Source of the DNA: a virus
Lineage: Duplodnaviria > Caudoviricetes
Virus record (IMG/VR): IMGVR_UViG_3300025707_000003
Coordinates: 141,704-205,703 of that record
Strand: one strand, 5' to 3'
DNA length: 64,000 bases
Shown here one piece after another: positions 1 to 64,000 of the stretch (position 1 is the stretch's first letter; each line of letters begins with the position of its first letter). Position numbers and translations under genes: made by a program. The notes beneath the pieces were generated by a model. The model did no database searches. It worked only from the letters and a program-made list of their open reading frames with translations, and was not told the DNA's origin.

Positions 1-1
1 G

Positions 2-190
2 GGTCAAGGTCTTGATGGCTTCCGAAAGTTGCTTCCCGATAGTTGGCTAGATTCCATGTTCAATCAAGTTCGTGGTTACCTCACCTCTAAGAAAAACGAA
101 GAAGAACCCGAAATGAAGGAAGAGGTATCTAGCAATCTCGGTGAGGATGGTCAAAAAGCTATGGACGAACTTGACGATCTCTTTAAGTAG
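2..190 (+). CDS. Partial CDS (5' truncated), possible RecA/UvsX-like C-terminus
   Basis: Frame 2 is open from the edge to TAG at 188-190: GQGLDGFRKLLPDSWLDSMFNQVRGYL...DELDDLFK. It resembles the RecA C-terminal GQG...VRELL segment plus an acidic tail and sits next to recombination genes. Confidence 0.4.
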   Translation, partial: GQGLDGFRKLLPDSWLDSMFNQVRGYLTSKKNEEEPEMKEEVSSNLGEDGQKAMDELDDLFK

Positions 191-192
191 CC

Positions 193-1080
193 TTAACCGT
201 TCGCTTCGAGTACAGTTAAAAGTCCAGAAGTAGTTTTGACTTTATTGATCTTCATTAGGTATTTCACCTCTAGTACTAAAATTACAGCGAAAACGGATGA
301 AATCCCTACTGAAGCGATAAGTTTAACTAAAGCTCCATTGGCAGGGGGAGGTAGGATTAGCTCTAAGATAATCTCGATACCTTCTCCTGGCAACATAGCC
401 ACTAAGTTGCTAAATGAAATTGTACCTAAAAGCCCTGCTACGACAGCTTTAAAATCAAAGTCTGCAAACCAATCCCAGATTTGGAAAAAGAGATAAATCT
501 TGATGGGTGCAGAAAGAGCTTTAAGGGTTCTTGAAGTTCCAAGAACACCATCAAGGAACTCACCTAGTTTGGTTGTACCTTGTTCTATTTTTGCTAGTGC
601 AGACTTTACAGAGTCTGGAACATAACTCTTATACTTGTTTATTAAATCTTCCCATCGGTTCTGTTCTTCTAACACCTCTCCAAGAAGACGAAGCAAAGGT
701 AGCTCTTTTAATATCTTTGTGGATAAACTACTGAGCTTTTTCTTACCCTCTTCAAGAAGGTCACCTAGCTTTTTGTCGATTTGTTTAATCATGGAAAACA
801 CATTTGTGGCTGTGACCCCTAACATAGATTTAAACTTTTGCCATGCTTGAGGTGCTTTCTTAAACAAAGTAATCAGTTTCTTCACCTTCTTCACTATCTT
901 CATAAATGCTTTTCTTTGAGTGAAGTCTTGGCGACTGTTCGCAGTTAAGTGTTTAGCAATAACTTGTATTGCTTCAATGGAAAGATCCGAAGAGGTTGCC
1001 CTCTTCAAGTTCGGACTTTGATCGTAGGCGACTTGACAAGCAATTCTAACCATATGTTGTTGTACTATTCTATCTAACAT
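193..1080 (-). CDS. Hypothetical protein with hydrophobic C-terminal helices and RIA-type N-terminal leader
   Basis: 295-aa ORF, antisense to its neighbours. N-terminus MLDRIVQQHMVRIAC...NLKRA; C-terminal hydrophobic stretches. Confidence 0.75.
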   Translation of the reverse strand: MLDRIVQQHMVRIACQVAYDQSPNLKRATSSDLSIEAIQVIAKHLTANSRQDFTQRKAFMKIVKKVKKLITLFKKAPQAWQKFKSMLGVTATNVFSMIKQIDKKLGDLLEEGKKKLSSLSTKILKELPLLRLLGEVLEEQNRWEDLINKYKSYVPDSVKSALAKIEQGTTKLGEFLDGVLGTSRTLKALSAPIKIYLFFQIWDWFADFDFKAVVAGLLGTISFSNLVAMLPGEGIEIILELILPPPANGALVKLIASVGISSVFAVILVLEVKYLMKINKVKTTSGLLTVLEANG

Positions 1081-1183
1081 TTTTTATCCTTAATGCTCAG
1101 TGTCTATTTATTGGGGGGTTATAAAAAGTCTACAAACATATAAGTAGAGGGGTCGTCAACTTTAAGCATTAAGGAGGTACAAT

Positions 1184-2158
1184 ATGGGTGAACCGAACAC
1201 CGAAGTATTGGACGATCCCATGAGAAACATATACTGGTCGCACTTAAAAATGATGAGAGCTTGCCCTCAACAATACCTATGGCATAAAGGGCATCCAGAT
1301 CACGATCTTGGAGCAGGGAAAGGTAAAAGAAAACCCTTACCCGATGAGTCAAAGGACTCTGAACACCATCAACTTATGGGTACTGTGTTATCCACTGTGG
1401 TTGAAGAAGTCTACGATCATGAACTGTATCGAGATCCTAAAACGATACAGACAAAGATTAAGGACATTGTAGACCAAGCGTTTACCAAAGCAGAGCAACG
1501 CCATTATGTAATCTGGTCATATATGACTAGAGAAGAAGCGATGGACATCTGCCAAAGAGGTGCTCAGAACTTTCTTGAGATTTTGAAAGAGCATAGATTT
1601 CTCGGTCCTTACGCTAAGTCCGAGTTGCGTATGACCCCTGCGATGAACAAATACTTTAATGTCTGTGGTATTGCCGACCTCGTATATAGAGATAAAGAAG
1701 GCAAAGTTCATCTTCTTGACGGGAAGAACGCTTCCACTCCGATGAAATATGAGGATGAAGATCAGTTAAGATGGTATGCTCTCTGTTTTAGATTACAGTA
1801 TGGGAAAGTACCCGACAGGTTAGGGTTCTTTTATTTTAGGTATCCTAGATCAAACCCCCCTGAAAAACACTTTGCAGATAAAGACGCAGAATGGACTGGG
1901 TTCGTGGAAGTGAAGATCACCGAAGATGATATAAGAAGATTAGGGAAAGAAGCGATAGAGACTAATCGTGCTATCCATAGAGGTGTCTTTGAGCCTAACC
2001 CTATTCCGAAGCATTGTACTTGGTGTAAGTTCGAGAACATTTGTGAACCTAGACAAGCACAGAAGAAGCGTAATGCGGCGAAGCGTGGTATGGGTAAAAC
2101 AAAAACACCCGACCCAACGGAACAAGGTGGTGGGGTTATCAACCTTGATATGAAATGA
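1184..2158 (+). CDS. PD-(D/E)XK nuclease, Cas4/RecB/AddB-like, with 4-Cys Fe-S cluster
   Basis: WSHLKMMRACP (Cys1), GIADLV, LLDGKNAS, QLRWYAL, C-terminal CTWCKFENIC; RBS AAGGAGG upstream. Confidence 0.85.
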   Translation: MGEPNTEVLDDPMRNIYWSHLKMMRACPQQYLWHKGHPDHDLGAGKGKRKPLPDESKDSEHHQLMGTVLSTVVEEVYDHELYRDPKTIQTKIKDIVDQAFTKAEQRHYVIWSYMTREEAMDICQRGAQNFLEILKEHRFLGPYAKSELRMTPAMNKYFNVCGIADLVYRDKEGKVHLLDGKNASTPMKYEDEDQLRWYALCFRLQYGKVPDRLGFFYFRYPRSNPPEKHFADKDAEWTGFVEVKITEDDIRRLGKEAIETNRAIHRGVFEPNPIPKHCTWCKFENICEPRQAQKKRNAAKRGMGKTKTPDPTEQGGGVINLDMK

Positions 2159-2206
2159 ATCATATAAAAGAGGTATCACAAACACACCACTCAAAGGAGA
2201 GTTCAA

Positions 2207-2470
2207 ATGGATCTTGAACAACTGGTTAATAAAAAAATCGACATTGAAAGACGAAGGGAGCGTTTGCTAGGTAAACTAGAAGTCGCTAAGTCAAGTCTTT
2301 TAGAGCTTGATAAGAGGTTAGTCGAAAGGGGTATTAACCCCGACACTCTTGAAGAAGAAATAAATCGCCTTAAAGCTGAAAGGCAAGAGGCAATCACTAA
2401 ACTTAATGAAGCTCTGTTGGATGCAGAGCAAGTCATCACACGCATTGAAAGTCGAGTAGACGGTATATGA
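2207..2470 (+). CDS. Small coiled-coil protein
   Basis: 87-aa heptad-rich ORF, RBS AAAGGAG, ATGA coupling to the next gene. Confidence 0.75.
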   Translation: MDLEQLVNKKIDIERRRERLLGKLEVAKSSLLELDKRLVERGINPDTLEEEINRLKAERQEAITKLNEALLDAEQVITRIESRVDGI

Positions 2471-3672
2471 AAATCACAGTATCAGCACAAGATTTAAAGG
2501 AAACTCTCTCAATCGCCCAAAACACATTGGGTGCAAACCAAGACATCACCTCACACTTTATCTTCACCATTGAGAATGCTGGAGTGAGCGTTATGGCTTG
2601 TTCTCCCCCTCGTCAGTTTTCAAAGATCCCTGTCATCGGTGCTACTGTTCAAGACGGAGGTTCTTTTTCTATTGAGGGGAAGCGTTTAATCTCAGCAACT
2701 AATGTTATGACAGGTGTTGTAGAGATTGAGTATAATGAGGAGGATAAAGAAGTTTCGTTAAAAGGTAGTGAGGGAGAAGCAACTACAATCTCGCTCGACC
2801 CAGAGTCCTTTCCCCCTTGGGTTGAAAAGTTCGGTCAAGCAACTAAAGTAGGAGAGATTTCTGCTTCCATTCTATATGATACGCTCAATACCAATAGACA
2901 GTATGTATCACAAGATGATAGTCGTAGACCAGAGCTTGCTATGATCTTGATTGAAGACGGAAAAGCCATTGCCTGTGATGGATTCATGCTTAATATGTCT
3001 CGACATGATGATCTTCAAGGAATGAATGTGAAGGTTCACTATAAGGACATTACACCATTGATGAAGTTCCTCAAGGCGTATGATGGAGGTATGATTGAGG
3101 TTCTTAGTGGAGGACAAGCTACCTTCTTTAAGGCTGAGGACAGTGCTTTATTTGCTGTGATGGACTTGCCATATACTTACCCTCCCATCACACAGCAATA
3201 TGCTGATGCCTTTAACTGGACTCCTCGTAGGGTTTGGATGTTGTCTAAGGAAAACTTTATGAATGGTCTTACCTTCTTATCAGCCTTTGCTGATAAGACT
3301 AACTTTAAGGTTTCTTTTAAAGACCCAGAAGATGAGGCTTTATTACCTCCAAGTCTTGAGATGAAGTCGTCTAATAGTAAGACTATTTCGTACAATCTTG
3401 AAGTGCCTCTTTTTGAGGACGCTGAGAAGCCACTAGAAGAGATCACAGACCTCTCTCACTTGATGTATGCTACTCGCCTTAAAGAAAAAGGTAAAGGTGA
3501 TGACATCGCCACTTTCGATTTTAACTATCTTTCGGTCAAAAAAGCAGTGGAAATATATAATGATAACATCGTCTTTGGATGTTCTCAAGAGGGCAATAAA
3601 GGTTATATGCTCTTTAAGTCAGACCAAGACTCTGGTGTACAGACTGTTTCTATTATAGGTTGGATGCTTTAA
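2467..3672 (+). CDS. DNA polymerase III beta-clamp-like processivity factor
   Basis: MKITVSAQDLKETLSIAQ N-terminus, ...LDPESFPP..., RPELAMILIE...IACDGFML match DnaN-like patterns; 401 aa. Confidence 0.7.
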   Translation: MKITVSAQDLKETLSIAQNTLGANQDITSHFIFTIENAGVSVMACSPPRQFSKIPVIGATVQDGGSFSIEGKRLISATNVMTGVVEIEYNEEDKEVSLKGSEGEATTISLDPESFPPWVEKFGQATKVGEISASILYDTLNTNRQYVSQDDSRRPELAMILIEDGKAIACDGFMLNMSRHDDLQGMNVKVHYKDITPLMKFLKAYDGGMIEVLSGGQATFFKAEDSALFAVMDLPYTYPPITQQYADAFNWTPRRVWMLSKENFMNGLTFLSAFADKTNFKVSFKDPEDEALLPPSLEMKSSNSKTISYNLEVPLFEDAEKPLEEITDLSHLMYATRLKEKGKGDDIATFDFNYLSVKKAVEIYNDNIVFGCSQEGNKGYMLFKSDQDSGVQTVSIIGWML

Positions 3673-3673
3673 T

Positions 3674-4294
3674 GTGATGAATGATCTTGCTTCTCGATTT
3701 TACCGATTAAAGGCTCTCAAAGAATCGTGTGAGAAACGCATAGACGATCTTGAAAATGAGATCGCTTTCCTTGAGCTTGATAAGGATAAAAAGACAGAAG
3801 CAGGAGTCATTCTCGACACTCTCGCTCAAGATGAAGTAGAGCGTGGTGTCTCGACCTATATATCCCTCTTGGAAGAGGGGTTAAAGGCGATATTCCCCGA
3901 ACAAGAGGTAGGGCTAACAGCCGAGATCTCAAAGGTGCGAGGGAAGGTAGCTGTTAACCTCAAGACTACCTTTAAGGGTCAAGATGGGCTTGAGATAGTA
4001 GGGGCTGGTTTAGATGCGTTTGGCGGAGCAGTGACCACTATCCAAAGCCTGTTGTTAAGAATCTCTCTTATCCTTAAAAGAAATCTTAGACCAATACTTA
4101 TTCTTGATGAGACATTTCCTGCTGTGGATGAAAATCGAGTAGAGATCTTAGTCGAGTTTCTAAAAATCCTGTGTCAACGATTGGATATGGATATATTGTG
4201 TATCACACATGACGCAACCATAGCTGATAACTGTGATATAGGATATAAAATATCCCCTAGTAAAAATGGTGCTACCTTAAAGAGAATCAAGTAA
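3674..4294 (+). CDS. C-terminal half of an SbcC/Rad50-like ABC ATPase
   Basis: Coiled coil, then signature-like DAFGGA, Walker B/D-loop ILILDETFPAVD and H-loop ILCITHD; no Walker A in the ORF. Confidence 0.8.
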   Translation: MMNDLASRFYRLKALKESCEKRIDDLENEIAFLELDKDKKTEAGVILDTLAQDEVERGVSTYISLLEEGLKAIFPEQEVGLTAEISKVRGKVAVNLKTTFKGQDGLEIVGAGLDAFGGAVTTIQSLLLRISLILKRNLRPILILDETFPAVDENRVEILVEFLKILCQRLDMDILCITHDATIADNCDIGYKISPSKNGATLKRIK

Positions 4295-4695
4295 TGAAAA
4301 AACAAGGATCTATAAGACATAAACTCAAGCAAGTTAAACATCGACTGCTTAAGAAAGCCATACGCAACGGTATGTCGAAGAAGCCTTGTAACTGCACTCA
4401 CTCTGGTCAAGTCAAAGGCAACGCTAACGATCCCCTTTTTTATGTCTGCCTACTAGATGCAGATAAACCTAAAGAGTGGGACGGGGTGATATGTGATCCC
4501 TCTGTTCCAAACACCTGTCCTTTTTTTAAATCAGAAAAAACAGAACAAGAAATCAAAGAAGATTTCGAGTTAGGGTTTGATAATCTCATCAATGAAGGAG
4601 ACATGGGTAATATAGCTAGTAAGTATCCCGATGTAGCCGCACTGTTATGGGTACTTGCAGAGAGCACCGATGAAACTGAGGATGGAAATGATTGA
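4294..4695 (+). CDS. Hypothetical Cys-rich protein
   Basis: 133 aa, CNCTH...C...C...CP, coupled to the previous stop. Confidence 0.7.
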   Translation: MKKQGSIRHKLKQVKHRLLKKAIRNGMSKKPCNCTHSGQVKGNANDPLFYVCLLDADKPKEWDGVICDPSVPNTCPFFKSEKTEQEIKEDFELGFDNLINEGDMGNIASKYPDVAALLWVLAESTDETEDGND

Positions 4696-5122
4696 AATAG
4701 TAGAACTAAAAGTGAAGGACAAAACACCCTTATTCTTAGAAGTAGATGTACCTCCTAAGTGTATGCCCTTACTCGTAGGTGACCCTAAAGGTGAAACCTT
4801 ACTTAAATGGGTAGAGAAACCATCTAATAGAGAGTCTGTACTTACATGGGGCATAGAAGCCTCTGTAAAGGAAGTTATAGAAGCTATGCTAGGGATTGCA
4901 CTAGATCGTAGTGAAAAAGAGCTGTGGGGCATAAAACAAGGCTCATTCACCGATGCTGAACAAAGGTTGAATGAGCTAGGTATAGATGAGGTGATTACCA
5001 CTGATAATGTGGTTCACCCTAAAGACCCCTCTATGTTGGGAACTGTCATTGTAGCAGGAGGGAAATGCTTCCCCGTCATCCACAATGTGAGTCGAGGAAT
5101 CTGTGTCTTAGACAAGGATTAG
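4688..5122 (+). CDS. Hypothetical protein
   Basis: Track ORF 4655..5122; ATG 4688 follows GAGGA and overlaps the previous stop. Confidence 0.7.
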   Translation: MIEIVELKVKDKTPLFLEVDVPPKCMPLLVGDPKGETLLKWVEKPSNRESVLTWGIEASVKEVIEAMLGIALDRSEKELWGIKQGSFTDAEQRLNELGIDEVITTDNVVHPKDPSMLGTVIVAGGKCFPVIHNVSRGICVLDKD

Positions 5123-5145
5123 GTTTTAGTACAGACGAATTGTAG

Positions 5146-5745
5146 TCACCCTCGGAACCTTTTGAACTCTTTAAGGAGTTTATTGAGTTTTCGAGTGAGT
5201 AAGTCAACATCTTCAGAAACACTCCCTGTAGATTTGACTTCAAACCCAACGCTCTTGGCAAAGTCCCAGAAACTATCAGGGATCTCACCACTGTCACCTT
5301 CGTCCTCAATACTAAGAGTCCATTTACCCGCATAAAAAGATAGGGTGATAAAAATAAATTTAGCGACCTCGTTGTCTACAAGAATCATTGCATAAGAATC
5401 GAAAGATTCGATAACATCTACAGTGTTCTCACCAAATACATCTTGAAGTTTTAGGAGGATGGACTCTGCTGAGAAAGGGGTTGGGATCATTTCAGCGGGT
5501 ATGATGCCACTGATCTGTCCCTTAAACTCAACTTCATCCGAGTCTGCATTCGCTTCGGTTATGTTCCAGCTCACATTTTGAAAAAGCTCTCCAAGTTCAT
5601 TTTGAAGTTTAATAGCTATTTCTCTAGGTGAGTCACTCTCATCAAACGAAAAGTTATCCATCAGATCGGTTATACTCGCTGACTTCTCAAGTCGTGCGAT
5701 ACGACTCTCAAGGTCATTAATAATTTCACTAGCTGATCTTCTCAT
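5146..5745 (-). CDS. MRRSASE-leader family protein (member A), acidic
   Basis: N-terminus MRRSASEIINDLESRIARLEKSA, shared with three genes at 45.9-49.0 kb; RBS GGAG. Confidence 0.85.
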   Translation of the reverse strand: MRRSASEIINDLESRIARLEKSASITDLMDNFSFDESDSPREIAIKLQNELGELFQNVSWNITEANADSDEVEFKGQISGIIPAEMIPTPFSAESILLKLQDVFGENTVDVIESFDSYAMILVDNEVAKFIFITLSFYAGKWTLSIEDEGDSGEIPDSFWDFAKSVGFEVKSTGSVSEDVDLLTRKLNKLLKEFKRFRG

Positions 5746-5806
5746 AAGGGTTCTCCATTTTGTTTAAGGTTAAAGAGATCACTTATGAGAAGATATAAAA
5801 GAACTA

Positions 5807-6724
5807 TTAAAAGTCGTAAGCTCTACGACCTCTAAAAGCATTTTCGTCTTCAAGAGATTCCTCAATTTCACCATAGTTCTCTTCATACCAATCAAGGTGT
5901 CCAGGTTCATCTACTTTAGACTTCTTGAAGTACGCAAGAACGATAGGCATAATGATCTCTAGGAGAGGTATAGAAGCAAGACCCCACCATGCAGGGTTCC
6001 CAGTTATGCTTACCATTGTTGCAGGAAGAACATAATGTTCGAGTGTTTCTACAATAGCCATTGCGATTGCTAGTAGGACAACCTTAAAGAAACGCTTAGA
6101 CCATTTTTTATACCAAATCTCATCTGCGTGTGGATCCCAACCCTTTGACTTGACGATATGGTAAGCGTGTTTGATGATCTCAATAGGGTTGATGACATTA
6201 AGAGCTTTCTTTAATGCTCTCTCAACAACCTTTTTGTCATGCTCTTGTGCCGCTTCTTGAATGATACGCTTTTTTACTTCGTTAGGTATTGGGCCATCAT
6301 TGGTGTCACCCCAAGTATAACCCTCGTAAAACTCTGGTGACTTGCCTCTCGGAGAGAACCAAGATTGACCATGTTCTCTCTCGCTTTGCCTAAGTTTAGC
6401 ACCTGTTTCAAATTCCTCAAAGTCAGCGTCTACTTCAGATTCCATCAGAGCTTCTGCATATTCTGGAGCGATTGCTTCGATAACATCATCCATGAGATCA
6501 TCAACAGGCATAGAGAAAAGGTTAAGATGCCTACGATACTTATCAAGTGGTTCTGCGACATACTTGAGGAAAAGACCTTTTAATGAGTCTGTCATTCCTG
6601 CTTGATATTCCATAGCCGCAACTTTAAGCTCAAGTCCTGCGATACGCTCCATTGTAGCTTGACGATTCATTGATGCTTGCCGATAAGAGCGTCTTGCTCT
6701 ACGATAACTGTTATCATGTCTCAT
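5807..6724 (-). CDS. Membrane-helix protein with Arg/Ala-rich leader
   Basis: 305 aa, RRARRSYRQA...MERIAGLELKVAAMEYQA, two hydrophobic segments; RBS AAAGGAG. Confidence 0.8.
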   Translation of the reverse strand: MRHDNSYRRARRSYRQASMNRQATMERIAGLELKVAAMEYQAGMTDSLKGLFLKYVAEPLDKYRRHLNLFSMPVDDLMDDVIEAIAPEYAEALMESEVDADFEEFETGAKLRQSEREHGQSWFSPRGKSPEFYEGYTWGDTNDGPIPNEVKKRIIQEAAQEHDKKVVERALKKALNVINPIEIIKHAYHIVKSKGWDPHADEIWYKKWSKRFFKVVLLAIAMAIVETLEHYVLPATMVSITGNPAWWGLASIPLLEIIMPIVLAYFKKSKVDEPGHLDWYEENYGEIEESLEDENAFRGRRAYDF

Positions 6725-6770
6725 GGTGGGTTCTCTCCTTTAAAGGGGTATCATATAACGATATCTAAAG

Positions 6771-7442
6771 ATGATTATAAAGGAACTACAAATGATTTTA
6801 GGACTCGACCCCTCACTCAGAAACTTCGGTTGGACTCTCATTCGTGATGACGGACACTTCTTGGATAAAGGCACAATGAAAACCGATGCCAAAACCATGT
6901 TCGTTGAACGCTACATCACCCTGCGAGAAGGTCTAAGAGAAATCGTACAACAAGTCAGAGCAGACCACCCAGAGGAGACTTTAAGGGTAGGTATAGAGTC
7001 CCCCATATTTAATGACCTTTTCTCAGAGGGGATGTATGGTCTATTCCTATATAGCAATGAAGCACTCATGCTTGAGAAATGCGATACGGTTTATTTGTCC
7101 CCTAATCAAGTAAAAGCCCATGCGGCCGCTTTCCTCAATAGACCCAAAGGTTGGAAGATGGGTAAAGGTGATATGGTAGATGCGGCTAAACAAGCTACCG
7201 ATGGTCAAGGGGCTAAGAGATGGAATAATCACCAAGCAGATGCCTTCTGGGTAGCTAAAGCCAGTAGCAGGTTTTGGCTCTTGGTCGAAGAAGAAATCAC
7301 CGTTGATGATCTCTCGGACTTAGAGCGTAAACACTTTACCTCTTTTGAACGCTATGTGCGTGGAAAGAAAGCTGGTAAAGTGAAGCGTAAAGGGATCACA
7401 CATAAAGAAGATGATCGCTTCTTTAGATGGTCGGAGACTTAA
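6771..7442 (+). CDS. ruvC: RuvC-like Holliday junction resolvase
   Basis: ILGLDPSLRNFGW (Asp1), VGIESP (Glu), HQADAFWVA (Asp). Confidence 0.8.
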   Translation: MIIKELQMILGLDPSLRNFGWTLIRDDGHFLDKGTMKTDAKTMFVERYITLREGLREIVQQVRADHPEETLRVGIESPIFNDLFSEGMYGLFLYSNEALMLEKCDTVYLSPNQVKAHAAAFLNRPKGWKMGKGDMVDAAKQATDGQGAKRWNNHQADAFWVAKASSRFWLLVEEEITVDDLSDLERKHFTSFERYVRGKKAGKVKRKGITHKEDDRFFRWSET

Positions 7443-7756
7443 CCCTCGTCAGCATCTGCTTCTTCATTGAGGATCGCTACCACTGTTCCATCCTCTTGAA
7501 TCTGCCAAGGTGAACCTTCTGAAATACCAAGACGATCTCTTGCTCCAGAGACTACCTCCTGTGCCTGTGCTTCATTACGCTCTATCTGAAATGCAATACG
7601 AGTCTTACGAAGCTCTAACTGACCAAGCTGATTCAATAACTGATTAGCGTTCTGTCGTAGTTGTGAGATGGTAGACATCTCCTCCTCTGTGAGTGACCCC
7701 ACTTCTACAGGTTGGTTGGTGATTGCTGGCTCTTGGTTTACATTCTCTTCTGACAT
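7439..7756 (-). CDS. Small coiled-coil protein
   Basis: 105 aa, heptad-rich, RBS GGAG upstream. Confidence 0.7.
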   Translation of the reverse strand: MSEENVNQEPAITNQPVEVGSLTEEEMSTISQLRQNANQLLNQLGQLELRKTRIAFQIERNEAQAQEVVSGARDRLGISEGSPWQIQEDGTVVAILNEEADADEG

Positions 7757-8006
7757 CTTTGTCTCCTGTGCTTTTAAGCATACGGGTGATTTGGCAAGTC
7801 ATGTGAAGTAGATCATCTACTTCACATCTCATATCTGAAATTATATTAGCTTGCTCTACTGCTACACTTTCTATTTGTACCACCCCTTTATCTGTTTCAA
7901 ACACCTTGTCAACACTTTCTTTTGAACTACTGCCCTCTATACTTAGACCACTCACTAAAAAAAAACTAAAAAAAACCACCATTACTAATAAAACTAACTT
8001 CTTCAT
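7644..8006 (-). CDS. Protein with N-terminal signal/TM segment
   Basis: MKKLVLLVMVVFFSFFLVSG; ATGA-type coupling to 8003..8308; 3' end overlaps the next gene by 113 nt. Confidence 0.55.
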   Translation of the reverse strand: MKKLVLLVMVVFFSFFLVSGLSIEGSSSKESVDKVFETDKGVVQIESVAVEQANIISDMRCEVDDLLHMTCQITRMLKSTGDKDVRRECKPRASNHQPTCRSGVTHRGGDVYHLTTTTER

Positions 8007-8308
8007 GGATTCTTACCCTGCTGGCGTAAAACCCATTGATAAATCTCTCGCATCATAGCGTTTTGTTGATTTAAGTCAGCCCTCATCTGCCTCAACTCTT
8101 GGCTGTTAAGTTGGACTTGATTCAAATCCTTCTCAATACGCTCAATCTTACTATCTAACTTCTCCACAACTCTCGCTTGAGACTCCGATTTCTGCTCCAT
8201 TAACTTCAAACTAGTACTCATGTTGAACAAATAAATGATTACAGGTATCAGGAAAACAGATAACACCTTAAAACCCCACTCAAGTGCGTTCTTCATAGAC
8301 TCGGACAT
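8003..8308 (-). CDS. Single-TM coiled-coil membrane protein (holin/spanin-like architecture)
   Basis: TM VLSVFLIPVIIYLF followed by a long coiled coil; RBS AGGAG. Confidence 0.65.
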   Translation of the reverse strand: MSESMKNALEWGFKVLSVFLIPVIIYLFNMSTSLKLMEQKSESQARVVEKLDSKIERIEKDLNQVQLNSQELRQMRADLNQQNAMMREIYQWVLRQQGKNP

Positions 8309-8372
8309 GGCAATATACTCCTAGATTTTTTTTGCTTCTTATTCACCATACTGACGATATATAAAAAAACTA

Positions 8373-8726
8373 TTACTTTGAACCATCCCACACCCTACGA
8401 ATATCCCCCCATATCGTGTCCAAACCTAACCTAAAAATCGTGTCCGTGTCATCGTTGTCCATTCGATTAACTAAACCAACACGATAACAAATTACAGTGT
8501 CCTTGTTCAGATCTACCAGATAAAGCCTAACAACGACTCCCTCTAGTTGTAGATCAGTCACCTTACTCAATGGAGAATATGAGGTATAGTCTTTCTTAAT
8601 AAAACCAGACTCCTCTAACCCTAAGACTAAACTCGTATATCGGTCTTCAATAGAGAGTAAATCAAACTCTAACAAAAAGTTGTGTGACCAGACTCTCTTT
8701 TCGTTTATCTTTTCTGTTATAGACAT
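8373..8726 (-). CDS. ExGF...IRxVW paralog family protein
   Basis: LEESGF...IRRVW, 117 aa. Confidence 0.75.
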   Translation of the reverse strand: MSITEKINEKRVWSHNFLLEFDLLSIEDRYTSLVLGLEESGFIKKDYTSYSPLSKVTDLQLEGVVVRLYLVDLNKDTVICYRVGLVNRMDNDDTDTIFRLGLDTIWGDIRRVWDGSK

Positions 8727-8816
8727 AAGGCATGGTTTAACCCCCTTCGTCTATAACACCCCAAATCATTTAAGAACTACCACACTTCGGAGAACTTACT
8801 CGCATATTTAAGCGTC

Positions 8817-9170
8817 TTAATCTGCCTCCCAAGCATTACGAATCATCTCCCACAAATCACATAACTCATCACTACCCAACTCATAGTGCATAGGGAAGTG
8901 GTACATCACCCCATCTCGGACGACTCGTAAAGCCTCATCGTCCATAAGTACCTCCACAACACGACCCTCTCCGTCCGACAACTCAAACCTCTCGTAAGGT
9001 ATGACCCTTACGAAACCACGACTCTCAAGTACATCACCTAAAAGCCTACGACAAGTTAAATCAATACCGTCTTCCATGATCTGTTGAAACTCGTTCAACA
9101 TCTCAAAACCTCTCTTAGACCAATCCACTTGTCCATCATCATCATGCTTCTTAAGATACTTGTTCATCAT
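8817..9170 (-). CDS. ExGF...IRxVW paralog family protein
   Basis: LESRGF...IRNAW, 117 aa. Confidence 0.75.
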   Translation of the reverse strand: MMNKYLKKHDDDGQVDWSKRGFEMLNEFQQIMEDGIDLTCRRLLGDVLESRGFVRVIPYERFELSDGEGRVVEVLMDDEALRVVRDGVMYHFPMHYELGSDELCDLWEMIRNAWEAD

Positions 9171-9535
9171 CTTTTCAAGCCCCCCTCAACCCAAACATCC
9201 CTTACAGACTGTAAAATCTCCGATACAAAGCCATACATCTCATAGCCTTCTAAGTTGATTTTATGATCCATGAAAAATTCTCCTCGCAGGACCCTCAAGA
9301 CAAATGTCTCTCCTTTACCTTGCATCCAAACTACGCAAAGCGAAGATGGACTCATTGGACTTGTGGATTGGTGAACATACACAAGACTTTGATCTTTCCT
9401 TTTCAGCTCAAAAACAAAACCTAACTCACCAAGCAAGTTCTCATAACTATTGCGTATCTGATCTGCATTAACCCTAGTTCCAATAAAAGAACTATTGGCT
9501 ACCCGAACTCCATTTTCTTTTACTGTTAATAACAT
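9167..9535 (-). CDS. ExGF...IRxVW paralog family protein
   Basis: LGELGF...VRDVW, 122 aa; promoter motif and RBS upstream. Confidence 0.75.
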   Translation of the reverse strand: MLLTVKENGVRVANSSFIGTRVNADQIRNSYENLLGELGFVFELKRKDQSLVYVHQSTSPMSPSSLCVVWMQGKGETFVLRVLRGEFFMDHKINLEGYEMYGFVSEILQSVRDVWVEGGLKR

Positions 9536-9540
9536 ATGGA

Positions 9541-9571
9541 TCTCCTTTCAAGAGATTATAAATAAGGGGTT
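9541..9571 (-). promoter_or_regulatory. Promoter-RBS cassette (AACCCCTTATTTATAATCTCTTGAAAGGAGA)
   Basis: 31 nt identical to 10151-10181; directly upstream of 9167..9535. Confidence 0.75.
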
Positions 9572-9589
9572 GTTCCATAGGAGACTTAA

Positions 9590-10117
9590 CTACCCCCCAA
9601 TCCTCTTTATTGCACCTAAAACCCTATGATGCTCTTCATCACTTAACTTAAATAGATTGTCAAGCACATCACTTGAAAGACCCTCAAGCCCATAAAGAGC
9701 AATGACCTCCTCTCCTGTCATTTGCGGATTAGAAAAGCACTCTTGCTCGACTCTAACCTTAGACCATCCAAACATCTCCATACACACCTCTTTATGTGGT
9801 CTAAACACCTTAACTTTAGGTTCTACTTTAGGTTCACGCTTAAATGCTGAACCCCAACCATTAAGCTCATGTACCAAGTCGGTGTAGTTCACCTTAGCCC
9901 TCTTCAAAACATGATGATAAAAAGAAATGCTCCCCCAATCACTCATTTCAAAGAACTTCCCGTCATAAGCTCCGCTACCTACCCTCTCTTTTAACCAACC
10001 ATGTATGTGGTTAAAGGTAATATCTGGATATAGGTCTATAAAGTTAGGGTGGATCGTATACACCTTTGCATAAGGCATTATCTGATTTGCATCGTGTGAG
10101 TATCTTATCAAACTCAT
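9590..10117 (-). CDS. Hypothetical protein
   Basis: 175 aa, RBS AAAGGAG, promoter motif upstream. Confidence 0.75.
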   Translation of the reverse strand: MSLIRYSHDANQIMPYAKVYTIHPNFIDLYPDITFNHIHGWLKERVGSGAYDGKFFEMSDWGSISFYHHVLKRAKVNYTDLVHELNGWGSAFKREPKVEPKVKVFRPHKEVCMEMFGWSKVRVEQECFSNPQMTGEEVIALYGLEGLSSDVLDNLFKLSDEEHHRVLGAIKRIGG

Positions 10118-10150
10118 ATCGGTTCTCCTTTCAAGAGACTTATATTTAAG

Positions 10151-10183
10151 TCTCCTTTCAAGAGATTATAAATAAGGGGTTAC
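10151..10183 (-). promoter_or_regulatory. GTAACCCCTTAT promoter motif
   Basis: GTAACCCCTTATTTATAA followed by TCTCTTGAAAGGAGA. Confidence 0.75.
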
Positions 10184-10286
10184 AAACTCGAACCCAAAAA
10201 TCACAAACCCAAATAATATACAGAATCACTTATCCAACATCGCTTTTTCAAAAACGCTCATATATAAGACCCCCCCCTCTCTGGAC

Positions 10287-10559
10287 TTAACCTTTATACA
10301 TAATCTTGTAATCATGCTCCCCCATACGCTTGTATGACTCAATCTGCTCCGCATTCGCTTGCTCTATCTCATCCGAATCTCCCCAAAGAGTTAGCTCTTT
10401 GCCCCAATATCGCCCTAGATTCAAGTATTCAGAAGAAGTCATTTTTAATAAGTCTTCCACAGCTTCCTGTTTGGAGACTGGTAGTTCCAAGCCATGTCTC
10501 TTTATGTATTCTTCACAAGTCATTTGTCTTCCCTGTATTGGTAAAGGTGGTTGAAACAT
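10287..10559 (-). CDS. Hypothetical protein (start uncertain)
   Basis: 90-aa ORF without a strong RBS at the first ATG. Confidence 0.5.
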   Translation of the reverse strand: MFQPPLPIQGRQMTCEEYIKRHGLELPVSKQEAVEDLLKMTSSEYLNLGRYWGKELTLWGDSDEIEQANAEQIESYKRMGEHDYKIMYKG

Positions 10560-10599
10560 GGTTATAGATCAAGGGATGTCAAATTGTATGCGTTTTCAA

Positions 10600-10632
10600 T
10601 ATGGGTTTTCGGGACTCCCCCAAAAACCCATA
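10600..10632. other. Intergenic hairpin at a GC-skew switch
   Basis: TATGGGTTTT (10600-10609) pairs with AAAACCCATA (10623-10632), plus an inner GGG/CCC. Confidence 0.7.
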
Positions 10633-10695
10633 GAGTCTTTGATGGGGTTCTGAGAGAATGTTGATTAACCCTGTCTTTGAGGGACGAGAAGACCT

Positions 10696-10713
10696 TTATA
10701 TTCAAGGGGTTAC
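10696..10713 (-). promoter_or_regulatory. GTAACCCCTT promoter motif
   Basis: GTAACCCCTTGAATATAA immediately after the stop of 10713..11339. Confidence 0.6.
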
Positions 10714-11339
10714 TACTTCGCATCCGTATCTTCCTTCGGCTCGGTTTTCCCTTTTAGCTCGCTTATTTCTTTTAGGAGCTGATCACGCTCTGCTTTCAAG
10801 TGACTATTATTTTGGTAGTATGCGTTGAGGTGGTTGATCATGGTTTCTTTCGGTACGCCCTTCTTCTTGAGATGGAGGTCTTGAAGGGTAACACTCTGCC
10901 ATGTTCCGTTTGGGTTCTGACATTCAGCGAAACAAACTACAGAGACTACCTCTCCTTGCACCACTTCGCCAGTATAGGATCTGTAATAGTATATGTCTCC
11001 TGCTCGTGGTAGGTCAGAGCTTGAGAGCTTGGGGTCGGTGTGTACCTCTTTTGGATGAGGGGTCTTAGTAGGAATGTTTGGTTCGGAAATAGGCTCTTCG
11101 ACTGGTTCGGAATTATCTGGTTCCGAAGTCTCACTCCAAACGACAACATCCCCAAAAAGATCTAAGGGGTCTGCTTCGGCTGGGTTTCTAATCATGTCAC
11201 CGTCAAGAATAAAGTCTCCGTTCTTAATGCATTGGTCGAGGACCATCTTAAAACGAGCATCGCCCATTCTTTTAACGCCCAACTCCTGCTTCGCTACCTC
11301 TTTAGCCTTCTTGATCGTCAGCCCTATGAGTGCCTTCAT
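10713..11339 (-). CDS. Hypothetical protein with Pro/Glu linker
   Basis: 208 aa, RBS GGAGGG, coupled to the upstream stop. Confidence 0.75.
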   Translation of the reverse strand: MKALIGLTIKKAKEVAKQELGVKRMGDARFKMVLDQCIKNGDFILDGDMIRNPAEADPLDLFGDVVVWSETSEPDNSEPVEEPISEPNIPTKTPHPKEVHTDPKLSSSDLPRAGDIYYYRSYTGEVVQGEVVSVVCFAECQNPNGTWQSVTLQDLHLKKKGVPKETMINHLNAYYQNNSHLKAERDQLLKEISELKGKTEPKEDTDAK

Positions 11340-11773
11340 AGCTCGCCCTCCATACCATCGCCATAGTCGTCATCATCTAGGGCATAGTATTCATCCTCAT
11401 CATCGGCACTGTCAAAGTCGAGCATCTCCTCGACCATCTTCTTTAAGATCTGTGCTTTGATCGTTTGGTGGTGGGTTACCTCGACTGAGGAGATGCCATA
11501 GTGGTGTGCCATGTCCTTGACCTCCTCATAGTTCTCAAGTTCCTCTATGAATGACTTAGCCCATATCTTCGCATCGCTCTCACTTAATCTCTCACTGTGA
11601 GCTTCGGAGATAAGGTCTTGTAGGTGTCCACAGTTATTAGCGTATGTCGTCATATTACTAGTCTCTACTTTCTTGCCATTCATCATAGCTCGCCATCGTT
11701 TGTATATCCTCATTAAACTGCCTTCGCAAGAGGGAGGTCTTAGTTCGGATAGTTTGGTGATCTCCCCATCCAT
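11336..11773 (-). CDS. Hypothetical protein, acidic C-terminus (true start may be a downstream Met)
   Basis: 145-aa ORF; 5' end overlaps 11658..12032. Confidence 0.65.
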   Translation of the reverse strand: MDGEITKLSELRPPSCEGSLMRIYKRWRAMMNGKKVETSNMTTYANNCGHLQDLISEAHSERLSESDAKIWAKSFIEELENYEEVKDMAHHYGISSVEVTHHQTIKAQILKKMVEEMLDFDSADDEDEYYALDDDDYGDGMEGEL

Positions 11774-12032
11774 TTATTTGATTTGGGTCATGATCCTCAC
11801 CCCAACCTTGAGGGTTCTCTGATCGTAGGTTGATCCAAGCTCCAAGAGCTGACTCATATTGAGCCACCTCAGTGCTGAACTTACTGACCTCTGCCACCCA
11901 CTCGCTAGGGGTAGGAGGAACATCAAGATCAGCAAAGGCTCGCTCGATCTCTCTCCACTCCCCACGAAAAGGTTGGGGTAGGCTGTTTCGGATGGTGGCG
12001 TATTGTGCTCGTTGTTTTTCTATGGTCGTCAT
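11658..12032 (-). CDS. Hypothetical protein
   Basis: 124 aa, RBS AAGGAGG, promoter motif upstream. Confidence 0.75.
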   Translation of the reverse strand: MTTIEKQRAQYATIRNSLPQPFRGEWREIERAFADLDVPPTPSEWVAEVSKFSTEVAQYESALGAWINLRSENPQGWGEDHDPNQINGWGDHQTIRTKTSLLRRQFNEDIQTMASYDEWQESRD

Positions 12033-12052
12033 GTTGACCTCCTTCTACACCT

Positions 12053-12072
12053 TTATATAAATAAGGGGTTAC
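12053..12072 (-). promoter_or_regulatory. GTAACCCCTTAT promoter motif
   Basis: GTAACCCCTTATTTATATAA abutting the stop of 12072..12713. Confidence 0.75.
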
Positions 12073-12713
12073 TACTTCGTATTGCCCTTATGGTGAACGA
12101 TGCAGTCATAGTGTACCTCCACCATAGACCCTACACGCTTGATCTTCTTCACCCCTCGCTCTTCTAGCAACTCGACTCTATAGTAGTTGCGACCCCATGC
12201 TCCCCCTGCCCCGATGACCTTAGCTCGTGTGCGTTGTCCACCACCACCTGGCGTACCACTGAACACGATCTCATCACCGATCTTGATCTCACTCTTGTTG
12301 GGTCGGTTATCAGAGACCCAGTCCAACCGAACCAACTTGAGGAACCAGTTGCCAAGATGAGCATCGTTATGAGACTGGGGCTTATCGTGTCCTCTCCATG
12401 TCTGATAAGGGTAGGTTATAGAGTTTGTACAGTTGCCATATAGACTCACTGTAGACGCTCCATCCTTAGCCCATGTCAAGGTGAGGAAGAAGTCGCCAAA
12501 CCCCTCCTTTCGGAGTACGAGATCCACCTCACCCGACAACTCAATGGCAGGTTTGGGGATCACCTTAAACCCTATCTCCTCTGCTAGATCAGTGAAGAGC
12601 TTGATGTGTCGGTCATACCACGACTGCATAGACCCTTTGGTCTTGTATGCAGTCTTGTGATGAGGTGTCGGGATCATCTTGCGAACCCCATTGATCTTCT
12701 GAGTTAAGGTCAT
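12072..12713 (-). CDS. Hypothetical protein with C-terminal SH3-like beta domain
   Basis: 213 aa, RBS AAGGAG; IKIGDEIVF...RAKVIG...YRVELL. Confidence 0.7.
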   Translation of the reverse strand: MTLTQKINGVRKMIPTPHHKTAYKTKGSMQSWYDRHIKLFTDLAEEIGFKVIPKPAIELSGEVDLVLRKEGFGDFFLTLTWAKDGASTVSLYGNCTNSITYPYQTWRGHDKPQSHNDAHLGNWFLKLVRLDWVSDNRPNKSEIKIGDEIVFSGTPGGGGQRTRAKVIGAGGAWGRNYYRVELLEERGVKKIKRVGSMVEVHYDCIVHHKGNTK

Positions 12714-12735
12714 TAGCAGTCTCCTTTTATTACAG

Positions 12736-12788
12736 TACCCTATAAATAAGGGGTTACCATTAGGCTGTAACCCCTTATTTATAGGGTA
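12736..12788. promoter_or_regulatory. Divergent promoter pair forming a perfect 22-bp inverted repeat
   Basis: 12736-12757 is the exact reverse complement of 12767-12788 (GTAACCCCTTATTTATAGGGTA); 9-nt spacer. Confidence 0.85.
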
Positions 12789-12825
12789 ACATCAATCACT
12801 CTCACTCCCCCAAACGGAGAAAAAA

Positions 12826-13419
12826 ATGACTGCGACACAAACCATATTCTTTATATCAGCACTCGTGTTCGTTGGTACCAGCATCAACGCAGGTAAAAAG
12901 GCTTTTGAGGGCAGGGCTGTTTACCACAGCCAATGCTCAATCAACCCTAATCCTGTGCAGTACCAGGGTCACACTGGGACAGTGAGTGTCCGTAGGTGGT
13001 GGTATGTGGATACTGTCACATTTGCTCAGATCAAGGCTAATAAGGCACAGCATAAAATTTGTGAGAGCGTGAAGGTTCTCATGTCGAGTGAGGCTGAGGT
13101 TGCTGAAGCTGAGAGGCTTCAAGATGTCGCCAATAACTGGATCATCTTCTTCTTCGCTTGGCTTGGTCTGGGTGTCTTGATTGAGCTTGTGAGGGTTCAG
13201 ATTGGCAACAGGCGGGAGCGTCTTGACCGACTCAACGCTGAAGCAGAGCGAGATCTTGAAGCATCAGCGAGAACTGAGTTCTGGGTCTCTTATGCGACAG
13301 CTAAGGAAACTGAGCGACAGAGATCTAAGACAGCTAATGAAGAACGAGCCAGACGAAAGGCTGATAGGGGAGCGACCCTTGAAGCTAAAAGGATTGCAAA
13401 CCTAGAGCGTAAGGGATAA
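12826..13419 (+). CDS. Two-TM membrane protein with C-terminal coiled coil
   Basis: N-terminal hydrophobic segment, second TM WIIFFFAWLGLGVLI, RBS GGAG. Confidence 0.75.
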   Translation: MTATQTIFFISALVFVGTSINAGKKAFEGRAVYHSQCSINPNPVQYQGHTGTVSVRRWWYVDTVTFAQIKANKAQHKICESVKVLMSSEAEVAEAERLQDVANNWIIFFFAWLGLGVLIELVRVQIGNRRERLDRLNAEAERDLEASARTEFWVSYATAKETERQRSKTANEERARRKADRGATLEAKRIANLERKG

Positions 13420-13423
13420 CGAA

Positions 13424-14011
13424 ATGACACTAAGAGAACAAATCCAAACACGAGCCGAGATTCTAGGTCAGTTAGGTGGTCGAGGCACCCTTATGACCCA
13501 AGAAGAGTATGTACTCGATAAGGGTGCTGAGATGGCTTCTAGTGAGACTTTAACAGAGGAGCAGTACTCGTACCTCAAAATGATCACAGGAATGATTGAG
13601 TGCCTCCCTAAGCAGTGTTTCCATAATGCTCAGATGATGACCCTTGCCGACAGCTACCGAGTCCACCAGAGGGTCAAGTATCACGAGGGCTATGTGTGGA
13701 CTGGTTTTATGCCTATCCTCCATGCGTGGATCACCCTTGACGATAAGATTGTTGATGTGACTCTTAGCACTGACCCAGAGTCTACTCAACGCTTCCTTGC
13801 AGGAGATTCGCCACAGGGAGACTTGATGGACAGGGTGCTTGGAGTGATCCCAGATGAGTGGGAATATCTAGGTGTGCCTATGGAGAGTGAGTATGTAGTT
13901 TCCACGATGATGAAGAATCAGGAGTCCCGTTCACTCATCGACAATTGGCAGGACGGATGGCCTCTACTTTCTAAAGTGAGTTCCTCTTTAGATACGAATA
14001 CGAGGTCGTAA
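13424..14011 (+). CDS. Putative papain/transglutaminase-fold protein
   Basis: QCFHNA...YHEGY...HAWIT...IVDVT gives a Cys-His-Asp pattern. Confidence 0.55.
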   Translation: MTLREQIQTRAEILGQLGGRGTLMTQEEYVLDKGAEMASSETLTEEQYSYLKMITGMIECLPKQCFHNAQMMTLADSYRVHQRVKYHEGYVWTGFMPILHAWITLDDKIVDVTLSTDPESTQRFLAGDSPQGDLMDRVLGVIPDEWEYLGVPMESEYVVSTMMKNQESRSLIDNWQDGWPLLSKVSSSLDTNTRS

Positions 14012-14023
14012 CCCCTTATATAA
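14008..14023 (+). promoter_or_regulatory. GTAACCCCTTAT promoter motif
   Basis: Its TAA is the stop codon of 13424..14011. Confidence 0.75.
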
Positions 14024-14061
14024 GAGTAAATATCAATCACCCACTTCTCAACGGAGACAAC

Positions 14062-14496
14062 ATGGTAAACCTACTCTCAACAATCATCATCCTCGAAGCT
14101 TGCAAAGGCTTTGAGACTTATGACGAAACCTTTGATCGTATGATCCCGACAGCAGGTGCAGAGATCAAATCTTTGAGCTTCGATATACACCCCTCTTACT
14201 TTGAAGATGAGGACTATAACGCCATCGCACCACTCGCACTGAAGGTGGCTACATACGATGTCATCTGTGATCCGAAGGATCGAGAGGCAATCGTGGAAGC
14301 AATCGCCAAAGGCTTTGAGGGTGTGTCGGATCATGTGAAGCTTTTCAGCATCAAGATGACCTCAACCACCAAGACTTTTTGGAACGCTCGTAAGGGTAAA
14401 GCCACCACTCATAAGAGCCACCATCAACCTCAGCTTGTAATCACTTATAGCGAGGACATGAGAATCAACCTCAAGGATCGTGAAACGAACTTCTAA
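14062..14496 (+). CDS. Hypothetical protein
   Basis: 144 aa, RBS GGAG, promoter motif upstream. Confidence 0.75.
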   Translation: MVNLLSTIIILEACKGFETYDETFDRMIPTAGAEIKSLSFDIHPSYFEDEDYNAIAPLALKVATYDVICDPKDREAIVEAIAKGFEGVSDHVKLFSIKMTSTTKTFWNARKGKATTHKSHHQPQLVITYSEDMRINLKDRETNF

Positions 14497-14549
14497 GATG
14501 TCGTAGCGTTCAGTGAAGGGTCTAGGCTAGGGTTGCTCCTTTAATGCTC

Positions 14550-14831
14550 TTAGAGGGCAATCTGAGCGTCCTCTTTGACCATTACTAAACGATAGGCGAA
14601 CTTGAGCCAATCCTCTGCATTGTTCCCCCCTTGCCACATGAGGAGTTGTACCTGCTTTTCATGTTCTCCCCAGTCAACTAAGGTCTTAGCATTAAAGGTC
14701 ATCCATCGATTTCTCAAGTCTCGGTAATGACCTCTTGCTAAGTCTTCCCACATTGGAAGCCAGCTTGAGCGTGTCTCCCTTGACTTACGAAGCAACTGGA
14801 TAAGGTCGGTGGTAATCATTTCTCTAGTCAT
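14550..14831 (-). CDS. Hypothetical protein
   Basis: 93 aa, RBS AAGGA. Confidence 0.65.
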   Translation of the reverse strand: MTREMITTDLIQLLRKSRETRSSWLPMWEDLARGHYRDLRNRWMTFNAKTLVDWGEHEKQVQLLMWQGGNNAEDWLKFAYRLVMVKEDAQIAL

Positions 14832-14896
14832 TTTAGTGTCCTTGAATCATATTTAAGAGTACCTATTTATTATATGATTTGGGCTACTAAGGACTC

Positions 14897-15439
14897 TCAA
14901 TAACTGATGTCTTTATGAGCTGGACTACTCTTATTGATCTTCTTACGACAGATGGGGCCGATAGCTTGCTTTAAGCTCGAAGGGTTAGTGAGGGGGAGAG
15001 CACATCTCGCACACTTGGCTTCACACATGATCTGTAGATTATCGGGCATCTCGAAGTCTTGGTCAGTAGATACTCCTAAGAGCCAGACGAGGGTTTCGTA
15101 GCCGATGTCGAGTCGGGGCTGATTGAGGTTCAGTCCGCATTGGATTCGGAGCGTACCTCTCTCATCGACTGTCCCGATGGTCTGATACACAGGGTCATAC
15201 AAGCTGTTAAGTCCATGTAGGTTAAGGCTCACTTCAACAGGTTCATTGACGGTCTGCCCCTTTAGACGAGTCGCCTTGTAGGTGAGGTGATTGTCCTTAC
15301 GCTCGTTGCCGAAGGTGAACACCCAGGACTTGGTTCTCTTGGACGGAAGGGCGACACCGTTATGGTCATGTGTCGCCCCGAAGAAAGGGGCTGTAAGGTG
15401 AGCGAGGAACTCACTAGGTTTTATCTCGACTTGCTTCAT
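14897..15439 (-). CDS. DUF6011-like zinc-finger protein (paralog 1)
   Basis: Start MKQVEIK at 15439 with RBS AAGGAG; CARCALPLTNPSSLKQAIGPIC. Confidence 0.75.
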   Translation of the reverse strand: MKQVEIKPSEFLAHLTAPFFGATHDHNGVALPSKRTKSWVFTFGNERKDNHLTYKATRLKGQTVNEPVEVSLNLHGLNSLYDPVYQTIGTVDERGTLRIQCGLNLNQPRLDIGYETLVWLLGVSTDQDFEMPDNLQIMCEAKCARCALPLTNPSSLKQAIGPICRKKINKSSPAHKDISY

Positions 15440-16011
15440 GGGTTCTCCTTTTCGATTAGTGCTTCGACCTCTATCAGAGCCTTGTCTACCCATGAGGGGG
15501 TCTCAGTCTCGTTGTGGTCTTTCAGAATGGATAGGTTCTGGTGGAGGTTGTAAGGAAGGAAGCTATAGTGATGTAAGGCTTGTTTCCACTCTTTGACCTC
15601 CAGTGGAGGAGAGAGGTCAAGGTCGTAAGCCTGATCCTCAAGAAGATCTCTTAACTCATCCTCTCGCTCGTCCTCATCCAAGTTTGGATCAAGGGTAGCC
15701 TTAGCCACTTCCTCATCAAACCATGAGCGTTTGACATCCCAAGGGTACACTCCATCCATGAGACAACACTCGCACAGTTCTGGGTCCGCTTCGTAGTCGT
15801 CATATCCGACCTGAAACATACGCCCTATCCGACCTTCTCCGCCACACTCTTGACACTCTACAGCGTCTGCGTAGGATGAGGATTGGAGGCGAGCCTTAGC
15901 TTCTTCGAGTGAAGCCTTAGCTGACTTCAACTTTTTGAGGTCTTGTTGGATCGCCTCAGTGAGTTGCTCGGAGGTGAAGTTTAGGTCTTGAAGTGAGGGG
16001 TAGTAGCTCAT
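15436..16011 (-). CDS. Hypothetical protein with CxxC...CxxC zinc ribbon
   Basis: CQECGGEG...CECC, RBS GGAG. Confidence 0.75.
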   Translation of the reverse strand: MSYYPSLQDLNFTSEQLTEAIQQDLKKLKSAKASLEEAKARLQSSSYADAVECQECGGEGRIGRMFQVGYDDYEADPELCECCLMDGVYPWDVKRSWFDEEVAKATLDPNLDEDEREDELRDLLEDQAYDLDLSPPLEVKEWKQALHHYSFLPYNLHQNLSILKDHNETETPSWVDKALIEVEALIEKENP

Positions 16012-16073
16012 GTTGGCTTCTCCATTTGGGAGTGATGGGGTGCGTGATTATTCTGCACCCCTCTTACATAGTC

Positions 16074-16091
16074 TTATAGATAAGGGGTTAC
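16074..16091 (-). promoter_or_regulatory. GTAACCCCTTAT promoter motif
   Basis: GTAACCCCTTATCTATAA, followed by a 7-bp stem-loop at 16037-16061. Confidence 0.75.
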
Positions 16092-16253
16092 GACTTCGTA
16101 CTTAGCTCACTACAATAGCATCACACCACCCTAGATTTCTCGCCCCAGGGTAGTAGGCATCGAAGTCAAAGGCTCTGCCCGAAGATAGACAAAGCCTCAC
16201 GATCTCTTAAATGCCCCTCTAAGAGCCTCCCGACCCCCAACCCACCCTAGCCC

Positions 16254-16778
16254 TTAGACCCCTCGACTTACCTTGCTCGATGAAGCCTTCTTGCGACATA
16301 CTGGCCCCATGCCATCGTCCACACTGTCTGGGTTGGTGAGCTTCTTAGCACACCGACAGCATTTAGAAGCACCCTTGATCTCAAGAGCGTCTGGAAGCTC
16401 CACCCCATTGTTGAGCTTCGTGATAAGCCACACGAGGGTACGATCTGCCACAGTCTTGCGATCAGCATCTACCACGCTCTTAGGGCTTGCCTTGTAGAAC
16501 CCTCTTGGGCTGACCGAGCCGATGAAGCCGAAGTCTGAGGAGTTATCCTTGCCGACCATGAGGTCGATGAGGACAGGGCTTTCAACAGTCCACCCACGAG
16601 GGCGGCGAGCCTTGAAGGTGAGGTGGGTATCACGCTCGTTGTTGTGGAGCGTGAATGTCCACGCCTTGCTTGAGGTTGATGGGAGAGCCTCGCCCGACTC
16701 GCTGTGGGTGTCCTTGCCACCGAAAGGGGCGAGGAGAGCTGGAAGGAAGTTGTCGGATGTGATGTTTACTGTGTTCAT
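16254..16778 (-). CDS. DUF6011-like zinc-finger protein (paralog 2)
   Basis: LMVGKDNSSDFGFIG, CCRCAKKLTNPDSVDDGMGPVC; full-length similarity to 14897..15439. Confidence 0.8.
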   Translation of the reverse strand: MNTVNITSDNFLPALLAPFGGKDTHSESGEALPSTSSKAWTFTLHNNERDTHLTFKARRPRGWTVESPVLIDLMVGKDNSSDFGFIGSVSPRGFYKASPKSVVDADRKTVADRTLVWLITKLNNGVELPDALEIKGASKCCRCAKKLTNPDSVDDGMGPVCRKKASSSKVSRGV

Positions 16779-16833
16779 TTTGTTCTCCGTTTGGGAGTTA
16801 GGGTTGGTGAGGATTGCTCCCCTTACACTATCC

Positions 16834-16850
16834 TATATTTAAGGGGTTAC
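16834..16850 (-). promoter_or_regulatory. GTAACCCCTT promoter motif
   Basis: GTAACCCCTTAAATATA upstream of 16778. Confidence 0.75.
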
Positions 16851-16871
16851 AGCATGGACTAATCGTTGCTC

Positions 16872-17687
16872 TTAGATGTAGCTCTTAGCCTCTACTCCTG
16901 TGGATGACTTGACGATCTTCTCAAGATGATCCATCATGCGAGGTGCGATCTCAAGAGCAGACTTACCACTGATACCGTTAGGCAAGTTATCCCCCTGTAC
17001 ACCTAATCCGATACCGACTAGTTTGATACCTTGGGCTTGGGCTTGGAGTCTCATTGATTCTAAGTAAGCCTTCTCGTAGTCTTCACCATCAGTGAGGAAA
17101 AAGGCGATCTTATGAGTAGCATTAGATTTAGACACCATGTCGATTGCAGTTTCGGCATAGCAGACGATACTTGTCCCACCACTGCAACGCTTATTACGAA
17201 GCCTATCAGGATTATCTCGTTGCCATTTATCACCAAGACCTTTGATCATGTTAGCTACAGGCTTGTAGCTTGAACTTGCCATAGGGACATCTCTATCCCC
17301 ATAGGTGTACATGACTAGGGCAGAGCTTGAGTCAACCCCGATTGATTGACATGAAGTATGGAGTCCATTTATGAGGCTGATACACTCATTCCAATAGTTT
17401 CCACTAGGAGTAGTATTGCTATAGTTCATGCTGTCGCTCCCATCACAGGCGAAACTGAAAGCCGCTCTCACTTGTGGCTTCTGATACATCTTGATGTGCC
17501 GATCTTTATTCACTTGTCCAGTTCTTACGCTTACAAGCGTATTCACTAAAGCTGTGGAGCGAGTGTTGAGTCTCGCACCTATGAAGTTTTGACCAGCCTT
17601 TTGGTTAGCAACCTCTAAGGCTCTGCGAACCTTATTAGTGCCTCGACCAAGAGCCGAGAGGACTTTGGTGTCATATTGGTTTGGCAT
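16872..17687 (-). CDS. vWA domain protein (CobT C-terminal-like)
   Basis: MIDAS DGSDS, GGTS, FFLTDGE; RBS AAAGGAG. Confidence 0.85.
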   Translation of the reverse strand: MPNQYDTKVLSALGRGTNKVRRALEVANQKAGQNFIGARLNTRSTALVNTLVSVRTGQVNKDRHIKMYQKPQVRAAFSFACDGSDSMNYSNTTPSGNYWNECISLINGLHTSCQSIGVDSSSALVMYTYGDRDVPMASSSYKPVANMIKGLGDKWQRDNPDRLRNKRCSGGTSIVCYAETAIDMVSKSNATHKIAFFLTDGEDYEKAYLESMRLQAQAQGIKLVGIGLGVQGDNLPNGISGKSALEIAPRMMDHLEKIVKSSTGVEAKSYI

Positions 17688-17715
17688 TGTCTTTCTCCTT
17701 TCGAGAGTTAATAGG

Positions 17716-17731
17716 ATAGATAAGGGGTTAC
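17716..17731 (-). promoter_or_regulatory. GTAACCCCTTAT promoter motif
   Basis: Lies in the 62-bp gap between the peptidase and vWA genes. Confidence 0.75.
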
Positions 17732-17749
17732 TTCGTACCCCCCAAATGA

Positions 17750-18919
17750 TTAAAGGAACTTCCGATAGATCGGTTTAGATCCATTGGGGATATAAAGCTC
17801 ATGGTCTAATTGCTTTTTATTCTTATTGACCTCTTGCTTCATTGCACTATTAGGATCAAGTGCTTTACCCTCACCGTCTAAGAGTCGTTTGATGTCGTTG
17901 AGGCTCATGGGAGACTTACCTGCTTCTTGTTGAGGCTTGCTATCATCCCCTTGCTCATTAGGCTTGTTATCATCCCCTTGCTCATTAGGCTTGGTTGGGT
18001 CTTCACCCTTACCCTTACCTTTACACTTACCCTTGCCTTTACCCTTGCCTTTACCTTTACCATCTTCGGGAGGTGGTTCTTTCAGCATCTTATGAAGAGC
18101 GTTGATGACCTCGACAGCGACATAGACAGGAAGGTGAGCCGAAGACTCCCAATCAGTGTTTTTTGGATTAAGCTCAGACCATATAGGTTTGAGGTAGTCC
18201 ACCAAGTCTCTAGCCTCTTGCTTGTACTCAGCATAGACAGCTTTTGACTCATCGGAAACCCAACCCTTCCCACTGTCTCTAAGAGCCATGAGAAAGTCAC
18301 TAGGAACTTCCTGTCCTCTCCCTTCAGATTCAAGCTCATGACACCAAGTTTGGATTGCATGAAAGCGATGTTCGACCTCTGGATAAGAGAGTGCCATTCC
18401 TGGTTCAAGTCTCATATCAGCAGTCACATTAACCCATTTAGGGAGGTTAGACTCATGGTATGGGATCTCCATCTCTAAGTGGCGACCAACATGAGTGTAA
18501 AACTCAGCAAAGGTAGGGAAGCGACCATTCGCACAATCACAGATGGCATGACCTGCTTCATGGATTCCACCACCGACACCTGCGGAAGCATTGATTGTGG
18601 TCACACCTGCGGCTGAGGGTGCAGGGAGGTACAAAGTCGCCTTCTCTGGCCCACTCTGAAACTTATATAATGCGTCTTGATAGATCGCCTTTAACCACTT
18701 TGCTTTATCAGACGAGTCGAAGTCTTTCCCTCTAACATTTTGAATAGCTCGACCAAAGACGAGCCAAGGGAAGGATGCTGAGATAGCGAATGTGCCACCT
18801 TGTCTCTGCACAGAGATACCTCTCAGCATTAAGGTAAGAGCCTCGAACGCTCCCTTAGCGAAGCTCAAAGGATCTCTTTTAGCATATTGTGATGGGTCGT
18901 GGTTTGTATCCATATTCAT
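17750..18919 (-). CDS. HExxH metallopeptidase-like protein with low-complexity C-terminal linker
   Basis: GIHEAGHAICD, NVTADMRLE, then GKGKGK repeats and two KPNEQGDD units. Confidence 0.75.
   Translation of the reverse strand: MNMDTNHDPSQYAKRDPLSFAKGAFEALTLMLRGISVQRQGGTFAISASFPWLVFGRAIQNVRGKDFDSSDKAKWLKAIYQDALYKFQSGPEKATLYLPAPSAAGVTTINASAGVGGGIHEAGHAICDCANGRFPTFAEFYTHVGRHLEMEIPYHESNLPKWVNVTADMRLEPGMALSYPEVEHRFHAIQTWCHELESEGRGQEVPSDFLMALRDSGKGWVSDESKAVYAEYKQEARDLVDYLKPIWSELNPKNTDWESSAHLPVYVAVEVINALHKMLKEPPPEDGKGKGKGKGKGKCKGKGKGEDPTKPNEQGDDNKPNEQGDDSKPQQEAGKSPMSLNDIKRLLDGEGKALDPNSAMKQEVNKNKKQLDHELYIPNGSKPIYRKFL
17941..18060 (-). repeat. Coding tandem repeats (27-nt unit x2; Gly-Lys hexamer run)
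   Basis: TATCATCCCCTTGCTCATTAGGCTTG at 17941 and 17968; (ttacc/ttgcc)-type hexamers 18003-18060. Confidence 0.8.
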
Positions 18920-18946
18920 CTCCTGTGAGTTTATTTAAAAGTGAGA

Positions 18947-19030
18947 ACACAATACTAATATATAAGGGGTTACGCTTCTGTTATAGGATTGCCAATAAAA
19001 ACTGTAACCCCTTATATATTAGTATTGTGT
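18947..19030. promoter_or_regulatory. Divergent promoter pair forming a perfect 27-bp inverted repeat
   Basis: 18947-18973 is the exact reverse complement of 19004-19030 (GTAACCCCTTATATATTAGTATTGTGT); 30-nt spacer. Confidence 0.85.
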
Positions 19031-19073
19031 AGGGGGGAACAATCCCCCGAAAATCGTATAAGGTTATTATCCT

Positions 19074-19091
19074 GTAACCCCTTATTTATAG
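19074..19091 (+). promoter_or_regulatory. GTAACCCCTTAT promoter motif
   Basis: GTAACCCCTTATTTATAG upstream of the AAA gene. Confidence 0.75.
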
Positions 19092-19131
19092 ACTCTTGTA
19101 ATCAACTCGCACTCTGACAAAGGAGAACCTC

Positions 19132-20268
19132 ATGGCTCGTCAAGCACCAAATCTAAATACTCTCAAAAGCAACTCATTCTGTGGAGTGAAGAGACTGATG
19201 TCTCCCCTCACAAATACAGAGATCAAAAGTGCAGGTTGGACTCCTGCCGAGCGACCCAACAACTATGTTGAGGACTCTTCAGAGGGATGGATGCAGGACG
19301 CATCCATGTTTCTAAAAGTGAATCACATGATCGTCAGTGGGCCAGCAGGCACAGGTAAGGATGATTTGGTGAAAGCGTTTTGCCACGCTTTCAATATCCC
19401 ATGTAAGAGGTTCGCCTTCAAGCAAGGCACTTCACCTACCGATTGGGTGACCCGAACCACCCTCGTTTCAGTCGATGGAGGTACTGAAACGAAGGAGGTC
19501 GAAGGGGAGCTTTTAAAGGCGTGTAGGGGGGTCACTTGTAAGCGAGACTTTACAGGTGCAACTCCACTCCAACTCTCTGAGTCCATCAAGGACATGGAGG
19601 GTAATGGGTACACCGTTATCAATAACGATGGTATGCTCACCATCACTGTCCCAGGAGTCGTCATCTTTTCGGATGCTGACCGAGCCTTACCCGATATGCT
19701 TGAACTGTTGAGGGAGGCTGTGGAGAATGGTAAAGAGATGATCGCCAATCCCATTGAGGGAGGGTTGTTCAAAGTGTTGCCAAATACTCGGTTTTATTTC
19801 ACCGCTAATAGTGGTGCAGATGGAAGTGAAGGTGGAGGGAACATCACTCAAATGAAAGACTCCAGCTTCTTGTCTAGGCTCATTGGTATCTACGCACCAC
19901 CTCCCACACCTAAGTTTGAGAGAATGGTTGTACAGGCTGAGTTTCCTCAGTTTGATACCGATCAAGTAAAGCTCCTAGTGGATTGCAATCGAGCGATACG
20001 CAAGGTGGCTGAAGAACAAGATATGGGACTTGAGATCACTCTACGACAGGCCAAACAGTGGGGTCATGCTTGTCTTTTGGTCATGAACGACTTGGGTATC
20101 ACTGACTTTAAGAAGGCACTCAAGCGTTCGTTTGTGACCATAAAAGGTCATTTAAATATGAAGCACAATCAGAACGCTTTTGAGGGTGCTATAGACCCTT
20201 ACTTGAGATCAGATGTGGTTGACGCTCAAAGCCAATCTTCATCTGATGTTTGCCCTATTGACCTCTAA
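19132..20268 (+). CDS. MoxR/CobS-like AAA+ ATPase with atypical Walker motifs
   Basis: GPAGTGKD, VIFSDADRA, sensor I YFTANS, SFLSRL Arg finger, ITLRQ sensor II. Confidence 0.85.
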   Translation: MARQAPNLNTLKSNSFCGVKRLMSPLTNTEIKSAGWTPAERPNNYVEDSSEGWMQDASMFLKVNHMIVSGPAGTGKDDLVKAFCHAFNIPCKRFAFKQGTSPTDWVTRTTLVSVDGGTETKEVEGELLKACRGVTCKRDFTGATPLQLSESIKDMEGNGYTVINNDGMLTITVPGVVIFSDADRALPDMLELLREAVENGKEMIANPIEGGLFKVLPNTRFYFTANSGADGSEGGGNITQMKDSSFLSRLIGIYAPPPTPKFERMVVQAEFPQFDTDQVKLLVDCNRAIRKVAEEQDMGLEITLRQAKQWGHACLLVMNDLGITDFKKALKRSFVTIKGHLNMKHNQNAFEGAIDPYLRSDVVDAQSQSSSDVCPIDL

Positions 20269-20286
20269 GGTCGGATGGTGCATCTC

Positions 20287-20303
20287 GTAACCCCTTATCT
20301 ATT
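20287..20303 (+). promoter_or_regulatory. GTAACCCCTTAT promoter motif
   Basis: GTAACCCCTTATCTATT followed by a TAGGTGA/TCACTTA stem-loop. Confidence 0.75.
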
Positions 20304-20354
20304 ATATCATGTAGGTGATACTGCTCACTTACTCACTCCTAAAGGAGACTCTCT

Positions 20355-21119
20355 ATGACAACACAGGAACAAAAAAACTTAATACTAAACGCTATGCGAG
20401 AGGTGTTCCCAAACATCTTGCCAAGTCGTCTTCAAGAGGCTCGACAAGCAGTCCTTACCCATGTGGGTATGACTGAAGCTGACTTTGGGTATTACCCATC
20501 GGGTCAACCTAAGTTTAATAACCTCTGTAGCCAAGCTGTTAAAACGCTCAAGTCTACAGGGGAGATGACCACTCAATGTTGGGAGTGGCGATGGAATGTG
20601 GTTTGCTCCGAAGAAGCACCTGCTCCTTCGTATGATAACACACCAATGGAGATGATGATGGAACTAGAAGATGAAGATGACCTCTTCGGTGACTTTGAGA
20701 TCGTACAGTCTACTCCAAGTCTCTATAATCTCAACGATGAGGAAACAATGATACGCCTCGTGGCTACGACCCCTTGCTTTGGCAAAGTCGTGCAATCAGA
20801 CTCGATGTGTCAAGGTTGTCCTCTCTTTGACTCTTGCTGTGAAAAGAAGGGTGAAGATTCCCTCGCTAAAAGAGAAGCGAAGGAAGCCCGAAAGGAAGCC
20901 CTAGAGCAAGCCTCTCTCGCAGGGTATGACTTGACTAAGGTCAAAGTACCCAAGTCGGCACGACTTCACGAGACACAGCATATAGAGGCACTAGCTGACA
21001 CCTCTTGTGTCGTGTCGGGAGAACCGATCCTCACAGGAGAGGTTGCCTATCATATCCCAAGTTGGGGTATGGTAAAGAAAGTCATTGGAGACTCATATAA
21101 AGCAATGAACAATCTATAA
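20355..21119 (+). CDS. Mrr_N-like winged-helix domain fused to an acidic linker and a Cys-rich domain
   Basis: YPSGQPKFNNLCSQAVKTLKSTG resembles Mrr_N (PSGQ.RF.NR..WA...LK.AG); CFG...CQGCPLFDSC. Confidence 0.6.
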   Translation: MTTQEQKNLILNAMREVFPNILPSRLQEARQAVLTHVGMTEADFGYYPSGQPKFNNLCSQAVKTLKSTGEMTTQCWEWRWNVVCSEEAPAPSYDNTPMEMMMELEDEDDLFGDFEIVQSTPSLYNLNDEETMIRLVATTPCFGKVVQSDSMCQGCPLFDSCCEKKGEDSLAKREAKEARKEALEQASLAGYDLTKVKVPKSARLHETQHIEALADTSCVVSGEPILTGEVAYHIPSWGMVKKVIGDSYKAMNNL

Positions 21120-21146
21120 AATACTAACTTCGTAAAAGGAGAAAAT

Positions 21147-21776
21147 ATGAACACTACAGAACAAGTCTTAGATTACGCTAAGAGCGTACACCTCGCCCTT
21201 AAAGGCGAACCACTACCAATCGAGTTTGCAGACTCAGACCATCCTTATGAGGGTCACAGCACCGAAGTGATCCAAAACCTTGTGGACGGAGACTTAGTTA
21301 AATCTCAAGTGAGAGCTTTTGAGAAAGGTCTAAAGTCAGAGATGGAAGCAATGTACGCAACTCTTATGTGCGATACTCCAGTCAAAGTCACAAAGGGTAG
21401 TATGGACAAGCGTGGTATCGAAGGGTTTATCCTTCACGCCCGCGAACCACTTCAAGGATCGGGGAAGGCACTCTTTGTCTATGATGTCTTGACCAATAAA
21501 TCGTGCATGGTTCGAGACTCTGCAACTAAAGTACGAATCCCTAAGCCAGGTGAAAGACACACCCTAAAAGAGACTTATAGAGTGTGCAAATCTCTAGCCC
21601 CTCACTTCACTAAAGGCAAAGATGTAGTCCTCAAGACAAACTCATCGACAGGATTCATTGTTGAGGACGCTCATAAAAACTCAAACTTAGACGGTAATGG
21701 CTTTCACCAAGTATCCGTCCAATGGGTCGGTGGAGAAACTTCAACACATATCCTAACTGAACTAAACCTAAAATAA
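21147..21776 (+). CDS. Hypothetical protein
   Basis: 209 aa, RBS AAAGGAG. Confidence 0.75.
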   Translation: MNTTEQVLDYAKSVHLALKGEPLPIEFADSDHPYEGHSTEVIQNLVDGDLVKSQVRAFEKGLKSEMEAMYATLMCDTPVKVTKGSMDKRGIEGFILHAREPLQGSGKALFVYDVLTNKSCMVRDSATKVRIPKPGERHTLKETYRVCKSLAPHFTKGKDVVLKTNSSTGFIVEDAHKNSNLDGNGFHQVSVQWVGGETSTHILTELNLK

Positions 21777-21796
21777 ACTTCGCACAGGAGAACACA

Positions 21797-22213
21797 ATGA
21801 ACTTCAACACACTTATGAACACAATGAACGATACTAACCTCGACATCAACCAACGAACCGAAGCGGCAAGTAAACTATGGGAAGCACAGAACAGGTTTAA
21901 CAAGTCTCTTAAAAGTTTCAAGTCAGAACTGATCGAGATGGCAGATGACCAAGATCTTATCATCGAGTCGGCATCGGGTAAATACACCACGAGGGTAGAA
22001 AAACAACCCCCCACACCTAAGTTGGAATCGGTAGACATCTGCGACATCGAGGACGCTATCAGTGAAGATCTCTTTGATCAATACATCGCTCATAGTTATA
22101 CGATCCGTTGGAGCGAGTTTAGAGAGGCTCCAGAAGAGGTGAAAGAAGCGTTCTATGCTGTACCCAACCTCGAAACGATGCAGACCTACCAAGTCAAGTT
22201 TAAGAGGTCTTAG
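21797..22213 (+). CDS. Hypothetical protein
   Basis: 138 aa, RBS AGGAG. Confidence 0.75.
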   Translation: MNFNTLMNTMNDTNLDINQRTEAASKLWEAQNRFNKSLKSFKSELIEMADDQDLIIESASGKYTTRVEKQPPTPKLESVDICDIEDAISEDLFDQYIAHSYTIRWSEFREAPEEVKEAFYAVPNLETMQTYQVKFKRS

Positions 22214-22230
22214 TAACCCCTTATTTATAA
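22213..22230 (+). promoter_or_regulatory. GTAACCCCTTAT promoter motif
   Basis: Overlaps the TAG stop of 21797..22213. Confidence 0.75.
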
Positions 22231-22253
22231 ATCACTTCCCAAAGGAGAACTAC

Positions 22254-22988
22254 ATGATCCATCAAAACAAAAGACGAGCCTTCCACAAAGGCATGGTAGC
22301 GGGTAAGACTCCTGCTGAGATCGCACAAGACTGGGAGCTAACTGAGCTTGATGTCGTACAGACGCTCAGACACCCGAAGCCTAAGATTGGATGGGCTAAC
22401 TATAACCACTTAAAAGTACCAATCCCGATGGACGAGATCATAGATGCGTACCACGGGGGTACGCTTGAGGTCTTAGGTGAACTTTATGGTGTGACTAAAC
22501 AAACAATATATCAGCGACTCCCTCAAGAACTGAGAAAGTCAGCAAAACGAGGTCGAAAACCTAAAGACAGTAGACCCACAGAGGCCACACTCCTCACTTC
22601 AGAAGAAAAAGATCGGATTGTAGCTCGCTACTACCGTTCAGGTCGCAAGCTCTCTGCCTGTGGGGTCACGAGTCAGATCGCTAAAGAGGTCTTAACCGAA
22701 CAAGAGATCTCTTTCCTAAAGAAAGGAGAACAAATACCACCCAAAGATATGGTCGCTTTACTTGACTGTCTCTTAGAAAAGACAGCTCAAGGTATCATCG
22801 AGCCTCAAGTGATGTACAGTTGGAGTCGGAAACTTTATGAGCTTAAGACCAATAACCCTCATGTCTGGAAAGGGCAAATGCTAGACTGGCTCTTAGAAAA
22901 TAAAATCTCTCAAGATGTTGTTCCACATATAAATGAAGCTATCGGAGAGATCATTAAACTACGGGGTTATGAAGATGCTGACAGTTAA
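22254..22988 (+). CDS. Putative DNA-binding protein with two HTH-like motifs and an AT-hook-like KRGRKPK
   Basis: TPAEIAQDWELTELDV, TLEVLGELYGVTKQTIYQRL; ATG 22254 after AAAGGAG. Confidence 0.7.
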   Translation: MIHQNKRRAFHKGMVAGKTPAEIAQDWELTELDVVQTLRHPKPKIGWANYNHLKVPIPMDEIIDAYHGGTLEVLGELYGVTKQTIYQRLPQELRKSAKRGRKPKDSRPTEATLLTSEEKDRIVARYYRSGRKLSACGVTSQIAKEVLTEQEISFLKKGEQIPPKDMVALLDCLLEKTAQGIIEPQVMYSWSRKLYELKTNNPHVWKGQMLDWLLENKISQDVVPHINEAIGEIIKLRGYEDADS

Positions 22989-23307
22989 GCAAGACGATAA
23001 GAGGATTGTTAATCCCGATATAGATTCGCTAACTGAGCATCTTGCCACTAAGGAAGAACTGTTCAAAATGCTCGTGGCAGAATGTGGCTTCATCGCCTCT
23101 CATCGAAATCATGTATGGACACATACAAAAGACGATAAGTTCAGCGTCCAACTCGACCCTTCAAAAGGCATCTTCCTGTTCGAGTACGGGTATACTTCAG
23201 ATAAAGTAGTCTACCCTAAAAAAGCAGGTGGTGCTGAGTTCGTCAACAGGTTCTTGGAAAGCTCTCGGAACTTTTTCCACAAGGTGGTTGTTAAGCCAAC
23301 GAAGTAA
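22975..23307 (+). CDS. ExGF paralog family protein (divergent)
   Basis: VAECGF; likely start 22975 overlapping the previous gene end. Confidence 0.65.
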   Translation: MLTVKQDDKRIVNPDIDSLTEHLATKEELFKMLVAECGFIASHRNHVWTHTKDDKFSVQLDPSKGIFLFEYGYTSDKVVYPKKAGGAEFVNRFLESSRNFFHKVVVKPTK

Positions 23308-23310
23308 AAC

Positions 23311-24048
23311 CTACTTGCAGTTGTATTTACTGTAAAGTTGATCTTCCTTCTTCAGATTAAAGACGGTCTTGATGTCTACACTCCCATCTCTCTGAGGAAC
23401 AAACCCTACGAAGACACCCATATATTTATGGTTGATCTCCATCTCTCGATTACGCCTTCTCATATCGTCCATCTGCTTCTTGAGTTGATCACGAGACAAA
23501 GTTCTTTCAAACCATTCCCAGTTAGCTTTGATTTCTTCATGCTTTTCTTTATTTGCCATAGCGATTTCTTTAAGTCGGTCATAATCTCGCATACCCTCTA
23601 CTACTAAGGCATTCTGTGTATGCCAGTGCTTCACAACAGCCTCTACTTGTTTCATAGTCACGCCTCTCAGATCCATTCTAAACTGAGCGTGTTGAGAATA
23701 AGTGATATGTGGAATGTTGACTGGTATCTTTTTGTTATTTTTTCCGTATACAATCTCCTCACCCTCTACTCTCTCCCTCAATCTTCTAGGGTAAGTCAGA
23801 CCATACCAATCATTCCTATCTCTATTAGAAATGTCTTCTAACCCCTCTCGATTAGAATCTTGGTGTGTGACGACATTAAGATCCTCTAACACATCTTTGA
23901 CATACCTTAGCTCATCAATGTTAGCCTTATTATTCTTCGCCCTCTCAAGAATGATACAGGGATCTTGTGTGCCAAGACCTGGTGTTAAGTCAGCCTGTCT
24001 TTCGAGGCAAGCAATTCTTAATCTTAAATACGCTAGCTTGTCATACAT
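23311..24048 (-). CDS. RIA-leader protein with DUF4258-like (BECR/RelE-type RNase-like) domain
   Basis: MYDKLAYLRLRIACLERQA; YSQHAQFRMDLRGVTMKQV...IKTVF; antisense in a + strand run. Confidence 0.7.
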   Translation of the reverse strand: MYDKLAYLRLRIACLERQADLTPGLGTQDPCIILERAKNNKANIDELRYVKDVLEDLNVVTHQDSNREGLEDISNRDRNDWYGLTYPRRLRERVEGEEIVYGKNNKKIPVNIPHITYSQHAQFRMDLRGVTMKQVEAVVKHWHTQNALVVEGMRDYDRLKEIAMANKEKHEEIKANWEWFERTLSRDQLKKQMDDMRRRNREMEINHKYMGVFVGFVPQRDGSVDIKTVFNLKKEDQLYSKYNCK

Positions 24049-24108
24049 TGTTTATGCCTTTCATATAAATGATCTGTAGTATGATAGAGATAAAGAAAGT
24101 ATTAAGTT

Positions 24109-24519
24109 ATGGATGTTCAAATTTGTGGTCAATGTAACTGGCCTATGGAGGATAGTCATTTTAACATCTGTTGGACTTGCTGGAGAGATACGCAAGGGCA
24201 TAAGAGGATAAAGTCGGATCTAAAATATGAAGCCCTACAAAAGATCATACATAAACTTCTACAAGAAGAAACGCCCCCCGACCATCAAGCCAACATCCTA
24301 AAGGTTGAAAACCACCAGCTTAAAATACAGATGAACCAGCTTAAGATGCAGATTTCTTGCTTGATTCATGCACGAGATAATTCCCCTAAGCATCCTCTTG
24401 ATCAGAACCTTATCAAAACCCTCCTCATGTTCTGTCACCCAGATAAAAACCAAACACGAGAAGTAGAAGCTGGAGAAATCACTAAAACTTTACTCAAAAT
24501 GAGGGAGAAGAAAAAATGA
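24109..24519 (+). CDS. Zinc-finger + truncated J-domain-like protein
   Basis: CGQC...CWTC, coiled coil, LLMFCHPDKN (HPD motif). Confidence 0.65.
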   Translation: MDVQICGQCNWPMEDSHFNICWTCWRDTQGHKRIKSDLKYEALQKIIHKLLQEETPPDHQANILKVENHQLKIQMNQLKMQISCLIHARDNSPKHPLDQNLIKTLLMFCHPDKNQTREVEAGEITKTLLKMREKKK

Positions 24520-24884
24520 TGACATACCTAAGTAGAGACAGCGAGGGGCGAATGATCCCCAACCCCTCATTAATGACCAACATAGAAATGACCCAACACC
24601 TATCCCCCGCTGATTGGAAAGATGTTTTTGCGGAGATTGGGTTTGTAGACGACCAAGACCCTTATCCTAAGCATAACGCAAATTTATATCCAGACAGAGT
24701 TCACTACAAACACGACAAGGACTCCAACCTTCGCCTTAGCTTTGACAGTAGTATAAATCTGGTCACTATCTCCACAGATACCACTGAAGAAATCTATATT
24801 TACCCTGTTGATTCTAACTCTTTAAGCTATGCAATTGGACTCTTGTTAAAAACCATACGAGGTCTATATGAAACTCACTGTTGA
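24516..24884 (+). CDS. ExGF paralog family protein
   Basis: FAEIGF...KTIRGLY. Confidence 0.7.
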   Translation: MMTYLSRDSEGRMIPNPSLMTNIEMTQHLSPADWKDVFAEIGFVDDQDPYPKHNANLYPDRVHYKHDKDSNLRLSFDSSINLVTISTDTTEEIYIYPVDSNSLSYAIGLLLKTIRGLYETHC

Positions 24885-25314
24885 ACTCGTCCCTCAATCC
24901 TCATGGGGCAATAACCTACGCTCTGAAGCCAACCTCTCCAAAGCTCAATGGGATAAGCTACGCAAAGCCTCTTACAAGCAAGCAGGGTACAAATGCGAGG
25001 TCTGTGGGGGTAAAGGATCTAAGTGGCCAGTAGAGTGCCACGAGATTTGGCACTATGATGACCAGAACAAAAATCAAACTCTCAAGGGTCTGATTTCTCT
25101 CTGCCCCACCTGCCACAAAGCAAAGCACATCGGACGAACCTTATCCGTTGAACCCCCACAAGTTCAATCGCAGGTACTACATCAACTCGCTTCGATTAAT
25201 AACCTTACACCCCAAAAGACTGAGGACTACATCGTCCGAGTCTTTGAAGTATGGAACGAGAGATCCCAACATCAGTGGACGCTAGACCTCTCGTGGCTCG
25301 ATGATAACCTTTAA
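24868..25314 (+). CDS. HNH endonuclease family protein
   Basis: CEVCGG...ECHEIW...LCPTCHKAKH. Confidence 0.8.
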   Translation: MKLTVELVPQSSWGNNLRSEANLSKAQWDKLRKASYKQAGYKCEVCGGKGSKWPVECHEIWHYDDQNKNQTLKGLISLCPTCHKAKHIGRTLSVEPPQVQSQVLHQLASINNLTPQKTEDYIVRVFEVWNERSQHQWTLDLSWLDDNL

Positions 25315-25318
25315 AATC

Positions 25319-25678
25319 TTAACCACCTAGTATTTCTTCGATCTCTTTTGAAGAAAGCACAACTGGTAACCCTAAAGGATTTTTACGCTCATGTGTCCAT
25401 ACCGACCTTATGGTATCGAACAAGCTTTGGCGTGTAAAAAACATCTCGGAGTAGTTGTTTATTTCGACTATCCAGCCATGTCTTTCTTCCCCTTGCTGGA
25501 TAACCTTTAACACCCCCTCGTCTGTCTTTAAAGCGTAGATTCCAGAATCAATCGGTTCAAACCCTATCTCCAAACAAGCACCTCTAATCAAATCTTCAGC
25601 CTCTTCATCAGGTAAGAGTTTGTGATACTCCCACTCAATCTTCCCATTCACTTTGCGTGTGTATCTTTTCATAATCAA
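25319..25678 (-). CDS. ExGF...IRxVW paralog family protein
   Basis: CLEIGF...TIRSVW. Confidence 0.75.
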   Translation of the reverse strand: MIMKRYTRKVNGKIEWEYHKLLPDEEAEDLIRGACLEIGFEPIDSGIYALKTDEGVLKVIQQGEERHGWIVEINNYSEMFFTRQSLFDTIRSVWTHERKNPLGLPVVLSSKEIEEILGG

Positions 25679-25911
25679 GCACTCGCTCTAAAGAGCATGG
25701 TGTTAAGTGCTTGGATCTTACGCTCTACCCAAAGAACAGTCTTGAGGACAAAGCTCGGTTCGTCCAGCACAGTCAGAGTATTTACCATAGCCTTATAAGC
25801 CTTCGGATCAAACTCTAGGTCATCATTATTTGGGATCTTTACATGGTGTGATCCATCTCGCTCGATTATGATGATGATTGATTCTTGTAGATCTCTTTTA
25901 GTTAGACTCAT
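25675..25911 (-). CDS. Small hypothetical protein
   Basis: 78 aa, coupled to 25319..25678. Confidence 0.65.
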   Translation of the reverse strand: MSLTKRDLQESIIIIIERDGSHHVKIPNNDDLEFDPKAYKAMVNTLTVLDEPSFVLKTVLWVERKIQALNTMLFRASA

Positions 25912-26194
25912 GGATAAGTCCTTTTTCCTTTAAGGAGTTTGTAAGTTGCCCCCAAGTCATCGTTGATGTTAGGGGGAGTATGATTGTACTTGTGGTAAAG
26001 TTTAAGGTAAGCAACTTGTTCTCCAACCTCACGCTGTTAAGTGTCGGAGCGATTGTCTTTAAAAATCTCTCTAGTCGGCTTTCGCTTAACAGCGTGAGAG
26101 GAGTCTCCTTATGAGTCTTGAGGGTTGTACTTGTGGTAAAGTTTGTTGACATAGATCGCCACCCCTCCCCAAATGCTCTGTAGTGGACAGTCAA
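25898..26194 (-). CDS. Hypothetical protein (start uncertain)
   Basis: Fills the gap between minus-strand genes; 5' part overlaps 26109..27299. Confidence 0.4.
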   Translation of the reverse strand: MTVHYRAFGEGWRSMSTNFTTSTTLKTHKETPLTLLSESRLERFLKTIAPTLNSVRLENKLLTLNFTTSTIILPLTSTMTWGQLTNSLKEKGLIHESN

Positions 26195-27299
26195 GAGGCT
26201 TCATACAAGGCTCAACTAGACCACCAAAGTCATCGGTATGATCGCATTTGTGAGTACAGGAGATGAGAGCCTTGACATGAAACAGACAACCGTCCTTATG
26301 GTTCTTTTCTGTTTCAAAGAGTCTTACTGCTTTCAAGGCATACCTAGTATAGCGACCGTCAATCTGATTAAGAGCATCAAGTCGGTCTTGATCTATATCC
26401 ACAGGGATTATTACATAATCCTCTCGCTTCTTTTGGGTCAACACGATGTTTCGTGCGACCATGTCTCGGTACACCTCATAGCTACCCTTCACTTCATTTA
26501 AAGTCATCTCGATAGGGTCAAAGGAAGCACTCTTGCGAAGCTCTCTCAGATCATAGCTCGGTTGAGTGTCCTTTTCTACCTCTTGAGTCTCCATATTGCC
26601 CTCTACAGGCAGTTCGATCTCAAGGGTAGGTTCTACCACCTCTTGAACCTCAACAGGCTCTACAGGAGCAACCTCAACCTCAACCTCAACAGGCTCTTGC
26701 TCTTGCTCTGCAACAGGCTCAAGTGTAGTCGTGCTTACCTGCACACTTGAAGTGATGTACCCATCCTCTACTTTATCAAGAGAGATGCGGTAGTCCTTAG
26801 ACCCACCGACATTCTCCACCAACTCATTTGTGGTAGTGTCGATGTGGGCTTCGATGACAGCTGGGTTGTCCACCTCAACAGGGACATGAGTTTCCTCGAC
26901 CTCTTGAGTTTCCTCGACCTCAAGGGTAGGCTCGACCACAGTTTCGACCACAGGCTCAACCTTTTTAGCCTTAGCCTTCTTAGCCTTAGCCTTAGCCTTA
27001 GCCTTAGCAGGGATTGTGGTAAGGTCAAAGTCGGGGTGGTAGTACCCACGCTTATGGGTGATAAGTTCACCACTCTTTTTAAGTTCCTGTATGCAGTCAT
27101 AGACCTTGACCTGTACGACAGACCAATTGTGCTTACTCTTGGTCATGCCGAACTGATCTACGAGAACAGGATTAGCATCACAGTACAGTGTCTCTAACTG
27201 TCCTGTACTCTCGCCTGGGTTCGCCTGTACTAGAGCAGGAAGTTCAGCTCGGATACGAGTCTTGAGGTTTTCGATGTCTTGCTTTGTGTAGGTAGCCAT
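26109..27299 (-). CDS. Protein with Ala-Lys repeat and long Glu/Val/Pro/Thr acidic linker
   Basis: Start MATYTK at 27299 after AAGGAG; PAKAKAKAKAKKAKAKK; C-terminal Cys/His-rich domain. Confidence 0.8.
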   Translation of the reverse strand: MATYTKQDIENLKTRIRAELPALVQANPGESTGQLETLYCDANPVLVDQFGMTKSKHNWSVVQVKVYDCIQELKKSGELITHKRGYYHPDFDLTTIPAKAKAKAKAKKAKAKKVEPVVETVVEPTLEVEETQEVEETHVPVEVDNPAVIEAHIDTTTNELVENVGGSKDYRISLDKVEDGYITSSVQVSTTTLEPVAEQEQEPVEVEVEVAPVEPVEVQEVVEPTLEIELPVEGNMETQEVEKDTQPSYDLRELRKSASFDPIEMTLNEVKGSYEVYRDMVARNIVLTQKKREDYVIIPVDIDQDRLDALNQIDGRYTRYALKAVRLFETEKNHKDGCLFHVKALISCTHKCDHTDDFGGLVEPCMKPLDCPLQSIWGGVAIYVNKLYHKYNPQDS

Positions 27300-27337
27300 G
27301 TTGTTCTCCTTAGTGAGTGTGGGCTGATTACATAGAG

Positions 27338-27355
27338 TTATAAATAGGGGGTTAC
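27338..27355 (-). promoter_or_regulatory. GTAACCCC promoter motif variant
   Basis: GTAACCCCCTATTTATAA upstream of 27299. Confidence 0.7.
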
Positions 27356-27375
27356 AGCGAAGCACCCGATGAGGA

Positions 27376-27981
27376 CTATAGGGTAGGGTTGTCAATCCCA
27401 TTCACAGTCGCTGAAGCAGGGAGTTTGTACTGTCTCCATTTACGACTGGTGAGGTCTAACTCACGACTGATAGCGTTCTTGATTTGGACATGAAGACCAC
27501 TTTTAGTCTTTCTCGCATCTCCGTTGGGATCAGCCGAGAGAACACGCTCTCCGATGATGATTCCACGAACATGGACATCACCTGTTCCATCGTGGATAGA
27601 GACACCCTTCACACCTGCTGGATGATCGCTGTAAGCCTCAAGATGAGAGTTGTCATCGTTAGACCCTGTGGCTGACTGACGGAGTGCTGTCAGCAGACCT
27701 TTCTTGCGTGGCTGATCCCCATCGAGAGCGAGATCAAAGTCAAGATCGGTAAAGACCAACCCACGATCCTCAAGATCCACCTTGAGCTTGGCTCGATCAG
27801 CCGACTCTACCTTGACCATATCCATAGCGGCGATGGTCTTGTGGTCAGTACCCACGAGCATCGACACCTCGACAGTATGCCTCCCTCTGACAGTGCCTCC
27901 GTCTTTCTTGAGGTCAGCCTTGCCCGACTTGGTTGTAGTGAAAGTTAAAGTTGTGTTTGGTGTTGCTGTGATGTTCTGCAT
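27376..27981 (-). CDS. Hypothetical protein (paralog of 29130..29651)
   Basis: 201 aa, RBS AAAGGAG; shared VRG(I/V)I and I(K/R)N.I...L.L motifs. Confidence 0.75.
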   Translation of the reverse strand: MQNITATPNTTLTFTTTKSGKADLKKDGGTVRGRHTVEVSMLVGTDHKTIAAMDMVKVESADRAKLKVDLEDRGLVFTDLDFDLALDGDQPRKKGLLTALRQSATGSNDDNSHLEAYSDHPAGVKGVSIHDGTGDVHVRGIIIGERVLSADPNGDARKTKSGLHVQIKNAISRELDLTSRKWRQYKLPASATVNGIDNPTL

Positions 27982-28066
27982 GGGAGTCTCCTTTCAAGAG
28001 ATGTGGTTTGCAGTTTGAAATGATTATATGATTGCTGGTAAATGTTTCCTAGCCTCTCACACTAGG

Positions 28067-28084
28067 ATATATTTAAGGGGTTAC
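28067..28084 (-). promoter_or_regulatory. GTAACCCCTT promoter motif
   Basis: GTAACCCCTTAAATATAT just after the stop of 28088..28360. Confidence 0.75.
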
Positions 28085-28087
28085 AGC

Positions 28088-28360
28088 TTACGCTCCCCCG
28101 ACTCGCTCTAACAGAGATGTTTGAGCGTTCTCGATCAGCTCTGCCTTGTTCTTCGCCTCATAAGAGTGGAGGACATCGAGTTTGTTCTCACGATTGAGAG
28201 AGGCATAGTAAGCAGACACCTTAGATCGTACTGCCTTAACTGTGGGCTTTTCCTCAGCCTCTCCCATTAAGAGAGAGAAGCTGAGAGAGCTGATGATGTC
28301 GCTGATTCTGTTAGAAGCCTCTGAGTAGGTTAAAAGTGCGTTCATGTCTTTAGTCTCCAT
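28088..28360 (-). CDS. Small hypothetical protein
   Basis: 90 aa, RBS GGAG. Confidence 0.7.
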   Translation of the reverse strand: METKDMNALLTYSEASNRISDIISSLSFSLLMGEAEEKPTVKAVRSKVSAYYASLNRENKLDVLHSYEAKNKAELIENAQTSLLERVGGA

Positions 28361-28397
28361 TGGGAGTTAGGGGTGAGGATCGTTCCTCATATAATGG

Positions 28398-28473
28398 TAT
28401 AGATAAGGGGTTACGCTTCAGTCAAGTATTTGATTTACTTAGCAAAAGCGTGTAGCGTAACCCCTTCTCTATT
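28398..28473. promoter_or_regulatory. Divergent promoter pair
   Basis: Minus copy 28398-28414 and plus copy 28457-28473; AAGGGGTTACGCT / AGCGTAACCCCTT 13-bp inverted repeat. Confidence 0.75.
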
Positions 28474-28523
28474 ACCTAACATGAAGGCAATCAAGCCCCA
28501 CCACCACTCCCAAAGGAGAAAAA

Positions 28524-28913
28524 ATGAAACCACAAACAAAGACTAGACTAGACGAGATAGAGAGTACCGACCACAAACAAAGTGGCTTCCTCTCTTGCGG
28601 GGGAGATGAGTATCAGATCTCTTGTGGAGAGGCAAAATGGGAAGTGGATAACGCTCTAGCTCTAGCACAGCTCCTCATGTTAATCGAGGAGGATGAAGAA
28701 ATTCAATCATTTTCCATCTTGAGCGGAGCGAATGGCTATGACCATGTTTTTACCCGCTCCAAGTCAGGATGGCTCATACAGGATCATCATCTGGTCAATG
28801 GGGTTTGGTTTCAAGAAACCACACGCTCTCCTGTCTCAATGCCTTTTCTCATTGACTCTTATCCCGATGATTGGGATGAGTTGGATTGGTGGTGCGAAAA
28901 AGGGGAAGCGTAA
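28524..28913 (+). CDS. Hypothetical protein
   Basis: 129 aa, RBS AAAGGAG. Confidence 0.75.
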   Translation: MKPQTKTRLDEIESTDHKQSGFLSCGGDEYQISCGEAKWEVDNALALAQLLMLIEEDEEIQSFSILSGANGYDHVFTRSKSGWLIQDHHLVNGVWFQETTRSPVSMPFLIDSYPDDWDELDWWCEKGEA

Positions 28914-28927
28914 CCCCTTATCTATAA
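28910..28927 (+). promoter_or_regulatory. GTAACCCCTTAT promoter motif
   Basis: Its TAA is the stop of 28524..28913. Confidence 0.75.
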
Positions 28928-28973
28928 CTTAACATGAAGGCAATCAAGCCCAACTCTCATAAAGGAGACTTTC

Positions 28974-29117
28974 ATGAAAAACTTCCCAACAAAGCATTTG
29001 AAGAAGGTCGCTAAAGCTACTCTTGTCTCACTGAGACCAGGGCCTCGCCCCAACCCTTTTATAAAGAAAGAGGAAGAGGAAATTCCTCACAGCCTTATCA
29101 CCAAGATTATTAAATAA
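28974..29117 (+). CDS. 47-aa small protein (below track cutoff)
   Basis: MKNFPTKHLKKVAKATLVSLRPGPRPNPFIKKEEEEIPHSLITKIIK, RBS AAAGGAG, behind a promoter motif. Confidence 0.65.
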   Translation: MKNFPTKHLKKVAKATLVSLRPGPRPNPFIKKEEEEIPHSLITKIIK

Positions 29118-29129
29118 AGGAGAACCACC

Positions 29130-29651
29130 ATGACTAACCACCCAAGAGTAAAACTGTCAAGAATCAACGGAGACAACAAATACTCTGTCATCCTCGACAT
29201 GACCATCTCATACAAAGAGGTTCTTAACGAGCGTCTTAATCGCCTCAACGCTTTCGTTGCCGAGAACAGCCTTGAGAGTGCAACTCGCCTCATCAATGAG
29301 GCAGGTGTGGCCTGCACGACTAAGGATGTGGACAAGGTGATCTTTGGTAGCAAGGGTCTTATCCCTAGCACCATCGCTTCTCTTAATGGGAATAATACGA
29401 ACCGTCCTAAGAGCTACAGTGGCAAGCTCACTCGCAGAGATGGAAGCCCCCACTTCATCGACCAAAACGGAACAGAGTTTGTCCGAGGTGTCATCGTTGA
29501 TGGACACTACCCACAGAAGACTCCAACCCATCTCTTCACAGCGATCCGAAACTGCATCGAGTCTAACTTGAACCTCCCACGCTACATCCGTCATGAGATC
29601 CAAGAGCATGACGAGACTGTGGATCGTGATGAGAACAACAACCCTCAGTAA
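29130..29651 (+). CDS. Hypothetical protein (paralog of 27376..27981)
   Basis: 173 aa, RBS AAAGGAG. Confidence 0.75.
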   Translation: MTNHPRVKLSRINGDNKYSVILDMTISYKEVLNERLNRLNAFVAENSLESATRLINEAGVACTTKDVDKVIFGSKGLIPSTIASLNGNNTNRPKSYSGKLTRRDGSPHFIDQNGTEFVRGVIVDGHYPQKTPTHLFTAIRNCIESNLNLPRYIRHEIQEHDETVDRDENNNPQ

Positions 29652-29725
29652 GAGAGCCACCACATGACGCTCAAGCTCATCGTACTAATGATTATCAGAA
29701 CGGCTCTGCCTAAAGGAGAAGAACA

Positions 29726-29818
29726 ATGCTCTCAACGATCTTAGACATCGCGGGTGTAGCGAGCATCTGCCTCATCGGGATTTTCATCGTCAGCTACTAT
29801 CGCACGAAGAACCTGTAA
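29726..29818 (+). CDS. 30-aa single-TM peptide (below track cutoff)
   Basis: MLSTILDIAGVASICLIGIFIVSYYRTKNL, RBS AAAGGAG. Confidence 0.65.
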   Translation: MLSTILDIAGVASICLIGIFIVSYYRTKNL

Positions 29819-29832
29819 CCCCTTATCTATAA
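29815..29832 (+). promoter_or_regulatory. GTAACCCCTTAT promoter motif
   Basis: Its TAA is the stop of 29726..29818; followed by the GAGGAACGATCCTC hairpin. Confidence 0.75.
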
Positions 29833-29874
29833 CCATACATGAGGAACGATCCTCAACTCTTTAAAGGAGAAACA

Positions 29875-30102
29875 ATGACCACTACTAGAACACCCCTAAG
29901 CCTTAAACTCGATAAGTTAGAGGGTACACCTCTCAAGGCGATGCTGTGGCACTTGAATGAGGCTGTTAACGGCCCATACATCACCGAAAAGAACATGAAA
30001 GGCTGTACAGACCTCGCTATCAACGAAGCTCTCAGTCTCCTCAAGAAAGAGAGCGAGTCAATGTTCGATGAAGTATCCTCGCAAATGGGAGTAAAAGCAT
30101 GA
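29875..30102 (+). CDS. Small hypothetical protein
   Basis: ATG 29875 after AAAGGAG. Confidence 0.7.
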   Translation: MTTTRTPLSLKLDKLEGTPLKAMLWHLNEAVNGPYITEKNMKGCTDLAINEALSLLKKESESMFDEVSSQMGVKA

Positions 30103-30275
30103 GCATCAAAAGACATCTATCAGTTCTGTTCTACCGAGAGCGTTGCCAGAGGGAGACACTGACCTCAATGCTCGAAAAGTTAAATGAGCAAGAGGCTCAT
30201 GCTCTATGGAGACTACTCCAAGAGAAAGAGCAACAAGCTAACCGAGCGAAAAGTAAAGCCAATCGAGGCTGGTAA
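30099..30275 (+). CDS. 58-aa small protein (below track cutoff)
   Basis: MSIKRHLSVLFYRERCQ...NRGW, ATGA coupling, RBS GGAG. Confidence 0.6.
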   Translation: MSIKRHLSVLFYRERCQRETLTSMLEKLNEQEAHALWRLLQEKEQQANRAKSKANRGW

Positions 30276-30357
30276 AAAGTATTTAAAAGTTTTGTCCGAT
30301 TCTCAATGTTCAAGTCGTTAGAGATATCAACACTACTCGTAAAGAGAGAGAACAGTT

Positions 30358-30930
30358 ATGGTAAACATCATCAAGCCAGAGTTTCTAAAGTGGAACTCAA
30401 ACAATTCTAAAGAACACTTCGACATGAACTTCGACATGAACTCATGGGAGACAGGTGGTGAGACTTTTTTCAATGTGTTCAAATCAGAGACTTTCAATCT
30501 CTGCACTTACAGTAGAGTAAAGAAAGAATATGTTCTTGAGACCGAAGGCGTAAACATCATCAGCCAAGAGCAAAAGTCTCAAGAGATGCCATTCTTCGAT
30601 GACTCTGAGGATGAGATCATATCTGAACAACACGAGATCGAAATCGAATGGTTGATCACTGATCCTAAAGGTCATGTCTTTATCACTGTTGACGATAAAC
30701 GAGTAGGCATCGAATGGGCTGACAGAAGGATCAAGGATCTACAAGGGAATGAAGCAAGACTGATACCTAGTGAACCGTATCGAGTAGAAGAGATCCTTAC
30801 ATCAGATGAACATGATACCCTCATCGAAATCAAACGACTCGCCCGTTTAAGAGATATGTCAACAGGCAAGACTCGTGAAATGTTAACCTTCAAAATTCTA
30901 GGTTTGAGTGTAATAAATGAAAGACTTTAG
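30358..30930 (+). CDS. Hypothetical protein (tandem paralog 1)
   Basis: Shares W...DL.G..A.L...Y(R/K)(V/I)EEILT with the next gene. Confidence 0.75.
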   Translation: MVNIIKPEFLKWNSNNSKEHFDMNFDMNSWETGGETFFNVFKSETFNLCTYSRVKKEYVLETEGVNIISQEQKSQEMPFFDDSEDEIISEQHEIEIEWLITDPKGHVFITVDDKRVGIEWADRRIKDLQGNEARLIPSEPYRVEEILTSDEHDTLIEIKRLARLRDMSTGKTREMLTFKILGLSVINERL

Positions 30931-31501
30931 AACCTTCGGTCGGGGTGGTTGTGAATGGGGCGATTGGGAGGAATCAGCGTTCGATTGCGACTCACCCAAT
31001 GATCGAAATGGGGCGTGTGCATACTTCGATTCCTGGCCTGAGTGTTCTGCCATGCAGTTCAGAGTATGGCACATAAAAGAAGATCTACACATAGAACTCA
31101 AAGGTGAAGGGTTTAAAGTCACCGATACAAAGACCAAGTTCTTTCCAGATGATTGCGAAGGGAAAGACTGTAACTCGTACCTTACCACTATCGTCTTTCA
31201 GATTATCGAACCTCAAGGAAGGACTGAGGTCGTCATACCTTCGGAAGATATTTTCCAAGATGAGTGTGTTATCAAGTGGGATAAAAAATATCTCTATGAC
31301 CTCGATGGTCAAAAAGCAAAACTCGATATAAAATCTGTTGACCACTATAAGATCGAAGAGATCCTAACTGCTAAACAAAGAAAAAACTACGCTCTACAGG
31401 ACAGAACTATCAAGCTAAAAAAGATCGTTCGCAAGATGGGCAGATACGACATCAGTTCTCAAATAGATATAGCAAGGATGTGTGGAGACTTTAATTTTTA
31501 G
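30917..31501 (+). CDS. Hypothetical protein (tandem paralog 2)
   Basis: YDLDGQKAKL...YKIEEILT. Confidence 0.75.
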   Translation: MKDFRTFGRGGCEWGDWEESAFDCDSPNDRNGACAYFDSWPECSAMQFRVWHIKEDLHIELKGEGFKVTDTKTKFFPDDCEGKDCNSYLTTIVFQIIEPQGRTEVVIPSEDIFQDECVIKWDKKYLYDLDGQKAKLDIKSVDHYKIEEILTAKQRKNYALQDRTIKLKKIVRKMGRYDISSQIDIARMCGDFNF

Positions 31502-31698
31502 TCGCCCACCATTTAAATAATAACTACCGTAAAACCCATTTCCAGATTTTAAAACCCAAAATCTTTCTGGGTTTAATCTTAATAGTTGTTTTATTGTTTG
31601 TGTGGTAGAATGCACCACAACACACAGACCTACATACATCTTGCGTGTGTTGTAAGTCTGACAACATTAAGTTTTCTTCTAATAGGGGTTCACATAGT
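31502..31698. other. AT-rich, hairpin-rich intergenic region at a GC-skew switch
   Basis: AAAACCCA at 31531 and 31551; AAACCCA/TGGGTTT, TGTGGT/ACCACA and ACAACACAC/GTGTGTTGT inverted repeats. Confidence 0.65.
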
Positions 31699-32247
31699 AT
31701 GCCAGTACCAGGAGCAGTGAGTGGAGCGATCATGGCTTCCTCTAGTAGTAAGACCCCACAAATGGCTCAGATAGCACAGGGTGTAGAGCTTGGTTTATAT
31801 CAGTGGTTATTAGCGAGTACAGTACAAGGTGTGGCTCAAGGCACAGTAGGTAGTGGTGTATGTGTAGGCTCAATGGTGGTAGTGCCTAATGCACCTTTAA
31901 TGGAGACAGCCTTTAAGAGTAATCTGTTAGTGGGTGTCTTTGCACCTGTCATGTGGGTTCCGATTATGCTTGGCATAAGTCAGCCTTATTTTTTTGGAGG
32001 TGCAGTAGCAGGTGTAGGTGTTGGTTCATTTGTAGGGGGGATAGTGGGCGACCCTATTTTATTAACACAGTTGTTAGTGAGTAGTTTCACGAGTGTTGGT
32101 ATTGTAGGATTAGAAGTACCTCGTATATGTAGTGCTTTAGGGCAAGGGATCAGTTCACACTTTTTAACAACCGTAGCGAATGGTGTAGTAGCAGGAGTTC
32201 CTGGTCCCTCAGCATCAGCCACAGGATTTGTAGGGAGATTTATATGA
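31699..32247 (+). CDS. Gly/Val-rich putative virion protein
   Basis: Start MPVPGAV at 31699; coupled to the 3039-aa gene. Confidence 0.7.
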   Translation: MPVPGAVSGAIMASSSSKTPQMAQIAQGVELGLYQWLLASTVQGVAQGTVGSGVCVGSMVVVPNAPLMETAFKSNLLVGVFAPVMWVPIMLGISQPYFFGGAVAGVGVGSFVGGIVGDPILLTQLLVSSFTSVGIVGLEVPRICSALGQGISSHFLTTVANGVVAGVPGPSASATGFVGRFI

Positions 32248-35200
32248 GTAAGATTATATTAGATGTTCGTAGTGGAGAGCGTAATGACAGTACTACGGGT
32301 TTATGTCTACGGGTAGTAGATGCTAGTGTGGTAGAGGTAGATGGTCGTTGGGAGCGTGTGGGTCGTGATCTATATGAGATAGGTAGTAGTTGCGGAGCAG
32401 TAGAGTCTTATGCTCTGATTTCTAGTGGGGATGGTGAGATAGGTTCGGAGAGTGTGGGGGTTAGTTTTGAGAAGTTATTTGAGGATGCGATTGATGGAGT
32501 CTATTATTACTTAACGAACAGTCGTGTATGGTTAAGTTCGGTAAGGGATGAGAATGGTGCAGTCTTAGATCATTTCTTTGGTGGGACGGTGGTTCATTCA
32601 GTTCGTTCAGATTTGGACACAGATAATTTGGAGGGTACAGGAGTATGTGGTGGTTTATTTTGGTGGAGTCGTAATGATGTGAGTCGGACTAGGTTTTCAT
32701 ATGAGAACAGGGGTTGGTCATTATTGAGGGGAGGTGCTGGTAGTATAGTTGGAGAGGTAGGTAGTGAGGACGACATTATAGCTGGGTTAGAGGGTGAGTT
32801 AAGGATAGGTGGGGGTAATGTAGCGGAAGTATCTGTTACGGTGTATGAGATAGGCACTGAGGGAGTGTTCCCTGTGGTGTCCGAGGGATCTGAGGAAGAT
32901 GCGTTTAATGGTGGTGTGGAGGGTGTAGTTTTAAACCCATCGGGCAAGGTTTTATTTAAGGAAGGGAGTGATCATGTTGGTAAGGAGATCTTGTATATAT
33001 CTGGTACGCTTGGTGATTTTGAATCGAATGTTGTAGGGGAGCAGGATTATTTATCTCCGAAGCCGAGATTGAATGAGCGACCTTTATTGCGAGTGGCTGG
33101 ATATGGTTATAGCGATGTAGAGTTTGTGGCTACCGAAGCTCAATTGGTTGATGCTGAATATGGGAAAGTGAAGGTGGCGTTGGATAGTGGTCGTATTTTG
33201 TCTAGTGGGCAACCTGTGATTTATGATGGTTTGGTTTTATGTGATGCCCCTATTGGGGTGGGTGCAGGAGTAGACGGATTAACACCCGTAGAGAAGATGG
33301 ATATACCAGATGGTTCGGGATTAGAGCCTAGTGGTGTGGCGAGTTCATTTGATCCGACAGGTGTGGGTTTAAAATGGGATTACAGATATGAGCGAATGTA
33401 TGTTCGTTTAGTGGAGGCGGGTCGTACATTACCAGTGGAGCTAGTAGAGAGGCTACCTAAGAGGTTATCGGTACATCGAGGTTATTTAGTACAAGGCACA
33501 ACGAGTGTTGTATTGAGTCGTGCTTGGTCTAATCAGACGAAGAAGATTTTCGGTGGTCATGTAGCTTTAAACAGAGGGGGATTAAAGCACATGAGTATTT
33601 TGAGGCTCACAGGTACTGGTTCATTTAAGGTGGATGGTGCAGTGGTATCGTTTACAGGGGAGAATGTGGTTGGATCTGGAGTATCTGTAGTAGACGGTTA
33701 TTTGGTAGTGGACTCTGGATCTATTGTAGATCATCCATCAACGACAGAAGAGTTTGAGTCATTAAGGTCTATTGGTCTTGTGCCGAGTTCGAGTCTTGAG
33801 ACAGGTCTTGAGTTTGTTCTGACTCGATCATCAGTTAAGGGTTATTATTCTTTTGATGAGGAGAAGGTAGCGGACATAAGTGGTAGCACAGCATTTCAGT
33901 TTTTACAGTTTGAGCCTCGTGTGGATTTCTCAGGTTATGAATCTGGCAAGTTTTTCAAGATAGGAGATAAGGTACTTGGAGATACGGACATCGAGCCAGC
34001 TTTTGGTGGCAACCCAAATGGTTTCCATTGGATTGTAGGTCGTACAGTAAGTTCTAAGGTGAACCAAGAGACATCACGCTTGGCTTTAGGTGCTGGATTA
34101 AGGGTAGGCACAACATCTATCACGATCACCCAAGAGCAGATGAATGGTTCTATATCGACTCAGCCTTTAACAGAGGGAGTTGACTATGACTTGCCGAGTG
34201 ATGGGTTAGAGGGTCAAGCTCGTTTAATCAGTCGTCTAGGTTCAGAGGTTTTATCGGGGCAAAAGGTTGGTTCATTAGTAGGTGTAGATTTAGACTTATC
34301 CGTAGGAGTGGATGCTACGCAAGTGAGACAGGGAGATTTCTTTTATGACGGGTTAAACTATTTTAAGATCGTTGCGATTACAGGCACAGTGATCACACTT
34401 AGTTCAGCGTTGGGTATTCAGCTTGGGAGATGGAAGATTTACAGAGGTTATAGAGAGGGGTTGGAGGAAACCGAGACACCCGATCCTACAAAGGTAGTGG
34501 GAGAGATTTTAGATGACCTACCTGTGTTGGATCGTAAGGCAGTAGAGATATACAAGGTGTATGGAACGCTTGCTTTTGACAAGGTGTTGCCTAGCTCAAC
34601 TTTATTTATCCGTAAGGGAGATGACTCTTATCCTCTGACAGTCTTGAGGGATGATGTGTTGTTATCCCCTTATGAGTTGAGTGGTGATCACTACACGAGT
34701 GGATCATATCGCATTAAGGTAGGAGAAATAGAATACGAAGCAGGTGTAGGCCATACCAAAGAAGGTGAGGTTGTAGAGAAGGGTTTTACAGTCACAGATA
34801 ACAGGGTTGTTTTTGAAAGCCCTATGGGAGTAGCGAACAGCAGTTGGGTAGATGGTGAGGTGATCTTTGTAAGGAAACCTCGTAGTGGATTGGTTGATAC
34901 AGCCGAGATGGATTTGAGTTTAACGCTGACGACCCCATTTGACCCAGACCCATTTGATGATTTCTTAGAGTTGTTAGCGAACCCAAGATTTGAAGCAACG
35001 AGTGGAGCGATTAGTTTTGAAGATCCTTTAGAGGTAGGTGTTGGTGTAGAGGTATCTTATACGCCAACAGATGATCCTGATGGGGTACGCATCATTGAAG
35101 CGATGGGATTTGTGGTAATTCAAGAAGAGGCTACAAGGGTTAATGGTTTTGAGTTTACTTACAACCCTACAGGTAAAGAGGTAGAGTTATTAGCATCACC

Positions 35201-38200
35201 CACAGTATTGGTTGGTCCAGAGCAGATTAACGCAGGGCTTTATAGTATTGGTCAAAACACAATACGATTTTCTTTTGAGGTGTCGAGTACGACATCGGTC
35301 AAAGTGTCTTATACGACCTTAACCTCTAACGGTGGAGATGGAACAGTTCGGACATCTAGTGGTATGGTGATCCCTAAATATAAGATTGATAAGGGAGCGA
35401 CCTCTTTATCTGTTCAAAGAGACTTTACGAGTGTCTTAGGTGTTGGAGATTTGATTTATGTAGGCACACAGATCTTCAATGTTGGGTCAGTGAGTGCGAG
35501 TAGCATTACAGTGAGTCCACCTGCGAGGGTAAATATAGAGTCCGAGATGATTGCATATCTCAATGTGCCTTCATTCACATATGGAGCAACAACTAGCTCG
35601 TATGCCTTTAGAACGGTGAATAATGCGAACATCACGGCAAAGCCGAAGAGTCCAGACATTTTGATACAGGGAGATTACAGGGACTTTATTAAGGCTCAAT
35701 CCATTGTGGTTCTTCAAGGAACTCCGTACCGAGTCAAGGTGGTAGGTCTTGATGACGCAACAGGTATGACCAAAGTTACTATAGAAGGGTTCACTTCTGG
35801 TCATGACTTTACATCTAACAACGACTTCCACATTTCTTTTAGACCTGTTCTTCTTGAGGGTGCTACGAGTCTTACTTTAAATACTGGTATTGTAGACACT
35901 GAGAGTTTTCAACTCATCAAGTACAGCCACACAGAGGGTAGGGGTCGCCTCCTAACTCCTAATGAGGACTACAAGTTCAACTCAGAAGCAGGGTTAATCA
36001 ACCTCACTAATGGACATGATGTTAGACCTCAAGTCAGTTATTACTTGCTCCACACAGCTTTGAGTGGTGTCAAGCCTTTTACTCTTTTAGGTGGTCGGGT
36101 AAGTAAGCCCACATACAAAGCGATTTTCAATCAATCAACAACGCCTAAATCTTATGATGGTTTGGGGTTGAATGTCCGTTGTGTTGTTTCCTCACCAGAT
36201 ACATTCCAAATTCGCATAGCAGACGATGATACTTACTCATCAGAAATCGCCAATGAGCTTCAACAGAGTCTTAATCAAGGTACAGGTTCTGGAGGTAAGT
36301 TGGTCATTTCTTCCCCTACCTCACAGGGTAAGGCGATAGGGATATATGACTTACTAGCGAATGATGTTGTGGCTCGATCAAGGATCAATCTTTACAATGG
36401 TTATGTTCAACCTGTGGATGACATCATCTCTACTACAACGGGTAAAGTGGTGGGCGATGCAGATGGATCATTTAAGTTTAACTTATTGAGTTCGGGTGAT
36501 TGGATCGCACCAGGTATGGAGGATCACATCACAAGAGAGATTTACCCTCGTTATGTGAGCATGGAGTATCTGACTCCTCTTAATCCATTAAACCCTTTTC
36601 CAACACCTGAAGATACTATCTTGATTGGAGGAGTACCTCCAGAGTCGGATCGGTTATCTTTGTTGTTATTACAGCAGAGGGATTTGATCGAGAATGAGAT
36701 GGATGACTATGTTCTCATAGGTCAAAGGGAGAAGACATCATTCGACTTTGGTGCAGGCATTTTAAACTTATATTTGAGATATGATTATATACCTGTCTAT
36801 CGAGCCATGTGGAAAAGACATAGGTTCAGTCGGTTATTCCCAACAAGTACGAGAATGTACTCATATCGCTCACCTGGGACACTTAACACCTCAACCAATG
36901 GTAATACCATAGCCAATGTTCAAAACAACGCTCTAGGGCAAATAGAGAACATCACTTCGCTTCCTATGATTAAGCGTAGGTCAGCTAGGTTTAGGGTCTA
37001 TGACTTCTCTCTTACAGGATTCCCTAGCATAGATGCAGGATCAAGTGGGAAGCCGACATTTATCCTTTCGGCTTTACCTTTAGATGAGTTCCCTATTAAT
37101 AGTGCGACTGGTATTGTAGACACCGCACAGTTCATGTCTGAGGGAGGAGATCTCGCTGATGTTGTTGTGGGTAATGTTGACAGGACATTTAACGGTCTTA
37201 ATCCTTTATCTAAAATTAAATTAAGTCGTAATGGTGGGGATTTCTATCCAATCCTAAACACAGCCCGAACAGCAACTCTTGTGGACTTAGGTTTATTCCC
37301 ACCTTTAGAGCAAGAAGCACCTCGTAATGCAACGGTTTCTAGTGTGTTGAAAGGTTGTTTAGTTGTTCTCAATGGGAACGCATTTACATTAAAGATTAAT
37401 GGTGAGTCTTTGACTAAAAACCCACCTAAGCGTGGAGATACTATTATTGAATCTTTCGCTCGTGATCTTGATGATGAAAGTTCACCGAACACTACATTTA
37501 GAGTTGGTTCTGATATAGGTCTTAAGAGTAGCACAGGAGAACTGGTAGATATAAGCCTCCCAAGTTTTAATGACCCCGATTGGCCTATTAAAGAGATAGT
37601 CGGTCAGACAGTGCCTAGTGGTAGATTAGCCTTAGAAGGGGTTGTTGATTTCACATATACTGAAACCACACCGTTCAGATACCCTGCTTTAGACGGAGAC
37701 TCTTTAGATGACACAGGGGATGAGTCTATACCGTATATGAGCAGATTTAATGAGAGGGACTTATTACCTCAAATACCTCCTGCTTTGAATGGACTTCAAG
37801 TACAGACCACCAATGCCATATCGGGTGTTGATGAGTATGCTTATCCAGATGAAGCTAGAGGTACAGCTAGTATCTCGAATGGGATCATCACAACAAGCGA
37901 AGATTTCTCTGCTTTGAATGGGATCTGTGAGCAAGCACCAAGACAGGGTGATCTGCTTATATTGAAGCCCGATTCAAGCGATGCTTCTACAGGTGTCCTT
38001 GAGATCGCAACTATTAATGGGTCTGAGATCTTGCCCCCAACATACACTACACCTGGTGCTGTGTCATGTAGGATACCAAACTTGATGGCAGACTTTAGAG
38101 AGTTCTCTAATGGTGTTTTCATCGAGGAAGATTGGCCTTTCAACGCAGTAACTGGTCTCCATGATAGATCCGAGTTGAAGATGTACTTTTTTCAACACTC

Positions 38201-41200
38201 GATACAAGAACTCTTTGACAACCCACAAGCTGATTTAGAGATCACAGTTCACATTCATAACTTTGATGACAATGTGACAAACCCAAACATAAACGCTCAC
38301 TCATTTCGTTTTAGATATGACGGAGCTAACTGGGAAGTTGCTTTAATAAATGAGCTTACCCCCTCAGAAACTATCGTACCTAATCTCTCAGTTTCAGCTA
38401 CAGCCCCTAGTGAGCTAACAATCGTTCAAGATCCCGTACCTAACCCATTCGATCCCTCTACAGAAACTTGGGCAGACTCTGCGGATATGGGATCTTGGCT
38501 TTTTGAAGATTATTGGGACGGTGTAAATCACTTCTATAATCCAATACCCCCTATTGGTGGGTCTACTGGATATATATTCACACAACGACAAGGGGGGTCA
38601 ATGACTCCCTCAAATTATCGCATTTCTGTTAAGAGTAATGCTACGGTCTTAGATAATCGTGTGGATGTCGTGTTCCCTATGAGCCTCATTCCTCATGCGT
38701 TCATACAAGATCCTATTTATGCAGGTGGTTCTAATACAGATCAAAAACTAATCATTGATGGAACAACGCTAGGGGTTAAAGAGGAAGGCGGAGTTGGAAC
38801 AGATACAATCACCTCCGATGTGAATGATGGGGATTTTTATTTCTCGTCTGTTAACGACACAACATTAAGACCACTATCTCTTGACGGTATCACACGGTCA
38901 GATGATCCAATGTCAATCTTCATTGGGTCAGAGGTAGATGAGACAGATACGATTTTACAAGGCACAGCTCGATCTGGACTTGTCAACTCAGCGGGTAATG
39001 AAGATAAAGGTAAAGGCATACTTCGTAATGTGTCCCCTACACAGGGTACAACGGCTCAAGTCCACACAGGTGATCTGCTGTATATTGAGAGTGGTCACAA
39101 TGCGGGTACACATCGGGTCTTAGATGTCATAGAGACTGATATAAGCTCAGAGATCACAGAAACTTTGGGGTCAAGCCAAGTCCTACCCGTAGTGTTCCCT
39201 AAAGTTGTAAGCCTAGACACAGGCACAAAAGTTTTAACTACAGATGTAGCTGATCTCACGCAATACTTTAGCGACCTCAATGCTGGCTCTATCTACATCA
39301 TATTAAATGATAACTACACTAACACCCCCACTCCAACATTAGACTCTACTCCAGCTCTCGTTAAAGACCCAGTATTTGGTGTCTCTATTATTAAGGTCGA
39401 TTACACTAACATCGCAGGGTCAGAGATCACTTTGGATTTCCCATGTGAATATGCAGATGGAACAGGTATCGCAAACGCTACTGGTTTGAATACGATCTTA
39501 GGGAGTTATAACCAAGTCATTGGCGGGGTGAATAAGATACCTTTCAACTTAGAGGCAACAGGTTTAGCAAGTAATGGTTTATCTGCCTCCTTTGGGGTAG
39601 ACCTAACCTTACAGATGATCGTAGGTGGTGGTATCGCAGGTTCAGCAAGTGCTTCAAATACGCCAGCTAATCCATTCTTAGAGACTCAAGTAGTTAGAAC
39701 CGATAAAGGTTTAGTCTCACACATAACACTAGATGTCAGCGATGCTAATCTCTATCCAGTCATTACAGATACAGGGAGTCAAACCTACGGTAAGTCTTTC
39801 TTATCTCCTAATGACACCATCACCTTAACTGTTAAGTTGGACGCAGGTCTTTACCTTGATACAACATTCCCTCTACTCCTTAGAGAAGACTATAATGGCA
39901 CTGCACCCGTTGAGTTTGGTGATGGCACAAGCCAAGTCAGATCCCCTATACAATCTACCCTAACAAATCTACCCGCATGGGATTGGTATGAGGAAGTCAC
40001 ATTCACTGTTCGCAGACTCAGACGCTTCACAGATGTGTTCTCGAAGCTCATCTATGCGTTCGAGGGGTTTCGATACCTTTATGAGCAACGAGTTGGTCGA
40101 GTAGATAGTGTGGCTTACGCAAATGGTGTGATTACCCTTACACCACTCAAGGTTGATGGTGAGGGTGTTGCTGATGTTAATGGTACAGATACACAGGTAG
40201 GGGACTTTGCAAATGTTGTGTCTGTAGGAGATCAAGTACAGTGCGTTAATGCGTCTAACCTTGAGACTCTTTATTTGAGAATCCTTGAAGTTGGTTCTAC
40301 GCTCAAATGTTCCGCAATCAGAGGTTCAGTCTCCGTTGTTTCCAACGGTGATGTTTTTAAGATCATCACTCGTGTTCCTCTTATCCCCGAACTACAAGCG
40401 TTCGATCAGTTTATTGAACATGGCTTCACAGAGGTTCATTCTACAACGCCACAGGCTGGTATCTCTGTCGGGTTTGAGAATATACTTACAGACACTAACG
40501 CTGACTTCATCTCACTTGGTGTAGCAACAGGTGATTTCTTAGTTATCGACCCTCAAGGAGAGTTGGCAGGTTCTAACCCGACCGAATATGGATCACCACC
40601 TAAAGGAGATAATGGAGATGGTACTGTAGGGTCATCTCATGTTCTTGATGACAATAGGGGAGCTTACAAGGTGGTATCTGTAGATGATGCTAACACACTT
40701 GCTGTTGAGTTTTATGCAGGGGATAGTGGAACTGCTAGAACAACTTATAAACTCTTGCCCTCTGTTAATGGGGATGACGCTCAACCATTGCGTGAGACTT
40801 CTAGTATAGTCGGTAGCTCCTATGCGACAACCAATCACTCGATCCATCCATTCTCTTATCGTATCCTTAGACGGAAGACCACTCTTGGGGAGTCGCTTGC
40901 AGGTTCGTTCTTGTTCTTTAGGGAGAGGACGCTTTCATGGGTAGAGGTTATTCGTTCTTTCAACGCACTCCCTACTCAGCCATACACATGGTCGCAATAT
41001 GAAACCGAGAACTTGATTGATAGCGTAGGTGTTGCAGACCTCAGTCACCCATCTAATGATCTCTTATTACAAAACATCTTAGGTAATGAAGTTCCCAATC
41101 CTTTTGAGAACAATGAAACTTGTTTATCTGTATATGATAGGCGAATGTTGATTGAAGACCCGAAGATGGCAGAAGAGGGGTATGGGACACCCGAAGAGGG

Positions 41201-41363
41201 CATCCCAACGGTGCTTGAAAATGATATATCTTCTATGAACGCTAGAGATAATAGGTACGCATGGATTTCTGTTCGTACCGATCAAGTAAACGGCACTCTC
41301 TCTAAACTTAGTAGGGTGAATCTTAACAACCCCGATGACACAGCATTGGAGGACATCAAATGA
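32244..41363 (+). CDS. Very large (3039 aa) putative virion/baseplate structural protein
   Basis: Uninterrupted ORF, beta-strand-rich, repeated GD-hhh...G-x-(F/Y)-x-V modules, no catalytic motif recognised. Confidence 0.8.
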   Translation: MSKIILDVRSGERNDSTTGLCLRVVDASVVEVDGRWERVGRDLYEIGSSCGAVESYALISSGDGEIGSESVGVSFEKLFEDAIDGVYYYLTNSRVWLSSVRDENGAVLDHFFGGTVVHSVRSDLDTDNLEGTGVCGGLFWWSRNDVSRTRFSYENRGWSLLRGGAGSIVGEVGSEDDIIAGLEGELRIGGGNVAEVSVTVYEIGTEGVFPVVSEGSEEDAFNGGVEGVVLNPSGKVLFKEGSDHVGKEILYISGTLGDFESNVVGEQDYLSPKPRLNERPLLRVAGYGYSDVEFVATEAQLVDAEYGKVKVALDSGRILSSGQPVIYDGLVLCDAPIGVGAGVDGLTPVEKMDIPDGSGLEPSGVASSFDPTGVGLKWDYRYERMYVRLVEAGRTLPVELVERLPKRLSVHRGYLVQGTTSVVLSRAWSNQTKKIFGGHVALNRGGLKHMSILRLTGTGSFKVDGAVVSFTGENVVGSGVSVVDGYLVVDSGSIVDHPSTTEEFESLRSIGLVPSSSLETGLEFVLTRSSVKGYYSFDEEKVADISGSTAFQFLQFEPRVDFSGYESGKFFKIGDKVLGDTDIEPAFGGNPNGFHWIVGRTVSSKVNQETSRLALGAGLRVGTTSITITQEQMNGSISTQPLTEGVDYDLPSDGLEGQARLISRLGSEVLSGQKVGSLVGVDLDLSVGVDATQVRQGDFFYDGLNYFKIVAITGTVITLSSALGIQLGRWKIYRGYREGLEETETPDPTKVVGEILDDLPVLDRKAVEIYKVYGTLAFDKVLPSSTLFIRKGDDSYPLTVLRDDVLLSPYELSGDHYTSGSYRIKVGEIEYEAGVGHTKEGEVVEKGFTVTDNRVVFESPMGVANSSWVDGEVIFVRKPRSGLVDTAEMDLSLTLTTPFDPDPFDDFLELLANPRFEATSGAISFEDPLEVGVGVEVSYTPTDDPDGVRIIEAMGFVVIQEEATRVNGFEFTYNPTGKEVELLASPTVLVGPEQINAGLYSIGQNTIRFSFEVSSTTSVKVSYTTLTSNGGDGTVRTSSGMVIPKYKIDKGATSLSVQRDFTSVLGVGDLIYVGTQIFNVGSVSASSITVSPPARVNIESEMIAYLNVPSFTYGATTSSYAFRTVNNANITAKPKSPDILIQGDYRDFIKAQSIVVLQGTPYRVKVVGLDDATGMTKVTIEGFTSGHDFTSNNDFHISFRPVLLEGATSLTLNTGIVDTESFQLIKYSHTEGRGRLLTPNEDYKFNSEAGLINLTNGHDVRPQVSYYLLHTALSGVKPFTLLGGRVSKPTYKAIFNQSTTPKSYDGLGLNVRCVVSSPDTFQIRIADDDTYSSEIANELQQSLNQGTGSGGKLVISSPTSQGKAIGIYDLLANDVVARSRINLYNGYVQPVDDIISTTTGKVVGDADGSFKFNLLSSGDWIAPGMEDHITREIYPRYVSMEYLTPLNPLNPFPTPEDTILIGGVPPESDRLSLLLLQQRDLIENEMDDYVLIGQREKTSFDFGAGILNLYLRYDYIPVYRAMWKRHRFSRLFPTSTRMYSYRSPGTLNTSTNGNTIANVQNNALGQIENITSLPMIKRRSARFRVYDFSLTGFPSIDAGSSGKPTFILSALPLDEFPINSATGIVDTAQFMSEGGDLADVVVGNVDRTFNGLNPLSKIKLSRNGGDFYPILNTARTATLVDLGLFPPLEQEAPRNATVSSVLKGCLVVLNGNAFTLKINGESLTKNPPKRGDTIIESFARDLDDESSPNTTFRVGSDIGLKSSTGELVDISLPSFNDPDWPIKEIVGQTVPSGRLALEGVVDFTYTETTPFRYPALDGDSLDDTGDESIPYMSRFNERDLLPQIPPALNGLQVQTTNAISGVDEYAYPDEARGTASISNGIITTSEDFSALNGICEQAPRQGDLLILKPDSSDASTGVLEIATINGSEILPPTYTTPGAVSCRIPNLMADFREFSNGVFIEEDWPFNAVTGLHDRSELKMYFFQHSIQELFDNPQADLEITVHIHNFDDNVTNPNINAHSFRFRYDGANWEVALINELTPSETIVPNLSVSATAPSELTIVQDPVPNPFDPSTETWADSADMGSWLFEDYWDGVNHFYNPIPPIGGSTGYIFTQRQGGSMTPSNYRISVKSNATVLDNRVDVVFPMSLIPHAFIQDPIYAGGSNTDQKLIIDGTTLGVKEEGGVGTDTITSDVNDGDFYFSSVNDTTLRPLSLDGITRSDDPMSIFIGSEVDETDTILQGTARSGLVNSAGNEDKGKGILRNVSPTQGTTAQVHTGDLLYIESGHNAGTHRVLDVIETDISSEITETLGSSQVLPVVFPKVVSLDTGTKVLTTDVADLTQYFSDLNAGSIYIILNDNYTNTPTPTLDSTPALVKDPVFGVSIIKVDYTNIAGSEITLDFPCEYADGTGIANATGLNTILGSYNQVIGGVNKIPFNLEATGLASNGLSASFGVDLTLQMIVGGGIAGSASASNTPANPFLETQVVRTDKGLVSHITLDVSDANLYPVITDTGSQTYGKSFLSPNDTITLTVKLDAGLYLDTTFPLLLREDYNGTAPVEFGDGTSQVRSPIQSTLTNLPAWDWYEEVTFTVRRLRRFTDVFSKLIYAFEGFRYLYEQRVGRVDSVAYANGVITLTPLKVDGEGVADVNGTDTQVGDFANVVSVGDQVQCVNASNLETLYLRILEVGSTLKCSAIRGSVSVVSNGDVFKIITRVPLIPELQAFDQFIEHGFTEVHSTTPQAGISVGFENILTDTNADFISLGVATGDFLVIDPQGELAGSNPTEYGSPPKGDNGDGTVGSSHVLDDNRGAYKVVSVDDANTLAVEFYAGDSGTARTTYKLLPSVNGDDAQPLRETSSIVGSSYATTNHSIHPFSYRILRRKTTLGESLAGSFLFFRERTLSWVEVIRSFNALPTQPYTWSQYETENLIDSVGVADLSHPSNDLLLQNILGNEVPNPFENNETCLSVYDRRMLIEDPKMAEEGYGTPEEGIPTVLENDISSMNARDNRYAWISVRTDQVNGTLSKLSRVNLNNPDDTALEDIK

Positions 41364-41569
41364 GTAATGAAAATAAATGGACTAGAACACCCGAAGAGCC
41401 AAACCTTAATGGCACAGAGGTAGGGAAGCTCTTAGATAACTTAAAGACGCTTCAAGCACACTACGAGGGTAAGCTACAAGGGGATTTAGGTAACTTAGCT
41501 GTTCTTGAACAAGCACTCGCTAAGTGGGAACTACAAAAAAGAAATAGAAAGGTAGACCCCAATGGCTGA
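41360..41569 (+). CDS. Small hypothetical protein
   Basis: 69 aa, coupled on both sides. Confidence 0.7.
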   Translation: MSNENKWTRTPEEPNLNGTEVGKLLDNLKTLQAHYEGKLQGDLGNLAVLEQALAKWELQKRNRKVDPNG

Positions 41570-44012
41570 GGACAACCCCACTTTTACCGTCAAAGCTCCA
41601 GGCTTTAACACTTGGGGTAATGTCGGTATTTCAAAAGACAACGATTTTTATAAGCTCTTAGACGAAACCAAAGAGAAAACGGATGCTGTCTTTGAGGTCG
41701 TCAATCTTGTTTTTGATCTAGTCAACTCTGCGTTAGATTTTATTGCTTCCCTACTGATTGACTTCACTAATCCTTTGAAGCCCATCATTGAAGCAATCAT
41801 CGCTTTCTTAGACTCTTTTATCTCTGACCTTCGCAACTTTGGCTGGTATCTTACTTACGATAAAAAACAGTTTAAAAACCCAGCTGAAAAACTACTCGGT
41901 GGATATCCTGCATTTGAAAGTCGAATAATTGAAAAGCTGTTAAAGATCAAAGATCCTACTCGACCTAACTTCTCTCCCGAAAGTAAAGTGTTCGCAATGA
42001 CCTTCTTTGCAGGAGCAGACGCATCATCACTAGGTGCGATTATTTCGGCTATAAAGAAGTTACTTAAACTTTTCCTCACCCTTAAAGGTCCGAGCGATAA
42101 GGCTGAAGCCCCCATCAACTTACAGGTCGGTTATTACAATGATGTTGTAGGTAGCATCGAGATACCAAATGTGTATAAACCCGATGGGGTAAGGGTTAAA
42201 TGGAATCTACCTCCCCCTCCCTCAACAAATAAGATCCTGCCCAAGTCGTTCATACTACCAGATTATTTCTTATTCTCTGTGGCTACTCGACAGGCAACCG
42301 AACGAATCGCTTACATCAACAGAAAACCGAGAGATCCTTATGATGAGGTGGGTATAGACGCATTCGGACCAGAAAAGTCTACCGTTCAAGAATTAATAGG
42401 GGATCTAGACGCTAGACTATGGCCTCTCATCAAGACTGACAGTGAGTTCACTAAGCTCGATGAGTCTAAAGTTCTTGAACGACTTGATCAGATGCCCGAT
42501 GGGATTGGCACTCTAGGGTCGTTCATCTTAAAGGGAGATGATGACTATTACCTCAACAAGATTGGAGAGGAGAAAATCTCTGATGTTTATAGGTGTTTCG
42601 TATATGGAAGTGGTGGGGGAGCATTGTTTGGAGACAATGACTTCTCTTTCGACATCCCCCTAGAATCCCTAAAGATCAATGACAGTTTAGCGTCAGAGTA
42701 TTTCATCACGATATATTCTCTCACAATGGAATCAAACGACTATGACTCTATATCTAAGAAAAAGAAGGATCTGCCAAGTGGGGGGCTGAACATAAGAGTA
42801 GGCACACACGAACTAGTAGAAACAGGCGAATTTCTTATTAATAAGCCGTGGGGGAACAAATATTATCTAGGGATAGAAGCTGGAGAACTGTCTAAGCCCT
42901 CAGCCACAGTAGTAGTTAAAAGCCCATCTGAGATACGAGAAAAATACCTCAAAGCAGTTAAGTTTTATTTCCTCGCTCACTTATTGGCACAGCCATATAT
43001 TGAAAGCCACAAAGCAAAACTTGGGTATGAAAATCCTGTGGGTAAAGAGGAAACACTCTTAAAAGAGTTCGCAGAAAGCATCGAAGGAAAACATCTCCAT
43101 CAAAATAAGCAGAGTCGTAAAGTATTTGCTTTAGGTATCCAAGAATGGCTAAGAAAGATCATGATTAGGTTTAAGGAGGGTATGCCCTCAGATGCGACTC
43201 TTAGGTCTTTATCTAATAGCCTAGATAAGATCAACAGTTTCCCTCTTGACTTGGAGGTGCTGGTAAAGAATGAGGTAGAAGGAGAGCATCATGATTTAGA
43301 TCTTTATCCAGATCTTAGGTCGGTTCTAGATAGCATCAAAAACATTGAAATAGAACAGGAACTTATAACTTCTAACTACGATGGAGTTGCACAGTTCATG
43401 TATGCAGGTACTAAACCAAAGTATAAGGCTTCAGACTTCATGCACGATAAATGGCCAGAGAGTAAACAACCTGTGATCTTTGACGATGCCATGACTGGGT
43501 TTGTAGGTCACCTCATCTTCCACAAAGAGTTCAGAGAAACATTCAGACTCGCACAAAGAGTGGTGACCCTAAGCCCTCCTTCTGTTGGAGGAGGGGAATG
43601 GCTAAACCAACGACCTTTTAGAGACTCCGACCTAAGTGCTTTGACTAACTTTATAGACACAGTTAAAAAGTACATGGAAGGATTTCTTAAAGGTCTTGAG
43701 GGGATTGTCGCTCAAATACTGAAGTTCATCCATATGTTGAAAACTAGGATAGCTCAAGTGCAGGCGATCATAGCGAGAATAAAAGCTCTCATAGACTTAA
43801 TACTGAGCTTCAGATTTCCTGCTGGTCTATATGGCACATTCCATTTAGCTGATGGTACAGCGGGTCTTGTTTCAGCATTACAACAGTCCGAAGATAAGCC
43901 CGACATAGGTACTAGTGGTTATGGGACTGGTGTAATGGTGGTTGCAGGTGGTGTTCCTACTATACTTATTGATTTTTTGATCGCCCTTATGGGTGGAGAG
44001 GGAGAGGAATAA
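41562..44012 (+). CDS. Putative virion structural protein
   Basis: 816 aa with long amphipathic helices at both ends; in an operon with the giant ORF. Confidence 0.7.
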   Translation: MAEDNPTFTVKAPGFNTWGNVGISKDNDFYKLLDETKEKTDAVFEVVNLVFDLVNSALDFIASLLIDFTNPLKPIIEAIIAFLDSFISDLRNFGWYLTYDKKQFKNPAEKLLGGYPAFESRIIEKLLKIKDPTRPNFSPESKVFAMTFFAGADASSLGAIISAIKKLLKLFLTLKGPSDKAEAPINLQVGYYNDVVGSIEIPNVYKPDGVRVKWNLPPPPSTNKILPKSFILPDYFLFSVATRQATERIAYINRKPRDPYDEVGIDAFGPEKSTVQELIGDLDARLWPLIKTDSEFTKLDESKVLERLDQMPDGIGTLGSFILKGDDDYYLNKIGEEKISDVYRCFVYGSGGGALFGDNDFSFDIPLESLKINDSLASEYFITIYSLTMESNDYDSISKKKKDLPSGGLNIRVGTHELVETGEFLINKPWGNKYYLGIEAGELSKPSATVVVKSPSEIREKYLKAVKFYFLAHLLAQPYIESHKAKLGYENPVGKEETLLKEFAESIEGKHLHQNKQSRKVFALGIQEWLRKIMIRFKEGMPSDATLRSLSNSLDKINSFPLDLEVLVKNEVEGEHHDLDLYPDLRSVLDSIKNIEIEQELITSNYDGVAQFMYAGTKPKYKASDFMHDKWPESKQPVIFDDAMTGFVGHLIFHKEFRETFRLAQRVVTLSPPSVGGGEWLNQRPFRDSDLSALTNFIDTVKKYMEGFLKGLEGIVAQILKFIHMLKTRIAQVQAIIARIKALIDLILSFRFPAGLYGTFHLADGTAGLVSALQQSEDKPDIGTSGYGTGVMVVAGGVPTILIDFLIALMGGEGEE

Positions 44013-44980
44013 TGAGCTTCGGTTGGAACTGTATGTTTCGTAAAGGACAGTGGCTAGAGTTTAGACGCTTTGTCCTTCTTCAAAGACAGAATGTAGGTTA
44101 TCGTATCAACTACATAAATAAAGAGATTAGTCATATAGGAGAAATACGCATCTCTTATGAAAAGGTAGGTGAAGGCGAGGATCAAAGAGTAACAGAAAAA
44201 AGAGTGGGTCTTGAAGTTGGCGTGAACTCGGTTCTCGGCAAACTCTTAAAAGCATATATCGCACAGGGTGGAAATCCTTTTGACATCTCTATGTTTTTAA
44301 AGCCAGATTCTTATCAATGGGTAGAGAGAGAGGTAGAGGCAAGTAGTGAGCAAGGTACAGTCACTGACTCTCAAGGGAACACACAAAATGTGTATAAAAG
44401 TTATGATCTGCCCTATGGTGGTACTTTGTGGCCTAGAACAGCAACGGCTGAAGAATCCGAACAAGTAGACACATCGGGTTGGTTACCTCTACTAAAGTAT
44501 CCAGGGTGGAGACTAGGTGGTAGTAATAAAAGCATTTACCCTAGAGCCGATGAGATAGGTGGGGTGATCTACCATGCTCGTAAATGGGCGACACAAGAAA
44601 TATCTCATTTAAGGAACAACCTAGAAGCGAGGATCATCAAGCTCTGTGATTTAAGAGAACAACTCTTAATTGAGAGGGATGATCTCTTATTTAACGCTCT
44701 TTCTGGCACTGCGTCTAAACTAGCTCCTTATGATCCTAACATACAACTTGATGAGGTACATCTTTCACACATCGTGACCAACATAGATCTCAACTACTTT
44801 GAGGCTATGGATCAAGAACAGATAGATCAGATTGAAGGCCCTCCTGCTCCGAACACTGTTGACCGAGTTGCTTCAAGCGTACCCGACTTTAGCAAACTGA
44901 GGGATCGAGGACCAGAACCTTATTATAAATCGTTGCTTGACGATTATGAGAATGGTGAAGAAGATAACACAGCTCTATGA
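44012..44980 (+). CDS. Putative virion structural protein
   Basis: 322 aa, RBS GGAGG, coupled. Confidence 0.7.
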   Translation: MSFGWNCMFRKGQWLEFRRFVLLQRQNVGYRINYINKEISHIGEIRISYEKVGEGEDQRVTEKRVGLEVGVNSVLGKLLKAYIAQGGNPFDISMFLKPDSYQWVEREVEASSEQGTVTDSQGNTQNVYKSYDLPYGGTLWPRTATAEESEQVDTSGWLPLLKYPGWRLGGSNKSIYPRADEIGGVIYHARKWATQEISHLRNNLEARIIKLCDLREQLLIERDDLLFNALSGTASKLAPYDPNIQLDEVHLSHIVTNIDLNYFEAMDQEQIDQIEGPPAPNTVDRVASSVPDFSKLRDRGPEPYYKSLLDDYENGEEDNTAL

Positions 44981-45297
44981 TTTCTCTTGCTACAAATAAA
45001 ATCGACTTCAAAAGAGGATGGTCTGATAAAGCCTTAGATGCGTTTCAAAAAGGCAAATGTAATATGTGTCTCATGTATTTCTCTGTAGGATTAATAGAGA
45101 GTGGATTCAAAAAGAACGGAGAGTATGCTGGAATGGAGCGTTGGTATTTAGCTGATACGGATATCTATATCTTAGTTAATACAAATACTTCCACTTGGGG
45201 ATTCAATAATCATAGTCACTACCTCATAAAGGATTCTAAAGACTTCTTCGACATCATTCGGAAAGTTTGGGATGAGAGGACCAAACCTGTCGAATAG
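44977..45297 (+). CDS. ExGF...IRxVW paralog family protein
   Basis: LIESGF...IIRKVW. Confidence 0.7.
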   Translation: MISLATNKIDFKRGWSDKALDAFQKGKCNMCLMYFSVGLIESGFKKNGEYAGMERWYLADTDIYILVNTNTSTWGFNNHSHYLIKDSKDFFDIIRKVWDERTKPVE

Positions 45298-45601
45298 TTA
45301 CTAATACAAGATCTCCGTTCTCTCGAAAGCGACTACGAAGAGTCCAAGCCATGTCTAGCGACTGATGGCTTTCATCATCACTGACAAATAAAACTTTACA
45401 TTGAGTGTCTGTGCTAAACTTCACATAGATTAAAATTTGTCCCTTACACCCTTTCATGATGTATTCTTTAGGTGAAGCACTTTGCGTTATAGCAAACCCA
45501 CAATCCGACAACACTTCTTTAAGGTAATCCCATGAGTGTATGTGAGGATTAGGATGCTCACATTTACGCTTACCATTTATTCTCTGTGTGAACATCGCCA
45601 T
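45254..45601 (-). CDS. ExGF...IRxVW paralog family protein
   Basis: LSDCGF...TIRQVW. Confidence 0.7.
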   Translation of the reverse strand: MAMFTQRINGKRKCEHPNPHIHSWDYLKEVLSDCGFAITQSASPKEYIMKGCKGQILIYVKFSTDTQCKVLFVSDDESHQSLDMAWTLRSRFRENGDLVLVTIRQVWSSHPKLSE

Positions 45602-45899
45602 GCCTAAAAGTCGGAGACAAGATATAAGAGAGTTCTTAGTGATACACTTTAAAAGTGAATCACAACCACAGACTGTGGAGAACTGTCTGAACGCTTATAT
45701 CATACAGAGAGATTTGGGTGGAGACTATAAACTCAAAACCAACGAGGTTAAAACATCAAAACCCACTAGCAAAAAGTCTCGTGTTCGACTCAGAGATCAG
45801 ATCGCCCAAGAGCTAGGTGTGGTGAAGCAAATGGGTTTGATATGCCGTCTAAGATATGGTGTCTATGTTAAGAAGTACCCACCTAGCAGATCACCTTAA
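45600..45899 (+). CDS. Small winged-helix-like protein
   Basis: LGVVKQMGLICRLRYGVY C-terminal wing pattern. Confidence 0.5.
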   Translation: MPKSRRQDIREFLVIHFKSESQPQTVENCLNAYIIQRDLGGDYKLKTNEVKTSKPTSKKSRVRLRDQIAQELGVVKQMGLICRLRYGVYVKKYPPSRSP

Positions 45900-46442
45900 A
45901 CGCTTATTGATCTCCCTAACTAATGCAGAAGCGTCATCCTCTGGTTTAAAGTTCGTGTCTAACTCAAAGTTAAACTTCCTGTCTCTGGAACTCACAACCC
46001 AATTACCTTTAAAATCATCATACTCGATTTCGATCATTTCCGTTAGACTCAAACCCTTGCTCGGATAGATTTCGCCACGACCAATGTTTGAGTGTCCAAA
46101 AGTATAGTTTTGGAAATGGCAGTCTGTAAAAGGTTGTTTCTCTTCTAGGAGAGAAACTACTTTTTTGCCATCGTAATGAACCATCACATAGTCCTTAGTC
46201 TTAAAACGACCAGTGATTTCTACCTCCCCACTATTCCCGTCTTGCTTCTTGAACTCAACACTAGAGACATCCCAATCAACACCTGGGTTGTTCTCTTTGA
46301 GGTAACCAATCACATTTTCTTCTATTTCAGAAGCTGTCTCAAAGTACATCTCACTAGAGATAGGTAGCAACTGAGCTGACTTTTCAAGTCTGGCGACTCT
46401 TGATTCAAGGTCATTAATGATTTCTGAAGCTGATCTTCTCAT
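45891..46442 (-). CDS. MRRSASE-leader family protein (member B)
   Basis: MRRSASEIINDLESRVARLEKSA. Confidence 0.85.
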   Translation of the reverse strand: MRRSASEIINDLESRVARLEKSAQLLPISSEMYFETASEIEENVIGYLKENNPGVDWDVSSVEFKKQDGNSGEVEITGRFKTKDYVMVHYDGKKVVSLLEEKQPFTDCHFQNYTFGHSNIGRGEIYPSKGLSLTEMIEIEYDDFKGNWVVSSRDRKFNFELDTNFKPEDDASALVREINKRLR

Positions 46443-46451
46443 GGGTCATTC

Positions 46452-47015
46452 TCAATTCTTTCTATACTCAGCTATAGCAGGTGTAAAATACTCCGATAAA
46501 ATAACCTCTGAGACTAACCCCTTGCGTGTACTCTTGACTCGACCCAAAGTGTCTCGTAATTGTCTAATTTTTGATTCCATACAAAGACATATATTAGACC
46601 CTTTACCAAAATCTTCAGCGTCTAGCTCTAACCAGAAATCAATCTCGTATTTTATTCCCTTTATCATGAAAGAAACATCACCCCCCCCAAGTATGCTTTG
46701 AGAAATTTTCTCGTTATACATAGTCCCAATATTCATATCACTGCTGTTCATATGGAAGTTGTGTACTTTAATGTTTGTCGCACCTTTAGATTTAAGTGCT
46801 TTCATCATTTGTTTAGGGAAAGTCTTTTGTATTTCAATGTCCACACCCCTCGCATACGATAAAAGATATTTTCTCTGTTCATTTAAGTCGCCATAGTCAT
46901 AAGGATAGCCATCGTCTTCTGGATTGCCCTCCTCGTCTTCTGGATAGGATCGTTTTTCAAGTCTAGCGACTCTAGTTTCAAGATTACGGATTATTTCTGA
47001 TGCTGATCTTCTCAT
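46452..47015 (-). CDS. MRRSASE-leader family protein (member C)
   Basis: Start 47015: MRRSASEIIRNLETRVARLEKRS. Confidence 0.85.
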   Translation of the reverse strand: MRRSASEIIRNLETRVARLEKRSYPEDEEGNPEDDGYPYDYGDLNEQRKYLLSYARGVDIEIQKTFPKQMMKALKSKGATNIKVHNFHMNSSDMNIGTMYNEKISQSILGGGDVSFMIKGIKYEIDFWLELDAEDFGKGSNICLCMESKIRQLRDTLGRVKSTRKGLVSEVILSEYFTPAIAEYRKN

Positions 47016-47061
47016 AATGGACACACCTTTCATCTAAAAGATGACGACAATAAATAAACTA

Positions 47062-47922
47062 CTAATCATTGGTTTCACACAAGCCCCACCTAAAACAACC
47101 GATTTCATCTCTTCCTAGTTGTTCATCTGTGAAAAGTTCTTGTAATCCGTCTTGTTTCCCTTTAGCCCAAGATACCGCTTGCCTTATGTTTCCTTTCTTG
47201 AAGAAAGTGGCTTGACTCCCTCGCTCCTCAGATACTCTCTTCTCTAAGTTCTCTAAGTAGTCTATACGATCTGGATCTATTCTAGCCATATTACGAATGT
47301 CTGCTTTATTGGAGTATATACAAGGCCAACATCCAACTCTACTAGAACCCTTTAGATATAGAGGGTTTGGAGAAACACCGTTTTTCTGATGAATGTAAAT
47401 CACATCTTCTTCTGACCATTCTAAAATAGGTCTGATTTGTGTCGCTTCGTCTTGCTCCTCTACATATCCAAAAGTAGATCTTCTGATCGACTCCCCTCTT
47501 CTAATACCTGTGATGTTAATGGGGAACTTTCGGTTCTTTAAGAAAACCTCCACTGCGTAAGTTCGATAACTTACAAGTTTAAGCTCATTAGTACACCATT
47601 TTAAGCGTCCATTCGGGAACATTTTTTTCTGTAATACAGCACTCTCCATACCATAAGCATGATCTTGGTAGTTGAGTTTTTCATTTTGAAGTTTGACTAC
47701 TTCAACCCCCAAAATATCACTAAGGGTATCTACATACTTATATGTCAAAGGGTGTTCCCACCCAGTGTCGCAAAACACTGGAGTGAAAGGTATGTTATGT
47801 GTTTTTAACAACAACCCGACTGCTGTAGAGTCTTTTCCCCCACTACAACTTAAGATTAGAGGTCGATCTGTTTCTTTTAAGAATGCTATCGTTTCTTTTT
47901 CAGTGTTTAGTTCTAATGTCAT
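47062..47922 (-). CDS. PAPS reductase family (PP-loop) protein
   Basis: SCSGGKDS, FCDTGWEH, KWCTNELK, TGIRRGES, RPILEW, RVGCWPC. Confidence 0.9.
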   Translation of the reverse strand: MTLELNTEKETIAFLKETDRPLILSCSGGKDSTAVGLLLKTHNIPFTPVFCDTGWEHPLTYKYVDTLSDILGVEVVKLQNEKLNYQDHAYGMESAVLQKKMFPNGRLKWCTNELKLVSYRTYAVEVFLKNRKFPINITGIRRGESIRRSTFGYVEEQDEATQIRPILEWSEEDVIYIHQKNGVSPNPLYLKGSSRVGCWPCIYSNKADIRNMARIDPDRIDYLENLEKRVSEERGSQATFFKKGNIRQAVSWAKGKQDGLQELFTDEQLGRDEIGCFRWGLCETND

Positions 47923-47942
47923 TGTTCTACCTTTTTAAGAAG

Positions 47943-48003
47943 AGGTTTAATGACATTATACTATTTAAGGTTTAATGACATTATTATACTATTTAAGGTT
48001 TAA
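47943..48003 (-). repeat. Tandem duplication of a promoter-like unit
   Basis: AGGTTTAATGACATTATACTATTTA (25 nt), a 28-nt copy with an extra TTA, then a partial third copy; minus strand reads AAACCTTAAATAGTATAAT. Confidence 0.75.
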
Positions 48004-48112
48004 AATAATCGAATAACCTTTTCCAATCAAGAGGGTGTTTTAATCTGCCGAACTAGTTGTAAGCGATCTTTTGGATCATCTGGTAGGAGATGTGACATCC
48101 AACTTGGTGGAT

Positions 48113-49027
48113 TTAATAATACAGTCTTCTCATAGGTCTAGTGATTGGGCTTGGTCTTCTAACAAAACCATCGTCAAGTCTAGCAAATCTTTTCTTTTCA
48201 ACAGGGTACTTTTTAACTTTAGCTCTGTACTTTGTACCTAACTTGCCCTCTACTTTACCTAGAACTTCACCTCTAGCGATTTCTACAGCCTTAACACCTG
48301 CTGGGTTCGCCAACTTACCATAAGCACTTGCACCCACAAAAAGACCTGTATCTTGATCTTCCCAAAGAACAAAGAAATGGAACTGACCTGCTCTTGAACC
48401 TACTCCCTCTAAATACATTGTACCAATCTCATTATAGTTAGATACACCTGTTTTACTTTCAAGTGCTTGGTAAGCCGATCTGGATAACGCTTCTGTTTTT
48501 GATAAATTATCAGAAGAAATCTCGTTATCAAGTTCCTTTTGTTTCTTATAGTTCTCTCTTCTTCTTGCCTTATCTTCACCCATAGCTTTAGGTTTCGATC
48601 TTGGTTCTCTCAAAAACCACCCTTGATCTTCGGCGTGTTCAGCTTCGCCCACATAACCAGGTTTACCAGACTTTCCCCAACACTCTTTGTGGAAAACTGA
48701 AAAAGGAGCATTTTTCGCACTGCCGAGAGGTAGTCGTTTACCATTCATATTATAGTATCCGTCATAAGCCTCATCAATCTCAACTTTGCCGTTTGGGTGG
48801 ACAACGACCAACTCACTCATCCATTTAGACTTATCAGACCATGCTTTAGGTTGTTTTGGAGTACGAACACCTGGGATAACAGGTAGGGGTGTTGTGTCCC
48901 ATTTAAAGTGGGAAATGATAGACTTGCCACAAGCCATACATTTCCAAGAACTGAACCCTGCTGTTTTTTCAAGACGAGCGACCCTTGTTTCAAGATTATG
49001 GATAATTTCTGATGCTGATCTTCTCAT
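48113..49027 (-). CDS. MRRSASE-leader family protein (member D), Cys/His domain + WGR-like domain
   Basis: MRRSASEIIHNLETRVARLEKTA; CMACGKSI...YDGY...HKECW...DQGWF; FHFFVLW...SAYGKL...KLGTKYRAKVKKY. Confidence 0.85.
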   Translation of the reverse strand: MRRSASEIIHNLETRVARLEKTAGFSSWKCMACGKSIISHFKWDTTPLPVIPGVRTPKQPKAWSDKSKWMSELVVVHPNGKVEIDEAYDGYYNMNGKRLPLGSAKNAPFSVFHKECWGKSGKPGYVGEAEHAEDQGWFLREPRSKPKAMGEDKARRRENYKKQKELDNEISSDNLSKTEALSRSAYQALESKTGVSNYNEIGTMYLEGVGSRAGQFHFFVLWEDQDTGLFVGASAYGKLANPAGVKAVEIARGEVLGKVEGKLGTKYRAKVKKYPVEKKRFARLDDGFVRRPSPITRPMRRLYY

Positions 49028-49100
49028 AATGGTTTTCTCCTTTGGGTTTAAATCATATAAACATGGTGACCAATAAACAAATTACAAAAGGATTTGAATC

Positions 49101-49358
49101 ATGACGAGAGGTAGAAATAAAACACCCGCAGAGAGAGCGTTGGAGGTCATCTGTACTATGGCTGGTGTCTCATTTGAAGAGTTCGAGGAGCAACTTAAGA
49201 AGTCTCAAGGAAACACAGCGACTGAGAGAGCGTTTCCCGAATCCTCATATAAAATGGTCAAGACGAACTACTTTAAGAACAGTTCAATCAGCCAACAGGA
49301 ATGGAAAGACCTGTATCAGCACATCACCAACCCGAAGAGCAACTTTGGGGCTAACTAA
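49101..49358 (+). CDS. Small hypothetical protein
   Basis: 85 aa, RBS AAAGGA. Confidence 0.7.
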   Translation: MTRGRNKTPAERALEVICTMAGVSFEEFEEQLKKSQGNTATERAFPESSYKMVKTNYFKNSSISQQEWKDLYQHITNPKSNFGAN

Positions 49359-49429
49359 TGCCTTTAATCATATAAGAAAGATATCTACAAACCACTACTG
49401 TTCCAATATGAGAAACAGGAGATGAAAAT

Positions 49430-49798
49430 ATGAGTAATAACTTTAGACCCAAGCGAGGTTCAAGTTTCTTCCTTAAATCAATGCCCCGATCACAGTATGC
49501 GTTCGGGATCTGTCTGTCCTCTAAGTCTGATGAAGATGACGAGTATAAGATCATTCGCACAGATTTTGCAGATAATCCTTCGGAAGCTCTCAAACTCGCA
49601 CTCGTACACACAGATATGTTCGACTTCCAAGACACTGACCTTTACGGTGTGGTCGAGTGGGATAAGACGATTGTTAAATCTCTGTCCCGTAAGCAACTTT
49701 TTGGTAAAGGTCTTGAGGTTCGTTTACTCACACATGACCAAGAGCAACCCTCCCCTTTTGTCGAGGAAAGCGTAGAAACTCTCTTCATCGAGGATTAG
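49430..49798 (+). CDS. Hypothetical protein
   Basis: 122 aa, RBS AGGAG. Confidence 0.7.
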   Translation: MSNNFRPKRGSSFFLKSMPRSQYAFGICLSSKSDEDDEYKIIRTDFADNPSEALKLALVHTDMFDFQDTDLYGVVEWDKTIVKSLSRKQLFGKGLEVRLLTHDQEQPSPFVEESVETLFIED

Positions 49799-49802
49799 GT
49801 TT

Positions 49803-49819
49803 GTAACCCCTTGTCTATT
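49803..49819 (+). promoter_or_regulatory. GTAACCCCTT promoter motif
   Basis: GTAACCCCTTGTCTATT upstream of 49841. Confidence 0.7.
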
Positions 49820-49840
49820 AAGTCTTGAAAGGACAACACT

Positions 49841-50128
49841 ATGAAAACACTTACACTTTTTTTTCTTCTTCTTTCCACTGCCTGTACCGATGCTACTTGG
49901 GATAAGTACGCTGTCTTAGGGAATAAGGCAGAGGTCAAGTGCTACTCTGGCCCCTTGCTTATCTTTCATGGGGTCAGCACAGGAAAGATAAGCAATGAGC
50001 AAAACAGCGATGGCTACTTTGCTCGATGGAATGTCATCTCTGTAGACGGAAAATGGAAACACATCGACACTACTAAGCCTGTTAGTGCAGGTGTAAGTGG
50101 GAACTGCACAATCATCTACATCGACTAA
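49841..50128 (+). CDS. Putative lipoprotein
   Basis: MKTLTLFFLLLSTAC lipobox-like signal. Confidence 0.65.
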   Translation: MKTLTLFFLLLSTACTDATWDKYAVLGNKAEVKCYSGPLLIFHGVSTGKISNEQNSDGYFARWNVISVDGKWKHIDTTKPVSAGVSGNCTIIYID

Positions 50129-50170
50129 GCAAGGATCTTATTCATATCACTATATAAAGGAGAACCGAAT

Positions 50171-50638
50171 ATGAACCAGCAAGCCATTGACGCAAAGATC
50201 AAAGAGACACAATCTAAGATCAAAGAGTTGCATCCCAACTCTTGCACCTCATGTTCGGGTAGAGGTGGTCGGATAGTCCCTTCTTGGGAAGACAGTCGAG
50301 ACATCGTACTATGTGGTGGGTGTGTCCTCAAAGGACTTGACCCCCTCGACATGACCAAAGATCTCATCCCCTTTGATTATGAGGGGGAGTACGGTACAGA
50401 ATATATCGAGGAATGCATCCTTGATGGATATGACCCCCGTGAGGTCTCTGAAATGAATGGTCTTGAACTAGAGGATCACTATAAAAATTGCACCTCACCA
50501 ACTCTAAGTGAGGGGATACTTTATGGGGCGTGGACAGGATTGCCTACCTTAGTTCAAAATCTGCTCGACCTAAAAGAAGAGATTCATCAAATACAAAAGA
50601 GGTATGCGAACCTCGTATTATCGGAGGACATAAAATGA
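50171..50638 (+). CDS. Hypothetical protein with CxxC...CxxC
   Basis: CTSCSGRG...CGGC, RBS AAAGGAG. Confidence 0.75.
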   Translation: MNQQAIDAKIKETQSKIKELHPNSCTSCSGRGGRIVPSWEDSRDIVLCGGCVLKGLDPLDMTKDLIPFDYEGEYGTEYIEECILDGYDPREVSEMNGLELEDHYKNCTSPTLSEGILYGAWTGLPTLVQNLLDLKEEIHQIQKRYANLVLSEDIK

Positions 50639-51030
50639 AAGAGATCAAAGCAAAAATCCAAGACATAATGGAAGCCTACCCTAACATGAACATTGAGGGT
50701 ATCTCACTGCCCATATTGTACACTAAGAGGGAGTCTCCTGCTCAACGCAAAGAACGACTCCAAATGCTTCGAGAATCTCTCTTAACTGATGTTGGGTGTG
50801 TAGAGGTGGCTACTGTCATAAAGTGGCTCAGAACCTCAAATAAGGCTCGTAGAACTAAACTGATGAACACTAAGTACAGTAGCTTTGGTCTAAAGACTTA
50901 TGTAGAACAAGATATGGGTGTTGGAATCTCTAATGGTTCATTCATCGTAGGGGCGATGATTTGTGGATGCCGAGCCGAGCAAGTAAAAGCCTCAGAGAAC
51001 GCACACCTCAACTTAAGGGTTAAAGGTTAG
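50635..51030 (+). CDS. Conserved-type phage hypothetical protein
   Basis: ATG 50635 after GGAGG; YSSFGLKTYVE...SNGSFIVGA pattern. Confidence 0.65.
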   Translation: MKEIKAKIQDIMEAYPNMNIEGISLPILYTKRESPAQRKERLQMLRESLLTDVGCVEVATVIKWLRTSNKARRTKLMNTKYSSFGLKTYVEQDMGVGISNGSFIVGAMICGCRAEQVKASENAHLNLRVKG

Positions 51031-51320
51031 CCCTCAACTCTTAGGGAGATCTCATCTCGAAGAACAGGTTCAACTAAAGCAAAGATCGCTTCATCTAAAG
51101 ACTCGTGTGTGGATTTATTCTCAAGGTAGACAACAACCCACTCTGAGGCATCCCTCCTAAGCACCACACTCAAACCTCGCTCGGTAATCAATGTGATGGA
51201 GGTAGGGGAGAGGTTTAAACGCACCCTAAGAGCAGTTTCTACCCCCCCTCTAGGGAAACTACCCAATGGGGCAGAAAACAAGCTCTTAACGATTTTTATG
51301 GCTTCATTTAGTGTTCTCAT
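51027..51320 (-). CDS. Small hypothetical protein
   Basis: Start MRTLNE at 51320 after AAGGAGG. Confidence 0.7.
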   Translation of the reverse strand: MRTLNEAIKIVKSLFSAPLGSFPRGGVETALRVRLNLSPTSITLITERGLSVVLRRDASEWVVVYLENKSTHESLDEAIFALVEPVLRDEISLRVEG

Positions 51321-51379
51321 AGACACCTCCTTCATATAAGGATTGATGATAGATAATCTATGAGGAGATAGAGTAATGT

Positions 51380-51397
51380 GTAACCCCTTATCTATGA
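51380..51397 (+). promoter_or_regulatory. GTAACCCCTTAT promoter motif
   Basis: GTAACCCCTTATCTATGA, then a GGTCG/CGACC hairpin and CTCCCAAACGGAG. Confidence 0.75.
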
Positions 51398-51449
51398 GAT
51401 AATATAAGGGGTCGATAACCGACCACACCACTCCCAAACGGAGAACAAA

Positions 51450-51941
51450 ATGAATACTCTAAAAACCAAAATCGCATCCAGCCTCTCAGTCACCTCAGCC
51501 ATCATGCTAGTGATCATCCCGATGGTCATGGTTGTGTCTTGCATAGACACATTCAATAATGATTTGGGGGGGATCGAGGACGAGATTAGAGAGATCAACC
51601 GATCTGTCCAAGCTCAGATGTATGTCTGTGATGGTATCGAAGAGCCTGTCTACTATCGGGGGAGGAAAAGGTACAACGGGAATCACACCCGTTATCACAG
51701 GTACCAGTCAACAACGACTGGTCAAATGTATCGCCCCCGCCACAGACCCATCTGTCAAGAGTTAGGGGAAAGACCTTTCACAGAAGATAACCTTGAGCGA
51801 ATCGCACAACTCAACTCTGAGATTTGCAAGGAAGGTGACGACCTATGGTACAGAAACTTGTGGTTCATCTGTCTTTGGGTCTTCTTCCTTGGATTCAATT
51901 TCTACCTCCATAGGGGAGATCGTAAACAACCTCGATTATAA
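51450..51941 (+). CDS. Two-TM membrane protein
   Basis: Hydrophobic N- and C-terminal segments. Confidence 0.75.
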   Translation: MNTLKTKIASSLSVTSAIMLVIIPMVMVVSCIDTFNNDLGGIEDEIREINRSVQAQMYVCDGIEEPVYYRGRKRYNGNHTRYHRYQSTTTGQMYRPRHRPICQELGERPFTEDNLERIAQLNSEICKEGDDLWYRNLWFICLWVFFLGFNFYLHRGDRKQPRL

Positions 51942-51943
51942 TG

Positions 51944-54247
51944 TTAAGGGGTGATCGCTAGGTTCTGACCTCTAGGTGGGCAGAAGGTCAAGAAAGGTAT
52001 CCCCAAAATTGGATGGATGTCCGACCCACATATGATAGGGCCAACTGACGCTCCTGGCGAACCAATCACTACAGATGCTCCACTGATAGACACATTAGCG
52101 TTTCCCCTTAACGCAACCACATTAGCTGTCATCGCAATGACTGTACCTGCTGTGGCTACAACTGCACCAGCAGGAGCAAGGAACTTAGTGCCTGTAGGAT
52201 CAGTCATTTGAACAGTCGTTCCCACAACTGTTTGGTCAGACCCTGCCACAATGGTTTTAGTCTCTGTACCTACAGCAATCGTCTTAGTGTTCGTAGCAGG
52301 CCCAATGTATATTTCTGACTTACCTCCAAACGCATTGGTGTATGAGTCAGAGGGTAAACCTGCACCACCCGTTACAGGAGACTCGGTTACTGTTACTTTA
52401 CGAGCTGGTGATGCCAACGCATTAAACCCTGCTGGTCCTCCACACACTTGCTCAAAGCTACCCATTGAGGATTGCTTAATCGTGTCTGCTGTCTGTGATA
52501 ATCCTGCACCAGTATTAAACTCCATTTGATCTGACGAAGCTAACCTTACTTGACCGACCTGTGAGAAATCTACAATAGGAGCTTTGAACGCTATTGCTGT
52601 ACCCGACTGTATGCTAATCCTTTTAGTTCCTTTGATGATGACTGATACTGAAGCATCCGAACCATCTAAGGGATCTCCCTCCTCACTACCCGAACCATTG
52701 ACTTCAACAGCCCCTAAAGAGCTAATGGTCGTCTTTGTTGTGGTTGCGAAGGTTGATTTATCACTCTGCACAAGCAGGTCATTATTAACCTCTAACAACG
52801 CTCCACCCTCTACTCTAGCTTCCATAGCATCTTGTGAAGGACTAGAAATGTTAGCCTTGAACTTCCCTCCTTTTGTGAAGGACACAAAAGAGTCGGCTAT
52901 ATTAGGTACGACAGGTGTAACTCTTAAAAGAGTAGCGGCATGATCCGAGAATGGTGTAGATTCATTCGCCACACCAAGCGTTGTTAAAGAAGGTACGACA
53001 GGTAGTCCGTAGTCCTCTTTACCCTTCGCTGAAAAAGCATCGTTGCCTACAGGTGTTCCTAACACCCACTCAATAAATGGAGGTGCGTTATTTACATCAG
53101 GTCGATTACTTGCCCTATCGGAATCAAACCCATCTGTCTGTTCTGTCACAGGCAGACTTCCATCTGCCGTGTGATTCATTTCTATACGATACTCGGTAAA
53201 GGCTAGACCGTTATTAAAAGCATTTTTACCAAACTCATTACCAACACGAAGGATAGACTTCCCACCATAAATGATGTCGCCTTCTCTGTTTAACTCATCA
53301 TAGTTCTCATCCACAAACCCTGCGTTATACAAGAATACATACGGATCTAAATGCGTAGGGAAATCCCCATTAAAACCAGTACGCTCTCCCTCAATGTTTA
53401 CACCTAACCCGTCAAAATCTTCTCTTTGAAAAACTGGGTGGGGCTGTAGTTCTCCTTGTTCTAAAGGGTTCTTGAAACCCTCACCACCACTGAAAGGGTT
53501 ATAAGGATTACCCTCAGAGTCTATCTGTATGTCGGCATCCCACTTGATCCCGTCAGAGAACATCTCTCTCGGTAGAGTTCTAGCATCTCTCTGAACCATG
53601 CCTGCGTACACCCTAGCTCCCGACATCGCATGGAACTGTTGTAAAGACCTCATCACAATCGCTTGGTCTTGATCCCTTATGATGATCTCATTGGCTCTCC
53701 TATTACTCAATAGAACGCTCTCATCAAGTACCATATCAGCCCCTTGAGATGAACTCGCTCCTATATTGCCAGGTGAGAAATGTCTCATCTTATGTCGAAC
53801 ACGCTGATGGAAGTTTTGGACAATCTGTCTGTTCTTATTGTCCTCTAGGACACCCTCTTGAGGATCAAACCCTTGAGTCATGTGCCAATCATGTCTAACC
53901 CAAGGTGTTGAAGGCCACCACGCTAATATCGCAGGTGTCTTACCCGCTGTACCTGCTCTCGTGTCATTCGCAAACCAACCCACAACACACTGATCCCCTA
54001 TCTCTGGTATACCTCCCATAAAGTGTCGGTTGCCCATAGAGGGCATCAATAACTCAACCCCTGTTAAAGCTCTCGTGTCCGCACCACTCCCGTTAAGGAT
54101 TTCTAAAGTGCATCTCATCTCCTCCCAATGCATCTCTACAATCTGTGCAATGCACATAGAGAGAGCTGACCAACCCCTACTTGAATCAGCAGACTTACTC
54201 TCAATCGCTTTCTGTTCCCTCATTAAATTTACATCAGTCATTATCAT
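51944..54247 (-). CDS. Baseplate central spike (gp5/gpV-like)
   Basis: OB-fold-like PEIGDQCVVGWF, then beta-helix-like Ser/Thr/Gly/Val repeats; follows the hub gene. Confidence 0.7.
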   Translation of the reverse strand: MIMTDVNLMREQKAIESKSADSSRGWSALSMCIAQIVEMHWEEMRCTLEILNGSGADTRALTGVELLMPSMGNRHFMGGIPEIGDQCVVGWFANDTRAGTAGKTPAILAWWPSTPWVRHDWHMTQGFDPQEGVLEDNKNRQIVQNFHQRVRHKMRHFSPGNIGASSSQGADMVLDESVLLSNRRANEIIIRDQDQAIVMRSLQQFHAMSGARVYAGMVQRDARTLPREMFSDGIKWDADIQIDSEGNPYNPFSGGEGFKNPLEQGELQPHPVFQREDFDGLGVNIEGERTGFNGDFPTHLDPYVFLYNAGFVDENYDELNREGDIIYGGKSILRVGNEFGKNAFNNGLAFTEYRIEMNHTADGSLPVTEQTDGFDSDRASNRPDVNNAPPFIEWVLGTPVGNDAFSAKGKEDYGLPVVPSLTTLGVANESTPFSDHAATLLRVTPVVPNIADSFVSFTKGGKFKANISSPSQDAMEARVEGGALLEVNNDLLVQSDKSTFATTTKTTISSLGAVEVNGSGSEEGDPLDGSDASVSVIIKGTKRISIQSGTAIAFKAPIVDFSQVGQVRLASSDQMEFNTGAGLSQTADTIKQSSMGSFEQVCGGPAGFNALASPARKVTVTESPVTGGAGLPSDSYTNAFGGKSEIYIGPATNTKTIAVGTETKTIVAGSDQTVVGTTVQMTDPTGTKFLAPAGAVVATAGTVIAMTANVVALRGNANVSISGASVVIGSPGASVGPIICGSDIHPILGIPFLTFCPPRGQNLAITP

Positions 54248-57200
54248 CTCCTCCTACTCGTTTTGAGGCGGCTTTAATTGCTTTTGCTTGATCACTTAGT
54301 TGATCTAAACCTGCACTTGCACTTGAAACTGCTCCTGCAAATGGATTTCTAAACGATGTCTGTAAGGTATCTGCGTCTTCATCTACCTCAGTAAATGAAG
54401 ATAGCAAGCGATTGTTACCTCGATTGTTAAAATCAAATCCATCACCAAAACCACTTGAAGTAGCAAAACCCCCTTGACCTGGTGGCACTCTCTCGATATT
54501 TTCACCTCGTAAAGCTGTCTGATGCTCTCTCCATTCAACTGATTTCTTCTCGGTCATATTTCTAATGCCTCTCAGTGCTGGGTTCTCAATCTCTAAGAAG
54601 TTGTCTAAGTCTAATGACCCCTCCAATAAGATTGCGTCTGTGCTGTGTATTCTACATTCGCAAACCACATTCCCATCTTCACTAGGGTAAATCTCTGAAA
54701 GAGCTGAAGGGATGTTCGTAATGATCTGTTCATCACTACGAGTCATTAACCTATTCGCTAACACACTCGCATCATCCTTGGTTATTGCGTTATCATCTGT
54801 ATCTCGTTTTTCTGCGTCTAACCCTAACCCAACCCTAAGACGATCTCTATCTTCTGCTGATAGAGACATTACTCTGCGTATATACTGTTGCTTCAATCTC
54901 TTTCTAAAATCTGTTTGGTTACTGGCTTCATCTAAGTTATCCATCGCTTCATCTAACCCTTTCGGAGTCAATACCTGTGAGGGATCTTGCCTTAAAAGAG
55001 CGTCAAATAATGTGCCTCTTGAGGGGCTTAAACCACGACCATATTGATACGCCCCAAATACCTCATACCCCTTAGCATCAGAAATAGGGAAGATTGGTGT
55101 GATGGTAGGAGTCGTATCTTTTTTCGTTGTGTATGTAGTCCCACTGAGTTCTACCGTACCCAAATCTGCTGTAGGGAGGATCGTATTTGGTTTAATCGTT
55201 CTATATACAAAACCCCTCACCGCAGTTATTAACTCTTCTTGCGTTTTGACATTTGCTTCTGTGGGGTTTGCAGTTAGCTCTTTCCATTTATCTTCATTGT
55301 ACGCAAGCTTTACTTTCTCTTTAGTCAACTTTCTAAGAGCATATACGATGACGGAAGCAAAGTGGCTGGCCAACGAGTTTGTATTTGTGACTACTTTACC
55401 CGCCCGACTCCGTTTAGCAGTTGGAGGGAACTTAATGTCTAGTCCTGTACTTTTACTTTTTTTAGAAGAGGCTAAGGTTTCCGTTGTTCCTGCAAAGATC
55501 TCTGTACCATTTGCAAAGTAATCACTTGCTTCTGCACTATCCCAATTCGCTACAGGAAAGTCGATTCTAAGAAGAGGTACTTTCAGTTTGTCTATTTTAG
55601 GGTCTGCTGATGCATTGAAGAATCTTTCAATGATAGTACCAGCCTTTGTATTTTGATTGAAGTTTTTTGCTTTAAGCAATGCACCTTTAATATGTCTATA
55701 CAAACCCTCCCAATACTCAGTTCCTGGTTTATAGTTCCTTTGAAACCAAACCTGTGAGATTTTAAGTATAGGGCCTTTTGACTTACTTACAGAGAATTGA
55801 CTAGTAACTTGAAAAGACAAAGATGTGATGTCTTTAGTCGGCACATACTCTACACCATTAGAATACATTGTTTTCGTCATCAAACCCCTAACGATCTGTC
55901 CACGAGTGGATGAATCATTGCCGAAGACAACGGTATCCCCATCTCCATCGGGTTTAGCCTTGACTACATTATCCTTAACAGTGTCGGGTACATTGTCATT
56001 GAAACGAAGTTCGGGAACTTCTCTTTGTGTGTCTATGTTGTACTCAGTCAACTCTGGACCTTGATGTTCGGGACTTGGGTGTGATGATGAATAGTATCTA
56101 AAGTAACCCTGTGCTTTCGGAACAAAGCTCGATTTCTTATCCGAGAGAGCTGACATCAAGTTCTGTAAGGGAGAGTTGCTAGGATTACGACCCTGTGGTG
56201 ATTGGATAAGGTAAATAAGGTCAAGGATCGTAGCTGTATTAGATTCCCCTGTAGGGTTGGGGTTTTTCTTTGTGCCTGCTTCACCATAGACACCTGCTGT
56301 ACCTACTGCCTTCTGGATGTCGCCCTGTACTGATTCCAATCTATTAGCTTCTTTTTTCCTTGCTTTTTCAACCTTCGCGGATTGACCCCCTTTCCCTATC
56401 GCCAATGCGGCATTCCCTGCGTCCTTACGAGATTTATCCGTAATCGTCTTTAACTCTGCTGTGCCTGCAATCTCACCCTTCACTAAAGGAAGCACTACTT
56501 TTCTTGGTGCAGACCCATCACTTGAAGGGACCATTAAAAACCAAGGGCCTTTACGAAGATCCACATTAGGCTCTGCATTGAGAATACCCAATCGCATACC
56601 CTCATTGATAATCATGTTCCTATAACGCACACGCTCCTTTGGTTTTTTACCTCCTATGTTATGGAAGTCTGGTGTATAGAACAACATACTTGGACTAATG
56701 TTCTGGTGGTCAAAAGCCATGACCACATTGGGGAATCCAGTGATCTTTTTATAAGCAACATCACTGTCTTGTGATTGAGCATTAATTTGTCTGCTACCCT
56801 CATCTGTTCGATCATACCTCTTGTAAATATATCTTTCGGGTAACTCGGTGCGACCTAGATCTACTGCACGAGAAGGATCATCCCTATACTTAACTGAAGC
56901 ATCTCCTGGTGGAATAAACTTTTTACGCTGACAAGTTAAGGTAAGCGATGTCGTGCATGAGCCACCATAACTGAATGAATGATTGATTGATTCCACATAA
57001 TAATAGCAATCGTTCTCCTCAATGTAGACAGGATATCCTGCTTTCATTTCGGGTCTTAGAGGAATGGTCACACTACACCCCTCTGTCGTCTTATTTTGCT
57101 TGTCTAATTCTACAGCCGCCGCATAGTATGCTTGCCTTCCATTACTGTAAAAAGATGAGTCAAAATCTTGACCCTTCCAACCATATTTGGCGACCAAAGC

Positions 57201-58622
57201 GTAGTCCACATAGACACCCTTAACACCCCATTCTCCTGTAGGGGCGACTCCATTAAAGTTCCTAAAGTGAGATCCCTTCATAGTAACATAAGTCGCTTCG
57301 GGTTCAGCATGGGTAAAACTAATGTCGATTATATCTTCTCTGTAAATGTTATAGACTCGATCAGAAGAGGTATCCATGTTGTACATAGGGGGTTTAAATA
57401 CTAAGTCTCCATCCATGTCTTGGTAGAACTCATAGCCAGTTGCTTCACATACACGATTCGCTATGCTTTTCTTACTCTCCATGTTTGACTCAAAGAAAGA
57501 GATTTGACCAAATGAACCTAAGTCGGGTACGAAAGGTTTTAGTTGGAAAACACTCAACCCTTTCTTATCTTTCTCTGTTACTTTACCTAATAACCTCGCG
57601 TCCATTGTCCTTTGAACACGACCCTGTGTTGCGTTGTTATGTTCAAACGCTATCAAACCAGCCTTAACCATTCGAGAGAAAGAAATCCCTTTACTTTTCT
57701 CTTGTGAATAAGGTTTCTGTTGTTGTTTAATTACTCCCCTAAACTCAGCCTGCTTTTCACCTTTAGTCACAGTTTTATTCGCTACGATCTGTGTCTCTAT
57801 CGCTGAATACATACGACCCGATGCACCATACATACGAAGCCCATACATACCATTCTTGAATCGTTGCTCTAAGTACCTAATCATCAATGAGTAAAGCTGA
57901 GGTCCTGTACCCGATCTCGCTTTAATGTTCGACTTCTTTGATAAAGCGAAACCAGTACCCTCTGCACTACCTCCTGAATCTAAGAACAAATCATAAATGA
58001 CTTGGTGAGGGGTCATCCCTGTATATACATGACCTCTAAGATTAACTGAACCACGAGACATCGTAGGATCAGCGGCAAAGTATCCTTGCTGTGTATTGAT
58101 CTGTTGGTTATCCCAAAAAGAGAGCATATTTCTCGTGGATATAGACACATCATACGCCCCGTCCGTTAGTGAGACATCAACTCCCGATATGACTCCATGA
58201 AAGACAGGGTAATAAGGTCGAATCTCAGTATCTGGTGCTGATAATGTTTCTCCATTCTCTAGGTCTATATTGTCAGCTTTTAAGGCAAGCTCTTTTACTT
58301 GGAAGAATCCCCTATAATAAACGAAAACCTCAATCCCCGATACGAGGATAAACTTACCGTCTTTATATACAGAGTCTCCATAAGCCCAAGGGATCTTCAA
58401 AGATATATCACAACCGTTAGATCCATCTACCCCACCACTTGCACTCACTGTAGTGATGAATCTTGAGAAATCAATCTTGTTCCTACAAGTTGGGCAACCA
58501 GGTAATGTTGTTTCACCATTAAAAGTAACGATGGCATCGGGAGTCCATGAACGAGTCTTTCGGTACTTATTTACAAAGTCTTCTGACCAGTTTCCTGCGT
58601 ATGGTCTATTACTTACTTTCAT
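54234..58622 (-). CDS. Baseplate hub (gp27/gpD-like) protein with large insertions
   Basis: YEFYQDMDGDLVFKPP, SVTIPLRPEMKAGYPVY...YYVESINHSFS...TTSLTL. Confidence 0.75.
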   Translation of the reverse strand: MKVSNRPYAGNWSEDFVNKYRKTRSWTPDAIVTFNGETTLPGCPTCRNKIDFSRFITTVSASGGVDGSNGCDISLKIPWAYGDSVYKDGKFILVSGIEVFVYYRGFFQVKELALKADNIDLENGETLSAPDTEIRPYYPVFHGVISGVDVSLTDGAYDVSISTRNMLSFWDNQQINTQQGYFAADPTMSRGSVNLRGHVYTGMTPHQVIYDLFLDSGGSAEGTGFALSKKSNIKARSGTGPQLYSLMIRYLEQRFKNGMYGLRMYGASGRMYSAIETQIVANKTVTKGEKQAEFRGVIKQQQKPYSQEKSKGISFSRMVKAGLIAFEHNNATQGRVQRTMDARLLGKVTEKDKKGLSVFQLKPFVPDLGSFGQISFFESNMESKKSIANRVCEATGYEFYQDMDGDLVFKPPMYNMDTSSDRVYNIYREDIIDISFTHAEPEATYVTMKGSHFRNFNGVAPTGEWGVKGVYVDYALVAKYGWKGQDFDSSFYSNGRQAYYAAAVELDKQNKTTEGCSVTIPLRPEMKAGYPVYIEENDCYYYVESINHSFSYGGSCTTSLTLTCQRKKFIPPGDASVKYRDDPSRAVDLGRTELPERYIYKRYDRTDEGSRQINAQSQDSDVAYKKITGFPNVVMAFDHQNISPSMLFYTPDFHNIGGKKPKERVRYRNMIINEGMRLGILNAEPNVDLRKGPWFLMVPSSDGSAPRKVVLPLVKGEIAGTAELKTITDKSRKDAGNAALAIGKGGQSAKVEKARKKEANRLESVQGDIQKAVGTAGVYGEAGTKKNPNPTGESNTATILDLIYLIQSPQGRNPSNSPLQNLMSALSDKKSSFVPKAQGYFRYYSSSHPSPEHQGPELTEYNIDTQREVPELRFNDNVPDTVKDNVVKAKPDGDGDTVVFGNDSSTRGQIVRGLMTKTMYSNGVEYVPTKDITSLSFQVTSQFSVSKSKGPILKISQVWFQRNYKPGTEYWEGLYRHIKGALLKAKNFNQNTKAGTIIERFFNASADPKIDKLKVPLLRIDFPVANWDSAEASDYFANGTEIFAGTTETLASSKKSKSTGLDIKFPPTAKRSRAGKVVTNTNSLASHFASVIVYALRKLTKEKVKLAYNEDKWKELTANPTEANVKTQEELITAVRGFVYRTIKPNTILPTADLGTVELSGTTYTTKKDTTPTITPIFPISDAKGYEVFGAYQYGRGLSPSRGTLFDALLRQDPSQVLTPKGLDEAMDNLDEASNQTDFRKRLKQQYIRRVMSLSAEDRDRLRVGLGLDAEKRDTDDNAITKDDASVLANRLMTRSDEQIITNIPSALSEIYPSEDGNVVCECRIHSTDAILLEGSLDLDNFLEIENPALRGIRNMTEKKSVEWREHQTALRGENIERVPPGQGGFATSSGFGDGFDFNNRGNNRLLSSFTEVDEDADTLQTSFRNPFAGAVSSASAGLDQLSDQAKAIKAASKRVGGDDND

Positions 58623-58631
58623 ATTAACTCC

Positions 58632-59705
58632 TTAAAAGCCACCTAGATCAACATCGCCTGCTATAGAAGATAAAGCGTCAAGGGTACTTTGACCAATCGA
58701 ACTAGCACTGCTTCCTATATCACTGAGATCATCACCCATCTGACCTATGCTACCCACTTGATCGGCACTCGCTGAAGGTGGCTTCATAGGCAATAAATGA
58801 GACTTATATTCAAAGCCCTCTTGGGTGTGCTTAAACACCGTAAAGCTCATACTAAACTCAATCCCACCATGTGGTTGATCTTCGCTTAAAGAATACTCCA
58901 TGCTCTTAAGACGACCTTCCCAAGTCTGTCCATCATAGTGAATACATTGTGTACCCACTGCATGATAAGCTCTCGACCTACCAAGAAGATCTACAATAGT
59001 CGCACTGTTCCTATATAAAGCGAGGATGGATGTTAGATTTCTGAACGCTAAACTATCTCTGCGACTCACATATTGTAAGCCAGATATGCCTTGAATGTTC
59101 CCGTCAAAGTCTGGTACTTCTACTTTATCTCTACCTGCTATAAATGCACCTATCGTACAGTTGATTGTGATCTCGGTTTGTTCCTCTCCCCAACGATGAA
59201 AGATAAAACCATAGCGAGTTACATCTCCATAACTCTGCCGATCTGTATAGTTAAAAGAAATAGAGTTAGGGTTGATAGCAAATACAATAGGGGGCAAGTC
59301 TAACATACGCCTGTGTTGTGCCATGATTGAACGGATCTGATCTCGGTCTGTAAACCCAGCATCTTGTCTTAACTCATTGTTCTCATCTCTTCTCGCTCCA
59401 TCTATTGGTCTTAATGCGTAAGTAGGGAGATTAGGCTTGAACATCGCCACCTCTTTATTCTGCATTGAAGAAATCCTGCCCCTAGACTGACTGACACCAC
59501 TAAAAGGCTGACCACTAGGGTTTTTTATATACTCACCAATGTAAGGTGGGTTTAGCCTCAATACAAAAGGAGACATGGATCTTAAATGTTCCATACGACC
59601 ATGTTCTAAAGGGATCGCCCCTGGATTATCTTCGGGGAATAAAATAAACTCTTCTGTGGTTGGTAAGTCTACAAAGGGCTTTGTGTCTACTGTTGCTTTA
59701 GCCAT
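58632..59705 (-). CDS. Tail tube initiator-like baseplate protein
   Basis: FAINPNSISFNY...WGEE..EITI...GRLKSMEYSLSE...FSMSFTV. Confidence 0.65.
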   Translation of the reverse strand: MAKATVDTKPFVDLPTTEEFILFPEDNPGAIPLEHGRMEHLRSMSPFVLRLNPPYIGEYIKNPSGQPFSGVSQSRGRISSMQNKEVAMFKPNLPTYALRPIDGARRDENNELRQDAGFTDRDQIRSIMAQHRRMLDLPPIVFAINPNSISFNYTDRQSYGDVTRYGFIFHRWGEEQTEITINCTIGAFIAGRDKVEVPDFDGNIQGISGLQYVSRRDSLAFRNLTSILALYRNSATIVDLLGRSRAYHAVGTQCIHYDGQTWEGRLKSMEYSLSEDQPHGGIEFSMSFTVFKHTQEGFEYKSHLLPMKPPSASADQVGSIGQMGDDLSDIGSSASSIGQSTLDALSSIAGDVDLGGF

Positions 59706-59707
59706 GA

Positions 59708-60379
59708 CTAAAACCTTTCTGAAGGCATTTGAGTTCTTACTCCATGATACTCCCTCTCCACTTGCATCGCCAAACTCACATTAAAACTGTAAGGTGTGTT
59801 TGCGTCATCTGTCACACTAAAAGACTGAAACCACCCGAACCATACCCCTCCGTCAAAGATCATCTTGATCTTACCTTGTACGATGACCCTACCTGTCTGA
59901 TCATAGATCGACCCATTGTTATGAAAGAGAGCGAGTAGGTCGAGGTACTTATCATAAGTGATTGTCTCTCGTCTTGTGCCACCTATACTTGTTCCGATAG
60001 TTGTTTCTTTAAGTGGTGGAGGACCCATGAAATCAGTGTAAGTTGTCGATGTTTGAGAGTTAGGGGGGATTGTTACTGGGCCAGTCACTGCACTTAGACC
60101 AGTATAGGGTCTGATGAAAGCACCACTAGATGCTTCAAGTGATATGGTCGTAGGGTTATCTCCCCAATAGTATTCAATCCAACCACTCAGCGTGGGAGAA
60201 ATCTCATGCTTCTTCTCGTATGAGAATGAGATGTTCTTCGGGTTTGCGTGTAAGGTCATCTTCACATCATCGGGCAACAAAGAGGTAACCCCATCGGGAG
60301 CGACTATATCAAAGACAAAAGGTCTAATACCTAGATTGGAATCGGCTATGTCTTTATGTGGTATGGGTGATTTAATCAT
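59708..60379 (-). CDS. Tail tube initiator-like baseplate protein (paralog of previous)
   Basis: LHANPKNISFSY...YWGDNPTTISL...GWFQSFSVTDDA...FNVSLAMQV. Confidence 0.7.
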   Translation of the reverse strand: MIKSPIPHKDIADSNLGIRPFVFDIVAPDGVTSLLPDDVKMTLHANPKNISFSYEKKHEISPTLSGWIEYYWGDNPTTISLEASSGAFIRPYTGLSAVTGPVTIPPNSQTSTTYTDFMGPPPLKETTIGTSIGGTRRETITYDKYLDLLALFHNNGSIYDQTGRVIVQGKIKMIFDGGVWFGWFQSFSVTDDANTPYSFNVSLAMQVEREYHGVRTQMPSERF

Positions 60380-63300
60380 CTAGTCCCTCCCATGATTTTA
60401 TCTTGTGCTTTTTTGATTTCGTTCACAACTTGACGACCAGTGTCCACAGGGTTCTTTGATCCATCAACAGTGATTGAGATGTTAAAGTTCCCACCTCCAC
60501 CTCCACCTCCATATTTAGAGATGGCTTGATCTACATAGTTATTGACAGCCCCACCTGGTTTGGTCATCGCCATTGCACCACCACCTAAAGGGGAGGGGAG
60601 ATCTTGAGGGTCAATGCTCCAAAGATTGCCTCGTCCATCAAGCCAAAAGTCCTTCTTTTTTTTAGCTTTAGCTACTATTTTTTTAGCTTTAGTTTCTGCT
60701 GGAGTACCTGCTGTGTTACCTGCTGTAGTACCTGCTGGAGTACCTGCTGTGTTACCTGCTGGAGTACCTGCTGTAGGAGTTCCTGCTGTAGCAGGTGTAG
60801 AGTTAAAGCCTAATAGAGATCTTGCCGCTTGATTGCCAGTTAAAGCCCTACTATTAACCATACGCTGTATCCCCTCTTCTCCTTTTCTCTTTTGATAAGC
60901 GTCATAGACCTTTCCAGCGGAAGCCTCTTTACCTAAACCAAGCATATCTCGCATCTCTTGTATCTCTTTATCTTCCATTTCTTTTTGGGCCTGAATATAC
61001 GCATTTTTTGCAGTTTCTTCCTCTATCTCTTGTCTTGCTTTAGCGTCTACCTTCGCTTGGTTTTGGAGGTCTGATTTCTTTAATGGAGCGTTTAACTCTG
61101 CGACTGCCTCTTTCGATAGTTCTGCATTTACATCCTTTTCACTTATGTTTTTTCCAATCTCCTTATCCCATACATCTTCAACTAAAGTTTTATCCTTTCC
61201 TTCCTTATCCTTCCCTATTAGTTTCCTGGTAGATTGACCCATCGCCATACCCTTAGAAGAAAGATCCAATCTCATTTCATTTTGTGCCATAAATTTCAAT
61301 ACTTCGGGAGACATTTCTTCTCTCTTTGTAGTAGTAATATACTTCATAAGATCACGATGCGTACCCCCTCCTATAATATCTGCGATAGGGGCAAACTGTT
61401 TAGCGATCTTATCCACTGCTTCCCCTAAAGCACCCTCCTCTTTACCTGTCCTCGCTCTTGTTTTTAGTGCTGTGTCGCCACTCAATCTTAGCATTTCCTC
61501 TTTGGTCTGAGTTCCAACTCCTAAATGATACGAGGTGGTCTGCAAGTTCCTTAACTGTTCTCTTGATCTACCCTCTCTTGCCTTTAACTCAACTAGATCT
61601 TTTTCTTTCTGAGCTAGTGCTTTTTGGTCAGCCTCATACTTTTTCTTCTCCTTACCGTCCATTTTCTTTTTAAAAGACAAACTGTGGAGTCTTTCTTTTT
61701 CAGCCTTAATCTTAGCTTCTTCTAACTTTTTCTCCTCAGATAGAGCTTGGACTCGCTCTCCCACGAGTTCTAAGGCATCTTTTCTGTTCTGTTTCTCAGC
61801 AGGATTAGCCCCCTTACCAGAGAAGAAAGACACCATATTATATATCCCACCCGAAATGTCATTCAAGATCCCTGCTATCGTGTTATTCAAGACATCGAAT
61901 ACAGAGGTAGTTGCTTTGATTCCTTCAGATAAATACTGCTCTTGGGTTTTAGCCGCTTCTTCTGGTTTGAGTCCTTCAAACTTAGCCTCGTCTTGTGCTT
62001 GCAAGTAATCAGAGAAGTTATCAACAGCCGTCTTAGTTGATAAGGAAATAAGTTTACCGTCTTTTGCTTCCAACCCTTGTTTCGCTAAGAAGGTCTTTTC
62101 CTCTGAAGTAAGTTTTCTATCGTCCTTATTAGCCACCTTAGCGATTTCTTCGGCTTTCCTCATATCACCCTTCATTGTTGTTTGAAGTTGGGCGAACGCT
62201 TCTATTTGCTCTTTAGTGACATCAAACTTAGTTAACATTTCTTTTGTAACCACGCCTGCATCATTTAAATCCTTGTCTCCAATCCTAGACTCGATCATAG
62301 AAAACTTAGTCTTTAAGTTTGCCGAGGCCCCCTGCTCTTCTTGAGCACCTTGCACCTCTGCCGATGTCGCTTTATCTTTTGTACCTCTAGCAAGCCTTAT
62401 GAACTTATATAGTTGATCGGTGAACTCTCCAGTTGCATCCTCCCCCCCTACTTCTTTCATCCTCGAAAATAAGTCCTGTCTTCCCTTATTATCAAGATGT
62501 GCTAACTTTTTGATCAGATCTGCTTCATCTTCCGCACCTAGCGTTTTATCCTCCATAAGTTTTTGCATCATGCCCCCTTTCCCAGTCTCACCCCCGAAAG
62601 ACTCCTTAAAGGATTTCCCAAACTTAATCGCTTCTACCTTTAATGTCTTTTTGACTTCCTTTGACTTGGCCAGCATATTACGCTTCATTTGTTCAAGGTA
62701 TCCCTCACTTCTGAACCCAGAGAACAGAGATTGTAGAGCTTTATCTAGTCCACTCTTACCAAGGACAGAAGCGAATCTAAGGAATAAAGTACCAGCTTCT
62801 TTTGTTCTGTAGTTCATGTTCTCAAGTTGGTCAGTGAGTTCTTGTACCTTCTTGAAAAAGTTCCCTGTAGAGTAGCTTGATTGTAAAGCCATATCTCTAA
62901 TGTTGGCAAAGTCTCCTGCCATTTTGCCAATAATAGAACCGTCTTTAGCAGACACCCCTAAGTCATGTGAAAACTTAGCCATGTACCCTTGGGCTTCGTC
63001 CATCGAGATACCAAGACCAAAAGCCATACCCTTAGCTGACTTCATGGCTTCTTTCATTTTCACCATGCTTGATTCTTCACCCCCAAACTGTTTGATACCC
63101 ATATTCAAACTATTAAAACCAGCCACTAGAGCCATCGTATCTGCAAGGGGTATACCCATAGCGTTGGCAAAGTCTTTATCTCTAAAGGTGTCTCTTACTT
63201 TCTCAAGATTTTTCTGTGTGTCTCCTGTCCCTAATTTAATATCGTCAATCGCCACACCACCCTCTAAGAGAGCTTTATTTGCTTCGAGGACAGTTCCCTC

Positions 63301-63999
63301 TACGAACTGAAAGAGCTTTACGAGCATCATGATTGAGCCACCTATAACAGCAACCGTACTTACTACCTTAGACAGTCCACCGAGCATATCCGCAAACTCT
63401 TTACTTCCTTTACCTGCCCCCGCCTTTTCTTCTGCTTCACCTGCTTTCTCAGATAAAAACCCACCTAATGATTTAAGACCTCCTGCAAAAGTGTTACCCC
63501 AACTCTCAAGATCCTTAGCTCCCGAAGTGAAAGCACTAACTGACGCTTCAAACCTGTTAGAGAACTTTTCTTCTATCATAGCACCAGTTTTACCAAGTTC
63601 TTTGATACGCTCTTCTCGGTTCTCTAGCACTTTAGAGTATTGTAGGAGACTATGCTCTGCCCCCTTACCAAACTCAGCGGCATTCTTCTGCATCAGTTTA
63701 GCTTCTCTAGCCAACTTGTTTATTTCTTGATTGATTTTCCCAACGACCTTGAGCTGTGCGTCCCTCCCTTTTGCATTACCCTCTTGATCTAATTTGAGGA
63801 GCTTTTCCTTTGCCTCTCTAAGATTGTTAGTCGCCTCAACCTGTGCTTCTTGAGCTTGCTTTGCGGCTGTAATGATACGCATTGCAGATTTCTCATCGCC
63901 TGCCCTAAGAGTCTTGTCGATGAGTTTGTCTTGTTCTTTAAGGACAGCTTGTAGGTCTTTAATCGACCCGATTGACCCCTTTAATATGTCAGACTGACC
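60376..63999 (-). CDS. Tape measure protein (5' end outside window)
   Basis: Long helical Ala/Gly/Lys/Glu-rich ORF, open in frame from 63882 to the window edge; C-terminal GGGGGNFNISITVDG tail; upstream of baseplate genes. Confidence 0.8.
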   Translation of the reverse strand, partial: GQSDILKGSIGSIKDLQAVLKEQDKLIDKTLRAGDEKSAMRIITAAKQAQEAQVEATNNLREAKEKLLKLDQEGNAKGRDAQLKVVGKINQEINKLAREAKLMQKNAAEFGKGAEHSLLQYSKVLENREERIKELGKTGAMIEEKFSNRFEASVSAFTSGAKDLESWGNTFAGGLKSLGGFLSEKAGEAEEKAGAGKGSKEFADMLGGLSKVVSTVAVIGGSIMMLVKLFQFVEGTVLEANKALLEGGVAIDDIKLGTGDTQKNLEKVRDTFRDKDFANAMGIPLADTMALVAGFNSLNMGIKQFGGEESSMVKMKEAMKSAKGMAFGLGISMDEAQGYMAKFSHDLGVSAKDGSIIGKMAGDFANIRDMALQSSYSTGNFFKKVQELTDQLENMNYRTKEAGTLFLRFASVLGKSGLDKALQSLFSGFRSEGYLEQMKRNMLAKSKEVKKTLKVEAIKFGKSFKESFGGETGKGGMMQKLMEDKTLGAEDEADLIKKLAHLDNKGRQDLFSRMKEVGGEDATGEFTDQLYKFIRLARGTKDKATSAEVQGAQEEQGASANLKTKFSMIESRIGDKDLNDAGVVTKEMLTKFDVTKEQIEAFAQLQTTMKGDMRKAEEIAKVANKDDRKLTSEEKTFLAKQGLEAKDGKLISLSTKTAVDNFSDYLQAQDEAKFEGLKPEEAAKTQEQYLSEGIKATTSVFDVLNNTIAGILNDISGGIYNMVSFFSGKGANPAEKQNRKDALELVGERVQALSEEKKLEEAKIKAEKERLHSLSFKKKMDGKEKKKYEADQKALAQKEKDLVELKAREGRSREQLRNLQTTSYHLGVGTQTKEEMLRLSGDTALKTRARTGKEEGALGEAVDKIAKQFAPIADIIGGGTHRDLMKYITTTKREEMSPEVLKFMAQNEMRLDLSSKGMAMGQSTRKLIGKDKEGKDKTLVEDVWDKEIGKNISEKDVNAELSKEAVAELNAPLKKSDLQNQAKVDAKARQEIEEETAKNAYIQAQKEMEDKEIQEMRDMLGLGKEASAGKVYDAYQKRKGEEGIQRMVNSRALTGNQAARSLLGFNSTPATAGTPTAGTPAGNTAGTPAGTTAGNTAGTPAETKAKKIVAKAKKKKDFWLDGRGNLWSIDPQDLPSPLGGGAMAMTKPGGAVNNYVDQAISKYGGGGGGGNFNISITVDGSKNPVDTGRQVVNEIKKAQDKIMGGTR
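60701..60800 (-). repeat. Coding repeat (TAGTP-type units) in tape measure C-terminus
   Basis: GGAGTACCTGCTG-type units encoding TPATAGTPTAGTPAGNTAGTPAGTTAGNTAGTPA. Confidence 0.8.
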
Positions 64000-64000
64000 A

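Follow-up and report, generated by a model that had tools for sequence, protein, structure and literature searches.

The 17-nt motif that recurs in the 64-kb stretch of phage DNA analysed here (the window) is most likely a promoter, specific to one phage group, that serves a single class of its genes. We put at roughly 80% the probability that this motif, class A, forms the core of a promoter class, one of three or more in a clade of uncultured marine huge phages (~375 kb), with crossovers inside it occurring as a by-product. Gene cassettes are also inverted, lost, and gained among relatives at the motif, which acts as a brief stretch of homology.

Occurrence and placement of the class A motif

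With up to two mismatches allowed, the pattern yGTAACCCCTTATYTATA occurs 22 times in the window (0.06 expected), and GTAACCCCTTATYTAT occurs in 13 exact copies (0.00 expected), the expected counts being derived from dinucleotide-preserving shuffles of the window. A reversed-pattern control gave 0 matches in every relative. Twenty of the 22 copies lie at 9558-29830 (the block) and the remaining two at 49803 and 51380, both of which were already included in the 21 copies of a preliminary description; a decayed copy with three mismatches (10698-10713) is additional to the 22. As that description had stated, the copies are oriented with the genes: all 22 face a start codon on the same strand, located 22-112 nt downstream and preceded by a Shine-Dalgarno (SD) sequence. 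The element is contiguous and 17-18 nt long, positions upstream of the 17-mer carrying <0.2 bit and a downstream box (bases 24-28) only 0.4-0.6 bit. Base 17, which lay outside the search pattern, is identical in 86% of comparisons between orthologous sites versus 40-55% in the flanks.

Several copies overlap the end of the preceding gene. The internal TAA of the motif is the stop codon of genes 13424-14011 and 28524-28913, as had been proposed, whereas in the third proposed case (29818) it terminates only a doubtful 30-codon ORF. The reported abutment to an upstream stop at 10713, 12072, and 22213 is correct, since the stop there is a TAG whose G is motif base 1. Three divergent gene junctions in the block carry class A on each side (12742/12767, 18958/19004, and 28399/28457), which counts toward a promoter role because promoters must exist there. 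Neither sigma70-type promoters (21 found, 26.9 +/- 5.1 expected) nor intrinsic terminators (15 found, 16.4 +/- 4.5 expected) exceed chance in the block, and the former result agrees with the earlier suggestion that class A behaves as a non-sigma70 promoter heading units of promoter, leader hairpin, ribosome-binding site (RBS), and gene. The sites in the window are as follows (G008, G002, and G001 are relatives).

9558..9573, minus strand: class A variant ACAACCCCTTATTTAT; 22-nt leader with RBS hairpin; gene 9167-9535 (122 aa)
10168..10183, minus strand: class A, exact; 50-nt leader with two copies of TCTCTTGAAAGGAGA; gene 9590-10117 (175 aa)
10698..10713, minus strand: decayed class A GTAACCCCTTGAATAT, 3 mismatches; abuts stop of gene 10713-11339; orthologous site in G008 canonical
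12057..12072, minus strand: class A; 24-nt leader; gene 11658-12032 (124 aa); G1 completes upstream TAG stop
12742..12757, minus strand: class A, left arm of divergent pair; gene 12072-12713 (213 aa); 22-bp perfect inverted repeat with 12767-12788
12767..12782, plus strand: class A, right arm of divergent pair; left end of 3.3-kb inversion; gene 12826-13419 (197 aa)
12767..16091, no strand: inverted segment; orientation opposite to G008, G002, and G001; each end within inverted motif copies
14008..14023, plus strand: class A variant, 2 mismatches; TAA is stop of gene 13424-14011; heads gene 14062-14496 (144 aa)
16076..16091, minus strand: class A, right end of inversion; 64-nt leader with 7-bp GC hairpin; gene 15436-16011 (191 aa)
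16835..16850, minus strand: class A variant, 2 mismatches; 56-nt leader; gene 16254-16778 (174 aa, DUF6011 C-terminus)
17716..17731, minus strand: class A; 28-nt leader; gene 16872-17687 (271 aa; weak VWA match below the Pfam cut-off)
18958..18973, minus strand: class A, 1 mismatch; divergent pair with 19004; gene 17750-18913 (387 aa)
19004..19019, plus strand: class A, 1 mismatch; first of two tandem putative promoters, then GGGGGG-AACAAT-CCCCC hairpin
19074..19089, plus strand: class A; 42-nt leader; gene 19132-20268 (378 aa, AAA_5 / CobS-like)
20287..20302, plus strand: class A; 52-nt leader; gene 20355-21119 (254 aa); adjoining downstream sequence replaced in G008
22213..22228, plus strand: class A; 25-nt leader; gene 22254-22988 (244 aa); G1 completes upstream TAG stop
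27340..27355, minus strand: class A, 1 mismatch; 40-nt leader; gene 26109-27299 (396 aa)
28069..28084, minus strand: class A variant GTAACCCCTTAAATAT, same in G008; 87-nt leader including class C box 28024-28031; gene 27376-27981 (201 aa)
28399..28414, minus strand: class A; divergent pair with 28457; leader hairpin GAGGAACGATCCTC; gene 28088-28345 (85 aa)
28457..28472, plus strand: class A, 1 mismatch; 22 nt of leader common to the 28910 leader; gene 28524-28913 (129 aa)
28910..28925, plus strand: class A; TAA is stop of gene 28524-28913; heads gene 28974-29117 (47 aa)
29815..29830, plus strand: class A; leader hairpin GAGGAACGATCCTC; gene 29875-30102 (75 aa)
49803..49818, plus strand: class A outside the block, 1 mismatch; 22-nt leader; gene 49841-50128 (95 aa)
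51380..51395, plus strand: class A outside the block; 54-nt leader; gene 51450-51941 (163 aa)

Leaders and ribosome-binding sites

The three identical leader blocks (31, 22, and 25 nt) said to precede unrelated genes were all recovered. They are common to 9558/10168 (17 nt after the motif, 31 nt including motif bases), 28457/28910 (22 nt), and 16835/51380 (25 nt, RBS hairpin through ATGAA), and a hairpin block of 17 nt is common to 28399/29815. At least 12 nt are shared by 12 of 253 leader pairs versus 0 of 759 shuffled pairs. Enrichment of leader hairpins is confined to the downstream side of the motif (35-40% of sites versus 10% in shuffles); in ~40% of class A sites they are GC-rich and located at +16 to +55, and no T-runs follow them. 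The leader hairpin of site 16076..16091 shows one compensatory pair among four orthologues. An RBS hairpin of the form YTCY-N3-8-GGAG is found at 62% of class A genes versus 0-5% of other genes, and no predicted structure was found in the motif itself. In the shortest leaders the RBS hairpin begins as early as base 20, which favours a transcription start at bases 17-19; a start near base 25 would fit the overlap with the class C box and the T24-R25-T26 preference.

Motif classes in a complete relative

The complete 375-kb relative G001 contains 67 class A copies, half of them in the syntenic block; 57 of the 67 have a same-strand start codon 23-88 nt downstream and only 3 are inside called genes. 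Its genes are partitioned by three upstream motif classes: class A precedes small genes whose function was not recognised, class B precedes virion genes and leader-tag genes, and class C precedes the genes for DNA polymerase, helicases, UvsX, and SbcCD as well as tRNAs. In a base-for-base alignment (TAA-[CCCC|TAGT]-TT.TYTATA), classes A and B have one common 17-nt layout and differ mainly in the 4-nt core (CCCC versus TAGT). Hybrids of the form GTAACCCCTTA(A/T)TCATATAA satisfy the class A and class C consensus simultaneously, in line with the earlier proposal that an upstream element is fused to a TATA-like box. The strict class patterns account for only 52 of the 120 divergent-junction sides in G001, which counts against the promoter reading. 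The closest database relative is an uncultured 485-kb phage (45-51% amino-acid identity), and 20 DNA runs, spanning at least 13 studies, contain the window stretch; some of these runs may come from the source sample itself. No RNA run covered the region.

A concerted base switch and candidate readers

In the sister lineage G008, A3 is replaced by G at 18 of 20 matched class A site pairs (16-18 when distinct sites are counted), so that G008 carries GTGACCCC at 16-18 of 20 orthologous class A sites, and class B is unchanged there. Because class A has switched at nearly all G008 sites with class B constant, a co-evolving and probably phage-encoded reader is suggested; the concerted change could alternatively stem from gene conversion among motif copies. 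No match to T7-like polymerases (PF00940) was obtained in G001 or G002, the best hit of T7 gene 1 against the six-frame ORFs of G001 (phmmer --max) had an E-value of 0.21 in a run that matched podovirus polymerases at 1e-67, and a motif B/C scan for a T7-like polymerase was negative. Neither multisubunit polymerase domains nor sigma region 2 were found in G001. Candidate readers include a clade-conserved 188-aa protein of the relatives with a sigma region-4 fold, adjoining a KOW/NusG-like gene, a 205-aa protein with four Myb/HTH repeats, encoded behind a class C box, and, in G002, a 249-aa protein with five HTH repeats encoded inside the block. A bolder reading, which we hold to be possible and rather doubtful, is that a cosmopolitan clade of marine huge phages without recognisable RNA polymerase or sigma region 2 bases its gene programme on a 17-nt promoter family of one layout with a swappable 4-nt core, read by an undescribed polymerase or by sigma region-4 / Myb-like HTH adaptors of the phage; the specificity would have shifted between sister lineages from A3 to G at nearly all sites simultaneously.

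Gene content and recombination

Comparison among relatives shows that the gene content between motif copies varies: all four lineages share 22 of the block's 66 protein clusters, and 23 are confined to a single lineage. The description of the block as accessory is thus apt as far as variability is concerned, but one third of its clusters are present in all four lineages and conserved genes also carry the class A motif. Both ends of the 3.3-kb inversion 12767..16091 fall inside inverted motif copies, and at the putative promoter at 16091 the upstream flank matches the flank of the G002 gene-8 promoter while the leader matches gene-13 leaders. Among the chimeric sites between G002 and G001 are the tandem deletion of one unit, a divergent pair whose spacer has been flipped, and the inversion of a single gene. 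Breakpoints at the motif, which had been predicted, therefore exist for at least one rearrangement in the window and several in relatives, but others lie elsewhere, such as that of inversion 25299-29652, which ends off-motif at the 3' end of an HNH gene. Since class B sites are chimeric at about the same rate as class A sites, shuffling appears to be a general by-product of repeated promoters in this phage and not special to class A. Most cassette differences are no proof of motif mediation because breakpoints naturally fall at transcription-unit boundaries.

Relation to known promoter systems

The promoter-early stem-loop (PeSL) cassettes of T4-type phages (Arbiol et al. 2010, PMC2839356; Comeau et al. 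2014, PMC4122927) are defined by a strong sigma70-like early promoter (-35/-10 boxes and an upstream AT-rich tract) and a stem-loop within or adjoining the promoter with a terminator or attenuator role (PMC2839356). Like them, class A units recur in a plastic region as successions of stop codon, promoter, stem-loop, SD, and ATG before small genes of unknown function, each unit delimited by the stop codon upstream of it and by SD plus ATG. Relatives differ by insertion, deletion, or replacement of units, crossovers (not all breakpoints) fall inside the repeated regulatory sequence, and the phage encodes its own recombination proteins. However, class A has no sigma70-like -35/-10 pair, its hairpin is situated downstream in the leader (+16 to +55) without T-runs, nothing points to a terminator function, terminator-like sites in the block being no more frequent than chance predicts, and none of the markers found identifies the phage as T4-like. 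The proposed analogy thus holds for the way the cassettes work and does not extend to membership: class A cassettes are PeSL-like, with a promoter that is not sigma70, no apparent terminator, and the hairpin in the leader.

Phages T7, T3, SP6, and K11 have promoters for phage-encoded single-subunit RNA polymerases, elements of ~17-23 bp that reach up to the start. The RBS hairpin position would allow a class A start at bases 17-19. Class A resembles these promoters in being contiguous (17-18 nt), high in information content, free of a -35 element, and ending in CTATA, as well as in its lineage-specific base changes across all copies and in the short specificity core that distinguishes two classes (A/B). 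T7 late leaders consist of a hairpin followed by a strong SD, as do class A leaders. Against this stand the failure of the Pfam, phmmer, and motif B/C searches to find a T7-like polymerase in G001 and the sequence directly after the motif, which, as the presumed initially transcribed sequence, is not G-rich.

T4 middle promoters combine a MotA box with a -10 element and depend on sigma appropriation by MotA/AsiA, and phage sigma-like factors such as T4 gp55 (TATAAATA) and phiEco32 gp36 use single-element promoters. A phage factor redirecting the host polymerase to a phage-only element with a TATA-like box would be comparable, as would temporal promoter classes, and the relatives encode candidate sigma region-4-like and HTH proteins. 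Unlike T4 middle promoters, class A is contiguous, with its element nearer the TATA box than is the MotA box, and unlike in the sigma-factor systems, sigma region 2 was not found. The layout GTAACC-N17-TGTM resembles that of ECF-type two-box promoters. These have an AAC-containing -35, a low-information spacer of 16-17 nt, and a short -10 (CGT/TGT). In class A, GTAACC and a weak T24-G25-T26 box are present, yet 18 nt separate the C of GTAAC from T24, this spacer is the most conserved part (1.3-2.0 bit per base), and no sigma region 2 was found; these points speak against an ECF-type promoter.

Alternative explanations

The 17-mer could be the operator of a phage repressor or activator adjoining an unrecognised weak promoter, marking a regulon and not a polymerase element. 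The relatives' several multi-HTH proteins (188, 205, and 249 aa) and the modular upstream element suggested by the class C box hybrids are compatible with an operator, and the concerted base switch fits any co-evolving DNA-binding protein. We nevertheless consider it unlikely, as no second conserved promoter element stands beside the motif at the information contents given above, sigma70-like sites are not above chance, the minimal distance between motif and RBS is near-fixed, and class B, with the same layout, heads virion genes as expected of promoter classes.

A role in RNA, as a processing site or translational operator at cistron 5' ends in polycistronic transcripts, is very improbable. 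Read-through transcripts would include the motif wherever a copy overlaps the upstream stop codon, as several do, and the units have class-specific RBS hairpins; but divergent junctions, where an upstream transcript is absent, have copies on both sides, the motif has no predicted structure, the layout is common to class B at operon heads, and crossovers within the motif take place at the DNA level. Slightly less probable still is a dedicated integron- or invertase-like site at which a site-specific recombinase moves cassettes. The inversion and unit-deletion junctions inside the motif and the variable cassette content would be expected of such a site, whereas a recombinase or integrase domain was absent from the ~30 block proteins scanned, orientation and distance follow the RBS and not the cassette ends, conserved genes bear the motif too, class B promoters are equally chimeric, and some breakpoints are elsewhere (HNH gene).

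Proposed mechanism

In our preferred reading, class A would head short transcription units, mostly of small genes without recognised function. A typical unit would consist of an upstream stop codon, the 17-nt promoter, in ~40% of sites the hairpin at +16 to +55, an A/C-rich leader, the class-specific RBS hairpin, and ATG. The promoter would be read by a factor specific to the lineage and probably encoded by the phage, be it a polymerase that escaped recognition or a DNA-binding adaptor that redirects the host polymerase, and the motif classes may represent timing classes. With dozens of copies of these 17 nt present in both orientations, often next to similar leaders, the phage recombination system (UvsX- and SbcCD-like proteins are encoded) may occasionally cross over inside class A 17-mers. 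Inversions, deletions or duplications of units, and cassette gain or loss between relatives would result, as a by-product common to class B promoters that requires no dedicated mobility device.

Implications

The clade is widespread in seawater metagenomes, and we know of neither a cultured relative nor a described transcription machinery for it. Sharply defined promoter classes would allow several hundred genes of unknown function to be sorted into expression classes from sequence only. The single-base switch in G008 offers a handle for the search for the reader, through co-variation or through the binding of GTAACCCC versus GTGACCCC probes. Finally, the recombination evidence extends gene exchange through repeated regulatory cassettes, an idea from T4-type coliphages, to an unrelated clade of huge phages that uses a different kind of promoter.

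A repeated element with the features of a promoter

In the window, the class A string GTAACCCCTTATYTAT is present in 13 exact copies and in 22 copies with at most two mismatches, whereas dinucleotide-preserving shuffles give expected numbers of 0.00 and 0.06, respectively. The repeated motif reported in the preliminary description is thus confirmed. Twenty of the class A copies lie within 9558-29830 and a further two at 49803 and 51380, and a decayed copy with three mismatches is found at 10698-10713. Every copy with at most two mismatches has a same-strand start codon with a Shine-Dalgarno (SD) sequence 22-112 nt downstream. The overlaps of the motif with stop codons and the identical leader blocks, both claimed earlier, are also real; stretches of at least 12 nt are common to 12 of 253 leader pairs but to none of 759 shuffled pairs.

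Class A stands on both sides of three divergent junctions in the window's block, where neither sigma70-type promoters (21 vs 26.9 +/- 5.1) nor intrinsic terminators (15 vs 16.4 +/- 4.5) exceed chance. Together with the orientation and spacing of the copies, these observations make promoter function the natural reading of class A, which we consider very likely (about 0.8) from the sequence. Metatranscriptome contigs of the source study (three sets) yielded nothing beyond low-complexity fragments and a single contig of 198 nt. The class A block (10001-30000) has a G+C content of 43-48% in most 2-kb bins (41.9% in one bin), compared with about 38-46%, mostly 40-43%, elsewhere, and its leaders are A/C-rich and G-poor.

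Three motif classes in a complete relative

G001, a complete relative of 375 kb, carries 67 class A copies, 31 of which fall within the 330-370 kb block that matches 9.5-30 kb of the window. A same-strand start follows 57 of the copies at 23-88 nt, and three copies lie inside called genes. A logo of 183 distinct instances lengthens the element to yGTAACCCCTTATYTATA; upstream of it there is no conservation, and downstream a weak T21..T24-R25-T26.A28 box is followed by purines. At orthologous sites, identity reaches 86% at base 17 (which lies outside the search pattern), compared with 40-55% in the flanks. When motif families were derived from k-mer enrichment upstream of G001 genes, the following classes were obtained.

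Motif classes upstream of genes in G001
Class A: yGTAACCCCTTATYTATA; 67 copies; small proteins of unknown function (median 136 aa), and additionally an AAA_5 (CobS-like) gene and an adjoining gene with a weak VWA match
Class B: tTtaTAGTtTnTTTATa; 61 copies; virion and leader-tag genes
Class C: TCATATAA; 55 copies; DNA polymerase, helicases, UvsX-like recombinase, SbcC/SbcD-like nuclease, homing endonuclease, tRNAs
Window positions of class C boxes (TCATATAA): 2160, 6751, 14870-14877, 21093, 24061, 28024-28031, 49053, 49368, 51332

Classes A and B share one register, TAA-[CCCC or TAGT]-TT.TYTATA, and six G001 sites match the consensus of both class A and class C (GTAACCCCTTA(A/T)TCATATAA). Class C has almost no -35 signal, the mean best match to TTGACA being 2.9 vs 2.5 at random positions.

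Hairpins and the transcription start

Enrichment of hairpins is confined to the downstream side of the motif. In 30-nt windows that begin at 16-26 nt of the element and span positions 16-55, structures of -6 kcal/mol or lower occur in 35-40% of sites vs about 10% in shuffles, and in the gene-13 leader hairpin (four orthologues) one pair is kept by a G-C to A-U double change. Moreover, YTCY-N3-8-GGAG surrounds the SD sequence in 62% of class A genes, as opposed to 0/51 class B genes, 1/34 class C genes, and 16/305 others. This ribosome-binding-site (RBS) hairpin, typically CACTCCCAAAGGAGAAC or TCTCTTGAAAGGAGA, is exemplified at 9536-9557, 16779-16834, and 51396-51449, occurs genome-wide in G001, and may act as a translational operator or as a mask for read-through transcripts. 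Because of the leader hairpins and the class-specific RBS hairpin, the class A unit extends beyond the 17-nt motif and is composite, with a length of 40-90 nt. The leader of the promoter at 10168-10183 (10118-10167) contains two TCTCTTGAAAGGAGA copies, the first of which has no gene behind it, an arrangement resembling the remnant of a cassette that has been lost.

Two readings of the transcription start remain. Transcription may begin at bases 17-19, with the element abutting the start as in T7-type promoters; base 20 is the earliest position at which the RBS hairpin starts, and eight or more different short leaders have it there, which places the transcription start at bases 17-19 if the 5' arm of the hairpin belongs to the RNA. 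Alternatively, the element may contain a TATA-like -10 box with a start near base 25, which the class C box overlapping bases 13-20 and the preference for T24-R25-T26 would fit; short-leader transcripts would then be devoid of the 5' arm. Conservation is highest in what would be the spacer of an ECF-like layout of two boxes (GTAACC, spacer, TGTM), which makes that layout less likely.

A concerted base switch

In G008, a closer relative of 56.6 kb with 85-90% nucleotide identity, GTGACCCC stands in place of GTAACCCC. When sites of the window and G008 were matched by their flanks, A3 was changed to G in 18 of 20 pairs, corresponding to 16-18 distinct events because two G008 sites were used twice. 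Other contigs of the G008 lineage contain the G form only, and about 150 sites of the window, G001, and the further relative G002 have A at base 3. Class B is unchanged in G008. In T7-group phages, a parallel change at nearly all copies is seen where a promoter co-evolves with its own reader. The A3-to-G switch at nearly all copies would fit such a promoter, by analogy, while gene conversion among the copies could provide another explanation. With either process, the concerted switch makes an unmodified host factor unlikely as the class A reader.

Search for the reader

Searches of G001 and G002 with PF00940, PF00562, PF00623, and PF04542 (single-subunit and multisubunit polymerases, sigma region 2) were all negative. 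Phmmer with T7 gene 1 gave nothing in G001 and retrieved podovirus polymerases at 1e-67 in the same run. Catalytic-motif scans (D.DGD, Rx3Kx6-8YG) returned chance matches or DNA polymerase only, and PHROGs/Pfam searches of 18 large G001 proteins identified terminase, RNR, helicases, and DNA polymerase, with no RNA polymerase. Scans of large proteins likewise revealed no RNA polymerase; a 1462-aa window protein with a DMDGD motif is, by feature search, similar to baseplate-hub families.

Two small marine podovirus contigs carry the exact 16-mer within a polymerase gene:
L037:826-841 and L042:1338-1353: exact 16-mer within the reading frame of a T7-like RNA polymerase (RGNPLSIQGE), then CAGGGAGAA

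As the motif lies inside the coding sequence and neither contig has other copies, the match is judged a coincidence, and these contigs were discarded as a link to the motif. A host regulon was likewise rejected, the 17-mer being single-copy in scattered bacterial genomes. The exception is a 3.2-Mb metagenome-assembled genome ('bacterium isolate AUK107', G013; L173, L180, about 40 contigs), where the 17-mer forms part of an approximately 200-bp dispersed repeat with at least 49 copies of GTAA(C/A/T)CCCTTATTTAT. The ends of this repeat resemble inverted repeats, and it looks MITE-like and not related to the phage.

Region-4 models match several proteins of the relatives, and the 188-, 205-, 143-, and 249-aa proteins are only candidates for the reader.

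DNA-binding proteins considered
L148:1195-2287 (G001, about 42.3-43.4 kb): clade-conserved gene pair, KOW/NusG-like 174-aa protein and adjoining 188-aa protein
188-aa protein: clade-conserved, two sigma-4-like helix-turn-helix (HTH) modules; Sigma70_r4 26 bits, above cut-off
L142:1483-2100 and L141:1357-1788 (both G001), L150:883-1632 (G002): proteins with 3-5 tandem HTH/Myb-like repeats
205-aa protein: four Myb/HTH repeats, preceded by a class C box
143-aa HTH protein: region-4 model match
L150:883-1632 (G002): 249-aa protein with five HTH repeats, within the syntenic block, in the place of window gene 24516-24884

The predicted structure of the 188-aa protein (pLDDT 83) best matches -35-binding domains of ECF sigma factors, with weak E-values. 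Its recognition helices are invariant among the 20 aligned homologues, and the protein therefore offers no clue to the A3-to-G switch. Its gene contains two class-B-like motifs. For the 205-aa protein, nothing was found in the fragments of the GTGA (GTGACCCC, G008) lineage. Overall, class A looks most like promoters of phage-encoded polymerases, although no such enzyme is detectable.

Cassette shuffling among lineages

Mapping of gene order in the four lineages (window, G001, G002, G008) revealed a conserved backbone on which many cassettes differ. All four share 22 of the 66 protein clusters, and 23 clusters are confined to a single lineage. From gene 7 to gene 13, for instance, G008 has no promoter-gene unit, G002 has two, and G001 has three. 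The segment 12767..16091 is inverted in the window relative to all three relatives. The promoter at 16091 is chimeric: upstream, its flank corresponds to that of the G002 gene-8 promoter, and its leader is that of gene-13 promoters. The promoter at 12767 shares its divergent-pair flank with the gene-13 promoter of G008. The crossover is thus placed within the motif, give or take a few bases. Chimeric cases between G002 and G001 comprise a one-unit deletion between tandem copies, a 53-bp spacer flipped between the arms of a divergent pair, and a single-gene inversion. A second inversion (window 25299-29652 vs G008) does not end at the motif: one junction is exactly the 3' end of an HNH endonuclease gene (24868-25314), and the other lies just past gene 29130-29651. 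Several replacements also have one end without a motif.

Flank-matching found 4 chimeric and 14 one-flank-only cases among 43 class A sites, and 3 and 13, respectively, among 38 class B sites; class C gave none that were chimeric. Since the statistic is similar for A and B, no class-A-specific recombination is claimed. The expectation that gene content among relatives shifts with breakpoints at the motif thus holds in part: recombination in the motif is shown in a handful of events, other breakpoints lie elsewhere, and the process is not special to class A. We conclude that repeated promoters and leaders serve as short homologies for the phage recombination system, which includes UvsX- and SbcCD-like proteins, and that they are no device dedicated to mobility. 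One family of proteins of about 175-190 aa is present in multiple copies (window 14897-15439, 15436-16011, and 16254-16778; several in G001 and G002); it varies by lineage in the cassettes and locations of its copies, and at least two members (the first and the third of those in the window) have a DUF6011 C-terminus.

The phage and its relation to known systems

Motif-bearing IMG/VR contigs measure 30-375 kb. The window is syntenic with 300.6-373.2 kb of G001 (375,691 bp, 100% complete by CheckV) at about 70-83% nucleotide identity. The nearest phage-collection record is an uncultured 485-kb phage with 45-51% amino-acid identity; this distant relative (LR745208.1) is without the motif, its match count being equal to the reversed control. 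INPHARED contains no near-identical phage record and gave no tblastn match to the CobS-like protein. The stretch is present in 20 DNA runs of marine origin, which belong to at least 13 studies and may in part represent the source sample; no RNA runs containing it are listed. Given the complete relative, the uncultured closest record, and the marine runs, the phage is an uncultured, widespread marine huge phage. No tRNA genes or Rfam families were found within the window. A 3039-aa protein rich in G/S/V/T (32244-41363), without a Pfam or PHROG match, is encoded by a gene with extreme GC skew (0.47 at 32-34 kb).

The motif string was encountered in the literature only in papers unrelated by title to phages, and no paper on the motif was found. 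Functionally, the class A cassettes are closest to the promoter-early stem-loop (PeSL) cassettes of T4-type phages, whose defining feature is a sigma70 promoter (PMC2839356, PMC4122927). That feature is absent here and no terminator role is apparent, so the analogy drawn in the preliminary description extends to how the cassettes work, but they are not PeSL cassettes. Phage-specific promoter classes and the shuffling of regulatory cassettes are known kinds of organization, with putative examples found here in a clade without a described transcription system.

Follow-up and report, generated by a model that had tools for sequence, protein, structure and literature searches.

Four genes of the window, which is the entire 64-kb stretch of DNA analysed here, are read from the minus strand and start with nearly the same peptide. 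Gene A (5146..5745; 199 aa) carries this leader as residues 1-23, encoded by nt 5677-5745. In gene B (45891..46442; 183 aa) it occupies nt 46374-46442, in gene C (46452..47015; 187 aa counted from the ATG at 47015) nt 46947-47015 and in gene D (48113..49027; 304 aa) nt 48959-49027. The longest open reading frame of gene C extends beyond this ATG to 47033. Gene B begins 9 nt past the stop of gene C, so that B and C form a tandem pair.

A common leader on four genes of the window

The N-termini read MRRSASEIINDLESRIARLEKSA in A, MRRSASEIINDLESRVARLEKSA in B, MRRSASEIIRNLETRVARLEKRS in C and MRRSASEIIHNLETRVARLEKTA in D, giving the consensus MRRSASEII..LE.R[IV]ARLEK. Invariant residues account for 17 of the first 21, and the likeness ends at residue 23-24; in the 69 nt after the leader, DNA identity among the four genes is 23-33%, which is the chance level. 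An HMM of the four leaders scored A-D at 56-61 bits and the rest of the six-frame window at 4.3 bits or less, a gap that chance does not explain. The common leader described in the initial annotation is thus borne out.

That annotation also spoke of four different proteins. This is true of the cargos of C and D, which in local alignments against shuffled sequences showed no kinship to A or B, nor to one another. The cargos of A and B were found to be distant paralogs (z = 6.5; none of 300 shuffles scored as high), and the cargo families therefore number three, not four. Cargo A is acidic (pI 4.2) and an orphan without a family match in Pfam or PHROG, and cargo C is likewise an orphan. Cargo D is basic (pI 9.6), contains a Cys/His cluster and has just two relatives among 5.8 billion proteins; a search of the ESM Atlas with it gave no match above chance.

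Degenerate or different tags are found on other genes of the minus strand. One is a core late gene of 305 aa (5807..6724), with a late motif at 6777-6788, whose N-terminus resembles the leader in degenerate form (…MERIAGLELKVAAMEYQAG) and whose C-terminal region is hydrophobic; it is 83% identical in a 376-kb relative. A core gene of 245 aa (23311..24048) has the degenerate tag MYDKLAYLRLRIACLERQAD and is 72% identical in the same relative. In contrast to the 72–83% identity of these two core genes, the cargos of A-D have no counterpart there. A late gene of 295 aa (193..1080) carries an N-terminal tag of another kind, MLDRIVQQHMVRIACQVAY, behind the same promoter motif as the leader-tagged genes (1121-1132). 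This tag belongs to the class RVAxxYM, found at either end of one conserved helical protein.

Codon usage and upstream regions of the tagged genes

The leaders of A and B differ at 15 of 69 nt, which amounts to nine synonymous codon changes and one non-synonymous change. The swaps include Ser AGT/TCA twice, Arg CGT/AGA and Arg CGA/AGA, confirming the synonymous differences pointed out earlier. The argument built on them, that selection acts on the peptide only, needs qualifying. It holds at the peptide level, where synonymous change is free: the Arg15, Arg18, Ala, Glu and Ile/Val codons of the tag vary like genome-wide usage. It does not hold for codons 1-5 and two Leu codons, which are constrained at the nucleotide level as well; 31 copies show hardly any nucleotide variation in ATGAGAAGATCAGC or in either Leu codon (CTT), against a genome usage of 28-29%.

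Directly upstream of gene A lies a module (5746..5806, minus strand) composed of a late-promoter-like sequence, TAGTTCTTTTAT, at 5795-5806 and a conserved 5' leader of about 49 nt. The first 13 nt of this 5' leader are pairable with the spacer, the start codon and leader codons 1-4, and the computed fold has an MFE of -21.5 kcal/mol (z -5.6). An Rfam scan of the 64-kb window returned no RNA family. Late motifs also precede gene C (TAGTTTATTTAT, 47050-47061) and gene D (TAATTTGTTTAT, 49073-49084). The motif TAGTTTNTTTAT occurs 71 times, where 9.8 occurrences are expected, and for 63 copies a gene start follows within 150 nt, typically after 30-55 nt. It is found upstream of the tagged genes and of genes adjoining Baseplate_J, large terminase and amidase; the tagged genes have this putative late promoter motif in common with structural genes.

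The near-invariant codons, together with the upstream DNA common to the tagged genes, could indicate that the block is kept mainly as nucleic acid, that is, as a portable promoter, 5' leader and start region serving late translation control and cassette recombination, with the peptide as a passenger. Consistent with this, gene A and some relatives have a transcript 5' end that pairs with the ribosome-binding site, the start codon and codons 1-4, with duplex energies of -16 to -25.6 kcal/mol and whole-leader fold z-scores of -3 to -7.4. However, strong pairing is seen in only about 7 of 58 copies, and no consensus structure emerged when RNAalifold was applied to 28 regions comprising upstream and leader sequence. 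Furthermore, codons 6-23 change synonymously under strict amino-acid conservation, and internal half-tags, described below, keep the peptide far from any start codon. We regard a mainly nucleic-acid role as very unlikely.

Distribution and two-part architecture of the tag

The same HMM, specific within the window, detected about 31 tagged genes in the 376-kb relative, a complete genome of 375,691 bp; when N-termini in common were sought de novo, 25 of them were recovered. The tag profile matched 1,102 protein clusters among 1.84 billion representatives, and in about 145 of the best 150 of these 1,102 matches the tag stood at residue 1. The cargos are small, soluble and mostly orphan proteins with a median length of 116 aa; most are folded proteins of 70-300 aa and some reach 300-570 aa. 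No membrane-type hydrophobic run was present in the tagged cargos analysed, and only 2 of 150 tagged proteins have Pfam domains in the cargo. Neither the window region nor gene B matched any of 50,697 GenBank phage records at the DNA or protein level, no cultured relative of the tag-bearing phages was found, and the peptide string of the tag gave no match in the literature.

Grouping of 142 cargos resulted in 118 groups without BLAST links, which, like the 1,102 clusters, upholds the earlier claim of a portable tag on varied proteins. Since the cargos fall into so many unlinked groups, the leader is not part of one shared fold, a possibility that had been raised as a challenge to the tag from the start. 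An ordinary paralogous family with a single fold that includes the N-terminal helix would agree with the distant paralogy of cargos A and B. It is contradicted by the cargo grouping, by the A-D alignments, in which C and D are unrelated, and by domain shuffling, the same cargo domain being preceded by a full tag in some proteins and by a half tag or other domains in others. We give it next to no credence. The 23 residues make up an N-terminal tag that is portable and has two parts, and the proteins bearing it are variable late accessory proteins in a clade of huge marine phages.

The 23 residues form an amphipathic helix of about 2.7 heptads with the a/d seam A5-I9-L12-I16-L19-A23, in line with the amphipathic helix of the initial annotation. 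A Tat or Sec signal was ruled out, the tag being without a hydrophobic core. The first half, MRRSASEII..LE, is clade-specific and N-terminal, except where gene fusions have retained an entire leader at the joint; alone at an internal position it was never seen. The second half, R[IV]ARLE[KR]Q[AS], is common to related clades and also occurs internally at domain junctions, with about 12 proteins containing it alone, 90-160 residues in. In four independent cases the domain behind an internal half-tag is the one found right after a full N-terminal tag elsewhere, and the boundaries in these four pairs agree within a few residues. Fusions of three modules retain tags at every joint. Recurrence of the second half at module boundaries is what would be expected of a processing or docking unit, and strengthens the case for one.

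Conservation stops abruptly with [KR]-x-[AS] (residue 23); positions 23 and 24 are occupied by small residues. Position 22 is Q in 116 of 144 tags and position 23 is A or S in 142, and Gly is absent from positions 22-23 in all 144. In the relative, the full second-half motif is confined to tagged proteins and does not occur in other late or structural proteins, which we count against the packaging and cleavage proposed below.

The heptad seam and the amphipathicity of the helix would also suit a coiled-coil docking tag for a hub other than the capsid interior, such as an assembly or compartment within the cell, the envelope of the cell or the virion's outer face. Co-variation of the helix with clade, under a persistent end motif, points the same way, as do tags of the RVAxxYM class, which can occupy one or the other end of a conserved helical protein. 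Against this, some 30 different small soluble orphans per genome are hard to reconcile with external structural roles, and the tagged genes have late promoters and lack membrane segments; nor were genes for a compartment among those recognised. A hub away from the capsid interior is in our judgement rather improbable.

A candidate peptidase, proposed particle loading and comparison with known systems

The tag-bearing relatives encode a C39-like peptidase as a late-motif gene that is 82-95% identical among the contigs examined; it was not seen within the 64-kb window. It matches Pfam PF13529 at 25.3 bits (cut-off 24), and alignment of the relatives revealed conservation of the catalytic Gln-Cys-His-Asp set of C39 as Q14, C20, H103 and D123. 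The ten best PDB matches of its AF2 model (pLDDT 89) are all leader-peptide peptidases, among them LahT150 (6mpz, leader-bound), PCAT1 and ComA. As its fold is nearest to bacteriocin leader peptidases, this protein is a candidate processing enzyme. The peptidase domain ends at a conserved GRQ[VI]MA|S junction, with variable sequence beyond. The 120 homologs listed of a total of 471 are 242-691 aa long with variable C-termini, and their Pfam domains are C39 families, HAD_SAK_1, Zeta_toxin/AAA_33 and C70. A complex prediction with C39 residues 1-176 and the 45-residue N-terminus of a leader protein scored 0.00, which weighs neither way.

The C39 domain, present on 74 IMG/VR contigs, and the tag co-occur in a mixed pattern. 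One distant phage with C39 (62% GC) speaks for our explanation: a different common tag was detected there de novo on four proteins with unrelated cargo, and a profile scan extended it to about nine to twelve proteins, with several copies of the tag ending in K-x-A or K-x-S. Against our explanation, the C39 domain is more widely spread than the tag. Seven more distant C39-bearing genomes gave no match to the tag profile, and the de novo N-terminal tag search in one of them, G014 (66% GC), returned low-complexity noise only.

The resemblance of the C39 fold to the peptidase domains of PCAT, ComA and LahT, and the fact that one source calls a homolog a "predicted double-glycine peptidase", raise the idea of a bacteriocin-type export leader, with C39 removing the leader and a transporter of host or phage origin carrying the cargo out of the infected cell. 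The tag is, however, without Gly-Gly, and no ABC-transporter domain is present among the precomputed Pfam matches of the 120 listed of 471 homologs. In addition, cargos reach 300-570 aa and are encoded by late genes of a presumably lytic phage, and export appears highly improbable.

Head genes were searched for in the relatives. The T4-type prohead protease PF03420 was absent from four relatives, one of them 100% complete; the complete relative also gave no match to the HK97-type protease PF04586 or the T4-type capsid PF07068, and PF03237 had no match in the relatives searched. Among some 40 late or large ORFs, the only assignments by Pfam and PHROGs were large terminase, Baseplate_J, amidase, Topo IB and C39. 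When 137 ORFs were scanned in bulk with PHROG, the 25 families listed comprised replication genes only. The lack of a match to a capsid protein or conventional prohead protease in those relatives is counted against particle loading. A 207-aa core gene adjoining a portal-like gene was considered as the protease and rejected; its product is all-helical (pLDDT 69) without a PDB match. A 458-aa late protein had no match above chance in the ESM Atlas.

Our preferred reading, to which we assign a probability of roughly one half, is that the tag docks the cargo to the particle interior and that a protease then cuts, with the C39 peptidase as the candidate enzyme. The tag helix would dock the cargo on an internal component of the assembling particle, such as the head core or scaffold, in the manner of the T4 CTS. 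A phage protease, for which the conserved late C39-family peptidase is the best candidate, would then cut at or just past the [KR]-x-[AS] end and at the internal copies, and this cut would free the cargo for delivery together with the DNA. Docking, packaging and cleavage are inferred, and so are the cleavage position and the enzyme. More tentatively, a bacteriocin-type pair of helical leader and stand-alone C39 peptidase may have been repurposed in a large clade of huge marine phages to tag, load and mature dozens of fast-evolving effectors per virion. The grammar [clade-specific docking helix]-[KR]-x-A|S would in that case join polyprotein-like modules and end the peptidase domain, with the helix differing between clades and the peptidase family staying the same.

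Much of the same evidence would fit a signal for processing or maturation only, where C39 removes the leader, in the way of bacteriocin precursors, and splits polyproteins at the internal copies, providing timing, activation or release in the infected cell without capsid loading. The half-tags at domain junctions, the GRQ[VI]MA|S junction after a peptidase domain of this fold, and the action of C39 peptidases on helical N-terminal leaders, as given in PDB entry titles, all favour it. The missing Gly-Gly speaks against it, as does the clade-specific, mostly N-terminal first half, which suggests a separate docking role. Moreover, one 23-residue helix is unlikely to inhibit more than 100 unrelated folds, which leaves removal alone without an obvious purpose. 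We consider processing without loading unlikely.

If the tag does load particles, uncultured phages of 300-400 kb would deliver about 30 different, fast-changing proteins with their DNA; such an injected arsenal would greatly exceed the T4 internal proteins in size and modularity. Maturation by a C39-type peptidase would be unusual for a tailed phage. As a sequence handle, the tag, already matched by 1,102 clusters, could help to pick out candidate proteins for host takeover and anti-defence from marine metagenomes, and its two parts, with their reuse at domain joints, offer a concrete and testable code for cleavage and docking. Like the T4 CTS before it, the tag could also be employed to package foreign proteins.

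Encapsulin cargo-loading peptides are short conserved peptides that send diverse cargo into an HK97-fold shell; they are mostly C-terminal, uncleaved and carried by one or few cargos. The tag-phage case differs in having no encapsulin. The polyvalent proteins of Iyer et al. from 2017 are said to be multi-module effectors delivered with the DNA, often with peptidase domains, and are reportedly thought to be cleaved into separate effectors. Unlike these, the cargos of the tag phages are mostly single small genes that carry a common tag, with fusions a minority joined by a 9-residue motif.

The tag resembles the double-glycine leaders of PCAT1, ComA and LahT in being an amphipathic N-terminal helix (about 15-25 residues) on diverse cargos, and the C39-fold peptidase of the tag phages is nearest to the structures of these enzymes. 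It differs in ending [KR]-Q-[AS] without the Gly-Gly that C39 leader peptidases need, and in its cargos, which are folded proteins of 70-300 aa that would be cleaved from the leader. The phage C39 is, in the listed homologs, stand-alone or followed by variable C-terminal domains, with no ABC transporter.

In the phiKZ-type giant phage SPN3US (gp245, motif A-X-E) many head and ejected proteins lose N-terminal propeptides, some of 20-24 residues (PMC10052503). These propeptides have no single common sequence, and their motif comprises three residues. It is also present in shell and portal, as T4 and phiKZ cleavage motifs are, whereas the long phage tag is limited to the cargo set. The tag does not fit the (S/A/G)-X-E of phiKZ/SPN3US either: its sequence is A-R-L-E, which puts Ala at P4.

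The closest known system is, as first proposed, the T4 CTS, a short N-terminal peptide common to the accessory proteins IPI, IPII, IPIII and Alt, which are poorly conserved and otherwise unrelated (PMC9026906, PMC3012670). A search for sequence homology of the tag phages to the T4 CTS or head genes gave no gp23-family match and none in 50,697 phage records. The presumed packaging by the phage tag lacks a gp21-type protease or gp23-type capsid match, and compared with gp21-family (S77) removal after Glu in (L/I)-x-E its invariant L-E is in the wrong register. The phage tag is longer, at 23 residues against 10, is carried by about 30 genes per genome against about four, and is a heptad-type helix with its second half reused internally at domain joints. 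The T4 CTS is itself two-part, residues 4 and 7 serving targeting and residues 8 and 10 processing (PMC9026906), and an arms-race role is supposed for the T4 internal proteins (PMC9026906, PMC3012670). Like the CTS, the phage tag is one N-terminal peptide on several otherwise unrelated proteins, and it too splits into two parts.

Four tagged genes and the spread of their leader

Four genes of the window, all on the minus strand and here called A (5146–5745), B (45891–46442), C (46452–47015) and D (48113–49027), open with a near-identical 23-residue leader, MRRSASEII-x-x-LE-x-R-[IV]-ARLEK-x-[AS], in which 17 of the first 21 positions are invariant. Beyond codon 23 the DNA identity among them drops to 23–33%. 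The initial annotation had reported this common start followed by divergence, and its suggestion of an HMM built from the four leaders was taken up: on the six-frame window A–D score 56–61 bits and everything else at most 4.3 bits. The leaders of A and B were likewise found to differ mostly at synonymous sites, as had been claimed (15 of 69 nt; nine codon changes silent and one altering the residue). That the leader sits on four different proteins stood for C and D, whose cargos (the remainder of each protein) show no kinship with A/B or with one another, but has to be qualified for A and B, whose cargos are distant paralogs (z = 6.5, reached by 0 of 300 shuffles). No Pfam or PHROG family was found for any of the four, and a search of 5.8 billion proteins gave just two relatives of cargo D. 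Genes C and B form a tandem tagged pair, with B beginning 9 nt beyond the stop of C (46442–46452). A PAPS-reductase-family gene lies between C and D (47062–47922, minus; Pfam E 1.7e-27, PHROG 424).

The source of the window is a very novel, large phage-like genome. Genes for a clamp, a PD-(D/E)XK nuclease and a PAPS reductase lie in the window along with many large family-less ORFs, and no match to the window was present among 50,697 phage records. Neither a capsid protein nor a conventional prohead protease was recognised in family searches of relatives. A search of IMG/VR with the leader recovered 45 loci, one of them on a record of 375,691 bp with a completeness rating of 100% (G001), which was analysed whole. 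About 31 tagged ORFs of 108–310 aa are encoded there, and a search blind to the tag, for common N-termini on dissimilar proteins, regained 25 of them as the sole large group. Across 1.84 billion cluster representatives, a profile made from 31 leaders matched 1,102 proteins at E ≤ 0.001, of which 127 reached E ≤ 1e-10. Among the best 150 of the 1,102, the match begins at residue 1 in about 145, the cargos are small (median 116 aa) and free of any membrane-type hydrophobic run, and only two proteins have Pfam domains (WGR and HAD_SAK_1). The tag is real, non-random and widespread. A single paralogous fold shared by all tagged proteins, as the kinship of A and B might suggest, is hardly credible beside the 118 unlinked groups into which 142 cargos from the best 150 fall.

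Cargos A–D have no counterparts in G001, whereas two window genes with a degenerate tag are 83% (5807–6724) and 72% (23311–24048) identical to theirs; the canonical tag thus marks a fast-changing accessory set. For the core genes of the clade, the sole relative in GenBank is the uncultured 485-kb phage LR745208.1, and the peptide string of the leader was not found in the searchable literature.

Two halves and their joints

Conservation of the tag ends sharply at residue 23. K or R occupies position 21, with Q at position 22 in 116/144 and A or S at position 23 in 142/144; position 24 prefers S, G or T, and the sequence is random beyond. Residues 5–23 are amphipathic, with a hydrophobic moment reached by only 1–3% of shuffles, and A5, I9, L12, I16, L19 and A23 fall on one a/d seam.

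The tag consists of two parts. Its second half, R[IV]ARLE[KR]Q[AS], occurs alone and internally, 90–160 residues in, in about a dozen proteins, and in G001 the full motif is limited to tagged proteins. In related clades the second half is kept and the first is changed, to MNKVSAQQIRSLEMRIARLEREAG in contig G012 and MISQKLASLEARIAKLEQSS in contig G011. In four independent cases the same domain follows an internal half-tag in one protein and a full N-terminal tag in another, with boundaries agreeing within a few residues (proteins or loci P0041/P0008, P0009/L044, P0027/L020 and L021/P0012). The 433-aa protein of locus L021 (contig G004) has three modules in a row, one joint carrying a half-tag and the next a full tag with Asn in place of Met. 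Tandem tagged pairs like C–B could be the arrangement from which such fusions, here with three tags, arise. A tag that is a processing signal only would agree with these joints; we consider this doubtful, and the first half is never internal by itself.

Presumed late expression and constraint on the start region

The motif TAGTTTNTTTAT occurs in 71 copies in G001 against 9.8 in shuffles, and for 63 of the 71 a gene start follows at most 150 nt downstream, typically at 30–55 nt. It precedes most tagged genes of G001 and, in the window, A, C, D, 5807–6724, 193–1080 and 8003–8308. Since it also stands upstream of genes adjoining Baseplate_J and the large terminase, and of amidase, Topo IB and C39 peptidase genes, the genes behind it fit a late or structural class. 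Docking to another hub, which the amphipathic seam would also allow, is unlikely for proteins of such a class.

The late-motif Topo IB of G001 (61721–63145, plus; Pfam Topoisom_I, E 1.3e-12) is of eukaryote or poxvirus type, and recalls the Topo IB that poxviruses package in the virion. The large terminase (G001 3255–7340, minus) has 1,361 aa and an endonuclease-like insert. Its PHROG matches are to terminase at residues 497–577 and 1075–1241 and to endonuclease at 246–408, and the presence of an intein or homing-endonuclease insertion is probable.

The conservation of the leader had been ascribed to selection on the peptide. This holds for residues 6–23, where codon choice for Arg15, Arg18, Ala, Glu and Ile/Val varies as it does genome-wide, but the start region is also constrained as RNA or DNA. 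At codons 2–3, AGA is used in 28/29 Arg codons (genome 28%), and at codon 4 TCA in 21/22 Ser codons. Leu12 is CTT in 30/31 and Leu19 in 28/31 copies. Taken together, these two invariant Leu of the window and all relatives are CTT in 58/62 copies (94%), where the genome-wide share for Leu preceding Glu is 50%, and the bias extends to internal half-tags (14/18).

A conserved 5' leader of ~50 nt separates the late motif from the ATG (upstream of gene A, window 5746–5806, minus; G001 365934–365993; L003; L013). Its first 13 nt in gene A, AUCUUCUCAUAAG, form a perfect duplex with CUUAUGAGAAGAU, a segment that takes in the start codon and leader codons 1–4 (MFE −21.5 kcal/mol, z −5.6). For gene A, and for a minority of relatives, the presumed transcript begins with 13–22 nt that base-pair with the stretch from the ribosome-binding site through spacer and start codon to codons 1–4 (duplex energies −16 to −25.6 kcal/mol; whole-leader fold z-scores −3 to −7.4). 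Pairing as strong as that of gene A is found in only about 7/58 copies, most being weak; the L003 and L013 copies have a spacer, from ribosome-binding site to ATG, that is now complementary to the 5' box. RNAalifold gave no consensus structure for 28 upstream-plus-leader regions. The 5'-end pairing may explain the invariance of ATGAGAAGAT. A nucleic-acid constraint as the cause of the whole conserved block is highly improbable, given the free codons of residues 6–23.

At least nine late proteins bear another recurring N-terminal tag, RVAxRYM(K), frequently with [KR]-T-A-[SG] after it (window 193–1080, minus; G001 11335–11958, 15198–16274, 91902, 97191, 203249–203752, 261617–262650, 276239 and 372151). 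A 207-aa core gene adjoining a portal-like gene bears RVAxRYM then K-T-A-G, and its homologs have RVAxRYM at the N-terminus or, in some, at the C-terminus after K-T-A-S, which hints at a wider tag-and-joint grammar. This gene was rejected as a protease candidate because it is predicted to be all-helical. A distant huge phage (G013, IMGVR_UViG_3300028177_000001; 62% GC, C39 homolog 60% identical) has its own unrelated common tag of ~36 residues, MPKSLTASDRSSLIKLASSLEKGSEERKAILAGLKK-x-A, found de novo on four proteins of unrelated cargo and by profile scan in about nine to twelve copies (loci L144–L158, e.g. 144370(+), 51718(−), 102301(−) and 48675(−)).

A candidate peptidase and the T4 targeting sequence

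The C39-type peptidase of G001 (207274–208512) lies downstream of a late-type motif and aligns to the full Pfam Peptidase_C39_2 profile with 25.3 bits (cut-off 24). Its first 176 residues are 82–95% identical among the tag-bearing contigs examined, and this domain, with conserved Gln-Cys-His-Asp residues, occurs N-terminally on 471 proteins of 242–691 aa with variable C-termini. The ten best PDB matches of an alignment-based model (pLDDT 89, pTM 0.86) are leader-peptide peptidases throughout, with LahT150, PCAT1 and ComA; LahT150 with bound leader (6mpz) gave E 5e-8 and TM 0.83 by target. In 104 of the 120 homologs listed (of 471) the domain ends in GRQ[VI]MA|S, where similarity stops, and this junction resembles the [KR]-Q-A|S end of the tag. 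C-terminal parts among those listed (P0273–P0392, of 471) include HAD_SAK_1, Zeta-toxin/AAA_33, C70 and many orphans. The C39 protein resembles a carrier that processes itself and bears variable effectors.

For processing of the tag, a C39-type leader peptidase is a plausible but unproven candidate. Against the link count the lack of Gly-Gly in the tag, the lack of a tag-profile match in seven of the remoter genomes with C39, and the fact that no C39 was seen in the window; in one of the seven (G014) a de novo search found no common N-terminal tag. The likeness to leader-peptide peptidases would also suit an export leader, a reading we regard as very unlikely.

Our best reading, at about even odds (roughly 0.5), is that the two-part tag directs the proteins bearing it to the virion and also marks where they are processed, by analogy with the capsid targeting sequence (CTS) of phage T4 and on a much larger scale. 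The tag falls outside the T4 system itself, since it has no homology to the CTS and no gp21 or gp23 family matches were found in relatives. In the T4 CTS, targeting depends on residues 4 and 7 and processing on residues 8 and 10 (PMC9026906); the two-part split of the tag mirrors this division.
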